From positions 1 through 54,179 of the forward strand of contig JASLXV010000050.1 of NCBI GenBank assembly GCA_030740155.1: a stretch of DNA of 54,179 nt, in the 5' to 3' direction. Position numbers and translations under genes: made by a program. This DNA comes from Dehalococcoidia bacterium. GTDB lineage: Bacteria; Chloroflexota; Dehalococcoidia; Lucifugimonadales; UBA3495. The first letter of the stretch is position 1, and every line of letters starts with the position of its first letter. Under the pieces are notes generated by a model. The model had not been told where the DNA came from and ran no database searches. It saw nothing but the letters and a program-made list of their open reading frames with translations. Positions 1 to 54,179 of this stretch are shown here, one piece after another.

Positions 1-444
1 GCTCAGGTGAGGATCATTGCCCGTATGGTGGAGCGCCGACCGCGACTGGCCTCGATGCCTGGGAGACCGATACCGGTGGTAAGGTGATTATCGTGAGGTC
101 TCGCGGCGGAACTCAGGTCCGGGATCGACGAGAAGGCGGCCGGGGATGATGCCCTAGGCCACGGAGAGACGGCTGTAGGGGCCAGGCCATGGTGTGAGGG
201 GCTGGTTTCGGGTCCAACGGGGTTGATGGCAGTTGCTGGCAGTGCCCCCGGACTCGGTCCCAGAGGTAGCACGACCGATCCCACTAGGCTGGGTCTAGGC
301 GGCGCTTTGGGCCACTCGGGGAGTGCTAATCTCGAGACCGCCCCCGAGTTTGGGCTGATAGGGCAACGCATACACTCCGATCAGCCAGCGTCGGCGCATA
401 GGTGGTGACCGCCAGGTCAACTCGCTCCGGTACTGCGCCCTGGT

Positions 445-1752
445 TCATTTCCAGCCCCCACCACGCTTAACAATGAGGTCCTCGTTCATGCCCCCGTACC
501 ACGCAGGCTCCAAGCACCACGCCACGAAGCCTTCCCAATCCTCAGGCGTCTTGCACCGAGATACCCTAACCTCGAAAGACTCCAGGCGCTCTGTGACCTT
601 CCAAGCTGCTTCGCCCCGGTTAGCATCTGACTCAAGAAATTCGCGGACGATTGGTTTGTTCTCGATCAGGAACCGCCGGTAAGGCGCAGGCACGGCCTCA
701 AGAGCTTTGTGATAGCGTTTTGCTGCCGGAGTGTAGATTTCCAGCGCGATGTCGGCCTCGATCACCTGGGCCAAGCTCCAACGCTTTCGGTCTTGGTTTT
801 CCCTGAACTGGGTCATGGAATCGCTGACCCTCGGAGGTAGGGCGAAAGGAGGGGTTCTGGGTAGGTCGGGCACACCCAGAAGCCAACGTCGCCTGGCAGC
901 CTCGCCCTCTTTAACCAGCTTGAAGTCGGCCCACAAGGCCGCAAGCTCCTGCTTCGCTTCGGCGTAGCTCGCATCCTGCTTCAGGTCATTCAGATACCGC
1001 CGGGCGAAGTTCTCCACCGTCTCAAGAAAATCGGCCTTGACCAGCTCGTAGCCGTCGTCATCAAAGTCATCTGAGCCAAGACCGACATGGGTGAGCAGGT
1101 CTTCTGCCGCCTGGTGCTCGGTCATGATCTCCTGGATGAGGCGAGCGCACAATTGGCTGTAATATACCTCCCCCTTATTGTTACAAGAAGATAGGGACTT
1201 AGCTGTTACAGATCCCAGGCATTCAACCATGCGGCCATCGAGCCCCGCTTGGGCCGACCGAACGAGAAGTTCAGCCAGATCGCCGTCGTTCAAGACCGCC
1301 CCGGTGCCGCCAAACTCACCATCCTCGCTGTCGGCCTTGAAGGGGGCCAACAAGAGGTATTCGTCACCCATACGAATCCGGTAGGTCAGGTTCCAGGCCA
1401 AACGCGAATCACTCCGCCGCACTCTGAAGTAGAACTCCCGCCAGGGAGATTCGGGCACCCTAGAATAGACGTAGATAGGCCCTACGGTGGTACCCCATCG
1501 TCTTAGACGGAAGAAGATCCGGAACGCCCATTCGCGTGGGCACTTAGCAACATGTCGCCTGTGCCGGAACGCTCCACCAAGGGCTGGAACTTGATAGAGA
1601 TCATTCGAGCAGTTGCAAGCCAAAGTTCTCAACCGTTCGGGGAGGTTTCGGTTCCCGAACTTCCGCTTGCCAAGGTTCAAGGGCGGGCCTAGCTGCCCCC
1701 ATCTGGGGCTGCCATCAGTGGTGATGTCCCGATCTCGCATTGGTGACTCCAT
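445..1752 (-). CDS. Hypothetical protein (435 aa), possibly horizontally acquired
   Basis: Long open frame with a charged helical C-terminal half. No family recognised. Codon usage looks less GC3-biased than neighbouring genes. Start uncertain. Confidence 0.6.
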   Translation of the reverse strand: MESPMRDRDITTDGSPRWGQLGPPLNLGKRKFGNRNLPERLRTLACNCSNDLYQVPALGGAFRHRRHVAKCPREWAFRIFFRLRRWGTTVGPIYVYSRVPESPWREFYFRVRRSDSRLAWNLTYRIRMGDEYLLLAPFKADSEDGEFGGTGAVLNDGDLAELLVRSAQAGLDGRMVECLGSVTAKSLSSCNNKGEVYYSQLCARLIQEIMTEHQAAEDLLTHVGLGSDDFDDDGYELVKADFLETVENFARRYLNDLKQDASYAEAKQELAALWADFKLVKEGEAARRRWLLGVPDLPRTPPFALPPRVSDSMTQFRENQDRKRWSLAQVIEADIALEIYTPAAKRYHKALEAVPAPYRRFLIENKPIVREFLESDANRGEAAWKVTERLESFEVRVSRCKTPEDWEGFVAWCLEPAWYGGMNEDLIVKRGGGWK

Positions 1753-2069
1753 TCCCCGCTACCTGGGGTCAGTAGCAGCGCCCCAGGTGGCATTTTCTCA
1801 GGGTGCGTCAGGGTCGTTTGGGGCAGCACTCAGCGCACCTGGCCGCCGCACCGCGCCATCCGGTCAAGCAGGTTCCAACGCCTCCAAGCTCACAGAGTGG
1901 CCTGAACCACAGCCTCCGCCGCTGCCCGTTACCACGGGCCCGGAATTCGACAAATGAGCCCGGGAGCGGTCGCGCAAGAAACGTCGAAATCTGAAAGAAG
2001 TCCTGTGTGTCGGTCATGCTGGCAACGCCTGAAGGGATGTTGCTATTGGCAGGGGCACGTTGAGACGGA

Positions 2070-3122
2070 ATGCCAGGCATTCAGTTCTATAAGCAGAACA
2101 TGACCGAGTTCGGCACCACGAGCCTCTCCCATGCCTTCGAAACCGCCCGCAATCCCTGGGACCTGGAACGGTACACCGGCGGCTCCAGCAGCGGCTCGGG
2201 CGGTGCCACCGCCGCTTTCCTTTGCGCCGCGGCCTTGGGCGAGGATACCGGAGGCTCGATCCGCGCCCCGGCAGCCTGGTGCGGCCTGGTGGGGCTCCGG
2301 CCCACCTGGGGCTTGGTCAGCCGCTACGGCCTGAGAACGGGCATGTGGTCCATGGATACCATCGGTCCTCTCACCCGCACGGCCGAGGATTGCGCCATCA
2401 TCCTCCAGGCCATAGCCGGCCACGATCCCAGGGACCGCTACTCGTCGACCCTCCCGGTACCCGACTACCGGCGGGCCCTGGATGGAAATATCCGGGGCCT
2501 CAGGGTGGGCGTGGTGAAGGAGCTAGCGCAGGCCGAGGCGGTCGTCCCGGAGGTAGGGGACGCCGTGTCTTTGGCCACCGGCGTTCTGGGCGAACTGGGG
2601 GCCACCGTGGAGGAAATCTCCATCCCCCTCGCCAGCCATGCCCGCACGATTTCCGACACCTTGAGAATCCAAGCACCGACCAACTACCGGGACCTGCTGC
2701 GGCACCGGCTCCGGGACATAAGACACGACAACCGGATCTCGTATCTCACCTGGAGCCTGATTCCGGCCCTGGCCTACTACAAGGCGGAGAAGCTGCGCGC
2801 GCTCCTCCGGCGGCAGGTGCTGGAGGCGCTTCAGAGGGTGGACGTGCTGGTTTCACCAACGTCGGCGGTGCCGGCTTTGAAAATCGAGCCGGACCAGGCC
2901 ATCGACGGCAAGAAGAAAGGCAGCCGCAACCCCTGGGGCCTCACCCCCACTTTCAGCCTGGCCAGCGTTCCCGCTCTCAGCATCTGTTGCGGGTTCACGT
3001 CCGAGAATCTCCCCATCGGGCTCCAGGTTGCGGGGGCGCCCTTCCAGGAGGAGACGATGTTGAGGTTGGCCCACGCCTACGAACAGAACACCCCCTGGCA
3101 CACCCGGAAGCCGCCCCTCTAG
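2070..3122 (+). pseudogene. 5'-truncated amidase-signature (GatA-like) amidase
   Basis: Contains GGSSSGS and LGEDTGGSIRAPAAWCG motifs and the C-terminal LPIGLQVAG...YEQ. Homology begins abruptly at KQNMTEF (~2091). The usual N-terminal region carrying the catalytic Lys is absent. Confidence 0.7.
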
Positions 3123-3226
3123 CATCATGTGTGGCGTCCCCGGCCTCACTTTTTTCAGGCAGGCCCGAGGGTCCGGGTAGCTCGCCGGTCAAGCTGACAT
3201 TCGTGGCCCAAAAAGAGACATCTTCT

Positions 3227-4645
3227 CTACCGCACCGGGCCGCCGATGGGAGCCCTGGGGCCCTCACAGGACAGGAACCGGCCGTAGCCGGGCTTCTGCT
3301 CCAGTTTGCCCTGGTTCAGCAAAACCTGCCCCCGCAGCAGCGTCATCCACGGACGGCCTTTGACCTGCCACCCCTCGAACAAGCTGTAGCCCGCGTTGCT
3401 CTGATGGTCCTTGGCCGTGATGATCCGGTCCCCGGCCGGGTCCATGATCAGCAGGTCGGCGTCCGAGCCTACCTGGATTGTCCCTTTTCGCGGATAGAGG
3501 CCAAAGATCCGGGCTGGGTTCTCCGACATTACCCGAGCCAGCCACCATATGGGCAGCTCCCTCTTGACCACCCCCTCGCTGTACATCAGCGACACGATCG
3601 TCTCAATCCCGGGGGAGCCAAAGGGGACCGATGCGCCGTCGGGCGTCACGAAGATATTGTCCCAGCCCACCTGCTTGAGGTCATAGGGATACGGCGCGTG
3701 GTCACTGGAGACTATCGACGTTTGCCCGAGTTCCAGCCCCCGCCACAGGGCTTCCCGGTCGGGCCCACCATCAGGCCGCAAGGGAGGCCCGATTTTGGCC
3801 AGCGGCCCCTTGCTGGCCATCTCCGCGTCCGAGAGCAGCAGATAGTGGGGACAGGTCTCCGTCCATACTGTTTGGCCGATAGCCTGGGCCCGCTTTATTC
3901 GCTCCAGACCGAGCTGGGTGCTGAGGTGGACCACGTAGGTCGGGCACCTGGTTGCCGCACCCATCTGGATCGCCCGATTGATGGCCTCCTCCTCGGCCCA
4001 ATCCGGGCAGGCCGCGGGGAAATCCGTGGGATGGGTGTGCCCTTCGGCAATTAGCTTGTTCTCCAGGTATTCAATGATGTTGCCGCTTTCGCAGTGAAGC
4101 TGCAGCAGCCCGCCGCCGGCGGCCACCATCTCCATGGTCTTGCAGATGTAGTCGTCATCGCACATGCGGTACGGGCGCTTCTTGTAGGTCATGAACATCT
4201 TGTAGGACTTGACCCCCAACTCCATGGCCTGGCGGAGCCCGTTCAGGATGCTGGGCCGGTTTTGCAGGATGAAGTGGAAGCCAAAGTCCACCAACGCAGC
4301 GGCATTCACCTCCTCCCTGGTGCGGTGAATGGCGGCAGGCAGAGGCTCATCGGCCTCTACATCGTAGTTGCCAAATGGGATCAGTGTCGTCAGCCCGGCG
4401 TAGGCCGCGGCCCGGGAACCCAGGGCGTAGTCGTCAATGCGGTCCAGGTGGACGTGACAGTCGATCAGTCCCGGCAGCACCAGTTTCCCCTCGGCATCGA
4501 TGTACCGGTCCGCCGGGGGCAGCAGCGATTCAGGACCCAGGGCGACGATCTTTTCACCGGAGATGGCGATGGCTGCGTCGTAGACCTGAGACGAGGTGAC
4601 CACTTGGCCACCACGCACGATGGTGTCCACTCTAGCGTCGGGCAT
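3227..4645 (-). CDS. Dihydropyrimidinase/allantoinase-like cyclic amidohydrolase
   Basis: PGLIDCHVH metal motif, KMFMTY (carbamylated Lys), LHCE, VVHLS, ETCPHYL, SSDHAP and GSDAD. Start set at the ATG at 4645 (MPDARVD). Confidence 0.9.
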   Translation of the reverse strand: MPDARVDTIVRGGQVVTSSQVYDAAIAISGEKIVALGPESLLPPADRYIDAEGKLVLPGLIDCHVHLDRIDDYALGSRAAAYAGLTTLIPFGNYDVEADEPLPAAIHRTREEVNAAALVDFGFHFILQNRPSILNGLRQAMELGVKSYKMFMTYKKRPYRMCDDDYICKTMEMVAAGGGLLQLHCESGNIIEYLENKLIAEGHTHPTDFPAACPDWAEEEAINRAIQMGAATRCPTYVVHLSTQLGLERIKRAQAIGQTVWTETCPHYLLLSDAEMASKGPLAKIGPPLRPDGGPDREALWRGLELGQTSIVSSDHAPYPYDLKQVGWDNIFVTPDGASVPFGSPGIETIVSLMYSEGVVKRELPIWWLARVMSENPARIFGLYPRKGTIQVGSDADLLIMDPAGDRIITAKDHQSNAGYSLFEGWQVKGRPWMTLLRGQVLLNQGKLEQKPGYGRFLSCEGPRAPIGGPVR

Positions 4646-4819
4646 ACTAACCCTCCCGGTTGGAAGCGCGCGGGGTAACCCCAAGCGGCATCCATATTCA
4701 GTTTCCAGGCTTCAGTTTCCAGGACCCGATTCCAAGTCCCGAGACTTGAAGAGGAGCATAACAAGAAAGTCCCGCCGGAATCAATTCAAGAAACTGCCAA
4801 ACGTGCCCCCGGCGGCGCG

Positions 4820-4848
4820 TTGACACAGGGATGAGCCCGGCTTACACT
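4820..4848 (+). promoter_or_regulatory. Sigma70-type promoter for the SDR gene
   Basis: TTGACA-N17-TACACT about 40 nt upstream of the SDR start. Confidence 0.6.
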
Positions 4849-4887
4849 CTGGAAAATGCTCAGCCAAGAATGGGGGCGGAGTGGTGT

Positions 4888-5670
4888 ATGGTGCTGGTCA
4901 ATAGGGTTGCCCTCGTAACCGGCGCCGCCCGCGGCATGGGAAAGGCTATTGCCCTGGCGTTGGCGGAGGCGGGAGCCCACGTGGCCGCGGTGGATATCGA
5001 CGGCCCGGGGGCCGAGAGTACGGGAATAGCGGTGCGTGAGCTGGGGCGGCAAAGCCTGGCCATCGAGGCCGACGTGGGCAGCGTGGACGAGATCGACCGC
5101 ATCGTCAAAGAGACGGTGGATCTCTTTAGCCGCGTCGACATTCTGGTGAACAACGCGGGGGTGACCCGCTATCTGGACCTCATGGAGGTCGCGGAGGCGG
5201 ACTGGGACCGGATCCACCGGGTCAACGCCAAAGGGGTCTTCTTCTGTATGCAGCGGGTGGCCGGGGAGCTGATCAAACAGGGCGAGGGCGGGCGCATCAT
5301 AAACATCGCCTCGATCGCCGGCAAGGGTTACTCCGGAACTTCCAACGCAGCCTACGCGGCCAGCAAAGGGGCCGTCATCTCCATGACCCACATCGCAGCC
5401 CTCCAACTGGGCCGCCACGACATTAACGTTAACGCTATCTGCCCGGGCATGACCCGCACGGCCATGTCCCTGACTACCATGGCGCAGCGGGCCGAATCCA
5501 TGGGGGTGACGGCGGGGGAACTGGAGGCCCAGAGGGCCACCCGAGTACCCATAGGCCGGACCAATGAACCCGAGGACATCGCCGCCATGGCGGTCTTTCT
5601 GGCTGGGCCCGGAGCCCGCAACATCACCGGACAGGCGTTCAACGTCGACGGTGGTCTGGTGATGCACTAA
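4888..5670 (+). CDS. Short-chain dehydrogenase/reductase (classical SDR)
   Basis: TGAARGMG, NNAG, S...YAASK catalytic motif, ITGQAFNVDGG. ATG at 4888 follows a GGAG RBS. Confidence 0.93.
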   Translation: MVLVNRVALVTGAARGMGKAIALALAEAGAHVAAVDIDGPGAESTGIAVRELGRQSLAIEADVGSVDEIDRIVKETVDLFSRVDILVNNAGVTRYLDLMEVAEADWDRIHRVNAKGVFFCMQRVAGELIKQGEGGRIINIASIAGKGYSGTSNAAYAASKGAVISMTHIAALQLGRHDINVNAICPGMTRTAMSLTTMAQRAESMGVTAGELEAQRATRVPIGRTNEPEDIAAMAVFLAGPGARNITGQAFNVDGGLVMH

Positions 5671-5677
5671 TCACGTT

Positions 5678-7000
5678 TTGGCTTCCGGCGCATGGGGGTG
5701 GAAAGTGACAGTAAGGCCAAGGCTCCTGGTTCTCACGATGGTAGGGCTCGTTGTAATGGCCCTCGCTTTCCTTGAATCGGGCTCTCTCGGACTCAAGCCG
5801 GTCGCCGGCTCTCCGGGGCCTAGGATTCTGGCCGCCACACTGTCGTTGGTGCCGTCCACGGCCATCCCAAACCAGTCTATCGTCGTGAACCGCTCCGGGT
5901 TCACCCTCTCTTCCATCCCTGGAGGCGCCGGGCCCAGCGGGGGCCATCAGATCACCGGGACGGACGCCAGTTTCGTCGTAGTTGCGGGCATTCAGTTGGG
6001 GCCTCCCCACGTAATCTACCCCATCAACCTGGATAGCGGCGGCTCGCTGACGGCCACGGTATGGGTGCCCGTCACTTTGGCGACGCTTTCGGCAGGTCCC
6101 GAGACTGTAACACTCACCGACGATCGTGGCGCAACCGCGTCGGCCACCCTGACCATTTCAGCGCGCACACTTACGCTGGACCCCAGCACCAGCACCCGGG
6201 GCAGCACCGTGACTGCCACGGGGACCGGGTTTCCCACCGGCGATCCCAACAGCCCGGGGTCCTTCCCGTTGAGTATGGATTACGCTGGAACAGCCTTGGG
6301 CCTGGTGACTGCCGACAGCACCGGCGCCTTCACGACCACTTTCACGGTCCCCGTCACCGCGAGCATACCTTCGACGAACACCGTGACCGCCCTGGTCCTG
6401 GACAAACCGGCCTCCACCACCGCCGCCCACACGGTGCCCGGGCCATCCGCCGAGGCGATCCCAGCTCTCGGTTCTGTTGGCGGATTTATCACCGCGGCCG
6501 GTACGAATTTTCCGGCCTTTTCCACGGTCAGTTCCCTCGCCATCGGCCCCGTCCAGGTCCTGCCCTTGCCCGCTCCCAACACGGATCCGAGCGGCGGCTT
6601 CGCCGTTGCCGTCCAGGTGCCCAACATCCCCGCCGGTAACACGACACTTCTGGCCAAGGCCGGAGGCATCACCGCCATAGTCTTATTCACCGTGGTGGAA
6701 TCGGGGCAGGCCGCGGCGCCTACGAGGACTCCCACGCCGACTCCGGTGCCCTCGATCCCGCCGGCCGTCGCGTTGGAGCCGCTGTTGACCTCCGACAACC
6801 TATTACGGATGTGGACCTTTGACAACGCCACCAAGGTATGGTCTTTCTTCGACCCTCGCCCCGCCTTCGCCGATGTCAACACCATCACCGGAGTGCAGCC
6901 CGGCCTGGTCTTCTGGATCAATCTGGTCTTCGACCAGACGGTAATCCTCAACGGCAGGCTACGCAATCTGAACAGTGGGTGGAACTTGGTGTCCTGGTAA
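5678..7000 (+). CDS. Secreted/surface Thr-Pro-rich beta-sandwich (Ig/IPT-like) protein with aromatic C-terminal domain
   Basis: N-terminal hydrophobic segment, repeated GSTVTxTGTxF-type strands, a PTPTP linker and a C-terminal WTFDNATKVWSFFDPRP...GWNLVSW domain. True start probably 5705-5738. Confidence 0.75.
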   Translation: MASGAWGWKVTVRPRLLVLTMVGLVVMALAFLESGSLGLKPVAGSPGPRILAATLSLVPSTAIPNQSIVVNRSGFTLSSIPGGAGPSGGHQITGTDASFVVVAGIQLGPPHVIYPINLDSGGSLTATVWVPVTLATLSAGPETVTLTDDRGATASATLTISARTLTLDPSTSTRGSTVTATGTGFPTGDPNSPGSFPLSMDYAGTALGLVTADSTGAFTTTFTVPVTASIPSTNTVTALVLDKPASTTAAHTVPGPSAEAIPALGSVGGFITAAGTNFPAFSTVSSLAIGPVQVLPLPAPNTDPSGGFAVAVQVPNIPAGNTTLLAKAGGITAIVLFTVVESGQAAAPTRTPTPTPVPSIPPAVALEPLLTSDNLLRMWTFDNATKVWSFFDPRPAFADVNTITGVQPGLVFWINLVFDQTVILNGRLRNLNSGWNLVSW

Positions 7001-7346
7001 GAGCCGAGCGCTCCGGCTGCCGGGCTATCGGTGATTCTCCGCCTGCCATCCGAGCAAGAGCCATACCCGATGTCGGTCTTGGTCGCAAAATAGCGTGACT
7101 TTCGGTGATCGTCGCCCAACTTTTAGCGCAACCGGTGGAGGGTCACACACGGGCTGAACCTGCGGTATTGTTTAGCTCAGAGATTTTTCATGGGATTCTC
7201 GGGGCCGGCGCCAACCCGAAGCAACCGGAATCCCCGGGTCCCGCGGATTCATCAGGGGCGAGTGAGTGAGCGAGCAGGGTCACTAGTGTACTGTCTCGTA
7301 AGCAGCTTCACATCGGCGAATTTGTGCAGCATTCCCTCCCCACAAT

Positions 7347-7413
7347 CGTCTTTCCGGCGAAAGCCGGAATCCAGGGGAGCGCTAACTGGATCCCGGCCTT
7401 CGCCGGGATGACG
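7347..7413. repeat. REP-like palindromic unit, copy 1
   Basis: CGTCTTTCCGGCGAAAGCCGGAATCCAG...CTGGATCCCGGCCTTCGCCGGGATGACG, 67 nt, two inverted hairpin arms. Confidence 0.8.
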
Positions 7414-7476
7414 GATCGGGTACCGGGTCGGTAACGAGTTATTAGCCCAGGTGTTCTCCCGCGTCACCCCCACGGC

Positions 7477-7543
7477 CGTCTTTCCGGCGAAGACCGGAAC
7501 CCAGGTAAGCGCGGACTGGACCCCGGCCTTCGCCGGGGTGACG
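7477..7543. repeat. REP-like palindromic unit, copy 2
   Basis: CGTCTTTCCGGCGAAGACCGGAACCCAG...CTGGACCCCGGCCTTCGCCGGGGTGACG, a 67-nt direct copy of 7347-7413 at a 130-nt period. Confidence 0.8.
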
Positions 7544-7576
7544 GATTGGGTATCAAGCTATTTACGAGACACCAGA

Positions 7577-9319
7577 CTAGCTGTTGCCTGCGACCCCCTG
7601 GCAGTAGGGACAACGCAGCTCCGCGGCATTGGCCACACCGTAATCGGCCGCCGCGCGAACCTCTGATACGTAGCCATTCACCACGTCGCTCGCCAGCCGG
7701 TCCACGTCCCGCCGGCCGGGGTCCCCGTATCCGCCGGCGCCAGCTATCTCATACCACACGCAGCTTTCGTCGGGGACGGGGAACGCGGGGCCTTTGCTGT
7801 TCAGCGGCCTCTTCCGGCCATCGGGGCCCACTAGATAGACCTTGGTAGGAGCGCCGGAGAGCCCGCCGAAGAGACCGAAGGGCGCGGACTTGGTGCGCTC
7901 GCAGCACACGGCGGCCACGGCGGTGTGGCCCAGGACGCGCCAGACCCGGCGCACGCCGCAACCGCCCCGGTACTCTCCGGCCCCGCCGCTATCCGGGATG
8001 ATCTCGTACCGGTCGATGAGAACGGGGAACCGCATTTCTAGCTGCTCGATGGGCGTGTTCATGGTGTTGCTGATGCCGCTCTTCACCGCGTTGATCCCGT
8101 CCTGGTTGGGCCGCGCACCCATCCCGCCGCCCATGGTCTCGTAGCTCACGTACCGCCGCCGGGTCACCGGGTCCTGGCCGCCCAGGGTCAGTATGGCCGA
8201 GGTCCCCTGGGAGCAGGCGAGCACCCTGTTGGGGTAGCCGGGGGCCACCGCGCCGAAGACCATGTCGCAGATGCGGTGGGTCATCTCGTGATTGGCGTAG
8301 ACCACGGGGGCCGGAGGCAGGACGTTGACCACGCTGCCTAGTGGAGCCGTCACGTCGATGGGCCGCCAGGCGCCCGAGTTGGGCGGGATCAGGTCGTTGG
8401 GGTCGACGATCATCTTGACGGCGGTGTACACCCCCGAGGCGGTAACCGCCAGGGGAGCGTTCATCGGACCCTCGACCTGGGGATCGCTGCCCGTAAAATC
8501 GATGGTCATCCGGTCTCCGCTCTTGGTGACCTTGAGCTTCACGTTGATGATCTCGTCCTCGGTCTGGCCCACGCCGATAATGCCGTCGCCGTCGCAAAAA
8601 TCCTCGAAGTGGAACTCGCCGTCCTCCAACCGCTCTAGCTGAGCCCGCATCATGCGCTCGGAGTAGTCCTGGACCTCCTGCATGGCTGCCATCACCATTT
8701 CCACGCCGTATCTGCGTGAAATCTCCCGGACCCGGACCGCGCCCCGGTAGTTGGCGGCAATCTGGGCCCTCAGGTCGCCGCGCCGCTCCTCAGGGGTCCG
8801 TACATTGACGAATATGATGCTGTCGACGTCGGTGTTCAAGGCGCCGGCCGTGTAGAGCCGCACTGCCGGGAGCCGCAGCCCCTCGCCGTATATCTCCGAG
8901 ACCGCCCCGTAGCTGCCGGGACTGGCGCTTCCGATATCCGGCCAGTGGGCCCTCACGCAGGTGAACCCCAGCAGCATCCGCTCGTCCAGGTAGATGGGAG
9001 CGACCACGTTGACATCCGGGAGATGCGACCCGCCGAAGTACGGGTCATTGTGAATAAATATGTCCCCCGGAGCGAAGCTCTCGAACGTGGCCAGGATCGC
9101 CTTCACCGTCAAGGGCATGGAGCCCAGGTGAATGGGGATGTCCGGGCCCTGGGCGACCATGTTGCCCGAAACGTCGAAGATGCCGCAGGAGTAGTCGCCG
9201 GCCAGCTTGAGGAGCGGAGAGTAGGCGGTTTTGGCCAGGACGATCTTCATCTCCTCGGCGGCGGAGATCAGGCTGTTCTTGATCACTTGAAAGGTGATCG
9301 GATCAAGGTTGTCCCTCAT
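7577..9319 (-). CDS. hyuB: Hydantoinase B/5-oxoprolinase subunit B family protein
   Basis: DPITFQVI, DYSCGIFD, HLGSM, NDPYFGGSHLPD, HWPDIG, NTPIEQLE, DSGGAGEYRGG, GAGGYGDP. ATGA overlap with the hyuA stop. Confidence 0.92.
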   Translation of the reverse strand: MRDNLDPITFQVIKNSLISAAEEMKIVLAKTAYSPLLKLAGDYSCGIFDVSGNMVAQGPDIPIHLGSMPLTVKAILATFESFAPGDIFIHNDPYFGGSHLPDVNVVAPIYLDERMLLGFTCVRAHWPDIGSASPGSYGAVSEIYGEGLRLPAVRLYTAGALNTDVDSIIFVNVRTPEERRGDLRAQIAANYRGAVRVREISRRYGVEMVMAAMQEVQDYSERMMRAQLERLEDGEFHFEDFCDGDGIIGVGQTEDEIINVKLKVTKSGDRMTIDFTGSDPQVEGPMNAPLAVTASGVYTAVKMIVDPNDLIPPNSGAWRPIDVTAPLGSVVNVLPPAPVVYANHEMTHRICDMVFGAVAPGYPNRVLACSQGTSAILTLGGQDPVTRRRYVSYETMGGGMGARPNQDGINAVKSGISNTMNTPIEQLEMRFPVLIDRYEIIPDSGGAGEYRGGCGVRRVWRVLGHTAVAAVCCERTKSAPFGLFGGLSGAPTKVYLVGPDGRKRPLNSKGPAFPVPDESCVWYEIAGAGGYGDPGRRDVDRLASDVVNGYVSEVRAAADYGVANAAELRCPYCQGVAGNS

Positions 9320-11406
9320 GCTCCACTCCTCAGGGTGATCGTATCCCATTCGGTCACGGTGGCGGACTGGCCCGGATACACCACGACGGTGGAGCTGGCC
9401 TCTTCCACGATGGCCGGCCCCCGGATGGCTGCGTCCAACGGCAGCTTGGTCCGGTCGTACACCGGGCAAAGGGTGAACCCGGTCTCCTTGAAGAACACCC
9501 TCCGTTCCGCGGCAAGGGCATCGTCCAGAGGTCCCTCCGGCCTGGCGACCGGCCGCACGACATAGCTTCGGGAGAGCCGGCCGATGGCGCTGACCCGCAG
9601 GTTCACCAGCTGTACCGCTTCCCCCGGGGCGTTGTACCCGTACACAGCGAGGTGCTGATCGTGGAACCGCTCGGCGATGGAAACCAGGCCATCGGCCTCC
9701 AACTCGGAGTGGTCGACGGGAACGGTAAGCTCGTAGGCCTGGGGGACCAGCCGGAGATCCATGGAGTGCCGGATTTCCCACCGTTCACGGTCGATTCCGG
9801 ACCGGGCCAGCATGTCTCCGGCCTCCCGCTCCATCTGGCGGTAAGCTTCCTGTATCCGGGTCAAGACGTCCCGGTCAAGGGGGGCGAACAGGGTCCGGAC
9901 GTAGTCCTGTTTCAGATCGCTGGAGACGAGGCCGACGGCGGAGAAGACACCCGGATTAGGAGGAATAACTACAGTGGCGATGTCCAGTTCCTCCGCCAGC
10001 CGGCCGGCGTGCACTGGCCCAGCGCCCCCGAAAGCCACCAGCGTCAGGGACCGGGGGTCGTAGCCACGCTCGACGGAGATCATCCGGATGGCGTTGGCCA
10101 TGCTGGAGTTCACGATGTCCACGATCCCCTGCGCGGCGCCCACGGTGTCCAACCCGAGGCGGCCGCCCACCCGGCGCTGAATGGCTTCCGCCGCTCGGTC
10201 CGGAGAGAGGGCCAGCTCGCCGCCCAACAGGTGCTGGGCGTTGAGATAACCCAGGATGACATCGGCGTCGGTCACCGTCGGCTCCTGCCCGCCGCCGCCG
10301 TAGCAGGCAGGCCCCGGCGCCGCTCCGGCGCTCCGCGGTCCAACCCGCAGCCCACCTCCGTCGTCGACCCAGGCTATGCTTCCCCCGCCGGCGCTGACCT
10401 CGGAAAGGTCAACAACCGGGACCTTGATGGGATGGCCGGTGCCCTGGAGCCAGCGCCGCAGGTTGCCGCCGCCCCCGACCTCGTACTCCGTCGTGACGCT
10501 GACCTGCCCGTCGTCGATCAGGCTGGCCTTGGCGGTGGTGCCGCCCATGTCAAAGGAGACCAGGCGGGAGAGAGACAGCGCGTTTCCCAGGGCGGCGGTG
10601 GCGATCACTCCGGCGGCAGGGCCTGATTCCACGAACATCGCCGGCATCCGGAGACCCTCATCGACGGTGGAAACGCCACCCCCGGAGCCCATGAGGTAGA
10701 GAGGAGGGTAGGCGTCCTGCTCCAGGAACTGGGTCAGCCGGCTCAGGTACCCTTCCAGCACGGGCGCCACGTAGGCGCAAACCGCAGTGGTGCTGGTGCG
10801 TTCGTACTCCCGAACCTCCGGCAAGACCTCGCTGGACAGGAACACCCGCACGTCCGGCAGGCTGCGGCGGACCGCTTCGCCGACGGCCCGCTCGTGCTCG
10901 GGATTGAGGAACGAGAACAGCAGGCAGACGGCCACCGCCTGGACCCGGTGGCTCTTCAGGAAGGCGATGATTTCCGAGAGTTCATCCTCGGCCAGAGGGG
11001 TACGGACCTGCCCCAGGGCATCCACCCGCTCGGACACCTCCAGCCGCAAATGGCGTGGAATGAGCGTCGCTGGAGGCGGCTGGAACATGTTGTAGAGTTC
11101 GGCCCGGGCCTGCCGGCGGATCTCCAGCACGTCGCGAAAACCCTGGGTGGTTATCAGGGCCGCCCGCGCCCCCTTGGACTCCAGGATGGCGTTGGTCACC
11201 ACCGTGGTGGCGTGAGAGAGGAAGGAAATGGCGCCGGCGGAAACGTCCTGGCCGGCGGCCAGGGCCTTGAGGGCCTCGATCACGCCGGCCGCATAGTCCC
11301 CGGGGGTGGAGGCCACCTTCAGGACGCCGGTCTCCGCCGTCGCCTCGTCGACGAAGGCCAGGTCGGTGAACGTCCCCCCGATGTCTATGCCCACGCGTAT
11401 TCCCAT
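9316..11406 (-). CDS. hyuA: Hydantoinase A/5-oxoprolinase subunit A family protein
   Basis: GIDIGGTFTD, HATTVVTN, EYERTSTT, ESGPAAG, DMGGTTAK, AGGGSIA, FGGAGPVH. Confidence 0.93.
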   Translation of the reverse strand: MGIRVGIDIGGTFTDLAFVDEATAETGVLKVASTPGDYAAGVIEALKALAAGQDVSAGAISFLSHATTVVTNAILESKGARAALITTQGFRDVLEIRRQARAELYNMFQPPPATLIPRHLRLEVSERVDALGQVRTPLAEDELSEIIAFLKSHRVQAVAVCLLFSFLNPEHERAVGEAVRRSLPDVRVFLSSEVLPEVREYERTSTTAVCAYVAPVLEGYLSRLTQFLEQDAYPPLYLMGSGGGVSTVDEGLRMPAMFVESGPAAGVIATAALGNALSLSRLVSFDMGGTTAKASLIDDGQVSVTTEYEVGGGGNLRRWLQGTGHPIKVPVVDLSEVSAGGGSIAWVDDGGGLRVGPRSAGAAPGPACYGGGGQEPTVTDADVILGYLNAQHLLGGELALSPDRAAEAIQRRVGGRLGLDTVGAAQGIVDIVNSSMANAIRMISVERGYDPRSLTLVAFGGAGPVHAGRLAEELDIATVVIPPNPGVFSAVGLVSSDLKQDYVRTLFAPLDRDVLTRIQEAYRQMEREAGDMLARSGIDRERWEIRHSMDLRLVPQAYELTVPVDHSELEADGLVSIAERFHDQHLAVYGYNAPGEAVQLVNLRVSAIGRLSRSYVVRPVARPEGPLDDALAAERRVFFKETGFTLCPVYDRTKLPLDAAIRGPAIVEEASSTVVVYPGQSATVTEWDTITLRSGA

Positions 11407-11478
11407 AGGGGCTGCCTCCTGGAACAACGGGATTTTCACCGGCCGGGCAGGCCGTGATGGGCGGCCGCGGACTCCGAG

Positions 11479-12000
11479 CTAGAGCAGGTTCTGCTCCAAC
11501 TCTTCTGCCGCCTTGGCCCCTTTCTCGGCCTCTACCTCGTCAGGCTCGCCGGACCGGTTTTGAGGGTACACGTAGATGCGGAGGTCCGGCATCCCCAAAG
11601 CGGCGGCCTGGGCGTGGGCCGCCCGCTCGAAAACGTCGTGTACGTAGACCAGGGTAGGATGGCCGGTACTCAAGAGTGCGATCCCGTCGCGCACGGCGGC
11701 GGAGGTGCAGGACCCTCAAGCCCCAACCCCAACCAGGGCATAATCCGATTCCCGAACCACCCGGTCGATTTCCTCTTGGGCCGCCGGCGTGGTGTGGCTC
11801 GGCTTGTATACCTTCACGGTACCGGAAGGCTCGAGGGAACTCTCCACGTTCTCCTCCAGGTGCTTCCAGAACACGTTAGACGAGATGTGCTGGTTGAATA
11901 CGTAGCCGACGGCCTTGCCTTTGAGCGTGTCCAGAACAATCTCCTCGGCCCGCTCGGGCAGAGCGATATCTCCTACTGGGTCGAACAGTCGCATACTCAT
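11479..12000 (-). CDS. UGSC-family selenoprotein, copy 1 (in-frame TGA = Sec at 11718-11716, ~173 aa)
   Basis: ORFs 11716-12009 and 11479-11694 are in the same frame and are joined by TGA, giving VGVGA-U-GSCTSAAVRDG...GHP. Homologous to copies 2 and 3 on both sides of the TGA. Confidence 0.85.
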
Positions 12001-12030
12001 GGCTCTCATCTCGCGTCCTGGGAAAACGGA

Positions 12031-13104
12031 TCAGGCGTTGGGAAAACGGACGGCTTTGCTCTGGGTCAGGCCTCCGTGGCTACCCCAGCCGGGGAAAAGG
12101 GACGCAAACCCTCCTCCCGAACCCCAACCTCCGGTGGTGAGGATGACCAGGTTCTCCGGTTTCCGGATGAAGGGTACCAGAGCGTCATCGTCGTCGGGAT
12201 CAGCTAGCTTGTTCCAGTGGTGCGGGCTGACTTCCGCTATGTTCCGTTTGCGCCTCATGTCGTGGACCGGGCGCAGGGCCAGCTGCATTAGCTCTCGGAC
12301 CACTTCCTGCTTACTGAGACCGCTTTCGGCCAAGTTTTGGGACACCAACGGACTGAGGGCCAGAATCATGTGCCCGCCGGTCACGTTGTTGCTGCCCAGA
12401 GTTGTTATGGCGTCGGCCAGGACGAAGAGCACGTCCTCGGCAGGGCTGTATCCGGCGCCCGTGCCGATGGAGTGGGGCCCCTCCACGGCGGTCACCGTGA
12501 CCACCGTCTCGTCCACGCTAAACCCTCGCCCAACGTGGAGCGGCTCCCAGGGGTTGACGTCCTGGTTCTCAGCGATGCAGAAGCTGTAATAGCCGGGGTG
12601 GCCGTGGGTGGTCTTGCACGGCTCGCCGGGCAGACCGCCCCCGATGTTCCAGAGGATGAGACGCACCGCCCGCCCGATCGTCGCGTTGGCCCGGGAGCCA
12701 TGGCCCAGCGCCCCCTCCGTGGTGTTGAAGTCCAGCTTCTTCACCGCCGGACCGCTCACGATAACCAGCGGGGCGCAGCAATGGGTTGTCGTCTGCACGC
12801 CGTTCAGGTTGAAGGGCTCCTCCAGCATCGCCTCCAGGGCGGCGATGACGATGGGAACGTACTCCACCAGGCAGCCGGCCATGACGCAGTTGATGGCGAT
12901 CTTCTCGATGGTAGCGATGCCGTTTCGAGGGGTGACGATGCCCACCACTTCTTTGGGGTCTCGGCCCAGGTAGCCGATGATCCGTTCGATCGCTTCCTGG
13001 GTGGGAGGCACCACCGGGAGCCCGTCGGTCCAGCCCTGTTGGTAGCAGAATTCCACCGCCGCCGCTGCGTCCGGCACATCGAATGTTCTCGATCCCAGTT
13101 GCAA
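12031..13104 (-). CDS. Uncharacterised UGSC-partner protein (WTDGLPVVPPT family), copy 1
   Basis: WTDGLPVVPPT, EKIAINCVMAGC, RANATIGRAVRL, YSFCIAEN...PWEP. Paralog of 21410-22480 and 52186-53235. TTG start after a GAAGGGGG RBS. Confidence 0.88.
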   Translation of the reverse strand: MQLGSRTFDVPDAAAAVEFCYQQGWTDGLPVVPPTQEAIERIIGYLGRDPKEVVGIVTPRNGIATIEKIAINCVMAGCLVEYVPIVIAALEAMLEEPFNLNGVQTTTHCCAPLVIVSGPAVKKLDFNTTEGALGHGSRANATIGRAVRLILWNIGGGLPGEPCKTTHGHPGYYSFCIAENQDVNPWEPLHVGRGFSVDETVVTVTAVEGPHSIGTGAGYSPAEDVLFVLADAITTLGSNNVTGGHMILALSPLVSQNLAESGLSKQEVVRELMQLALRPVHDMRRKRNIAEVSPHHWNKLADPDDDDALVPFIRKPENLVILTTGGWGSGGGFASLFPGWGSHGGLTQSKAVRFPNA

Positions 13105-13212
13105 GCCAACCCCCTTCTGCCAGCTAGAACGGCGGATAGCCCGGACTTGGGTTCCCCGGTGTTCCCCTCACCAAGCCGCCGGGTCCAAGCAGGTACCTCT
13201 TGGATAAGAGCC

Positions 13213-13241
13213 ATCCTAGTGTCACCCAGGAATGCTGTCAA
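13213..13241 (-). promoter_or_regulatory. Sigma70-type promoter for the partner-UGSC-hyuAB operon
   Basis: Minus strand TTGACA-N17-TAGGAT about 110 nt upstream of the 13104 start. Confidence 0.55.
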
Positions 13242-13625
13242 CCATCTCGTCAAGCTCGCAGGGCCGTCCTCCGGTGTCGTCAGCTAGCCCGCGTGGACAA
13301 AGGTTACGTCTTACACCACAAATACACCGCCGGGAGCAAAGTTGCAGCTAAACACGACATAAGACGAACCCACCTGCCGGGTGGCCCAGCTCTCCTGCCG
13401 CGACAATCGGCGTCACCGCTTCCTGCCGCGAGGGCTCGCTGCCCACCGTGGGGCGCCGAGTCCCCTACGGCGCGCTTATAGTCGAACCCGCCAGCCTGTG
13501 CGATAATGTATGCAGTACAAAACAGCGTCCCTCGCCAACCCGAGGGGCAAATTTCCTCTCCAAATCGCCAGGCCCGCCCGGCGGGCAGCTTCAGCTACCG
13601 CGAGTGGGCGGGCAAAGGCCGGCAC

Positions 13626-13871
13626 ATGGAACTGACAGTGAGGTTTTTCGCGTTGTACCGGGAGCGGGCCGGCCGCAGCTCCTTCCCGTTGCAGCTCCCC
13701 GAGGGAGCAACGGTGGCGGACCTGACCGCGGAGGTCCGCCGGCATTTCCCCAAGCTGGCCCCACCGCAAGTGCAGATCGTGGTGGCGGTCAACGCCGACT
13801 ACGCCGGGCCGGAGGCGGCCCTGCACGAGGGCGACGACGTTTGCCTGATACCCCCGGTCAGCGGAGGATAG
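13626..13871 (+). CDS. moaD: Molybdopterin synthase sulfur carrier subunit
   Basis: MELTVRFFALYRE...VAVN...LIPPVSGG C-terminal Gly-Gly, immediately followed by moaE. Confidence 0.92.
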   Translation: MELTVRFFALYRERAGRSSFPLQLPEGATVADLTAEVRRHFPKLAPPQVQIVVAVNADYAGPEAALHEGDDVCLIPPVSGG

Positions 13872-13872
13872 C

Positions 13873-14334
13873 GTGACAGTCGAGCTTACCCACCGACCAC
13901 TGGATCCGGAGCGAATCACCGCCCAAGTGCGGCGGGACACCAACGGTGCGGTGGTGACATTCCTGGGCACCACCCGCGACAGCTTCGAGGGCAAGTGGGT
14001 GGTCAAGCTGGAGTATGAAGCCTTCGAAGAGATGGCGCTGAAGAAGCTGGAAGAGGTCCGCCGGGACATTCAGGCCCAGTACGAAATCGAGGACATCGCC
14101 ATCGCCCACCGCATCGGGACGGTGCCCATCGGCCAGATCAGCCTGGTAATCGCCGTCGCCTCTCCCCACCGGGAGAAGGCCTTCTTGGCCTGCCACAAAG
14201 CGGTGGACCAGCTCAAGGCGACAGTCCCAATCTGGAAGAAAGAGGTCTTCGAGGACGGCTCCCGCTGGGTGGCCTGCGAGGACCACGAGTTTCAACCGGC
14301 GGAGACGGCCGACCGCCACGCCCACGACGGGTAG
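13873..14334 (+). CDS. moaE: Molybdopterin synthase catalytic subunit
   Basis: GAVVTFLGTTR, LEYEAF, HRIG, SPHR, LKATVPIWKKE. Confidence 0.95.
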   Translation: MTVELTHRPLDPERITAQVRRDTNGAVVTFLGTTRDSFEGKWVVKLEYEAFEEMALKKLEEVRRDIQAQYEIEDIAIAHRIGTVPIGQISLVIAVASPHREKAFLACHKAVDQLKATVPIWKKEVFEDGSRWVACEDHEFQPAETADRHAHDG

Positions 14335-14685
14335 CGGGGCCCCTGCCAGAGGTCTCTGCGCCGCCCTACACCCCACTCTACCAACGCATGATTATTCGCG
14401 CCATTTCGTCGACCTGCTGAGAATCACTCCTGTTGTAGAGCGTAGGGGTTTTGCCCACTTCCATCACTACCTCCACCCCTAGGCGCCTGCCCTCGGGCGA
14501 CCCTTCGGGACGAACACTAACCACCATTGCTTCGTTCACTAGACAGACGGTTTACCCTGAGGAACCACAGGAACACAGGAAGATGCGCTCGCAATACGAT
14601 TAGGCTCACGAGCGGTTCTGAGCTTCCCGCGAAACATTGGCAATGCCACCTGGTCCCGAGCCCTGCGGGCGGTCCAGGAATTCGA

Positions 14686-16125
14686 TCAGTCTGGCTCCTG
14701 AGCAGGTTCTTCGGTGGGTTCCACGTTTGGCCGGCCCCTCCCCCCGCCCAGCGCGGCCCGCAGGGCTTCTCTCAGGGTCCGGACCGGGGACAACTTCACT
14801 TCCGGCGGCGCCGTAAGCCCGTCCAGGCCCGTCGCCGGCAAGACACAGCGGGACAGGCCCAGGCGCGCGGCCTCCGCGATCCGCCGCGCCATTTGGGGCA
14901 CGGCCCGCAGCTCGCCGCTGAGGCCCACTTCGCCGAAGGCCACCAGTTCCGGGTCCACGGCCCGGTTGTACAGGCTGGAGGCGATGGCCAGCACCACCGC
15001 CAGGTCGGCGGCGGGCTCGCCGACCCGGAACCCGCCCGCCACGCTTACGATGATGTCCTGGCCGGCCAGCTCCAACCCGGCCCGCCGGCCGGCCACCGCC
15101 GTCAGCATCAGCAGCCGGTTGTGGTCCACGCCGTTGGCCACCCTACGGGGTATGGGCAACTGGCTGGGAGAGGTTAAGGCCTGGACCTCCAGCATCAGCG
15201 GACGGCTGCCTTCCAGCACCGGCACCAGCGCGGCGCCAACCGCCCGGTCGTACCGTTGGGAAAGAAGGGTTCGGGAGGGGTCCGGGACCTCGGCCAGCCC
15301 CTGGCCCGTCATTTCGAAGACTCCAACCTCGGTGGTGGGGCCGAACCGGTTCTTCTCACTGCGCAGCACCCGGTAAGTGCTGAAGTCCTGGGACTCCAGG
15401 TAGGTGACCACGTCCACCATGTGCTCCAGCACCCGGGGTCCGGCGAGCGTGCCATCCTTGGTCACGTGCCCGGCAAGAAACACCGGCACGTGGCGCATCT
15501 TGGCCCAGCGCATCAACCGCAAGCCGGCCTCCCGCACCTGGACCACACTTCCCGGACCCGAGGGTACGTCCTGACTGTACAAGGTCTGAATGGAATCGAC
15601 GATGGCCAGGGCGGGCCGGCGCTCCTCCAGCCGGTTCACCACCTGGCCCACGTCGGTTTCCGCGAGGAGGAAAACCCCCTCGCCGTCGAAGCCCAGGCGC
15701 TCGGACCTCAGCTTGATCTGCTGGGGAGATTCCTCGCCGCTGACGTAAAGTACGCTCTCGCCACTGGAGGACATGAATTGGGCTATTTGGAGGAGAAGCG
15801 TGGACTTGCCGACCCCGGGTTCCCCGGCCAGCAGCACCACCGAGCCGGGCACCAGGCCCCCGCCCAACACCCGGTTGAGTTCTTGAGAGGGAAACTCGAT
15901 ACGAGCCTGGCCGTCCAAGCTGAGCTGGGATAGCTCCTGAACGGGCTCAGTCTCGGTGGCCACCCACCCGGGCCGGCCCGGTTTGGTCACCGCGGCCTCG
16001 GCTTCCACGAGAGGAAGGGTCGAGTTGCAGGAAGGGGCCGGGCAAAACCCCATCCATCTGGGGCTTTCGTGGCCGCATTCCTGGCAAAAGAAGATGGTGT
16101 GTTGACGGCTTCGGGAGCGGCTCAC
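14686..16125 (-). CDS. radA: DNA repair protein RadA/Sms
   Basis: N-terminal C4 zinc finger, Walker A GEPGVGKS, IVDSIQT, KNRFG motif, Lon-like C-terminus. Confidence 0.96.
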   Translation of the reverse strand: MSRSRSRQHTIFFCQECGHESPRWMGFCPAPSCNSTLPLVEAEAAVTKPGRPGWVATETEPVQELSQLSLDGQARIEFPSQELNRVLGGGLVPGSVVLLAGEPGVGKSTLLLQIAQFMSSSGESVLYVSGEESPQQIKLRSERLGFDGEGVFLLAETDVGQVVNRLEERRPALAIVDSIQTLYSQDVPSGPGSVVQVREAGLRLMRWAKMRHVPVFLAGHVTKDGTLAGPRVLEHMVDVVTYLESQDFSTYRVLRSEKNRFGPTTEVGVFEMTGQGLAEVPDPSRTLLSQRYDRAVGAALVPVLEGSRPLMLEVQALTSPSQLPIPRRVANGVDHNRLLMLTAVAGRRAGLELAGQDIIVSVAGGFRVGEPAADLAVVLAIASSLYNRAVDPELVAFGEVGLSGELRAVPQMARRIAEAARLGLSRCVLPATGLDGLTAPPEVKLSPVRTLREALRAALGGGRGRPNVEPTEEPAQEPD

Positions 16126-16163
16126 CCGTGGCCTCCCTGGTCAGGCTGGGCCAAGTATAACAG

Positions 16164-16193
16164 CAGAAGGCCCCGCCACGGCGGGGCCTTCTG
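16164..16193 (-). terminator. Hairpin (probable terminator) downstream of clpC
   Basis: Perfect 13-bp stem CAGAAGGCCCCGC/GCGGGGCCTTCTG with a 4-nt loop, ~36 nt after the clpC stop. Weak U-tract. Confidence 0.55.
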
Positions 16194-16229
16194 TCAGTGC
16201 AAACAGTGCAAACCTGTGGGCGTTGAAGC

Positions 16230-18698
16230 CTACGGTTTTGCCACGGGAACGACGGCCGCCTTAGCGTGGACCACGATCTTGCCATCTTCCAGGTCCACCA
16301 TGGCGGTATCACCGGCGTTCAGCCGCCCGCCCAGGATCTCGTCGGAGAGGGTATCTTCGACTTCGTTCTGGATGAGGCGGCGCAGGGGCCTGGCCCCCAA
16401 CACCGGGTCATAGCCCTTCTCGCCCAGGTAATCCCGAGCGGCATCCGTCAACTCCATCTCCACCCGCTTCTCCTTCAACTCCTCACGGACCTGGTCTATC
16501 ATCAGATCGACGATGGCCAGGATCTCCGAGCGGCTTAGCGCATGGAAGACGACGGTGGCGTCGATACGGTTGAGGAACTCCGGCCGGAAGAAGCGCTTGA
16601 CTTCGTCCATTACCTTGTCCTTCATCCGCAGGTAGGAGCTTTCCTCGGTCTGGGCTTCGTCCGCCTTGATGCTGAAGCCCATGGCGGTCTCCCGCTTGAT
16701 CAGGTCAGACCCCAAGTTACTGGTCATGACCAGGATGGAGTTACGGAAATCAACCCGCCGTCCCCGGGCGTCGGTCAGTTGTCCGGCGTCGAAGATCTGG
16801 AGCAGGATGTTGAACACCTCCGGGTGGGCCTTCTCGATCTCGTCCAGTAGGATGGCGCAGTAGTTCTTCCGGCGCACCCCTTCGGTCAGTTGCCCGCCTT
16901 CGTCGTAGCCCACGTATCCGGGGGGCGCTCCAATCAGCCGGGCCACCGTATGACGCTCCTGGAACTCGGACATGTCCAGGCGAATCATGTTATCTTCGTT
17001 GCCAAACATGAACTCCGACAGGGCGCGGACCAACTCGGTTTTGCCGACGCCCGTCGGGCCAAGGAACATGAACACGCCGATGGGCCGCCGCGGGTCCTTG
17101 AGCCCCGCCCTGGCGCGGCGAACCGACTTGGATATGTTGAGGATGGCCTCGTCCTGACCGATGATCCGCTTGTGGATCTCCTCCTCCATGCGAAGGAGCC
17201 GGTCCGTCTCTTCCTGGGCCAGCCGGGTCACCGGAATCCCGGTCCACATGCTGACCACCTCGGCGATATCCTCCTCGGAGACGATCTGGCGCTCTTTACC
17301 TTTGCCTTCTTGCCACTCTTTTTCCAGCGTGTCGAGGTCGTCATTGGCGTGCAGTTCTTTGTCGCGCAACTCCGCGGCAGCTTCGTATTGCTGGGACGCG
17401 ATGGCCTCGTCTTTCTCCTTGCGTACCTGCTCCAGCACCTGCATCGCATCCTTCAATGCCACGGGAGTGACGCTGCCCCGCAGGCGTACGCGGGAGCCGG
17501 CCTCGTCTATCAAGTCGATCGCTTTGTCGGGCAGGAACCGGTCCGCGATGAAGCGGGCCGCCAACGACGCCGCACTCCTGATGGCTTCGTCGGTTATGTC
17601 AACCTGGTGATGCTCTTCATACCGGCTTCTGACACCCATCAGAATCTGTACCGTTTCATCCTGAGAGGGCTCGTCCACCCGAACCGGCTGCAGCCGGCGC
17701 TCCAGGGCCGGGTCTCTTTCGACATACTTGCGGTAGTCGTCGAGGGTGGTGGCGCCGATGCACTGGAGTTCACCCCGAGCCAGGGAAGGCTTCAAGATGT
17801 TGGAAGCGTCCACCGCGCCCTCGGCGGCCCCGGCGCCAACGATGGTGTGTATCTCGTCGATGAACAGGACGCAGTTGCCTGAGCCTTTGATCTCCTCGAT
17901 TACTTTCTTGAGGCGCTCTTCGAACTCTCCGCGGTATTTGGTACCCGCCACCAGGGCGCCCATATCCAGGGTGACCAGGCGCTTGCCCTGAAGAGTATCG
18001 GGCACCTCACCTGTGCCGATCCGCTGAGCTAATGCTTCGACGATGGCGGTCTTGCCGACACCGGGCTCTCCGACCAGTACCGGGTTGTTCTTGGTCCTCC
18101 GGCTGAGTATCTGGATGACCCGCTGGATTTCCTGCTCGCGGCCAATGACCGGGTCCAGCTTGTCGGCCCGGGCCGCCACCGTCAGGTCCACCCCAAGTTG
18201 ATCCAGGGTTGGCGTGCGGGTGCTGCTGCGCGCCCCGGTTCCACCGCTGCTGGCGCTGTGACTCAGGATACGGTGGGTTTCGGCCCGAACCTTGTCGAGG
18301 GTGACTCCGAGGCTTTCCAGAACGCCAGCGGCCACGCCCTCGCCCTCCCGCAACAAGCCAATGAGCAGGTGTTCGGTGCCGATGTAGGTGTGGTTCATGC
18401 GGCGGGCTTCGTCGACGGCCAACTCCACCACTTTCTTGGCTCGTGGCGTCAGTCCGATCTCACCTTGGGTCGGTTTCTCGCCGCGCCCGATGATGAACTC
18501 CACCGCGGACTGGACCTTGCTCAGGTCCACTGCCAGGCTGGAGAGGACGCGCGCCGCTACGCCTTCGGTTTCGCGCACCAAGCCCAGTAGAATGTGCTCG
18601 GTTCCAATGTAGTTATGGTTAAAACGCTGGGCTTCTTCTTGGGCCAGCGATAGGACCCGTCTCGCTCGTTCGGAGAACTTTTCGAATCTGCTTCCCAT
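16230..18698 (-). CDS. clpC: ATP-dependent Clp protease ATP-binding subunit ClpC
   Basis: Two Clp-N repeats, two AAA+ modules ([16 protein letters not shown]), UVR middle domain, GARPLRR. Confidence 0.97.
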
Positions 18699-19083
18699 GT
18701 TACCGCTCCTGGTGGGTGAAGGTGAGGGCTTCTCGTCCGTCTGAGCGTCTCTGGGCTAAGTTGCATTCCCCGGGCAATTACATCAATCGGTCCCCCGGGT
18801 CCGTGCGCCCCCATCCTCGTCTGCTCTTCCACCGCCCCACCCAGGGGTGTCTACTTGCCCACGAAACCGTCTAGTCATACCCAATTATAGGCGACGCTTC
18901 AATCTATGTAAAGGCGCTCTGGGTGTGATAGATGCCAGTAATGTCACGACTCGGCCTCGCCTGGATTCCTGCCTTTTCGCCGGTTGGCGGCGGGGCGCCG
19001 GGAGGGGTTCCCGGCCGGCCGGAGTCCATGATGATGCAGCAAGGTGAGGTTGAGTAGCGTGGTGGTGCAGAAATTGAAAATGC

Positions 19084-19203
19084 CTCCCGGCGGTGACCTA
19101 TTTTCCCGCCCCGTTACCAAGGAAGTATCGTCGGCGCTGAGGCGTTTCACTACCGTGTTCGGGATGGGAACGGGTGGGACCGCCTCGCTAGAACCACCAG
19201 GAA
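19084..19203 (-). rRNA. rrf: 5S ribosomal RNA
   Basis: Reverse complement TTCCTGGTGG...CCCACCCGTTCCCATCCCGAACACGGTAGTGAAACG...AGCGCCGACGATACT...GGGAAAATAGGTCACCGCCGGGAG: canonical 5S motifs, paired termini, ~120 nt. Confidence 0.97.
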
Positions 19204-19217
19204 GCTATTTCCCTACC

Positions 19218-19246
19218 AGTATGAACTAATTCTCACAACCCTGCAA
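19218..19246 (-). promoter_or_regulatory. Sigma70-type promoter for the stand-alone 5S rRNA
   Basis: Minus strand TTGCAG-N17-CATACT ending ~15 nt before the 5S 5' end. Confidence 0.6.
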
Positions 19247-19320
19247 GGGGCCGTGAGGAATCTATCGATTGTCACGTTATTGTTGCAGCTCCCGCCGTCA
19301 GAGGACAAATGCCCGCTCTG

Positions 19321-19350
19321 TTGACTTTCCTGCGCAATTCCTGCTAAATT
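19321..19350 (+). promoter_or_regulatory. Promoter for guaB
   Basis: TTGACT-N18-TAAATT with an extended -10 TG, ~40 nt before the ATG. Confidence 0.5.
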
Positions 19351-19388
19351 CAACTTCAAATTATCGCCTTAGCCCGAGGTAAACAGGG

Positions 19389-20525
19389 ATGGGAAGACGC
19401 CTTTTTAAAGAACTGGAGCGGGCTTACGGCTTCGACGAGGTCGCGATCGTTCCAGGTCAAGTCACCATTAACCCGGACTTGACCTCTACCACGATGACCA
19501 TAGGGGATCAGACCTTCGAGATACCGGTGTTGGCCTCGGCCATGGATGGGGCCGTGTCCCCCCGATTCGCCACCTTGATGAATCAAATGGGCGGGCTGGG
19601 TGTACTGAACGCCGAGGGCCTGTACACCCGGTACGAAGACCCCTACTCCGTGCTTGAAGAGATCATTTCCGCGCCCCAGGCGGAGGTAACCCACCACCTC
19701 CAACAGGTCTACTCCGAACCCATCCGGGAGCACTTGGTGGGGGAGCGGGTCCACGAGATCAAGAAGTCCGGCTCGGTCTGCGCCGTCTCCTTCACCCCTC
19801 AAAACGCCAAGCGGATGTCCCCGGTTGCCGTGGAAGCTGGGGCCGATATCGTGGTGGTGCAGTCCACAGTGACCACGGCGAGGCACATGTCCCGAAGCTA
19901 CCGGGGTCTGATCTTTTCCGAGATGATAAAGACCCTCAACGTCCCGGTGATGGTGGGCAACTGCGTGACCTACGAGGTGGCCCTGGAACTGATGGAAACC
20001 GGCATTGACGGGATCCTGGTCGGAGTGGGACCCGGCGCCGCCTGCACCACCCGCGAGGTGGTGGGGGTCGGGGTCCCCCAGGTGACCGCCACCCTGCAGT
20101 GCGCCACCGCTCGGGATGACCACTTCCGCCGCACCGGGCGCTACGTGAACGTCATTACCGACGGCGGGTTTCGCACCGGAGGGGACATCTGCAAGGCCCT
20201 CGTCAGCGGCGCCGACGCCGTGATGCTGGGAACTCCCTTTGCCCAGGCCGAGGAAGCGCCGGGACGGGGACACAACTGGGGCATGGCCAACCCCCATCCC
20301 GAGCTGCCCCGGGGCACCCGCATCAAGGTGGGCACCAAGGGGACCCTGCAGCAGATACTGTTTGGCCCGACGTCCGCCACGGACGGCACCCAGAACTTCA
20401 TCGGCGCCCTGCGGGTTGCGATGGGCATGTGCGGCGCTTACACCATTCGAGACATGCACCGGGCTGAAATGGTCGTCGCCCCGTCAATCAAGACCGAGGG
20501 CAAGTACTTCCAGTTGGGTTTGTAG
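19389..20525 (+). CDS. guaB: IMP dehydrogenase family protein (GuaB3 type, no CBS domains)
   Basis: [25 protein letters not shown] catalytic Cys loop, DGG...GDICKA, NWGMA. Confidence 0.93.
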
Positions 20526-20655
20526 CGCCGGGGGCGGCCTTGCCCGCTACCGGAGAGCCGTTCGCTCCGGCTCGCGCCGCCGGGGCGAATCTTCCTCAGC
20601 GTCTCATTCTCAAACGGAGAGCCAGGGGACCCACACCCCTCCACCACCGATGATG

Positions 20656-20720
20656 GCCACAGAGGCGCAGAGATACAGAGAAGAAACCGCTGGTCCTCTG
20701 TGCCTCTGCGCCTCTGTGGC
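20656..20720. repeat. Long intergenic inverted repeat
   Basis: GCCACAGAGGCGCAGAGATACAGAG versus the reverse complement of CTCTGTGCCTCTGCGCCTCTGTGGC: 23/25 match, 15-nt loop. Confidence 0.75.
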
Positions 20721-20812
20721 TATCGCACCGAAAAAGAGGTCTGGACAGATGATCTCCTTTCCGCTATTTTAGTGTTTAATGTAGTGCAACCTTCGACAAG
20801 GAGGCATCCGGA

Positions 20813-21355
20813 ATGGCAGATGACATCCGCACGGTCCAAATCCTTGACCCGACCGCCGAGGACGTACCCGAAGAGCTGGGCCTCAGCCCGAAGCTCCCCG
20901 ACCTGAAGGGAAAAGTGGTTGGCCTCTTGGAAAACCGCAAGTATCATGCCGACGCTTTCCTGCAAGAGCTTCAGGATGTTTTGGCCCAGGACTACGGGGC
21001 GGGCAAGGTAGTGTATACCACCAAGTTCACCTACAGCGCGGCCTGCGCGGAAGAGACCCTGGACACCATGTCCGCCGAGTGCGACGTGATTATCCACGGA
21101 ATCGCGGATTGAGGGTCCTGCACGGCGTGGGGTCTCCACGACACCGTAGCGACCGAGTCCAAAGGGGTTCCGTCGGTCAGCGTGATAACCAGTGCCTTTA
21201 CCCGGGCGGCGCATGCCCGGGCGACCTTCCTGGGAATGCCGGGCGCCCGCATTGTGGTCCTGCCCAGCCCTCTGGCCACCCGCAGCTCTGACGAAGTCCG
21301 CCAGATGGCCCACGAGTACGCCTCGGAAATCGTCGGTCATCTCGCCGGCGACTAG
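20813..21355 (+). CDS. UGSC-family selenoprotein, copy 2 (TGA = Sec at 21110-21112, 180 aa)
   Basis: AGGAGG RBS. The frame continues past TGA as HGIAD-U-GSCTAWGLHDTVATESKGVPSV...LGMPGARIVVLP to TAG 21353-21355. A hairpin follows the TGA. Confidence 0.9.
21114..21154 (+). promoter_or_regulatory. Candidate bacterial SECIS element
   Basis: ACGG-CGTGG-[GGTCT]-CCACG-(ACA)-CCGT upper stem plus GGTC/GACC lower pairing. The G-initiated loop begins 19 nt after the UGA. Confidence 0.7.
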
Positions 21356-21409
21356 CCCGCCACCGGCGCCGAGCCGGGCGGAGCCGTCAATAAACCTCCG
21401 AGGACTGAC

Positions 21410-22480
21410 ATGGCGAATCCGTTAGCCCTTCAGTCGCGTCGCGTCCAGGTCCAGGACTCGTTCGACGCGATCCAAGACTACTGTTCAGAACAGGGCTGGA
21501 CCGATGGCCTGCCGGTGGTTCCACCCACCGAGGACCTGGTGCGCCGGACGCTACTGGCCTACGGCGAAGATCCGTCCCTGTCCCTGGGGGTTATCCAACC
21601 GCGCAATGCCAAGGTCACCCTGGAGAAGCTGGCGGTAAACGCCGTCATGGCCGGCTGCCGGCCCGAGTACTTCCCGGTGGTAGTAGCGGTGGCCAAAGCG
21701 GTCCTTAAAGAAGAGTTCAACGTGGCCGGGGTATCGGCCACCACCGGCGGCGCCACCCCGGCCATCATCGTCAACGGGCCCGTGGTTGAGGAGCTGGGCA
21801 TCAACGGGGATGCCGGCTGTTTCGGCCCGGGCTACCGGTCCAACGCCGCCATCGGCCGCGCGGTACGCCTGGTCATCCGCAACCTGGGAGGATTGATCCC
21901 CGGAGAGATGGACAAGGCGACCCTTTCGCTGCCGGCCCGGTACACCCTCTGCTTCTCCGAAAATGTGGACCGCAGCCCCTGGGAGCCGCGGCACGTAGAG
22001 CTGGGATACGACCCCTCCGCCAGCATCATCACGGTAGCCGGCATCAGGGGCATCCATATCGTGATGGAGAACACGGTTTCCACTGGCATCGGGGTCCTCC
22101 AAACCATCGTCGGCAACATGAAAGGGACCGCGGTTTCCAACTACTGCCAAATTGGCACCGGCACCCAAATCGTTCTGGTGCTGTGCCCCGAGCACGCCGC
22201 CGACATTCACGCCTCCGGGCTGTCTAAAGCCGACGTCCGGGAGTTCATCCACCAGAACGCCCGCATGCCGATTCACCAGCTAAAAGACATCGGCCACTAC
22301 GGCAACCGCAACTGGCCTCTCTGGATCGACCAGACCAACCCCAACACCCTAGTGCCGATCGCCCTGTCTGCCGACGACATCGTGGTCGTGGTCGCCGGTG
22401 GCGATGGCCGCCACTCCGCCTGGCTGTCCGGATGGGGAGTCACCCGAATAACGACCCAGGAGATCACCCGCCCGGCCTGA
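21410..22480 (+). CDS. Uncharacterised UGSC-partner protein, copy 2
   Basis: WTDGLPVVPPT, EKLAVNAVMAGCRPEY, GCFGPGYRSNAAIGRA, YTLCFSEN...PWEP, DIVVVVAGG. Confidence 0.9.
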   Translation: MANPLALQSRRVQVQDSFDAIQDYCSEQGWTDGLPVVPPTEDLVRRTLLAYGEDPSLSLGVIQPRNAKVTLEKLAVNAVMAGCRPEYFPVVVAVAKAVLKEEFNVAGVSATTGGATPAIIVNGPVVEELGINGDAGCFGPGYRSNAAIGRAVRLVIRNLGGLIPGEMDKATLSLPARYTLCFSENVDRSPWEPRHVELGYDPSASIITVAGIRGIHIVMENTVSTGIGVLQTIVGNMKGTAVSNYCQIGTGTQIVLVLCPEHAADIHASGLSKADVREFIHQNARMPIHQLKDIGHYGNRNWPLWIDQTNPNTLVPIALSADDIVVVVAGGDGRHSAWLSGWGVTRITTQEITRPA

Positions 22481-22922
22481 ACGTACGGGCGATGGCGCTC
22501 TCCTGAACCCTCCACCCAAGGCCGGGAAAGCACCCGGTGCCGGCCGAATCGTCTTCTCCTGCTCTTCCTGATTCTTCCGTCCCCTCTGAATCGTCACCCT
22601 CCACCTCCCATTGGGCCCTCGGGCGCGCCATTGCCCTTCGCGGCCGGCGCTCGAGAAGACGCCCGGCGCCAACCGGGGCCTCGAGCCATCCGCTTCGAAC
22701 CTCCGGCCCGCCCGACGCATCAAACTTATCAGTGAAAGACCGGCAATCCTTCAATCCTTCAATCTTCGACCGAAAGGCCGGCAATCTTTGGCCGGAGCCG
22801 ATCCGAAGGGGGCAGCCGGTTGGATTCTCCGGGGTAGATGCCAGAAATCGTCCATGTTTCCCGGTTATCGCGCCTGAGTACGCTCAACAAGAGAATGTTT
22901 GACTGATATGAACTCCGGGATA

Positions 22923-22952
22923 TTGACGAAACCCGGCAAGGCATGCTACAAT
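22923..22952 (+). promoter_or_regulatory. Sigma70-type promoter
   Basis: TTGACG-N18-TACAAT with an extended -10 TG, 30 nt before the ATG at 22983. Confidence 0.55.
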
Positions 22953-22982
22953 AATCGTCGGTCAATCATAAGGAAAAACGAG

Positions 22983-23243
22983 ATGACACAGACTACGACA
23001 ATCAATCCGCCAGCGGAACTAGAAAGTACCCCCCAGTGTCGGCATCATTGGGTAATTCAGCCAGCCACGGGGCCTATGAGCCTGGGGGTCTGCCAGACTT
23101 GTGGCACGTCCCGGGAATTCAAGAACTACGTTGAAGCCGCCGCTTGGGGCGATTCGCGGCAGGCCGCCCGTGCCAGCACCGCAGCCTCGGAAGCGGTTTC
23201 GCGGGCCGTCGCCGACTACATCGACCACGAAGTAGAGGAATAA
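22983..23243 (+). CDS. Small putative zinc-ribbon protein (86 aa)
   Basis: AAGGA RBS and its own promoter. CxHHW-x13-CxxC motif (CRHHWVIQPATGPMSLGVCQTCG). Confidence 0.7.
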   Translation: MTQTTTINPPAELESTPQCRHHWVIQPATGPMSLGVCQTCGTSREFKNYVEAAAWGDSRQAARASTAASEAVSRAVADYIDHEVEE

Positions 23244-23612
23244 ACTCCGGGCCGCCGCGAGGTTAGCGGCGGCCCCGGCACTCCGGCCATTCCTCCCGAT
23301 TCCCGACCGGTTCAGGCGCCGCCTCTCACCGGGCCAAGTCCCGGCATCGGTTTGCCCTGTGCTGGCTGGCCCTTCCGCCACCACCCTCCCTGCTCCAACC
23401 CGATTCGCCCATGAATCGTGCATCCCAGTGCATATAATCGATGCGTCGCGGCTGCCCGCCTTCGGAGCGATTTGGCGTCAGCGGAGAAAGTGCCCGTCTC
23501 TCCACCTGGTATCCGGCCCCAACTCAATTACCACATCTTGTGCAATTTGTCCTTATTGCCTTGACAAAGGGATAGTCGGGCAGGGGTTATAATACCCTCT
23601 ACCGGAGGTCCC

Positions 23613-26600
23613 ATGGCAAACTCAACTCCAGACACCCGCTTTACCCACCTCCACGTCCACACCGAATACAGCATGTTGGACGGGATCAGCCGCATCCCGG
23701 AATTGGTGGCCCGGACCAAGGAACTGGGTATGGACGCCCTGGCGATTACCGACCACGGGACCTTCTACGGCGTGGTGGACTTCTATTCGGCGTGCCGGGA
23801 AGCGGGGATCAAACCCATAATCGGCTGCGAAGTCTACGTGGCCCACGGCAGCCGGTTGGACAAACACGGTGGCGAGCGCAGCCCCCACCACCTGGTGCTC
23901 CTGGCCCGCGATAACACCGGCTACCACAACCTGATGCGCCTGCTGACCAAGGCACACGTCGAGGGCTTCCACTACCGGCCTCGCATCGACCGCGAGCTGT
24001 TGGAGAGCCACCACGAGGGCCTCATTGCTCTCTCCGGCTGCCCCTCCGCCGAGGTACCCCGCCTGATCGGCGATGGCAACATGGAAGAGGCCTCCCGCGC
24101 CGCCCAATGGTACAAGGACCTGTTCGGCGACGGCTATTTCCTGGAGTTGCAGCGCCACCAGCACGTGCCCCGGCTTACGGAGATCAATGAGGGACTGGTA
24201 ACGCTGAGCCGGGAACTCGATATTCCGTTGGTTGCCACCAACGATTCCCACTACACCCGGCAGGCCGACGCACCGCTACAGGACGTCTACATTTGCATCC
24301 AGACCAACACGACGGTCAACGACGAGCGCCGGCTGCGCATGGAAGACGACTCCTACTACATCAAGAGCCCCGAGGAGATGGCCGAACTCTTCCCCGACTT
24401 TCCCGAAGCCCTGGAAAACGCCGGGAAGATCGCCGATATGTGCAACGTGGAGCTGGACTTCGGTCAGACCCACCTGCCCAAGTACCCCACCCCCGACGGT
24501 ATGGACGCCGACCGATACCTGGCCAAGCTCTGCTGGGAGGGATTCAAGGGCCGCTACCCCCGCTCGGCCCCCGAGGCCGAGGAACGGCTGCAATATGAAC
24601 TGGGAGTTATCGAGCAAACCAAGTTCGCCAATTACTTCCTCGTCGTCTGGGACATCATCAACTTCGTCCGGCGCGGCAACATCCTGTACGGTGTCCGGGG
24701 CAGCGCCGCCGCCAGCGTGGCCCTCTATTGCCTGGGGATCACCAACGTGGACCCGTTGGAGTACCGCCTGGTCTTCGAGCGGTTCCTCAACCTGGAACGC
24801 AAAGAGATGCCCGACATCGATCTGGACTTCCAGGATGACCGGCGCGACGAGGTGCTCCACTACGTCATCGAGCGGTACGGCCGCGACCAGGTAGCCCAGA
24901 TTATTACCTTCGGCACCTTTGGCGCCAAGGCCGCCCTGCGCGACGTGGGCCGGGCCCTGGGCATGGCCTACGCCGACGTTGACCAGGTTGCCCGCATGGT
25001 TCCCTTCAAGGCCCGCACCCTGGAAGATGCCCTGAGGATCAATCAGGAGCTGCAGGCCCAGTACGAAACCAACGACGCGGTCCGCCGGCTCGTGGACACA
25101 GCCCAGGGACTGGAGGGAATTACCCGCCAGGTCAGCACCCACGCCGCCGGTGTGCTGATCGCCGATGAGCCGCTGACGGAGACGGTACCGCTGCAACGCC
25201 CGGTTCACGGCGACGACGACAGCCCGGTGCTCATGACCCAGTTTTCCATGGCGCCAGTCGCCCACCTGGGCCTCCTCAAGATGGACTTCCTGGGACTCAC
25301 CAACCTGACCATCCTGGACCGGGCCATCAAGCTGCTGGACCTAACCCAGGGGATTCGCATCGACCTGGACCGCCTTCCCCTAGACGATGGTCCCACCTTT
25401 GAGCTGCTCTCCTCGGGAAACACCACCGACCTGTTCCAACTCGAAAGCACCGGGATGCAGCGGTACATCAAGGAGCTGAAGCCTTCGAGCCTGGGCGACA
25501 TCGCGGCCATGATCGCCCTCTACCGGCCCGGTCCCATGGAGCATATTGATACCTTCATCGACTCCAAGTTCGGCCGCACTCCGATAACCTACCCCCACCC
25601 CAGCCTCAAGGAGTTGCTGGACGAGACCTACGGCATAATCGTCTACCAGGACCAGGTGTTGCTGATACTCCAGCAGTTCGCCGGATACTCCCTGGGCGCC
25701 GCCGACATAGTCCGCAAGGCCATGGGCAAGAAGATAGCCTCCCTCATGGCCCAGGAGCGCGACCGGTTCGTCGCGGGCGCCGAGGCCAAGGGGTACGACG
25801 CCAAACAGGCGTTGGACATATTTGACCTCATCGAGCCCTTCGCCGGGTATGCTTTCAACAAGTCTCACAGCGTGAGTTACGCCCTGATCTCCTATTGGAC
25901 GGCTTACTTCAAAGCCCACTATCCTCTGGAATACATGGGCTCGGTCCTCAACGCTCGCATGGACCACCCCGACAAGATGATCAGCTGCATCAACGAGTGC
26001 TTCCGCCTCGGCATACCGGTCCTGCTTCCAGACATCAACAAGTCCGAGGAGTTCTACACACTCGACCGGGAGAGCGGCCCCACCACGGGGCTGCGTACCG
26101 GCCTGGCCGCCATCAAGACCGTGGGCGAGGCGGCTGTACGGCCCGTGGTGGAAGAACGAAAACTGAACGGCCCCTATCAGTCCATCGACGACTTTTGCCG
26201 CCGCGCCGGCTCGAAAGGCCTCAACCGGCGCACGCTGGAAAGCCTGGTACGGGCCGGCGCTTTCGACTGCCTCGGGCCCCGGGGGGCTATTTTGAACGCC
26301 GTCGACCAGATCATCGCCACCGCTCAGCTTGAAGCACGGACCCGCAACTCCGGCCAGACCAGCTTGTTCGGCGGCCAGGACGGCCAGCCAGCGCTGAGCC
26401 AGGTTCCGGGCATCTCCATCGGCATCTCCGATGTACCGATCGAGCAGAAGGCGGCCTGGGAGAGAGAGCTGTTGGGATTGCCCCTGTCCCACAACCCCGT
26501 CTGGGAGTTAGCCTCCATTGACGCCGGCGATGCTATCAACTCCCTGGCCCAACTGGACGAAGGGATGCAGGGGCAGACCCTGTCGCTCCTGGGCCATGTT

Positions 26601-27215
26601 TCAGCCTTGACCGAGCGGTACACCAAAGAGCAAGAACGGTTCATGGTGGTCACGCTGGACCTGCTGGGCGGCCCGTTTGAGGTGATCGTCTGGCCCGACG
26701 TGCTGGAGCGCACTCAACAAGTGTGGCAGGAAGGGAAGGTGGTGCGGGTCACCGGCAAGTTGCGGCTCCGGGCAGACCAGTTTTCTCTGGCCTGCGACCG
26801 CGTACAGGAGTACTCCGCCAAAGAGCCTGCGTCAACCAACGGCTCCGGGCCGCCTTCTCAGAACGGCGGCAAGCCCGCCCGCTCAAACGGCGCCCGGCAG
26901 GCCCGTGTCCCGAAACCCAGGACCGCGGAATCCGCCGCCGCCAACGGGGGGCGCTTCCGGACGGTCTTCGTGGGTGTCACCGAGTCCGAGGATCCCACCG
27001 GGGACGCGCATCTGCTGCGGGAAGTCGTCCGGGTCCTCCTGGAATACCCAGGCAAAGACCGGGTGAATCTGAACATCAATACCGGCGGCCGCAGGGTGTT
27101 GATGGAGCTGCCGGTAGTCAACACCAGCTACTGCGACAGCCTGCGAGAGCGGTTGGAAGCTTTGTTGGGGCCCGAAGCGGTTGCCTTCCAGGATAGTACC
27201 GGGCCGGTGGAGTAA
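23613..27215 (+). CDS. dnaE: DNA polymerase III subunit alpha
   Basis: PHP domain HLHVHTEYSMLDG, RGSAA, MPDIDLDF, LLKMDFLGL, YAFNKSHS, OB fold. GGAGG RBS. Confidence 0.98.
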   Translation: MANSTPDTRFTHLHVHTEYSMLDGISRIPELVARTKELGMDALAITDHGTFYGVVDFYSACREAGIKPIIGCEVYVAHGSRLDKHGGERSPHHLVLLARDNTGYHNLMRLLTKAHVEGFHYRPRIDRELLESHHEGLIALSGCPSAEVPRLIGDGNMEEASRAAQWYKDLFGDGYFLELQRHQHVPRLTEINEGLVTLSRELDIPLVATNDSHYTRQADAPLQDVYICIQTNTTVNDERRLRMEDDSYYIKSPEEMAELFPDFPEALENAGKIADMCNVELDFGQTHLPKYPTPDGMDADRYLAKLCWEGFKGRYPRSAPEAEERLQYELGVIEQTKFANYFLVVWDIINFVRRGNILYGVRGSAAASVALYCLGITNVDPLEYRLVFERFLNLERKEMPDIDLDFQDDRRDEVLHYVIERYGRDQVAQIITFGTFGAKAALRDVGRALGMAYADVDQVARMVPFKARTLEDALRINQELQAQYETNDAVRRLVDTAQGLEGITRQVSTHAAGVLIADEPLTETVPLQRPVHGDDDSPVLMTQFSMAPVAHLGLLKMDFLGLTNLTILDRAIKLLDLTQGIRIDLDRLPLDDGPTFELLSSGNTTDLFQLESTGMQRYIKELKPSSLGDIAAMIALYRPGPMEHIDTFIDSKFGRTPITYPHPSLKELLDETYGIIVYQDQVLLILQQFAGYSLGAADIVRKAMGKKIASLMAQERDRFVAGAEAKGYDAKQALDIFDLIEPFAGYAFNKSHSVSYALISYWTAYFKAHYPLEYMGSVLNARMDHPDKMISCINECFRLGIPVLLPDINKSEEFYTLDRESGPTTGLRTGLAAIKTVGEAAVRPVVEERKLNGPYQSIDDFCRRAGSKGLNRRTLESLVRAGAFDCLGPRGAILNAVDQIIATAQLEARTRNSGQTSLFGGQDGQPALSQVPGISIGISDVPIEQKAAWERELLGLPLSHNPVWELASIDAGDAINSLAQLDEGMQGQTLSLLGHVSALTERYTKEQERFMVVTLDLLGGPFEVIVWPDVLERTQQVWQEGKVVRVTGKLRLRADQFSLACDRVQEYSAKEPASTNGSGPPSQNGGKPARSNGARQARVPKPRTAESAAANGGRFRTVFVGVTESEDPTGDAHLLREVVRVLLEYPGKDRVNLNINTGGRRVLMELPVVNTSYCDSLRERLEALLGPEAVAFQDSTGPVE

Positions 27216-27501
27216 CCCCCACCCCTCGGGACCCTGCTCGCCGCCGCTGCCCCGGCCCGCAATTATCTCCCACCGGCAATGAACCTGCCTGCGACCCAAG
27301 GGTCGGCGGATGACTGCAACAAAGCCCGGCCGGTCGTCCAGGCCGTGGCCAGACGGCCTGCAGCCGGTGGGAGCCAGTGCTTCCATACAACAACTGGTCA
27401 TTTATGCCGTAATCCGGCTTGGCTCCTCTTAAGACCAACCCGGATGTGGCGTCCGGGGCCGGTTCCCAGACTTTATTGTGGCCTCACGCGCTTTCGCGCA
27501 G

Positions 27502-27530
27502 TTGACGGCTATGATAGGGGCTGCTAAACT
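27502..27530 (+). promoter_or_regulatory. Sigma70-type promoter, target unclear
   Basis: TTGACG-N17-TAAACT with an extended -10 TG, more than 600 nt upstream of pepM. Confidence 0.4.
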
Positions 27531-27962
27531 CCCTGCGCCTAGAGCCCGCTCATTGGGGGAGTGCCCAACCAAGGATTGCGGCTATCGCCAGAGTGGTAGA
27601 CGCGCCTTCCCTGGCAGAGGTAATCGAGTGAAAACATCCAGCCTTCATCCGCTACCGGGTCTAGCAAGTAGGGCAGACGACCGCCGCATCTTAGGGGTAC
27701 TGTCGTCGCCTGTTGCATGCTGTCCGTCCTGGTGCCAGCACGCCGTCCCCTGCGAACCATAGCTCCCTCCCCTTTCTCTGCGTTTTCCCGGCTTGATACC
27801 GGGCCCGTCCGCAAACTCCCAGGTTTCAACGACCCTCAGGCACATCGCAATCATTCTATCTATTGGATTTATCTGCGCGAGTGACCATGAGCCTTGGCAC
27901 CGCTATAGCGTAGTTATTCCCGAGCTAGACGCTCGGGTTCTTATTCAAACGGAGGCAACCAC

Positions 27963-28058
27963 ATGGATCCAACTCAAGCGCCGGAGAAATTAGACGCCGA
28001 GCAGGTCAACGAGTTGGCGCCCGTGCCCCCACGCAACTCTCTCTGGTTACCGCGATAA
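27963..28058 (+). CDS. Putative 31-aa small ORF upstream of pepM
   Basis: GGAGG 7 nt before the ATG. Encodes MDPTQAPEKLDAEQVNELAPVPPRNSLWLPR. No homology recognised. Confidence 0.3.
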   Translation: MDPTQAPEKLDAEQVNELAPVPPRNSLWLPR

Positions 28059-28156
28059 GACCTCCGCTCCGTTGACCCAAGTGGGACCCGTTCTTTAACA
28101 CTTTTTCGCCGGCCCGAGCAAGGACCGGTCTTAGAAACTTACGAGGTGAACTTGTT

Positions 28157-29242
28157 ATGGCGTTCGCGAATGCAATCACGCCAGGGGAACGGCTTCAGGC
28201 GCTCAAGAAGTGTATCGCCCGCCAGGGCTTCGCCCGCATAATGGAGGCTCACAACGGTCTCAGCGGCATCATTGCTGAAACCGTACGAGCCAAGAAGGGC
28301 GGCCGGACCATCGAATACGACGGCCTTTGGGAAAGCAGCCTGACCGACTCCGCCAGCAAAGGGATGCCCGATTGTTCCATCGTCGGCTTCGATTCCCGCA
28401 CCCAAACCGTTGACCAGATCCTCAACGTGACCAACAAGCCCATCCTCGTGGACGGCGACACCGGGGGGGAACCCGCCCAGTTCGAGTATCTGGTGAGGCA
28501 ACTGGAACGCCTGGGCGTGTCGGCGGTGATCATCGAGGACAAGGTCTACCCCAAGCGAAACAGCCTGGACGCATCCGCCTGCCAAAACCTGGAAGACCCC
28601 CGGATTTTCGCCGGAAAGATCGCGGCCGGCAAAGACGTGAAAGTCACCGATGACTTCATGATCGTGGCCCGCCTGGAAAGCTTGATCGCCGGGGCGGGCC
28701 TGGAGGACGCCCTGTACCGGGCCGAATGCTATATCCGCGCCGGGGCCGACGGGATCATGATTCACTCGAATAACCGGGACCCCGCCGAAGTGCTCGCCTT
28801 CGCCGAAGCCTACGGCCCCCTCTGCGAGGGGCTGGGGAGACGCCCAGCCCTGGTGTGCGTGCCGACTACCTACAACACCATCTCCGATCAGGAGTTGGTA
28901 GCCAGAGGATTCAACGTCATCATCCATGCTAATCACCTCCTGCGCGCCGCCTACCGGGCCATGTGCGAGGTTGCCCTCAATATCCTGGAGACCGGCAGCA
29001 GCCATGAGGCAGACTCCCTCTGTTCACCGGTCCGGGAGATTTTTGACTGTGTGGGCCACGACCGCATCACCGAGAAGGACCGGGAGCGCGAGCAGGCCCT
29101 TCACCAGACCAGCGGCTCCGGGAGCGTCAAGGGAGACCCGCGGCTGGTCAAGGTGAAATATGTTGGGAGGACGACGAGCAAATCAGGCGCACGGGCGAGA
29201 CTGTCGTCAACATCAAATGGACCGGCCCGAGGCGCCCGATAG
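28157..29242 (+). CDS. pepM: Phosphoenolpyruvate mutase
   Basis: ICL/PEPM fold (EAHNGLS, WESSLTDS, DGDTG) with the diagnostic EDK-X5-NS motif (EDKVYPKRNS). Followed by Ppd subunits. Confidence 0.93.
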   Translation: MAFANAITPGERLQALKKCIARQGFARIMEAHNGLSGIIAETVRAKKGGRTIEYDGLWESSLTDSASKGMPDCSIVGFDSRTQTVDQILNVTNKPILVDGDTGGEPAQFEYLVRQLERLGVSAVIIEDKVYPKRNSLDASACQNLEDPRIFAGKIAAGKDVKVTDDFMIVARLESLIAGAGLEDALYRAECYIRAGADGIMIHSNNRDPAEVLAFAEAYGPLCEGLGRRPALVCVPTTYNTISDQELVARGFNVIIHANHLLRAAYRAMCEVALNILETGSSHEADSLCSPVREIFDCVGHDRITEKDREREQALHQTSGSGSVKGDPRLVKVKYVGRTTSKSGARARLSSTSNGPARGAR

Positions 29243-29272
29243 CATGATCGACGAACTTACGATGGCCCGCCA

Positions 29273-29767
29273 ATGAAAGCGCAAGCCTTCTGGGAGGTCC
29301 TGAAACAACGCGGCCTGACCTTTTTTTCCGGCGTACCGGATTCCACCTTTCATGAAGTGTATAACGCCATGGCCGGCGTTCCGGAGATCCGTTACGTCCC
29401 GGCCGTGCGGGAGGACGTGGCCCTTGGCGTCGCCAGCGCCGCTTACTTCTCCGGGCAGTTGGGGGGCGTGATCTTGCAGAACTCGGGAATCGGTAACCTC
29501 GTCAACCCTTTGACCTCCTTCAGCCTGATGTACAAAATCCCAGTGCTCCTCCTGATTGGCTGGCGCGGGTACGGGGGACCGCCCAACGACGCTCCGGAGC
29601 ACTGGATCATGGGAGTCAAAACACCGGAGATATTGGACCTTCTGGGAATCCCCTACGAAATACTGGAACCGGACAATATGGAGCCCGCCCTGGACCGGCT
29701 GCTGACGAATATCAGGGAACAATCGGTGCCGGGGGCGCTGTTGGTCCGCGCGGGGATGGTAGATTGA
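29273..29767 (+). CDS. Phosphonopyruvate decarboxylase, N-terminal (alpha) subunit
   Basis: FFSGVPDS, REDVALG, LQNSGIGNLVNPL, IGWRG...DAPEH. Adjacent to pepM. Confidence 0.88.
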   Translation: MKAQAFWEVLKQRGLTFFSGVPDSTFHEVYNAMAGVPEIRYVPAVREDVALGVASAAYFSGQLGGVILQNSGIGNLVNPLTSFSLMYKIPVLLLIGWRGYGGPPNDAPEHWIMGVKTPEILDLLGIPYEILEPDNMEPALDRLLTNIREQSVPGALLVRAGMVD

Positions 29768-30336
29768 TTCCTCGATACCTGGCAATCGAGAAGGTCCTGG
29801 AACACGTTCAGCCCGCCGACCTAGTCCTGAGCACCACGGGAATGATCTCCCGGGAGGTGTTCGTGTCCGGCGACCGGGCCGGGAATTTCTACATGCTCGG
29901 GTCCATGGGCCTCCTGTCCTCTTTCGGACTGGGGCTGGCGCTCTTCAACCCGGAGCAGCGCGTCTTCGTGCTGGAAGGTGACGGCAGCGCCCTCATGAGC
30001 CTCGGTGCTGTGCCCCTTATCGGCTCCGAGGGCCCCGGCAACTTGATCCACATCATCCTGGACAACGAAGCCTACGAGTCCACCGGAGGGCAGCCGTCCA
30101 TCAGTTCCGGGTTCGACCTGACCCGGGTGGCCGAGGGCGCCGGGTACCGCACCGTAGCCCGGACCGGCGATGTGGAAGGGCTTCAGAGCGCCCTCTTGGA
30201 GTGCGCCCGCGGTCCCGGCCCTCACCTGATTCTGGTCAAGGCCGGAATCGTCCCGGTCAAAGGTATTCCCCGGGTTTCGCACTCGCCCACGGACATCCGG
30301 GACCGGTTCAACAGCAGCGTTCACGCGGGGGAATGA
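29764..30336 (+). CDS. Phosphonopyruvate decarboxylase, TPP-binding (beta) subunit
   Basis: STTGMISRE, FYMLGSMG, GDGSALM...LDN TPP motif, YESTGGQP. Confidence 0.88.
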   Translation: MIPRYLAIEKVLEHVQPADLVLSTTGMISREVFVSGDRAGNFYMLGSMGLLSSFGLGLALFNPEQRVFVLEGDGSALMSLGAVPLIGSEGPGNLIHIILDNEAYESTGGQPSISSGFDLTRVAEGAGYRTVARTGDVEGLQSALLECARGPGPHLILVKAGIVPVKGIPRVSHSPTDIRDRFNSSVHAGE

Positions 30337-31409
30337 AAGAGATGCTGATACTGTCACCAGGGCCGGCAAACATCTCGGAGCGCGTGCGCCAGGCCCTGAC
30401 CGCCCCTGACATCGGGCACCGGGAGGAGGAGTTCACCTCCCTCCTCCGGGAGACCCGTTCCCTGCTTCTGGATATCTGCGGCGCCCCCGAGGGCTACTCC
30501 TGCGCCACCCTCAGCGGGTCGGGCACGACGGGCATCGAGGCCACCATCACCTCCCTGAGCGCCTCCAGCGGCGTGCTCATCTTTTCCAACGGGGTCTACG
30601 GCGAGCGGGCGGCCCAGATCGCACAGGTGTTCGGCATTCCCCACACCCTGGAAAAGCTGGAATGGACCCAACCCCTCCCGCTGGGCCGGGTGGAGGAGTT
30701 GGTCCGGACTACCCCCCATGATTCGGTCTATTTGATACACCACGAGACCACCACCGGCATCCTCAACCCCCTGCGTCAGGTGGCGGAGATCGCGAAAAGC
30801 AATCACAAATGGGTACTGGCGGACACGGTGAGCAGCGTGGGAGGTGAGGAGTTAGACCTACCGGGTTGGGGCGTGGACCTGGTCCTAGGCTCTGCCAACA
30901 AGTGCCTCCGGGGAGTCCCCGGGGTATCGTTTGTCGTCCTCTCCAACCAACTCCTAGAAGCCTGGTCCCAGCGGCGCCAGGTGACCTTCTCCACCGACCT
31001 GGTCAGCACCATGAGCAAGGAGGAGGACGGCGAGACCCCGTTCACGCCGCCGGTTCAAACCATGTACGCCCTACGTGAGGCAGCCAGGGAGTTGTTGGAA
31101 GAGGGGGTGGAGAACCGGATCGCCCACTACCGGGGCATCGCGACAACCCTGCGCGACGGCTTGACGTCTCTGGAGCTGGACTTCCTGGTCCCCCGCGAGC
31201 ACCTGTCCAACACCATGACCACGGTGATGCTGCCCGAGGGCTGGTCCTACCCGGAGCTGCACGCTCCCCTCAAGGAGCGGGGATACGCCATATACAAGTC
31301 TCAGGGGCACCTGAGCCAGACCACCTTCCGCCTCGGTACGGTCGGCCTCATGAGTCAAGAGGATATACGCGGATTTCTAACCGCCCTGCAGCAAGTGCTG
31401 GGCCGGTAA
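30333..31409 (+). CDS. 2-aminoethylphosphonate transaminase (class V PLP aminotransferase)
   Basis: LSPGP, GSGT, NGVYGER, HHETTTGILNP, DTVSS, SANKCLRGVPG (PLP Lys), PFTPP. ATGA overlap with the Ppd beta stop. Confidence 0.88.
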   Translation: MKEMLILSPGPANISERVRQALTAPDIGHREEEFTSLLRETRSLLLDICGAPEGYSCATLSGSGTTGIEATITSLSASSGVLIFSNGVYGERAAQIAQVFGIPHTLEKLEWTQPLPLGRVEELVRTTPHDSVYLIHHETTTGILNPLRQVAEIAKSNHKWVLADTVSSVGGEELDLPGWGVDLVLGSANKCLRGVPGVSFVVLSNQLLEAWSQRRQVTFSTDLVSTMSKEEDGETPFTPPVQTMYALREAARELLEEGVENRIAHYRGIATTLRDGLTSLELDFLVPREHLSNTMTTVMLPEGWSYPELHAPLKERGYAIYKSQGHLSQTTFRLGTVGLMSQEDIRGFLTALQQVLGR

Positions 31410-31424
31410 CGAACGAAGGGGGCA

Positions 31425-32054
31425 ATGATGCCCGAGGAAAACAAGGTCCAGTGGGTGTACTCTTCGCGGAACAACCAGGAGCTGGAGGAGCGGTACGACC
31501 AGTGGGCGTCGGGATACGAAGCCGACCTCACCAGGGACTTCGACTACCTAGGCCCCCCGAGGGCCGCTGAAGTCCTTTCCCGCCACGTGCCCAAGGATGC
31601 CCGCATCCTGGACGCCGGGGCCGGCACCGGCCTGGTGGGTCAGGTCTTGGCCGGACTCGGATACGGCAACCTGACCGCCGTGGACCTCTCACAGGGCATG
31701 CTGGAGGAGTCCCGCGGCAAGAACGTGTACCGGGAATTGCACCAGATGGTCATGGGGGAGCCTCTGGACTTTCCCAGCGGCGCCTTCGACGCGGCAATAA
31801 GCGTGGGGGTGCTGACCGTAGGCCACGCCCCGGCCAACTCCCTGGACGAACTGGTGCGGGTGACCAAACAAGGGGGGCACATCGTCTTCACCCTGAGGCC
31901 CGACGTGTATGAAACCGGCGGCTTCAAAGAGAAGCACGCCGCGCTGGAAGCTGAAGGCAAATGGCGGCACGTCGAGACCACCGAGCAGTTTCAAACCCTG
32001 CCCAAGGGCGAGCCCGACGTCTACCACCAGGTATGGGTATATCGGGTAATGTAG
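31425..32054 (+). CDS. Class I SAM-dependent methyltransferase
   Basis: ILDAGAGTG motif I, VDLSQGML, FDAAISVG. 15 nt downstream of the transaminase. Confidence 0.88.
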   Translation: MMPEENKVQWVYSSRNNQELEERYDQWASGYEADLTRDFDYLGPPRAAEVLSRHVPKDARILDAGAGTGLVGQVLAGLGYGNLTAVDLSQGMLEESRGKNVYRELHQMVMGEPLDFPSGAFDAAISVGVLTVGHAPANSLDELVRVTKQGGHIVFTLRPDVYETGGFKEKHAALEAEGKWRHVETTEQFQTLPKGEPDVYHQVWVYRVM

Positions 32055-32143
32055 GCTGGGTATTTGCCCCTGAGCCGGTTCTTCAAGATGGGTTTCAGGG
32101 GACCCTCTCTTGCCAGAAAGAGTCCCCTTGACCGTACCCGGCG

Positions 32144-33037
32144 TCACTCCCCGGCCAAGAACTCCCTGATGATTGTCGCCAACTCCCCAGGCTTGTCGTA
32201 GCCGATATCATGGATCGTCTCCGGTATCCAATGGACCCGGCATCCCGTCACGGCCGCGGCAGCCGCTCCCACCATGACCCGCCGCATCTGGGCGAATTCG
32301 GAGCCGGCCCGGTCGGGCGAAGGCCCGGCGGCGACGATCAGGGTGGGGCAGGTTATCTTCGGCAGGATGGTGGAGGCCGGCTGGTCCCACATCGCGCGGA
32401 TCACCTGGGCGTGATTGTCTAGCTGCAGGATGTCGTGCATCTGACCGTCCCCGTCCTCGTAGACCATGGTCTGAACGATGCGCTCCACCTCGTCACTCCA
32501 GCAACCAGCAAGCTGGGACCGAAACCGGTCGAGGAGTTCCCGGCGGGTGCCGGAGACGTCTCGGGCGCGGACCCGGTTGGAGAACGCCTCCCAGGTGGCG
32601 CCGGGGTTCAGGCGGGGGTCGAGGAAGCCCCCGTCGATCATCACCAGGTTGCTGACCCGCTCCGGTTGGTAGGCCGCCATGGCTACGGCCACCTGGCCGC
32701 CCCAAGAGTGACCCATCACCACCGCCCGGTCCAACCCCAACCGGTCCATCAGCCCGGCCACGTCCGAGGCCAGGGCGGGCCAGTCGTACCCGCTACACGC
32801 CTGAGTGGTCTTGCCGTGGCCTCGTTGGTCCGGCGCAATGATCCGGAAATCTCCGGAAAGCAGGGGAGCGACCAGATCATACCAATGGCCGCTGGAGGCG
32901 AGCCCGTGCAGCGCGATAATGGGCAGGCCGTCTCCGCCCCAGTCCAGGTAGCGGACCCGCAAGTCCCCCACATCGACCCAGCCTTCAGTGGGGCGTTTCA
33001 CCAGGGATTCCGAAGCAGTCAAATCAGAGTCTCCCAT
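32144..33037 (-). CDS. Alpha/beta hydrolase
   Basis: LHGL oxyanion motif, DQRGHG, GHSWGG nucleophile elbow, C-terminal His. Confidence 0.9.
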   Translation of the reverse strand: MGDSDLTASESLVKRPTEGWVDVGDLRVRYLDWGGDGLPIIALHGLASSGHWYDLVAPLLSGDFRIIAPDQRGHGKTTQACSGYDWPALASDVAGLMDRLGLDRAVVMGHSWGGQVAVAMAAYQPERVSNLVMIDGGFLDPRLNPGATWEAFSNRVRARDVSGTRRELLDRFRSQLAGCWSDEVERIVQTMVYEDGDGQMHDILQLDNHAQVIRAMWDQPASTILPKITCPTLIVAAGPSPDRAGSEFAQMRRVMVGAAAAAVTGCRVHWIPETIHDIGYDKPGELATIIREFLAGE

Positions 33038-33082
33038 TCGAGCAAAATCATGCCCTCAACCCGGCCTCGATTCCAATCGTGA

Positions 33083-33120
33083 CTCCCTTCTCCCTTTGGG
33101 AGAAGGGCCGGGAATGAGGG
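33083..33120. repeat. REP-like palindromic repeat
   Basis: CCCTTCTCCC-TTT-GGGAGAAGGG perfect 10-bp hairpin followed by CCGGGAATGAGGG. Confidence 0.6.
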
Positions 33121-33236
33121 TCTTCAAGTACCGGCCGCTAATCCTAAGCCGCCGGTTCAAATCGCCTCTAGTGTCCGATACGCGGACCTGGAGCCGACAT
33201 CGGCGCGATCGGGGTCGAGGCCGAGGCGAAGGGGGA

Positions 33237-33268
33237 AATCCCCCCAACCCCCCTTTACGAAAGGGGGG
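33237..33268. repeat. REP-like palindromic repeat
   Basis: AATCCCCCCAA followed by the CCCCCCTTT-ACG-AAAGGGGGG 9-bp hairpin. Confidence 0.55.
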
Positions 33269-33305
33269 CTTTCAAGAGGGTCGAGGGAGTCGGTAAACCG
33301 GGCCA

Positions 33306-33824
33306 TCAGCCGCGCTTTGCGGCGGCGACCCGTTCCCGCGCCAGCAGGTCGGCCTTCACCTTCAGGCCTCCCGCGCCGTAGCCCCGCAGGTCGCCGTCGC
33401 TGGCGATGACCCGGTGGCAGGGTACGATCAGAACGAAGCGGTTCCGCGCCATGGCCTGCCCGGCGGCCCTGACCGCCAGAGGGCTACCGGCCTCTGATGC
33501 CAGCCAGGCGTAGCTCCTGGTCTCCCCGGCGGGTATCCGCCGGCAGGCGGCCCACGCCCTGCCGAAAAATGGCGGGGCGTCCGACAAGTCCAATTCGATC
33601 TCATCCAGCGCCCTGGCATCCCCTTCCATGTACTTATTCAGGCAACTGAGGACCTCCTCGAAACCGGAAGGGTTGTTGTCGGCCTGGTCCACCTCCGGCC
33701 CCAGCTCCTCCAGTGCCTCCTGGGGAGTCGGCTTCAGACTCAAGCCAATCAGTCCCTTCCCACTGCCCAGAAGGGCAACCCAGCCCACCGGCGTCTGAAT
33801 CATGTGATAGTTGAACCGGCTCAT
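33306..33824 (-). CDS. ogt: Methylated-DNA--protein-cysteine methyltransferase
   Basis: IPAGETRSY, RAAGQAMARN, VPCHRVI active-site motif. Confidence 0.93.
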   Translation of the reverse strand: MSRFNYHMIQTPVGWVALLGSGKGLIGLSLKPTPQEALEELGPEVDQADNNPSGFEEVLSCLNKYMEGDARALDEIELDLSDAPPFFGRAWAACRRIPAGETRSYAWLASEAGSPLAVRAAGQAMARNRFVLIVPCHRVIASDGDLRGYGAGGLKVKADLLARERVAAAKRG

Positions 33825-36334
33825 GTGCTACTCCTTTTGAAAACTCGCCACAGCAGCGGTAACCGCAACTTGAGCCAGGAATTGACCAACAGCTGGCTCT
33901 CCTCGCCGGCCAATTGCTTGGCGCCGTACCGGCTGCGAACGTATGCCCCAATCAACGCCGACACTTCCTCGTCGTGTCCGGGCAAGGCGGTACGTAGCCG
34001 CTCCCGGTACTGGTACGGCGTCTGGTGGACCGCCGGCCCGGCCGAGCCAAGGGCGCCCAGCAATCCCAGGCGGCGGTAGGCGGTCCGCGGGTCCCCGGAA
34101 GGGACCATATACCGCTTCCAGAGAATCCAAAGGGCGCCGGCCAGCGCCGAGAACAGAACTACCGCGGCCGACAGCCAGGGGGCGATGTTCAGCAGCCTCT
34201 CTCTCCACACGGCGGCCGCCCCATCCGGACCTCCCGGTTGAGGAGGTTCGACCTCATCCTCGCAAAGGTCATCGTCCTCATCGAAGCAGATGTCTTCCAA
34301 GCTGGCTCCATCCGCCGTACTGGCAAACTCAGGGGGTAGTTCTTCGGCCACGGGCTGGTAAGACGGCGGAAGTTCGGCGCCAGGGGTCGGCTCGAAGGGT
34401 ATCCACCCGTATTTGGGAAAGTATACCTCTACCCAGGCGTGGCTATGGCTGTCGGTAACCACGTAAAGGTCCGTGTCGGTCACGTTGTCGCCGACGGTGT
34501 AGCCGGTGGCCAGGCGGGCCGGCACGTCCACCGAGCGAAGCAACACCGTCATCGCCGAGGCGAAGTACTCGCTATAGCCCTGTTTGAGGGTGAACAAGAA
34601 ATGATCCACCCCATCGCTGTCGAAGGGTGGCGGATCCACTTTGAGGGTATAGGGGAGGCCGGCCAGGTGGGCTTCGATGGCTTTAGCCTTGTCGTATGGT
34701 GTCAGCGCCTCGGCGGTCAGTTGGGCTCCCAGGTCCCGCACCCGCTGGGGTAAGTCGTCGGGTAGCGCAGTGTACCTGACCATCGCCCAGGTGGGGAAAT
34801 CGGTCCCGGCCCGCCGTAGCTGCAAGGGAGAGGCCCGGGATATCGAGGAGGTCACCGTGTAGCCATGCCCAGCCTTGATCTTGCCGCTGGTGCTCCGCAG
34901 TGAAAGCACGTCGGCCCGCTCCGGAAGCGCTTCGGCCAGAATGGCCTGCTGGGCCACTCCCTCACTGCGAATTACCTCCAGCAGCCGAAACCCGGGAGGC
35001 AGGCTGGCCGCCAGAGCGGAGTCTCGCGCGCCCGGTTGGCCGGTTATCCGGTAAAGCCCGTCGGCGGCGGCCGCCAACCCGGAGGGAAGCGACTGGAGCG
35101 CCTCCGGATCGGACAGGTCCAGGGTATAGGTGGGAGAATCGTAGGTCTCGACGTTCGCCTCCCGGCTGGTTGCCAGGGCCAGGCCTCCCGCGAAGAGGCT
35201 CCGAGTGGCGTAGTTGGGTGTCAAGAAGTAGGTGACCTCTATCCGGTTCAGGGGTTGTTGGCCAAGGGTGTAGCTGGGGACCCAGCCCATGGGTTGGAAA
35301 GTTGTATCCTGAGAAACCCATCCCTTGGAAGTATAGGTGCCGTAGGTGCGGGCTTTCCAGTACAAGGGCGCGGGAGACTCGACCCGAAGCACCTCGGCGG
35401 TCGTGGGTTGGATAGTCCCCTGAAAGGCCATCACGTCGCCCCATATGCGGTACCCCAGGGGACGCCGGGCCGGCAGACCGGCAAACAGGCGGTTGAAGTC
35501 GTCCTCCCAGTTTTTCAGGGGCGACCGGAGCGACTCGTAGACATCGTGGGCCGGTCCCACCTTGTTGCCCTCGGGAATCACGAAGAACGCCACGAACAAC
35601 ACCATGGCCGCCAGAAGGAAGCTGTCGAACGCGGACAAAGACCCCAGATGGCCGTCGAACTCAATATTGCGGCGTTGCCACTCCTGCCGGCGGCGCACCG
35701 CCTGCACCCTGGCCACCAGAAGCAGGGCGGTGAACAGGAAGAAGCCAAGGGTCTGGCTGGCGTCGGGCGGCAAGAAAGTCAGGTTGGAAAGCAGGCCGGC
35801 ACCGCCCAGTATGAACACGCCCCAAAAGTTACGGTAGCGGGTGAAGAGCCAGAAGGCAAGAAAGCCCAGGAGCCAGGTTGCGGCGGTCAAACCAAAGGCA
35901 AAGGGCAGTTGGTCGATATTGATGCTGCCCTCTTTGGCCGCTCCGAACCAGAGGGCCAGCCGGTCCCACAACTCTCCGGCATTGGTTACAGACTCTTCTC
36001 CCCCTTGGAAAGAGGTTAGCTGCCAGACCACCACCAGGAGTCCAATCCCCAGTCCCACGGATAAAAGCAGCGGGCCCCAGACCGGCACCCGGGCCAGGAG
36101 CAGCCCCGTCACCATGGCCAGGAGAAGAACGAAAGACAAACTTGGCGTCGGCGCCCATTCAGCCTGGGTCACGGACCCAACCACAATCGTGAGGTTCAAG
36201 GCCAGCAGAAGCACCGCCACCCACCCGTCGCTGGGCCGCAGAATCCTGGCGAGCGCCATTAACCCGCCGATCGCGAATTCAGAGTTGATGCGGTCCCGGA
36301 GGGTGGTGTCCGCCGGAAGTTCGCGCACCGTCAT
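33821..36334 (-). CDS. Membrane transglutaminase-like protein (TgpA type) with Ser at the catalytic Cys position
   Basis: Multiple N-terminal TM helices. Core reads GYSEYFASAM...HAWVEVYF...GWIPFEPTP. C-terminal TM followed by a DUF4129-like tail. Confidence 0.88.
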   Translation of the reverse strand: MTVRELPADTTLRDRINSEFAIGGLMALARILRPSDGWVAVLLLALNLTIVVGSVTQAEWAPTPSLSFVLLLAMVTGLLLARVPVWGPLLLSVGLGIGLLVVVWQLTSFQGGEESVTNAGELWDRLALWFGAAKEGSINIDQLPFAFGLTAATWLLGFLAFWLFTRYRNFWGVFILGGAGLLSNLTFLPPDASQTLGFFLFTALLLVARVQAVRRRQEWQRRNIEFDGHLGSLSAFDSFLLAAMVLFVAFFVIPEGNKVGPAHDVYESLRSPLKNWEDDFNRLFAGLPARRPLGYRIWGDVMAFQGTIQPTTAEVLRVESPAPLYWKARTYGTYTSKGWVSQDTTFQPMGWVPSYTLGQQPLNRIEVTYFLTPNYATRSLFAGGLALATSREANVETYDSPTYTLDLSDPEALQSLPSGLAAAADGLYRITGQPGARDSALAASLPPGFRLLEVIRSEGVAQQAILAEALPERADVLSLRSTSGKIKAGHGYTVTSSISRASPLQLRRAGTDFPTWAMVRYTALPDDLPQRVRDLGAQLTAEALTPYDKAKAIEAHLAGLPYTLKVDPPPFDSDGVDHFLFTLKQGYSEYFASAMTVLLRSVDVPARLATGYTVGDNVTDTDLYVVTDSHSHAWVEVYFPKYGWIPFEPTPGAELPPSYQPVAEELPPEFASTADGASLEDICFDEDDDLCEDEVEPPQPGGPDGAAAVWRERLLNIAPWLSAAVVLFSALAGALWILWKRYMVPSGDPRTAYRRLGLLGALGSAGPAVHQTPYQYRERLRTALPGHDEEVSALIGAYVRSRYGAKQLAGEESQLLVNSWLKLRLPLLWRVFKRSST

Positions 36335-37593
36335 GCGCTCGGCTCGCCGGCCGGTGGACCGGAGGCGGCAGGGGCCATGTAGGCACGCCGGGGCGCGGAG
36401 AAACGGAGGGCTTCGTTCAAGGGCGCTCCCCGCTGCACGACATAGGTAGGAAGTTCGTTCGCCCAGAGGGCCTCCAGGACGGTCTCGATGCCGAGCGAAT
36501 TACCGAATCCCTGGGGATCGACCATGACCACGTTCACCTGCACCCCCCGTCGGCGCAGGGCGGCAAGGGCCGGCACCCACTCGGGCCGGGGTGACGGGCT
36601 GATGACCGTCAAGGTGTTGAACCTGCTCAAAGAAGGACGCAGATCGTAGATAAAACGCGCCAGTGGGGTCACTCCCCGGGCGCGCACCGCGGCCAACGCC
36701 TCCATCAGCTTCCCCAAATACTCCGGGCTGCTGTAGGGACGGAGGATGAAACTGGGGTCACCATTGGTCGCCAAACCCACCGGCAACGAAAAATCGGCCA
36801 GGCGGGTGATTAATGAAGCGGCGATGGTCACGGCCAGTTCTTCCGTGTTGTCCACGTCTTCCGGGTCGCTACGGACGTGGGCGGCCTCCTCCAGATCCAG
36901 CACCACCCAGGCCTCGGCGGAAAGGCCCATGTCGAACTCCTTGACCATCAGGGAGTTCATGCGGGCCGTGTAGGGCCAGTGGATGCGCCGCAAGCTGTCG
37001 CCGCTGCTGTAGGGGCGGACCGAAGCGACATCGGTGGTGATCTGGTCCCAGTGGCGTGTTGTGCGTCCGTCGCTGGGCAGGTTGGCGAAGCTGGGGTGCA
37101 GGTCCGGCAACGGTTCCGCGGCGGGCAACACCGTGTAAAGTTGGGGTTGCAGGAAGTGGCGCCGCAGCCGGAACAGGCCAAAGGGGTCCTGGCTGGTCAC
37201 CAGAACCTGGCCGGTCTGGTAGACGCCCCGGCGGCTGAGGTAGGCCTCCGTCTTCCAGGTGCGGAACTGGTCCCGGACCATCGCCATCCCCCGCCCGGGA
37301 AGGTGGCCCGGCAGGTCTGAGACCTCCGCCACCTCCAGCCAGGACTTCGGCAGGCGGTTGTGATTCAGGATCCGGATCCGGCCTTCCAGGTATCCGCCGA
37401 CCTGGCCCCTGGTGGCAAATCGGGTCAACTGGACCTCCAACCCCCGCAGGTTAAGCCAGGCCCAGATAAACCCCACAGGCAAGACCAGGAGCAGCACGTA
37501 GAGAAACCGGTAGAAGAACGTGAAGCCGGTGCCGAAGGCGTAAAAAGTTACAATAGCCAACAGCAAGATAATCCCGATGCTGCGCTTGCTCAT
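36331..37593 (-). CDS. DUF58 domain protein
   Basis: DPFGLF, VRPYSSGDSLRRIHWPYTAR...VKEFD. Lies between MoxR and the transglutaminase-like gene. Confidence 0.9.
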   Translation of the reverse strand: MSKRSIGIILLLAIVTFYAFGTGFTFFYRFLYVLLLVLPVGFIWAWLNLRGLEVQLTRFATRGQVGGYLEGRIRILNHNRLPKSWLEVAEVSDLPGHLPGRGMAMVRDQFRTWKTEAYLSRRGVYQTGQVLVTSQDPFGLFRLRRHFLQPQLYTVLPAAEPLPDLHPSFANLPSDGRTTRHWDQITTDVASVRPYSSGDSLRRIHWPYTARMNSLMVKEFDMGLSAEAWVVLDLEEAAHVRSDPEDVDNTEELAVTIAASLITRLADFSLPVGLATNGDPSFILRPYSSPEYLGKLMEALAAVRARGVTPLARFIYDLRPSLSRFNTLTVISPSPRPEWVPALAALRRRGVQVNVVMVDPQGFGNSLGIETVLEALWANELPTYVVQRGAPLNEALRFSAPRRAYMAPAASGPPAGEPSA

Positions 37594-37836
37594 TTGTCAT
37601 CCTACTCCACTCCGTGGGGCCCGTTGGTCGGCCCATCCACCGGCGCGGAGGATACTTTACAGGAACGCCAGGTTTTCGCCTTAGTCAGAAACACAAAGCG
37701 AAATAATGTCTGGCGAAACAAAGGCGGGAAGGCTGCCTGTCAACGAGAACATTCAGCTTCGGACCGCGCGCCCGGTTATCACTGGGGAACGGGTCCCTTA
37801 GGCACACGAGGAAGGTCGAACCCGGCCCGGCCGCCT

Positions 37837-38790
37837 TTATCGGACCGCTCCCGGTACGGCCACATCATCAAGCAGTTCCCCAACCACGTCGGCGTTCCGC
37901 ATGCCCCGCATCCTCGCGGAAGGGGAAAGTATGATCCGGTGGGCGATTACCGCCGGCGCCAGCGCCTTGATGTCGTCCGGGATGACGTAGTCGCGGTCCT
38001 GCACCAGCGCCAGCCCTCGAGCCGCCCGGAACAGCCCCAGCGAGGCCCGAGGTGAGGCTCCCAATGAGATGTCCTGATGCCGGCGAGTGGACTCCACCAG
38101 GCCCACCACGTATTGCCGCACCAGCCGGTCGACATAGACCGATTTGGCGGCTTCTTGCATGCCGACAATATCTTCGGGCGTCGCCACCGGCCCCAGGGAA
38201 TCGATCGGGTGCTCCGTTTCCTGCTGCTCGATGATCGACATCTCTTCGCTGAAGTCGGGGTAACCCAAACTGACGCGCAGCATGAACCGGTCCAATTGGG
38301 CTTCGGGCAGGGGAAAAGTGCCTTCGTATTCGATCGGATTCTGAGTGGCGAGGACAATGAAGGGGTGATGGAGAAGGTGAGTCACTCCATCCACGGTGAC
38401 CTGTAGCTCCTCCATCGCTTCCAGCAGGGCGGACTGCGTCTTCGGAGTTGCCCGGTTTATCTCGTCGGCCAGCACTACCTGAGACATGATTGGGCCCGGC
38501 CGGAAGTGGAACTCCCCGTTGCGCTGGTCGTAGACTGAAATGCCCGATACGTCGCTGGGCAAAAGGTCGGGGGTGAACTGGATCCGTTTGAAAGAGCAGC
38601 CAATGGACGTGGCCAGGCTCTTGGCCAGCATCGTTTTACCGACGCCCGGTACGTCCTCCACCAGTACGTGGCCTCGGCCGATGAGGGCGGCCAACGCGGT
38701 TTCGATGACCGGCGTCTTCCCCACGATCACCTTGGCCACGTTTTCGACGATTTTCCGTGCTAGTGCCGAGGAGGGAACGACTTCCCGCAA
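37837..38790 (-). CDS. moxR: MoxR family AAA+ ATPase
   Basis: EDVPGVGKT, RIQFTPDLLPSD, DEINRATPKTQSALLE, ATQNPIE, LPEAQLDRF. Confidence 0.95.
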   Translation of the reverse strand: MREVVPSSALARKIVENVAKVIVGKTPVIETALAALIGRGHVLVEDVPGVGKTMLAKSLATSIGCSFKRIQFTPDLLPSDVSGISVYDQRNGEFHFRPGPIMSQVVLADEINRATPKTQSALLEAMEELQVTVDGVTHLLHHPFIVLATQNPIEYEGTFPLPEAQLDRFMLRVSLGYPDFSEEMSIIEQQETEHPIDSLGPVATPEDIVGMQEAAKSVYVDRLVRQYVVGLVESTRRHQDISLGASPRASLGLFRAARGLALVQDRDYVIPDDIKALAPAVIAHRIILSPSARMRGMRNADVVGELLDDVAVPGAVR

Positions 38791-39055
38791 GCAGGGCCTC
38801 CTTGCCGGAAATACTGTGCCTCAAGTTTAAGCCTGCAAGGTTGAAGTTTAACACAGGCCTTGGCGAAAGGCACGAAAACTGAGGCTCCCGGGGCAGGCCG
38901 GCGAGCAACCGGATCGCTCCACCCTACATCTAATCTTCCGGAGATATCGTATTCAATTCATAACCAGTTCGCTCCCGGCGCCCGTCGCGGGCGAGCGGAC
39001 GGAAACCCAGATAGTCCAGGCAACAACCTGAGAAATTGCGCCAGAGGATATACTG

Positions 39056-40513
39056 ATGAAAGCCGTTGCAAATATCCGGCGCCCAGCTCTCGCGCTGACT
39101 GCCATCGCCGTGACCTTGTTGCTGGCCGCCTGTGGCAGCGGTAACGGGGTCCCAGACCAGCAATCGTCAGGAGTAGACAACTCGCCGGACCGAGGCGCGA
39201 CCACAGCCGCTCCCGGAGTCCCGGCCATCGCGCCGGTTGCGGCGTTGCCTGGTCCGGAGGGAGCCTCCGCCTCATCGACTACCGCCGACCCGATAGGCGA
39301 GCCTGCCGCGGCGGATCAGTCCACTCCTGAGGGTTCGGGAGAAGACCGGCTGCCCGCCGAGTCACCGGCCCCGGCCCTCCGGGAGACCCCGGAGGCCGCT
39401 ACCAAGGACCCCGGTCAGGCAGCGAACCAAGCATCCAGTCCCGAGCCGACGCCCAAACCGACAGCCGGCATTGAAATAGGGGGGAAGGTCGGCGACCGGG
39501 CCCCGGAGTTTCAGGCTATTGCCAACTGGATCAACTCCAAGCCTTTGACCATGGAAAGCCTGCGAGGCAACGTCGTCCTCATCGACTTCTGGACCTACAC
39601 CTGCGTCAACTGCATCCGCACCTTGCCTTACCTGAAAGATTGGTACAGCAAGTACGCCGACGAGGGACTGGTCATCGTGGGCGTGCACTCGCCCGAGTTC
39701 GAGTTCGAGAAGCTGACCGAGAACGTGGTGAGCAGCGTAACCAGCTTCGAACTGGAGTATCTCATCGCTCAAGACAATGACTTCGGCACCTGGCGCGCTT
39801 ACGGCAACCGCTTCTGGCCCGCCAAGTATCCGGTGGACCAGGACGGCACCGTACGCTACGTCCACTTCGGGGAGGGCGCCTACGACGAGACCGAGGAGCG
39901 TATCCGGACCCTGCTGGAGGAAGCGGGCGTCGACCTTACAGGCGTGGCTGTCAACGACACTCCACCACCCGAGACCGATCCTCGGGCCTTGGCCAGAGAC
40001 CGGGCAACCGGGACCACCCGGGAGATATACGGTGGCTACCTGAGGAACGCTTCCTCGCAAGGCATCTACGTCGCCGACCCCGTCTACTATGACGAACCGG
40101 AGCGGGTTTTCGAGTACCACGATACCGGCGTGCACCAGAACCAGTTCATCTACCTACAGGGTCTCTGGTTCAATGGGCTCGAGGAACTGCGCCACGCCCG
40201 CCAGACCGAGGACTACGAAGACCACATCGCCCTCAAGTTCTTCGCCACCAGCGTTAATACCGTCATCAGCTTCGAGGGCGAGGAGCCCTTCGACGTCAAC
40301 GTGACCATCGATGGCCGCCCTCTTCTGCCCGGGGAAGCAGGCACCGACATGATGATCAGCGAAGGACGCAGCTTCTTCGCCGTGGACCAGGCGCGCCTTT
40401 ACGAGGTGGTGGCGCTGCTCGAATTTGGCGGCCATGAGCTGACGCTAAGCTCTAACTCCCCCGACTTCGCCTTTTTCGCATTTACCTTCAGAGCCTACAC
40501 GGAGGGACTGTAA
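39056..40513 (+). CDS. DipZ-like redoxin lipoprotein (thioredoxin domain plus C-terminal beta domain)
   Basis: Lipobox LAAC, Pro/Ala-rich linker, DFWTYTCVNC, GVHSPEFEFEK, HFGEGAY. Confidence 0.85.
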   Translation: MKAVANIRRPALALTAIAVTLLLAACGSGNGVPDQQSSGVDNSPDRGATTAAPGVPAIAPVAALPGPEGASASSTTADPIGEPAAADQSTPEGSGEDRLPAESPAPALRETPEAATKDPGQAANQASSPEPTPKPTAGIEIGGKVGDRAPEFQAIANWINSKPLTMESLRGNVVLIDFWTYTCVNCIRTLPYLKDWYSKYADEGLVIVGVHSPEFEFEKLTENVVSSVTSFELEYLIAQDNDFGTWRAYGNRFWPAKYPVDQDGTVRYVHFGEGAYDETEERIRTLLEEAGVDLTGVAVNDTPPPETDPRALARDRATGTTREIYGGYLRNASSQGIYVADPVYYDEPERVFEYHDTGVHQNQFIYLQGLWFNGLEELRHARQTEDYEDHIALKFFATSVNTVISFEGEEPFDVNVTIDGRPLLPGEAGTDMMISEGRSFFAVDQARLYEVVALLEFGGHELTLSSNSPDFAFFAFTFRAYTEGL

Positions 40514-40518
40514 ACGAC

Positions 40519-41457
40519 GTGCAATCCAGGTTAATTCGTCTGACAACCCGCCGGCTCCTGCCGGCTCTGGCCGCCCTCGTTGCGTTGGCCGCGGTGGCCT
40601 GCAGCAGCGCGGCCTCGACCGCACCGGCGCCGACGCCCGTGCCTCCGGGTCCGGCCAGCGGAGAGATCAAACCGATCCTGGCCACCACAGTGTTGCGGGT
40701 GGGCACCCAGCGGGTCGCCTTCCTTCTGGCCTCCACCGAGGCTCTCATCAAGGCGCCTGAGGCCACCGTGACCTCGGTGTTCCTGGGGAACGGTGAAGGG
40801 GAGGGCGAGCGCAAGCAGGCGGCCTTTCACCTTTGGCCCTACGAGGTTCGCGGCGCCTACAGCACCCCGCTTACCTTCGACCGGCCCGGCCCCTGGCGCC
40901 TCGACATCACGGTGGAAGATGGGGCCGGCCCCGTCGCGACCCAACTGGCCATAGAGGTTGCCGAGAAAACAGGCATCCCCGAGATCGGCGCAATCCCGCC
41001 TTTGAGCCCAAATAAGACGCTCTACACCGTGGAACGCCTGGAAGAGCTGACCACCGACTACACTCCGGACCCGGACCTGTACCAACTCACCATCGCCGAA
41101 GCACTGATCACGGGCCGCCCCACCGTCATCGTATTCGCCACGCCGGCCTTCTGCACCAGCCCCACCTGCGGGCCCTAGGTCGATGCGGTCACCGAGCTGA
41201 AGGAGAGGCACCGGGACCGGGCCAATTTCATCCACGTGGAGATCTACGACAACCCGGACGAGATCCAGGGGGACCTCGACAAAGGGAGGTTCTCCAACCT
41301 GGTCCACGAATGGGGCCTCAGCGGGATTCCCCGCTGGTTCAACGAGTCGTGGACCTTCTTGCTGGGCACGGACGGCCGCATCTCCCAGCGCTTCGAGGGT
41401 TTTGCCACTGTGGACTAGATGGAGGAAGCCCTCGAGGCGGCCCTCCCCCCGGCCTAA
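40519..41457 (+). pseudogene. Thioredoxin-fold lipoprotein interrupted by two in-frame TAG codons
   Basis: Lipobox AVAC and FCTSPTCGP, then TAG 41176-78. The frame continues VDAVTELK...FIHVEIY...RFEGFATVD, then TAG 41416-18, then MEEALEAALPPA to TAA 41457. Confidence 0.75.
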
Positions 41458-41901
41458 CCACCGTAGGCCCGTCCTCGGACCAGGGCTGACGGCCCGATCC
41501 GCCCAACGTTGGCCTGTGCCCTGCCTCGCCGGGGTCCCCAACCTCGCCAGCATCCCACCGGCCAGGCGTTCCGGCGCGGACTGGCGCCCCTGAGGCGACT
41601 CAAGAACCCTCCATTACCTCCGTCTGGCCACGGAGCAGCCCCAGAGCAGAGCAGGTCCGAGGCGCGCTCGCCGGTGTGAGTGACTGTTGCTTCAAGCCAC
41701 CCGCGTGGCTTGGATGCCTCGAACCCCGAAACAGCCCGGCCGGGCCACCACGGGCACGCTTATGGATTCTGATTGCCCACATCTTGAAACTAGGGTCAAT
41801 CTCGACCTGACTGAGACACCGGTCGAGGGGATCAACAGCCACACTGAACGCAAGAAGGGGATACCGCTAAGGAAACTTGAGATTCGCATATTGGGGGAAG
41901 C

Positions 41902-42292
41902 ATGCCTATCCTGAGCACCAAGAACATTCTCGTTGTTGATGATGAAGCCAGCGCTTTGGAAATGGCGTGGATTAGCCTTGAGCAGATGGGTGGCTGGGAG
42001 GTGCTATTGGCGGCTACGGCCACCGACGGCCTGGCTATCCGCCCGAACCAGTCAACCGGACGCTATCCTCGTTGAGTTGAAGATGCGCCACGACGACGGC
42101 CCCGAAATTCTTCGAAATCTTCTGGCTGAGGAAACAACGAGGAATAGCCCCGTGATCTTGCTCTTGGAACGATTCGCACCCCGGGTGAGGAGAAACTTCG
42201 ATGAACCGGGGGTGGTGGGCCTGATCTGGAAGCCATTCCACGCAATGGACCTGCCCCGCCAGGTCGCGATGCTGCTGGGTTGGCGACCGTGA
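41902..42292 (+). pseudogene. Frameshifted single-domain response regulator (receiver)
   Basis: The frame from ATG 41902 gives KNILVVDDE...WEVLLAA...DGLAI. After one extra C (~42040) the +1 frame gives ARTSQPDAILVE...PVILL...KPF. Confidence 0.75.
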
Positions 42293-42846
42293 TCCTCCAC
42301 TGACCTGCGGGCCGAGTGGGGCTGCCTGCACCCCGGCCTCACTATTGAAGACTGCCAGAAAACTTGACCGCGGCATGCGGTCTCACCACTGCAGCTCAAC
42401 GCTTTGCAGAATGCCGGCCGCCGGCTCCCTATGCCCTCGGCTCCTGTGACGGCCTTCGTCACTCCGCCGTTCTCGACTAGCTGAGCGCTGGTCAACTCCC
42501 TGGGCCGGCAAGGCCTCGCTCCTTTCCGCGCCTACCTCCTTCCTCCTGGCGCACCTTGGCGCTCGTGAGGCTCCCTGCTAGCATATCCAGCAGTGGCCCG
42601 ATTGGAGATCCCTCCCCCGCAATCCGGAGAATGGGCGCGAGAGCCTTTGCGGCTGGAGGGCGAGGCCGCCGGCCGAATGTAGCATTATGTCCGGATTTGG
42701 GTTTTTCCAAAAAATGGTCAAATTTGGTTCAAAGCCGAAACCTGTTGATCGCGAAGAGAAGCCTACAATAGTGATGAGCAAAAGGTTTTCATGCCAGGCG
42801 TTGTCTTGCGAGAGAACCTAAATCACACGCACAGAAGGAGAAAGGC

Positions 42847-44103
42847 ATGAAGCTCGTCGTCGTAGGCGCCGGCCAGGGTGGATCGAACATCGCCGATGAG
42901 TTTGTTGCGATGGGGAAGTGGGTGTGGAAGAACAGGCGCATCCGAATCTTCACCGGGAATGAGGGTGACCCGATCTGCCGTGGGGTATTCGCGGTAAATC
43001 TCGGGGCGGGGGACCTGTACGGACTTCACCATATCCCCCTCACTGATGACCACGCAATCTTGTTGGGGACCACTGATGAGTTCCGGGGACGTGGGGCGGG
43101 CAAGGTCAATGCTGACGGGGCGGAACAGGCCCGGCGGGACGGAAGAAAAATAGTGTCGACCATACGGGATAACGGCGATGTCCCCACCGCCGACGCGATA
43201 ATGGTGATCGCCACCACCGCTGGAGGTACCGGTTCCGGCTCGGTGGGTGTCATCGTGGACCTTCTCAAAGACGCGTTCAAGAAGCCCGTTTACGCCATGC
43301 TGATCCTCCCATTCGCTAATCAGTATGACGACCCCGATAGCCTGGTGAATACCGCCACATGCCTGAAGAAGGTACTCGACAACTCTCAGGCCGACGCCGT
43401 GTTTCTGATTGACAATCAGAAGTTTGTCCGAGGCAGCGAGACCATGAGCCACAACTATGCCCAGATCAACCGGCGGATCGCTGACTCTTTCATGGATATC
43501 TTGTGCGTGGGCGAGGAAACTGAACGCCGGTTTGTTGGCGAGGTCCTCGACGCCAACGACGTCATACGGATCCTCAACGGTCCCACGGCCCTGGGCGTGA
43601 GCCAGACGCGGGTGCCCAAGAAATCCTCTTCCCTACTTAATCGGTTCAAGCGGGATGGCTCGAACAGCAAACACTTCGCCACCTCCAAAGCGCAGATCGA
43701 GAGGGCCCAGAGCGTATTGAACCGGGCACTGGGTGAGCTATCCATCGACTGCGAGTTTTCGAACAGCGGGGACGCGACCTACGATGCCCAGCACGTTCTC
43801 GGCCTCTTCTCCGGGCCTTCCCAAGAAGCCACCGAAGAGATAGTCGAGATGATGGACAACTGTCTCTCGGAGCGAGTACCGGGGGCTGGGCGCCGGAAGG
43901 GGACCTATCCGGGAAGGACCTCGGACACGATCAGCATCACGGTAATCGTATCCAACCTCGGCCGCGGCGCCGCTATGGACCGGATACATTTTTTCTACAC
44001 TGAAGCCACGAAGATGATGGAGGCGGTCCAGAAAAAGAAGCAAGGTAGAGAAAAACGTTGGGAAGAGGCCGCGAAGTCGGCGGCTCTCCTGCCCAGCCTC
44101 TAG
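42847..44103 (+). CDS. Tubulin/FtsZ-superfamily GTPase, CetZ-like (not canonical FtsZ)
   Basis: T1 GAGQGGSNIAD, AVN, T3 GRGAG, T4 AGGTGSG, LPF, IDN, T7 LDAND. No FtsZ C-terminal core peptide. AAGGAG RBS. Confidence 0.88.
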   Translation: MKLVVVGAGQGGSNIADEFVAMGKWVWKNRRIRIFTGNEGDPICRGVFAVNLGAGDLYGLHHIPLTDDHAILLGTTDEFRGRGAGKVNADGAEQARRDGRKIVSTIRDNGDVPTADAIMVIATTAGGTGSGSVGVIVDLLKDAFKKPVYAMLILPFANQYDDPDSLVNTATCLKKVLDNSQADAVFLIDNQKFVRGSETMSHNYAQINRRIADSFMDILCVGEETERRFVGEVLDANDVIRILNGPTALGVSQTRVPKKSSSLLNRFKRDGSNSKHFATSKAQIERAQSVLNRALGELSIDCEFSNSGDATYDAQHVLGLFSGPSQEATEEIVEMMDNCLSERVPGAGRRKGTYPGRTSDTISITVIVSNLGRGAAMDRIHFFYTEATKMMEAVQKKKQGREKRWEEAAKSAALLPSL

Positions 44104-44166
44104 CTCTTCCCTTTCGGTGTCGAGTCGCGGCTCGAAGCAAAGACCGAATCATAACGGGGGCTGAAG

Positions 44167-45090
44167 ATGAGATCTTCGAGGGCGCCGGAAGGGCGCGGCA
44201 CGAACACACGAATCCTGTTCTTCGCAGCAGCAATGGTCGCAATTATTGTGGGTGTTGTTTTCACCTATTTTTCATTTGGTCCCGGTTCCCTTTCGGCAAA
44301 AGATGACCAGTCCACCCAGCCGCTGGAAGCGGCCCAGGCCTCTCCATTGCCGGATGAAGGGGCACTAGCGCCAGAGCCAACTCCCACGGCACAACCTACG
44401 GCGACCCCCCAAGCAGCTCCCACCGCCACTCCAATCCCTACCTCAACGCCAAGGCCAACGTTGGCTCCCACCCGCGTGCCTCCTACCCCTACCCCTCAGC
44501 CCACGGTGGGACCTACTGCGGAGCCGGAATCGGCCACCATTCCCAGGGTTTTGCCTGACGCGGACTTCGGAGAGGTATTGGAAGAGGGCTTGGTTCAGAT
44601 AAAGTTGCCCACCGGCGACCCGTTGGACACCTGGTATTCCTTCCAAGTTGATACCGAATCCCAGGACATCACCGTGTTCTTCGCCCTGTATGACATCGCG
44701 TCGAATGCCCTGGCCAGCACGGTAAAGATCGACGATTACTCCAAGGGCATCCCCTTGGATAACGCCGAAGTCACCCTCTATTATCCCGACGGGTCCGACC
44801 GCATTCTCTTCTTCGACGGGTCCGATGGAATCATATCCCTCATCCAGCAATACCGGTTGCCCTACGGGCCGAGCATGTTCACCTCCGGCCTGCGCCGGGC
44901 GCTCGTCTACTATGGAATGAAGCTCCAGGACGAGGCCGGCGAAGTGGATGTGGAACTCCATCTTGATCTCAGCGGGTTGTCGCAAAGCGAGGGCCTGGAA
45001 TTCAAGCTCGCAGTGCCGGGCACGGTCGAAGACGTGCTCCGCGAAATCAGGGGTCTGGTGGAGCAGATCGAAGAGGGCCGCGGGCGTTAA
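44167..45090 (+). CDS. Membrane-anchored protein with Pro/Thr linker and unknown C-terminal domain
   Basis: One N-terminal TM helix, (PT)n linker, acidic globular C-terminus. 63 nt downstream of the tubulin-like gene. Confidence 0.75.
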   Translation: MRSSRAPEGRGTNTRILFFAAAMVAIIVGVVFTYFSFGPGSLSAKDDQSTQPLEAAQASPLPDEGALAPEPTPTAQPTATPQAAPTATPIPTSTPRPTLAPTRVPPTPTPQPTVGPTAEPESATIPRVLPDADFGEVLEEGLVQIKLPTGDPLDTWYSFQVDTESQDITVFFALYDIASNALASTVKIDDYSKGIPLDNAEVTLYYPDGSDRILFFDGSDGIISLIQQYRLPYGPSMFTSGLRRALVYYGMKLQDEAGEVDVELHLDLSGLSQSEGLEFKLAVPGTVEDVLREIRGLVEQIEEGRGR

Positions 45091-45113
45091 CAGCAGCTTT
45101 CTTTCCCTTCACC

Positions 45114-45147
45114 ACGAAGACGTCGCGCTAGGGCGCGGCGTCTTCGT
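45114..45147. terminator. Hairpin between convergent genes
   Basis: ACGAAGACGTCGCGC-TAGG-GCGCGGCGTCTTCGT, 15-bp stem with one G-U pair. Confidence 0.6.
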
Positions 45148-45260
45148 TCTCCCAACCTTTGCGTAGGGCTTTGGAAGGGTGGTCCCCTGGGCGTCCAGTT
45201 TCGAGATAGCCGGTTGGTATAAGAGAGAGGCGCCCGAGGCCGAGACCTGAAAGGATCGGA

Positions 45261-45815
45261 CTAGCCTGTGAAGCTATTTCGCATCCGGTAGAGGGTCAGT
45301 TCGGGCTCGATGGGGGCCACGGGCATGTACTCCGCCTCCTGAATCTTGGCCACGATGAGCCACGGCCCGTCTTCATCGAGAGCGGTGCGAAATATCGATT
45401 CCAACTCCTCCAGGTTGTCAACCATGGCGGTGCGCCGTATGCCGCAGCTTTGGGCCACCTGAGCCAGATCGGTTCCCTGGGCCGTGTGGCTGGCTTGGTG
45501 GCCCGTCTGGCCCCACTGCTCGTTGTCCCACACCACCACAACTAGGTTCTTGGGCGCCTCCCGCCCGATGGTCGCGATGCCGCCCAGATTCATCAGCAGC
45601 GACCCGTCACCGTCCAGCGATATGATTCGCTCGGTGGTGGATAGCGCCATGCCCAGGGCAATGGAGGAGCACAAGCCCATGCTGCCGTAGGTGTAGAAGT
45701 TGCGGTCCCGGTGGCCGGCGTGCCTCAACTCGTCGGAGGTCGGCCCCAGATTGCCGACGATGGGGCTGTTTCCGGCATGCCGTAGAATCAGCTTGGTGGC
45801 CTCGAACCTAAGCAA
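45261..45815 (-). CDS. Sulfopyruvate/phosphonopyruvate decarboxylase-like TPP-binding (beta) subunit
   Basis: NFYTYGSMG, DGDGSLLMNLG...WDN TPP motif. Probable TTG start at 45815 (alternative ATG at 45827). Confidence 0.85.
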   Translation of the reverse strand: MLRFEATKLILRHAGNSPIVGNLGPTSDELRHAGHRDRNFYTYGSMGLCSSIALGMALSTTERIISLDGDGSLLMNLGGIATIGREAPKNLVVVVWDNEQWGQTGHQASHTAQGTDLAQVAQSCGIRRTAMVDNLEELESIFRTALDEDGPWLIVAKIQEAEYMPVAPIEPELTLYRMRNSFTG

Positions 45816-46314
45816 TCTTACCCCCATGGAGCAACTGAGTCATGCAGATGGCCACCGGCTGGCGGCCGGCGTGGCACAGCTTCAGAGCGCCGTCCATCAA
45901 TAGGTCCATCTTATGCTCGTCTTCTAGGGTGAAGTGGACCAGGCCCAACAGGTCCAGAATCGGCCGGGTGGTGCGGCCCATGGCCACCTGGGCGATATTG
46001 AATTCGCCGACGCCGCCTCGAAGGTTGATGAAGAGTGGAATGGGCGTCCGGCAGGGGATGCACAAGCTGGCTAGGGCGTTGACACAGTTGCCGAACCCGC
46101 TGGATTGCATGAACACTGCAGAGTTTCGCCCCACCGCATAGGCGCCGGCGGCGATGCCGATGGCCTCCTCTTCCCGGGTGGCCGATACCAGGTGAAAGAA
46201 CGGGTCGGCTTCGATCAAGCTGGTTACCTGATGAATGGAGATGTCCGGCACGTAGACGATCATGGAAGTGTTCCAGTCTTTCAACGCCTTCACAATGGTT
46301 TCAGCCCAGTTCAT
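45808..46314 (-). CDS. Sulfopyruvate decarboxylase (ComD)-like alpha subunit
   Basis: YVPD, TREEEAIGIAAG, MQSSGFGN, RG...EFNIAQ. Confidence 0.85.
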   Translation of the reverse strand: MNWAETIVKALKDWNTSMIVYVPDISIHQVTSLIEADPFFHLVSATREEEAIGIAAGAYAVGRNSAVFMQSSGFGNCVNALASLCIPCRTPIPLFINLRGGVGEFNIAQVAMGRTTRPILDLLGLVHFTLEDEHKMDLLMDGALKLCHAGRQPVAICMTQLLHGGKIA

Positions 46315-46672
46315 CGTTTAGATCCCACCTCCAGCCGAAGACAGACGCCTGGGAAGCCCACGCTTCCGCTTCGGGTCGTTTCCAAGGTTTCAGCGGGCCT
46401 CTGCGGGGTCGAGTGGCCGTTCGTCACCCTACGGGTCCGCCCCCCAAGTTCAATCGAAGTCACTTTGGGTCCGGTCCAAGCTCAGGGCCGGGCCGTCAAG
46501 CCACAGCAGGGGATGCAGAGCGGCATCGCCGAGGCAACAAACCCGCGCCTGATTGACCGGTTTTGCTGCGAGACGGCTAAACGATAGCAGCGCGGTCAAC
46601 GAATGTCAAAGGCTCCGGTCGAAGCGGCCGCAAGGCCGTTGGAAGATCGTTCCCGCGGCGCCGGCAGAGTGG

Positions 46673-46701
46673 TTGACTGTACCCGGAGGCGCTACTACAA
46701 T
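46673..46701 (+). promoter_or_regulatory. Sigma70-type promoter
   Basis: TTGACT-N17-TACAAT upstream of the DUF1847 gene. Confidence 0.55.
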
Positions 46702-46817
46702 GCCACTATTGCCAAGTAGCGCCCGGAGCGATCGCACTTCTTGATAACAAATAGAGTCCTGGCCTGCTGTCGCTCGCGTGGCGCTGTCCGGAGCGGCGGG
46801 CCCAGCCGAAAGCAGGA

Positions 46818-47966
46818 GTGGTCATGGTACAAAACATCGAGGCGGATTGCGCGACGTGTCCAGACTTTACCTGTCGCCTGGGGTTTCGCGACCTGGGCCC
46901 AGACAGTTGCCCCATGAAGGGTGATTTCCCCACGCCACAGGAGCTGTATGGGGACCGGGAGGACCTCCTCGCCACGGCGCGAAACGCTGCCATGATTGAG
47001 GGTGAGGGATACCGGAGGTGGACCCGGTCAAAAGAGATTATCGAACTGGCCCAGCGCCTAGGCGTATCCAAGGTGGGACTAGCCGCCTGCAAGACCATGA
47101 AACTGGAGCAGGACATCTACGCGGACTGGCTCGCCGACGCCGGGTTCGAGGTGCTGCGGGGCCGGGACGCCGTTGCCGACGGCCAGTGCGGACCTCGGGA
47201 GCAAGCTGCTTTCCTCAACTCCGCTGTTACGGGCCTCAACGTGGTGATGGGAATGTGCGTCGGGCATGACTCCCTGTTCATGCACACTTCCCGGGCCCTG
47301 GTCACACCGTTGGTCTCTCAGGACTCCTTCCTGCGCCACAACCCGGCGGCCGCCTTGCATACCTCCCGCACCTACTTCGACGGCCCCTTGCACCACGCCC
47401 ACAAGGAGGCCTACGCGTCCCCGATGGTCGAGCCGGGGACCTTGCAAGAGGCCGCCCGGGACCCCTCCGGCCCGGCGGCGGACCGTCTGGAAGAGCTGGC
47501 GACCCAGGTGGTCCAGGACGGTGACGGCAGGTGGTGCCGGGTGGAGGAACTGCTGGAATTCGCCGGCCGGGCCGGAGCAAAAACGCTTGGATTGGTTTTC
47601 TGCTCGGGCTTTCGTGAGGAAGCGAAGGTCCTCAACCGCCTGCTGGGGATCAACGGCTTCAAGACCCTTTCCATCCAGTGCAAAGCCGGCGCCGTGCCCA
47701 AGGAAGAGATGGGCATTCTCGATTCCCAGAAGGTGCGGCCCGGTAACAAAGAGATGATGTGCAATCCCTTGGCCCAGGCGGTGGTCATGAACCGGTCCGG
47801 CGCGGACCTCAACATCCTCTTGGGCCAGTGCGCGGGCCACGACGCCGGCACTATCGCCACCACCGAAGCCCTCGCCGTGTCCCTGGCGGTCAAAGACCGG
47901 GTCCTGGCCCACAACACCGTTGTGGAACTTTACCGGGGCGCCCTTCTGGATCGGGAATCGGCTTGA
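46818..47966 (+). CDS. Cys-rich putative metal-binding protein with two tandem DUF1847-like domains
   Basis: CATC...C...CP N-terminus. Two repeats of W[TC]R..E...A...G...GL..C, C[GN]P..QA, G.C.GHD, [QK]D..L.HN. Confidence 0.8.
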   Translation: MVMVQNIEADCATCPDFTCRLGFRDLGPDSCPMKGDFPTPQELYGDREDLLATARNAAMIEGEGYRRWTRSKEIIELAQRLGVSKVGLAACKTMKLEQDIYADWLADAGFEVLRGRDAVADGQCGPREQAAFLNSAVTGLNVVMGMCVGHDSLFMHTSRALVTPLVSQDSFLRHNPAAALHTSRTYFDGPLHHAHKEAYASPMVEPGTLQEAARDPSGPAADRLEELATQVVQDGDGRWCRVEELLEFAGRAGAKTLGLVFCSGFREEAKVLNRLLGINGFKTLSIQCKAGAVPKEEMGILDSQKVRPGNKEMMCNPLAQAVVMNRSGADLNILLGQCAGHDAGTIATTEALAVSLAVKDRVLAHNTVVELYRGALLDRESA

Positions 47967-48193
47967 TGCAGCACGCCGTTGTTCGTGCGCCGCGCTCGGA
48001 CGGTGCCGGTGGCGATCAAAAGAGCCATCGGCGCCCGGACCCTCCGAATCCTGGTCCGCCCGTCGCCACCCACAAGCTGGTTCGGTACTCTCCCCCCGCC
48101 CCCAACCTCTTACCTCAACCTCCAACCGAATTGGGGCGTAACCGACTTTCCAGGAACCCGCCCGCAGGCCGGCTCGCCAGGAGCGGGCGATTT

Positions 48194-48238
48194 CCGTTCG
48201 TGGTGAGCTTCCTGTTCGTGGCGAGCTTGTCGAACCAC
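48194..48238. repeat. Partial dispersed palindromic repeat (CCGTTCGTGGTGAGC family)
   Basis: CCGTTCGTGGTGAGC...GTTCGTGGCGAGCTTGTCGAACCAC matches the left arm of 53267-53329. Confidence 0.65.
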
Positions 48239-48322
48239 AGCGGCAGGGTCTCGATATGGCTCCGATTGAAGCGGGCGGCAGATGGCCGCTTGAAACCGAC
48301 ACCAGCAGTAGCGGGGTAGCCG

Positions 48323-49543
48323 ATGGCGCTTGACTTTCTCGAAGGGATCAACGTCTTGGATTTGGGGCAGGGAATCAGCGGGCCTTTCTGCGCAAAGCTG
48401 CTCGCCGACCTGGGCGCCAGGGTGGTCAAGGTGGAGCCGCCGGTCGGAGACTCATCCCGAGGTGTGGGACCCTTCCCCGGCGACCTACCCGACGCTGAGA
48501 AGAGCGGCACCTATCTGTCCATGAACACCAACAAGCTGGGGATCACCCTGAACGTGGAGACCGCCGGCGGCCGGGAGCTTTTGCTGCAACTGGTTGATGG
48601 AGCCGACATACTGATCGAAAACTACCCGGCCTCATACCTGCCGGGGATTGGCCTGGACTTTGCCACCCTCCACACCCGGAACCCCGAGTTGGTGATGACC
48701 TCCATCACCCCCTTTGGGCTGACGGGCCCCTGGGCCAACTACCAGGCCGACAATCTGATCATATGCAATGTCAGCGGCCATTCCCGGGAACACCCGGGCC
48801 CGGTGGAAGACCTGGAAACGCAACCACCCCTGCAACTGGCGGCTCACCAGGCTGATTTTGTCGCCGGCCTGGCTGGGGCCACCGCCACGATGCTGGCCTT
48901 CAACCGGCGCCGCCTTGACGGCGTCGGCAGCCACGTCGACGTATCGGGGATGGAGGCCTTGGCTCTGCTGCCCCAGACCACTCTGGCCCAATTCGCGCTG
49001 GGCCAAGAAGCCCGCGGCCAGCACCGGGATGAGCCGACCCGCCTGGCCCTGCTGGCCCTGCTTCCCTGCCAGGACGGTTACGTGGGCGTTTCACCCCGCC
49101 AGCAGGACCAATGGGATAATTTTGTGACCCTCCTGGGCAACCCCGAATGGGCGGCGGACCCCAAGTTTGCCACCCGGGACTCCCGTTTGGCCAACTGGAA
49201 CGAGCTGGAGCCTCGGCTGATTGCCTGGTCATCCGGATTCAAGAAGGACGATATATACCGCCAGGCCCAAGCTCACCACGTTCCTTCCTTCCCGTTGAAT
49301 ACCGCCGCCGACCTTTTCAAGTCGGCCCAATTCGAAGCGCGGGAGTTCTTCCACGAGGTGGAGCACCCCGCGGCCGGGACGCAGCGTTATCCCGGCGTCC
49401 CCATCCAGTTGGCGTCCGGCAAGAAGCTGGAGTTGACTCCCGCCCCATTGTTGAGCCAGGACACCCAGGCCATCCTGGGAGACGGCGGCCTGGGGCTGAG
49501 CCGGGAAGAGATAGCCGCGCTACGAGTCGCCGGCACGATCTGA
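48323..49543 (+). CDS. CaiB/BaiF family III CoA-transferase
   Basis: LEGINVLDL, GPFCAKLLADLGARVVKVEPP, NTNKLGITLN, ADILIEN, SITPFG, conserved Asp (QADFVAG). Confidence 0.92.
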   Translation: MALDFLEGINVLDLGQGISGPFCAKLLADLGARVVKVEPPVGDSSRGVGPFPGDLPDAEKSGTYLSMNTNKLGITLNVETAGGRELLLQLVDGADILIENYPASYLPGIGLDFATLHTRNPELVMTSITPFGLTGPWANYQADNLIICNVSGHSREHPGPVEDLETQPPLQLAAHQADFVAGLAGATATMLAFNRRRLDGVGSHVDVSGMEALALLPQTTLAQFALGQEARGQHRDEPTRLALLALLPCQDGYVGVSPRQQDQWDNFVTLLGNPEWAADPKFATRDSRLANWNELEPRLIAWSSGFKKDDIYRQAQAHHVPSFPLNTAADLFKSAQFEAREFFHEVEHPAAGTQRYPGVPIQLASGKKLELTPAPLLSQDTQAILGDGGLGLSREEIAALRVAGTI

Positions 49544-49566
49544 AGAATGCGAAGGGGGTGAGCCCA

Positions 49567-50205
49567 GTGAGGATAGACCCGCAGAATTTCGAAGGCTTCA
49601 ACCGCGTGCTGACCGCGGTGGTGGTCCCGCGTCCCATCGCCTTCGTCTCCACCATATCCACCGACGGATTCGTCAACGTCGCGCCCTACTCCTTTTTCAA
49701 TGTGATGTCTTACAATCCGGCGACCGTGGTCTTCTCTTCCTCCCGCCACACTGGAGGAGGACGAGGGAAACGTAAGGACACGCTGGCGAACATCGAAGAA
49801 ACCGGGGAGTTCGTCGTCAACATAGTGGTCGACGACATCGCTGAAGCCATGAACCTGACCGCCGCCGAGTACCCCACCGAGGCCAACGAGTTTGAAATCG
49901 CCGGATTGACTCCGGCGCCATCGGAGTTGGTAGCCCCACCCCGCGTGGCCGAGTCGCCGGTGAACATGGAATGCCGGCTGAAGCAGGTGATTTCCCTGGG
50001 AATCGGGAAGGGCCGGCACGGCCTGGTCATCGGCGAAATCGTACTGATGCACGTCCGCGACGACCTGATAGACGGGCACCGCATCAACCACCAGAAGCTC
50101 CGGCCCACGGGCCGCTTGGCCGGAAATATGTATTGTCACACCGTCGATACCTTCGAGCTGGTCCGTCCCAATTACAAAGAGGGAGAAAGCCCGCAAATAG
50201 GCTGA
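49567..50205 (+). CDS. Flavin reductase-like FMN-binding protein
   Basis: VVPRPIAFVST, NVAPYSFFN, KDTLANIEETGEFVVN, PRVAESPVNMEC, GRLAG. Confidence 0.9.
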   Translation: MRIDPQNFEGFNRVLTAVVVPRPIAFVSTISTDGFVNVAPYSFFNVMSYNPATVVFSSSRHTGGGRGKRKDTLANIEETGEFVVNIVVDDIAEAMNLTAAEYPTEANEFEIAGLTPAPSELVAPPRVAESPVNMECRLKQVISLGIGKGRHGLVIGEIVLMHVRDDLIDGHRINHQKLRPTGRLAGNMYCHTVDTFELVRPNYKEGESPQIG

Positions 50206-50334
50206 CCCCAGAGTCCCCAGGAATCGCGAGACCGGCAACATGGGCTCGCGGCCCGCTTGTTTCCAACCCGGGCGCCACCTTTTTCCCGAGGAGCCGGGAA
50301 TGGGCAAGCCCTAGGAAAAGGAGCGTTCAACCTC

Positions 50335-51507
50335 ATGCGCCAACTGCCTCTGGAGGGAGTAAGGGTTACCGACCTTAGCTGGCAAATTGCCGGCCCCACC
50401 TGCAACCGCTACCTGGGGATGATGGGAGCGGAGGTAATCCGCATCGAAAGCAACAAGCGCCCGGACCCCTACAGGGAGCGGGTCATCAACAATTTCATCA
50501 ACCAGTCGAAGAAAAGCATCACGCTGAACCTGGGGCACCCCAAGGGTACAGACCTCGTCCGGAGGCTGGCCGGCCTGAGCGACATTGTGATGGAGAACTT
50601 CGCCTGCGGTGTCATCGAGCGCCTGGGGCTGGGCTATGACGAGTTGCGCCGGGCCAACCCGGACATCATCATGCTCTCTTCGGCCGGCCTGGGCCACTCC
50701 GGCCCAGACATGAAGCAGGTGGCCTACGGCACCCTGATCCAGTGTTTCACCGGCTGGAGTTCCCTGCAGGGCTATCCCGACGGGGGCCCGGAGATAGGCG
50801 GCATCTGGACCGACCCGGTGGTGGGAATGCTGGAGGTATTCCTGATTAACGCCGCCCTCCACCGCAAGTGGCAGCAGGGGGAAGGTCAATATATCGACCT
50901 CTCCATGGCCGAGGCCACCACCATGCTGCTTCCTGAAGCCATCCTGGATTACTCGATGAACGGCCGGATCCAGGAGCCGCGAGGCAACCGGCACCAGGCC
51001 CACGCCCCCCACGGCAACTATCCCTGCCTCGGCTACGACCGCTGGATCGGAATCGCCGTGACCGGTGATTCCCAGTGGGAGGCCCTGTGCCGGGCCCTCG
51101 GCTGCGTGGAATTGCTGGAGGACTCCCGGTTCTCCGACGCCATGGCCCGCTGGAAGAACCAGGATGCTCTGGACCGGGCCCTGGCCGCCAAAACGAGGGA
51201 TCATGACGCCGATGAGCTGACGGCCAAGCTGCAAGAGGCCGGGGTGCCCGCGGGGCCAACACTGGCCGTCGACCAACTCTGGACCAACACCCATCTCCGG
51301 GAGCGAGGCTTCTTCCAGAGCTACGAGACTGAGGATGGAACGATCCGGGATATCCCCGGCGTACCCTGGCGGTTCGACGGCGCCGCCGACGCCAATATGA
51401 CTCCTCCGCCCCTTCGGGGCCAGCACAACGCGTACGTCTTCGAGGACCTGCTGGGTCTGTCCAAGCCGGAGATCGAGGCCCTGGTCGAAGAGCAGGTAAT
51501 CTACTGA
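50335..51507 (+). CDS. CaiB/BaiF family III CoA-transferase
   Basis: PLEGVRVTDL, AGP, GAEVIRIE, KKSITLNL, DIVMENF, WTDP, GQYIDLSM. AAGGAG RBS. Confidence 0.92.
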   Translation: MRQLPLEGVRVTDLSWQIAGPTCNRYLGMMGAEVIRIESNKRPDPYRERVINNFINQSKKSITLNLGHPKGTDLVRRLAGLSDIVMENFACGVIERLGLGYDELRRANPDIIMLSSAGLGHSGPDMKQVAYGTLIQCFTGWSSLQGYPDGGPEIGGIWTDPVVGMLEVFLINAALHRKWQQGEGQYIDLSMAEATTMLLPEAILDYSMNGRIQEPRGNRHQAHAPHGNYPCLGYDRWIGIAVTGDSQWEALCRALGCVELLEDSRFSDAMARWKNQDALDRALAAKTRDHDADELTAKLQEAGVPAGPTLAVDQLWTNTHLRERGFFQSYETEDGTIRDIPGVPWRFDGAADANMTPPPLRGQHNAYVFEDLLGLSKPEIEALVEEQVIY

Positions 51508-51522
51508 TACCGGGTCCGCCCG

Positions 51523-51551
51523 TTACCGTGGTTCGGAAAAGAGACTATAAT
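51523..51551 (+). promoter_or_regulatory. Possible promoter for UGSC copy 3
   Basis: TTACCG-N17-TATAAT, 46 nt before the ATG at 51598. Confidence 0.45.
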
Positions 51552-51597
51552 CAATCCATGCCATCATGGGGTGACCACCACGACAGGAGTTCGAAAC

Positions 51598-52152
51598 ATG
51601 ACGAGTAAGATTTCGATACTGAGCCCAGCCGCCGAGGCCTGGCGTCCCGTTGAGGCCACCGTTCCTCGCATCGATGACCTGAAGGGCGCCACCGTTGCCA
51701 TCTTGAACAACCGGTGGACCAGCATGGACATCATCTCAGAGCAGATCGCCATCATCCTCAAGGAGCAGTACGGCGTGGCCGATGTGTTCGAGTTGGGGAT
51801 ACCCACGTCCTCCAAGGCGTCCCGGGAGACCTTCGAAGAAGTCTTGTCCCGGGCGCAGATGGCCGTGGTGGGCCTGGCCAATTGAGGGTCCTGCACCGCG
51901 TGGAGTGTCCACGACAGCGTTGAACTGGTGAAAGAGGGAGTGCCCTCGGTGGTTTTGGTTACCGAGCGGTTTGTCCCCCTCGCCAAAGCATCCATGAAGG
52001 GCAACGGCGTGCCCGACGCGCCGATGGTGGTGCTGCCGAAGACCGAACTCACCGAGTACGTCCCGCCGGAGACCGTCCGGGTGGTGGCGCGGGAGACCGT
52101 TGCCCAGATAATCGCCCAGCTGAGCACCGCCGCCGCGCCAAACGGCCCGTAG
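51598..52152 (+). CDS. UGSC-family selenoprotein, copy 3 (TGA = Sec at 51883-51885, 184 aa)
   Basis: AGGAG RBS. ORFs 51571-51885 and 51928-52152 are in the same frame and are joined as VGLAN-U-GSCTAWSVHDSVELVKEGVP. Confidence 0.9.
51899..51913 (+). promoter_or_regulatory. Candidate SECIS apical hairpin
   Basis: CGTGGA-[GTG]-TCCACG beginning 13 nt after the UGA, the same offset as in copy 2. Confidence 0.6.
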
Positions 52153-52185
52153 CGGACTACCCGAGCCCAACCCAAGGAGCGATGC

Positions 52186-53235
52186 TTGGCCCAAGCACGA
52201 GACCTCACATCATCCAGCCTTCCGGCGGACGACTCTCCCGAGTCGGTGTTCCAGCTGATGTTGGACCAGGACTGGTCCGACGGCTTGCCGGTAATTCCGC
52301 CCACCCCGGACCGGGTCCACTCCATGGTGGAGGGAAGCCGCCGGGACCCTTCTCACCTGGTGGGTTACATCAACCCCGAGGGGGGCGCCGCCACCGTGGA
52401 GAAGATCGCGGTCAACGCGGTGATGGCCGGGTGCTTGCCCGAGTACATGCCGGTGCTCATCGCCGCCGTGCAGGCCATAACCGAGCCGGGGTTCAACATC
52501 CACGGTATCCAGACCACCACCAACCCAGTGGCCCCCGCCCTCATCATCAACGGCCCGATCCGCAATCAGCTAGGCGTCAACAGCGGCCGCGGCTGTCTGG
52601 GCCCCGGCTGGCGGGCCAACGCCACCATCGGGCGGGCCCTGCGGTTTCTGCTCATCAACGTGGGGAACGCCAAGCCCCTGACCACCGACATGGCGATCCA
52701 CGGGATGCCCGGCAAGTACACCTTCTGCTTCGGCGAGAACGAGGAAGAGAGCGTCTGGGACCCGCTTCAAGTGGAGCGCGGCCTGGCCCCGGACCAGAGC
52801 GCCGTCACCGTGGTCGGCTCCCAGGGCACCAGCAACTGTCTCACCCTCTACAAAGAGGCGGAAAGCATCCTCACGGTGATCGCCAGCGCCATGGCCGATT
52901 TCAGTGACAACAACTACCTGCTGGGCGGAGGTAATCCGATGCTGGTGTTGAGTCCGGGACACTCCCGGGTGCTCACCGAGCAGGGCTTCACCAAGCAGGC
53001 GGTCAAAGAATGGCTCTTCGAGCACTGCAAGATTCCCTTGGACCGGATCCCCCAGGAGACCTCGATCGTCCACTACGAGAAGGAGTTCGTCAGGGATGGT
53101 GATTTGGTCTGTCTCTGCCGCAGCCCCGAGGACATCGTGGTGGTGGTCGCCGGTGGCCCGGAGCCGTACCACGCCACCTACTGCGCCAGCTTCGGCGACA
53201 CCCAGGCCGCGACCAAACTGGTGGCGACGGACTAG
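52186..53235 (+). CDS. Uncharacterised UGSC-partner protein, copy 3
   Basis: WSDGLPVIPPT, EKIAVNAVMAGCLPEY, QTTT, GCLGPGWRANATIGRA, YTFCFGEN, DIVVVVAGG. AAGGAG RBS and TTG start. Confidence 0.9.
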   Translation: MAQARDLTSSSLPADDSPESVFQLMLDQDWSDGLPVIPPTPDRVHSMVEGSRRDPSHLVGYINPEGGAATVEKIAVNAVMAGCLPEYMPVLIAAVQAITEPGFNIHGIQTTTNPVAPALIINGPIRNQLGVNSGRGCLGPGWRANATIGRALRFLLINVGNAKPLTTDMAIHGMPGKYTFCFGENEEESVWDPLQVERGLAPDQSAVTVVGSQGTSNCLTLYKEAESILTVIASAMADFSDNNYLLGGGNPMLVLSPGHSRVLTEQGFTKQAVKEWLFEHCKIPLDRIPQETSIVHYEKEFVRDGDLVCLCRSPEDIVVVVAGGPEPYHATYCASFGDTQAATKLVATD

Positions 53236-53266
53236 CACTTCCTCTCGAAAACCGGCGTCGCGAATA

Positions 53267-53329
53267 CCGTTCGTGGTGAGCCTGTCGAACCACTGGCCCC
53301 GAGCCCTTGGACAAGCTCAAAGTGAACGG
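53267..53329. repeat. Dispersed palindromic repeat
   Basis: CCGTTCGTGGTGAGCCTGTCGAA...TTGGACAAGCTCAAAGTGAACGG imperfect inverted arms between convergent genes. Confidence 0.7.
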
Positions 53330-53489
53330 ACTATCATAACGGCATTTTTCGATGTTGGGTACCAGAGCCCCGGCCTTCGTCGCAGCCTCCCCGGTCCCGC
53401 CGGCGATACGTCCTCGTCCCGCAATGAAAAACCCCGATGGGCCACACCCAGCGGGGCGAAATTATCGGGTCCGGAATACGGGCTGCCGG

Positions 53490-53975
53490 TCAGTAATTCG
53501 GCGGATTGTCCCGATCTTCTTCCACGATACCCTCGACGATACCCTCCGCGATTTCCCCGCCCTCGCCTGTGCCATTGTATTCCCGCATGGCCTCGTCCAG
53601 CCGGTCGCGAAACTCCTCGGGTTGGCGGGCCAGTATCATCATCCGCTTGCCAGAGACTAGGCGTACCCGCAGACGCTCGCCCAGCGGAGTGACCAGCAAC
53701 TCGGGGTGAGATATCTGATCAAACGTGAGCACCTTGATCCGGGGCCGGCCGTAGGCGACCACCAGGGCATTGGTAAAAATGAGGTACTGCTTTGGGGTGG
53801 TGAACCAACTGTAAGCCGCAACCCCCAGGCCGAGGATCAACATAAGGGGGTCCAGCCCGGCTAGCAAGCCCATGGCGGCGATGCACAAAGCGAACAGGAA
53901 CGTCAGATTGTATCGAGCCCGATATCTGTCCCAGTAAAGTGGCTGGATTTGCTGCGGCTGCTCCACGGGTTCCAT
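53490..53975 (-). CDS. Hypothetical membrane protein (2 TM plus PH-like domain, acidic tail)
   Basis: Two hydrophobic segments then a beta-rich region. Start set at ATG 53975. Confidence 0.7.
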   Translation of the reverse strand: MEPVEQPQQIQPLYWDRYRARYNLTFLFALCIAAMGLLAGLDPLMLILGLGVAAYSWFTTPKQYLIFTNALVVAYGRPRIKVLTFDQISHPELLVTPLGERLRVRLVSGKRMMILARQPEEFRDRLDEAMREYNGTGEGGEIAEGIVEGIVEEDRDNPPNY

Positions 53976-54120
53976 TCTAGCACACGTCTTGGAAAAAAAT
54001 AACTGGCTTTGCCGAAGATTCTGCCCAACTTCAGTGACCCAAACAAGACCGGGCGCGCTGCAACAGGTAAGAGCGTCCGCGGTTTCAAGCACGGCGACGC
54101 GCCGCCACGACGTTGATAAT

Positions 54121-54179
54121 TGGTCGGGGCGGCCAGATTCGAACTGGCGGCCCCCTACACCCCATGCAGGTGCGCTACC
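54121..54179 (-). tRNA. tRNA-Pro(GGG), 5' part outside the window
   Basis: Reverse complement GGTAGCGCA-CCTGC-AT-GGG-GT-GTAGG-GGGCC-GCCAG-TTCGAAT-CTGGC-CGCCCCG-ACCA: anticodon arm, T arm and encoded CCA. Confidence 0.93.

Follow-up and report, generated by a model that had tools for sequence, protein, structure and literature searches.

A recurrent gene pair of UGSC selenoprotein and conserved partner in a SAR202-like Dehalococcoidia genome: a candidate two-subunit relative of PrdB/GrdB systems

The window analyzed here is the whole 54,179-nucleotide stretch of contig JASLXV010000050.1 (assembly GCA_030740155.1, Dehalococcoidia bacterium), from the SAR202-like genome of a marine bacterium. 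It carries three loci, each combining a gene for a UGSC selenoprotein (PF24696; S) with a gene for a partner of about 350 aa (the "DGLP"/Unknown_1 family; B), as an earlier note on this DNA had recognized; all of the genes were found, and they are designated S1 to S3 and B1 to B3 after loci 1 to 3 (Table 1). The three small proteins all read U-G-S-C and terminate in TAG, and B1, B2, and B3 are mutually 37 to 40% identical and share all four partner motifs that the note had quoted. The tight spacing and the reversed gene order in locus 1 were likewise borne out, with S/B gaps of 30 nt (21 nt from the ATG at 12009), 54 nt, and 33 nt. For S1, register with the paralog on contig C68 makes the ATG at 12000 the best start; the ATGs at 12009 and 11994 are likewise in frame. 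Downstream of a sigma-70-like promoter match lie B1, S1, and the hydantoinase/oxoprolinase A and B genes (7577 to 11406), separated by 30, 72, and −4 nt, and these four genes probably form one operon.

Table 1. Genes and sequence features of the three S-B loci in the window.
Feature	Position	Strand	Remarks
B1, partner subunit, 357 aa	12031..13104	-	TTG start at 13104 inferred; 85% identical to paralog on contig C68
S1, UGSC selenoprotein, ~173 aa	11479..12000	-	TGA 11718-11716 (codon 95) read as Sec; PF24696 113 bits, NF041046 78 bits
S2, UGSC selenoprotein, 180 aa	20813..21355	+	TGA 21110-21112 (Sec100), Cys103; PF24696 173 bits, NF041046 140 bits, passes both
B2, partner subunit, 356 aa	21410..22480	+	D32, P39-T40, C83, T111-T112, N145, R150, C181, E184, G330 conserved
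S3, UGSC selenoprotein, 184 aa	51598..52152	+	TGA 51883-51885 (Sec96); PF24696 116 bits, NF041046 80 bits
B3, partner subunit, 349 aa	52186..53235	+	Preceded, same strand, by two CoA-transferase III and flavin reductase genes (48323-51507)
Sigma-70-like promoter match, 10/12	13213..13241	-	Upstream of B1; consensus match only
SECIS-like hairpin, S1	11683..11703	-	Register ~2 nt off family consensus; -8.4 kcal/mol, z +0.84; weaker than S2/S3
SECIS-like hairpin, S2	21126..21140	+	5-bp stem; 5-nt loop, G first; 18 nt past UGA; -10.7 kcal/mol
SECIS-like hairpin, S3	51899..51913	+	6-bp stem, GUG loop; -7.8 kcal/mol, z +0.11

Read with TGA as U, all three S proteins exceed the Pfam UGSC cutoff of 25 bits, and S2 alone exceeds the NCBIfam NF041046 equivalog cutoff of 125 bits. 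PF24696 matched all 28 S paralogs of the genome and no other family matched more than one of them; B1 to B3 matched no Pfam or NCBIfam family at an E value of ≤1. The B family comprises 5,162 clusters at 50% identity, haloarchaea included. The remark that gene callers would report only hypothetical fragments was right in kind, as all 120 homologs among the matches listed span 52 to 55% of the locus 2 S protein and a Paracoccus database record has S cut into two hypotheticals; however, N-terminal fragments now bear a precomputed PF24696 label. The S-B linkage is not new, a UGSC/Unknown_1 fusion having been in print since 2008 (Zhang and Gladyshev, PMC2398784, Fig. S1A). The Unknown_1 alignment in that paper corresponds to the stretch of B that surrounds the conserved MAGC motif; thus, the partner and its fusion to UGSC, the family to which S1 to S3 belong, were both seen at that time. 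What goes beyond the 2008 description is that B is almost always linked to S, that it reaches 33 copies per genome, and that S models as flavodoxin-like. The UGSC family itself is known but unexplained, and a 2026 review likewise gives no explanation.

Strong sequence support predicts that the UGA codons of the S genes are decoded as selenocysteine. The genome contains selA, selB, selD, and a tRNA-Sec, all above their family cutoffs. TGA occupies one column in all 28 paralogs although these share just 17 to 75% identity, which argues against chance, and it recurs in all 150 matches listed across the class. Moreover, the locus 2 TGA is covered by contigs of three RNA runs (X1, X5, and X8), with no change at the TGA. 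Cys stands at the UGA column in 13 of 16 full-length fusions, 2 GTDB loci, and 8 of 12 plasmid loci, and Cys-form S is known from haloarchaea, Arthrobacter, Roseovarius, Variovorax, and Neorhizobium; the resolving Cys is conserved in 97 of 100 rows. The nucleophile can also be missing, with Met at the Sec column in two plasmid fusions and no Cys in 3 of the 16 full-length fusions. The label "Sec-dependent" therefore fits the genome studied but not the family, which has Cys forms and these Met fusions: selenium is not obligatory for UGSC proteins.

A SECIS-type hairpin predicted downstream of the TGA covaries across the family. At the pair +21:+27, where each base is a third codon position, 55 of 100 distinct sequences have GC and 39 have CG, and in the 28 hairpins of this genome 81.6% of cells pair, a value equaled by none of 500 shuffles (slid controls, 26 to 47%). 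Mean z scores against synonymous shuffles were −1.16 for these 28 hairpins and −1.45 for 73 homologs, compared to −0.1 for control windows. The hairpins in the window agree with the bSECIS model (loop of 3 to 9 nt, stem of 4 to 16 bp, G in the first two loop positions, 16 to 37 nt from the UGA, and minimum free energy of ≤−7.5; PMC13188914), that of S1 in a shifted register. Singly, the S1 and S3 hairpins are no better than their own synonymous shuffles, and because of its z score (Table 1) the S1 hairpin is not supported on its own. That stability result, a contamination of 7.65% in the assembly, and frameshifts within the B part of two fusions elsewhere in the assembly could be taken to mean that the TGA truly terminates translation or is a sequencing error, leaving small genes that are split or dead and a pairing that is incidental. 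We consider this highly implausible, given the invariant TGA in the paralogs and the class-wide matches listed, its presence in RNA-run contigs, the Cys at the same column in relatives, the Sec machinery, and the covariation of the hairpin.

Strong evidence indicates that S and B have been inherited, duplicated, and fused together. In total, the genome holds 28 UGSC domains, every one with TGA, alongside 33 B domains; 11 are fused, and 27 of the 28 S domains have a B within 1 kb. At 63 of 78 GTDB B loci, S is fused or lies at most 400 nt away. Across 151 Dehalococcoidia genomes, both families occurred in 58, S only in 2, B only in 1, and neither in 90. Expansion by paralogy as a unit, as the note had proposed, was corroborated by a correlation between S and B (Spearman 0.41 for 26 pairs; 0 of 5,000 permutations), and the nine intact fusions form one clade in the S tree and in the B tree. 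B paralogs are 26 to 85% identical. Among 65 long homologs scanned, B domains were alternatively fused to a redoxin (two), an FTR-beta (two), or a TrxR domain (one). Of the claim of an obligate two-subunit system, pairing and fusion hold, but a 1:1 relationship does not, since B outnumbers S, six B genes have no UGSC gene within 1 kb, and some B domains carry one of these other domains instead.

There is strong support for S being a free-standing homolog of the domain that carries Sec in GrdB/PrdB. An HHalign comparison with the GrdB/PrdB profile gave a probability of 96.1% (E value, 3e-9), with U aligned on U, compared to 0.6% for the reversed control; the match covers 97 columns at 13% identity in the C-terminal half of S only. 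None of the 28 S members matched the GRDB Pfam model PF07355 at an E value of ≤1, and the N-terminal GRDB region is missing from S. The model of S2 (pLDDT, 94.6) is a five-strand alpha/beta/alpha sandwich whose best matches are flavodoxin-like, Rossmann-like, and receiver folds (Z of at most 11.7, root mean square deviation [rmsd] of 2.9, 129 aligned), with no thioredoxin fold among the structural matches listed. S models as flavodoxin-like and probably lacks the thioredoxin fold supposed for UGSC in 2008. PrdB/PrdA and GrdB/GrdE (PF07355 and PF09338) share with S-B the homologous domain with U in register, the layout of a small Sec subunit with a larger partner, and links to a thioredoxin-type reductant; the Sec of PrdB attacks PrdA-bound substrate, as described in PMC11229817. 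In contrast, B has no profile match to GrdE/PrdA (probability of 0.1% against an 11-row GrdE-type alignment; no PF09338 match for B1 to B3), and therefore substrate activation of the Prd/Grd type is not evident, nor is pyruvoyl maturation of B. The same genome encodes true GrdB (six full-length, one short) and GrdE-type genes (eight matches) elsewhere.

The model of B2 (pLDDT, 95.4; pTM, 0.93) has no clear solved fold. Its best whole-domain match, class I fumarate hydratase alpha (7xky, 6uqn, PF05681), resembles it only weakly: the best Foldseek E value was 1e-4, with TM scores of 0.25 to 0.30, and the wide structure search gave a Z of 4.5 and an rmsd of 5.5 over 196 aligned residues, level with unrelated folds. 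That enzyme likewise combines a large and a small subunit, although in S-B the small partner is a flavodoxin-like Sec protein. The comparison of B with the PF05681 profile returned a probability of 0.3% (0.1 to 0.5% in global modes). Complex modeling, suggested in the note for every pair, was run on one natural Cys-type pair as a stand-in, the alphaproteobacterial pair L055 (41% identical to B2), and a complex was predicted. With author-built alignments that had fusion proteins in both, its ipSAE was 0.87, compared to 0.02 for the best of three controls; of 157 solved complexes 116 attained the score mark, as did 2 of 215 mismatched pairs. At least 95% of contacts were shared between runs, the pLDDT of the partner was at least 89, and the modeled interface includes the Sec-equivalent C111; it is no more conserved than the rest of each chain (P = 0.19 and 0.74). 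In the predicted complex, S docks on B by an N-terminal arm, with the U-G-S loop against the conserved Thr-Thr loop of B (B2 positions 106 to 113).

The proposal that the modules were placed next to different catabolic genes fared less well. Locus 2 is flanked by an IMPDH gene and dnaE. Near the modules there is no enrichment of CoA-transferase III genes, 7 of the genome's 93 being within 3 kb where 4.3 are expected, and the neighbors identify no substrate. A TrxB-like gene occurs at 6 of 12 plasmid loci, including the B-S-trxB order of Roseovarius and the trxB-trxA-B-S order of Arthrobacter. Counting against a thioredoxin link, TrxB lies close by at just 3 of the 78 GTDB loci and in none of the 22 regions of the studied genome, where none of the three trxB genes lies within 3 kb of a module.

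S and B very probably constitute one physical enzyme, encoded by two adjacent genes or by a fusion. We lean somewhat toward a thioredoxin-recharged reductase with Sec as its nucleophile, and, taken as a whole, an S-B enzyme working like PrdB/PrdA is by a modest degree the best explanation. It would be an analogue of the PrdB/PrdA pair of D-proline reductase, but with an unrelated substrate-binding subunit. B would bind a small organic substrate at the S-B interface, probably a carboxylic acid, because TTT/TRAP transporters, CoA transferases, and lyases are found nearby. The selenolate would attack this substrate and either break a C-N, C-S, or C-O bond, as happens in Prd/Grd, or reduce a bond of the S-O, N-O, or S-S type; Cys103 would resolve the adduct to a selenenyl-sulfide, which a thioredoxin reductase/thioredoxin-type CxxC system would re-reduce, acting in cis at certain loci and, in the studied genome, in trans. 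The paralogs would act on different substrates.

The same complex could instead be non-redox, B being a remote relative of class I fumarate hydratase alpha and S capping the pocket in place of the beta subunit, with Sec/Cys as covalent nucleophile or metal/Fe-S ligands; the enzyme would then act as a hydro-lyase or isomerase or transfer a group. Of the 15 Foldseek matches listed with an E value of <0.001, 14 are class I fumarate hydratase chains, the Methanocaldococcus jannaschii enzyme gave the longest alignment in the wide search (model 86 to 356 on chain 2 to 283), aconitase X genes adjoin Met-type fusions, and lyases and isomerases are common among module neighbors. Nonetheless, we judge this unlikely: the fold match is weak and tied with unrelated folds, the profile comparison is null, the hydratases have three invariant Cys whereas B has two conserved ones (C83 and C181), and the UxxC pair, like the TrxB links, speaks for redox turnover. 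It is also improbable, on our reading, that B is the catalyst through its own C83, C181, and E184, with S as a dedicated carrier of electrons (or of sulfur/selenium) that other CxxC domains can replace, like thioredoxin for ribonucleotide reductase. These residues are retained in 119, 119, and 123 of 124 diverse B rows, respectively; B is fused to redoxin, FTR-beta, TrxR, and NifU-like domains and exceeds S in number, with B-S-B and tandem-B loci; and the Paracoccus pair sits between selA and selB, with DsrE, TusA, and cysteine desulfurase. However, S descends from a substrate-attacking domain (GrdB/PrdB) and not from a carrier fold, paralogs of the studied genome keep C181 in just 25 of 31 cases and C83 in 29 of 31, and one FTR-beta fusion (P0175) carries a UGSC half too. 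C83, C181, and E184 are also not among the named residues of the modeled interface, where an unnamed residue counts as uncertain.

For the UGSC family, the PrdB/GrdB-like reading brings a defined partner and a mechanistic precedent in PrdB/GrdB rather than thioredoxin, and it predicts where the active-site interface lies and which reductant is likely. Complete Cys-type operons, those of Arthrobacter and Roseovarius described above, exist in cultured strains that are harmless, so that S-B function is open to direct testing and selenoprotein expression can be avoided. The 28 Sec genes of one genome come from this single family, compared to record selenoprotein totals of 57 to 63 for whole bacterial genomes, which suggests that selenium use in SAR202-type bacteria is large and for the most part unannotated. 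SAR202 genomes are likewise known for multicopy enzyme families, flavin monooxygenases and others (Landry et al. 2017, PMC5395668), and the studied genome also holds 93 CoA-transferase III and 27 luciferase-like monooxygenase genes; a term search of the main text of that paper found neither "seleno" nor "thioredoxin." The S-B expansion has been hidden by the in-frame TGA and by a partner that belongs to no family. More tentatively, S+B may stand next to the glycine and proline reductases as a third selenoprotein-B enzyme class. In such an enzyme, a GrdB-like selenolate would be offered its substrates by a pyruvoyl-free B that has no solved fold and is at most a cluster-less offshoot of class I fumarate hydratase alpha. 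SAR202 and other uncultured lineages would have multiplied this enzyme to dozens of substrate-specific paralogs, which by reduction open the C-S, C-N, or C-O bonds of dissolved organic compounds that otherwise persist. If so, it would be the reductive counterpart to the SAR202 monooxygenase expansions.

All three gene pairs proposed in the earlier note were found where it had placed them, each joining a small gene split by an in-frame TGA (S1 to S3) to a gene of ~350 aa (B1 to B3), and the S-B module is a real feature of the window. The table lists their coordinates together with other genes of the window. The TGA is the only interruption in each S gene, and when it is read through, S1 to S3 match the Pfam UGSC family (PF24696) along the full length; only S2 passes the NCBIfam UGSC cut-off (NF041046). 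S joins the UGSC family as a new member. B1 to B3 share 37 to 40% identity, and those close relatives of B2 that have names belong to SAR202/Dehalococcoidia. The gaps between S and B are 30, 54, and 33 nt in loci 1, 2, and 3 (21 nt in locus 1 from the upstream ATG). S2 and B2 lie in the same frame, and readthrough of the S2 TAG would yield 555 aa; this was rejected from seven related loci, of which four are separate and out of frame, one more was scored out of frame, one is in frame with a stop, and one is a true fusion.

Coordinates of the S-B modules and of other genes in the window
Feature	Position	Strand	Remark
S1	11479-12000	minus	TGA at codon 95, U-G-S-C, ends TAG
B1	12031-13104	minus	no Pfam/NCBIfam family matched
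S2	20813-21355	+	TGA at codon 100, U-G-S-C, ends TAG
B2	21410-22480	+	no Pfam/NCBIfam family matched
S3	51598-52152	+	TGA at codon 96, U-G-S-C, ends TAG
B3	52186-53235	+	no Pfam/NCBIfam family matched
PEP mutase, split TPP decarboxylase, class V aminotransferase, methyltransferase, in series	28157-32054	+	
CetZ-like tubulin/FtsZ protein	42847-44103	+	PF00091 + CetZ_C PF21011; Chloroflexota genome
307-aa ORF after CetZ-like gene	44167-45090		no Pfam match
Second split TPP-decarboxylase pair	45261-46314	minus	
DUF1847 protein	46824-47966	+	three matched stretches
Long ORF	445-1752	minus	no Pfam match
Long ORFs	5678-7119	both	no Pfam match; overlapping; coding strand unsettled

Among the other genes, the series beginning with PEP mutase looks like aminoethylphosphonate biosynthesis. 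CetZ proteins are known chiefly from archaea.

The TGA of S is selenocysteine (Sec) and not a true stop, as the earlier note had held; this is borne out by a shared TGA column, Sec machinery, Cys homologs, and a covarying hairpin. In the source genome (3.6 Mb; completeness 93.7%, contamination 7.65%), genes for SelA, SelB, and tRNA-Sec are present, along with one for a SelD with an in-frame TGA of its own. A tblastn survey of this genome located 28 S and 33 B domains, with TGA at one shared column in 28/28 S. Homologs with Cys at that position (CGSC), which had been suggested as a check along with the Sec machinery, are likewise present: 78 GTDB loci yielded 85 S hits, of which 73 had TGA, 2 a clean CGSC, 2 no motif, and 3 a partial one, while in the other 5 the pattern caught an upstream Cys and they were excluded from the Cys forms. 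Of 16 full-length fusions, a sample skewed toward genes without TGA, 13 have Cys in the Sec column; the 12 plasmid loci have Cys there in 8 cases, TGA in 2, and Met in 2.

The hairpin spans positions +15 to +33 after the TGA and fits the bacterial SECIS (Sec-insertion hairpin) model given in PMC13188914. Its mean z against synonymous shuffles was -1.16 for the 28 own-genome sequences and -1.45 for 73 homologs, compared to -0.1 for upstream and downstream windows; the S1 and S3 hairpins, taken singly, were no better than their own synonymous shuffles. Of 100 distinct sequences, 94 have GC or CG at the pair +21:+27, both wobble positions, while 80 have G at +23 and 89 have U at +24. Across the 28 own-genome hairpins, 81.6% of cells pair, which none of 500 shuffles equaled; slid controls gave 26 to 47%, and these controls are somewhat flattering because the structure was derived from the same 28 sequences. 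Contigs from three RNA runs (X1, X5, and X8) span the TGA of locus 2 and show no change at it, and a contig of 879 nt extends from S2 into B2; such contigs carry no strand, level, or single-transcript information.

The earlier note had regarded the pair as obligate. The pairing is tight in the source genome but not 1:1: 27 of the 28 S copies have B within 1 kb (11 are fusions, 2 of them frameshifted in the B part), and 6 of the 33 B copies have no S inside 1 kb. In GTDB, which has at least 610 B loci, the 78 with the best scores were sampled; S was fused (9) or at most 400 nt away (54) at 63 of them, within 3 kb at 7, farther at 1, and not found at 7, two of which sit at contig edges. Co-occurrence had been proposed as a further check, as had fusions, and it supported the pairing: 58 of 151 Dehalococcoidia genomes carry both families, 2 S only, 1 B only, and 90 neither. 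Two of these three single-family genomes are marginal hits, and the counts are given without a statistical test because related genomes are non-independent.

Expansion by paralogy, also claimed previously, agrees with the copy numbers of S and B and with the correlation of their identity matrices over 26 own-genome pairs (Spearman 0.41, reached by 0/5000 permutations). The nearest neighbor is common to S and B in 14 of the 26 pairs, and the 9 fusions that are intact group as a single clade in the S tree as well as in the B tree, the latter built by a quick method. Strain duplicates were rejected as an explanation of the many copies: the closest own-genome pairs share 75% identity in S and 85% in B, and the 18 to 19 S matches of single-contig genomes also count against them. 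Another Dehalococcoidia genome, of 5 Mb (G149), yielded 207 UGSC and 223 partner candidates at first look, of which 21 and 13 were scored, every one of them a match; the copies in that genome may far outnumber 28.

Beyond these genomes, the B family is very large, with 5,162 representatives when clustered at 50% identity. Among 65 long representatives scanned, 47 include a UGSC domain, whole or half and in either order (E ≤ 0.01), and others carry redoxin, FTR-beta, or thioredoxin-reductase domains. In the B homologs P0130, P0194, P0213, and P0217, B is fused to a small CxxC domain that resembles NifU-C (a single weak Pfam match at E 0.0085) and may serve as an alternative electron carrier. 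P0136, P0157, P0173, P0257, and P0264 are tandem B-B proteins of ~710 to 740 aa with degenerate DGLP motifs and without a UGSC domain.

The fusion of UGSC to "Unknown_1" is already known in print, because it was reported by Zhang and Gladyshev in 2008 (Fig. S1 of PMC2398784); it describes UGSC as a major ocean selenoprotein with a "likely" Trx-fold, and its printed "Unknown_1" alignment corresponds to the MAGC region of B. The available parts of the 2007 Olavius paper (PMC1976440) and of a 2026 review (PMC13188914) give no UGSC function. We found no prior report, in mostly open-access literature, of genome-wide S-B pairing, its expansion, or a GrdB link.

That link was tested by profile comparison. 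The UxxC motifs align when a profile of 100 S sequences is matched to one of 28 GrdB/PrdB-type proteins, the Sec subunits of glycine and D-proline reductases (96.1%, E 3e-9); a reversed control and three cross-comparisons stayed at 0.3 to 0.6%. The PrdA-bound substrate of D-proline reductase is attacked by the Sec of PrdB, and PrdB with Cys substituted for Sec was inactive (PMC11229817). The S2 model (pLDDT 94.6) is a five-strand alpha/beta/alpha sandwich with Sec opening a helix; its structural matches were generic flavodoxin-like and Rossmann-like folds, thioredoxin was absent from the matches listed, and the S alignment found nothing below E 0.2 among PDB sequences. Separately, contigs such as C69, C17, C54, C79, C91, and C59 of the source genome bear GrdB-type and GrdE-type genes: six GrdB-type genes are full-length, a further one is short and PrdB-like, and the GrdE-type matches number eight. 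In three GrdB-type proteins that were read, the resolving Cys after Sec is missing or replaced by Thr/Ser. These GrdB-type genes are a second expanded Sec reductase family.

For B, the B2 model was confident (pLDDT 95.4, pTM 0.93), but three structure searches gave no clear fold match, which speaks neither for nor against a new fold. PDB sequence searches with B2 and the B alignment found no relative below E 0.2, and the ESM Atlas held only unnamed clusters of B's own family, with no usable named match beyond UGSC/redoxin families. The highest Z, 6.0, was to an 88-residue chorismate-mutase-like sheet. The best whole-domain match was the N-terminal/alpha domain of class I fumarate hydratase (Foldseek E 1e-4, TM 0.25 to 0.30; Z 4.5 and rmsd 5.5 over 196 residues), under the reliable level for such matches. 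By profile, B was rejected as a fumarate hydratase (no support), as GrdE/PrdA (no match), and as GrdB (no match). The polar residues conserved across B, numbered as in B2, are D32, T40, N77, C83, T111, T112, N145, R150, N158, D168, C181, E184, and W191.

As a stand-in for the window pairs, we folded with alignments a natural Cys-type alphaproteobacterial pair (L055), whose B is 41% identical to B2; fusion rows were present in both alignments. The model scored 0.87 versus 0.02 for the best control. Among solved complexes, 116 out of 157 reached the mark, as did 2 out of 215 mismatched pairs; these counts apply only roughly to the alignments used here. At least 95% of contacts agreed between runs, with partner pLDDT at least 89. 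In the model, S would make contact through its N-terminal arm (including invariant Pro13), the Sec-equivalent loop, and Phe129, and B through its N-terminal strand, the PPT motif, a Thr-Thr loop (106-113), and residues 154-169. The modeled interface was no more conserved than the rest of the chains (p 0.19, 0.74), and the residues named in it do not include the two Cys of B.

Plasmids of cultured organisms supplied 24 records with B and 16 with S, and 12 loci were tested for neighbors. A CxxC thioredoxin-reductase gene lies close by at 6 of the 12, with a Cys-type S at all six, as in B-S-trxB (Roseovarius sp. THAF8), trxB-trxA-B-S (Arthrobacter sp. ERGS1:01), and trxB-TctC-SDR-B-S (Variovorax). 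The link is rarer in the other sets (3/78 GTDB loci, 0/22 own-genome regions). A Cys-type operon ordered B-S-B occurs in cultured Halalkalicoccus jeotgali. On Paracoccus ferrooxidans pFER4 (L177, 1-15125), an S-B pair sits between selA and selB, along with DsrE, TusA, and cysteine desulfurase genes. Divergent S-B fusions with Met replacing Sec/Cys occur in Sporomusa and Vibrio plasmids (L183, 8323-10047; L184, 8386-10071), both adjoining aconitase X and DUF126 genes.

Other neighbors vary (TTT/TRAP receptors, CoA-transferases III, luciferase-like monooxygenases, SDRs, lyases, amidohydrolases), and no single family occurs at more than 10 of the 78 GTDB loci. In the source genome, CoA-transferase III, enoyl-CoA hydratase, and trxB were not enriched near modules; luciferase-like monooxygenases (4/27, p 0.03) and SDRs (6/48, p 0.02) were nominally enriched within 3 kb in 12 uncorrected tests. 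The proposal that the modules adjoin different catabolic genes is weak: B1-S1 is probably the head of an operon with hydantoinase/oxoprolinase genes and S3-B3 lies downstream of two CoA-transferase III genes, but S2-B2 is flanked by IMPDH and dnaE. Neighbors suggest organic-acid catabolism; since their own-genome enrichment is absent or nominal, they name no substrate. In four locus-2 orthologs (L032, L033, L036, and L037), unrelated genes of 0.8 to 4.3 kb are inserted between S and B with the IMPDH/dnaE context largely retained, and this spacer is a possible insertion hot spot.

Taken together, S and B very probably constitute one enzyme, and we lean toward one that works like a selenoprotein-B reductase, as the profile match of S to GrdB/PrdB suggests. 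It falls outside the glycine/proline reductases, since the unrelated, unnamed B stands in place of their pyruvoyl partner. Non-redox chemistry on a hydratase-like scaffold, toward which the fumarate hydratase resemblance of B would point and the UxxC pair of S would not, is unlikely. Slightly less likely still is that S is a mere carrier for a catalytic B; the conserved C83, C181, and E184 of B would suit a catalytic B, and the attacking Sec of PrdB speaks for chemistry on S. S, B, and their fusion were already seen in 2008; what the present analysis gives an abundant orphan selenoprotein is a partner, a precedent, and cultured organisms in which to test it.
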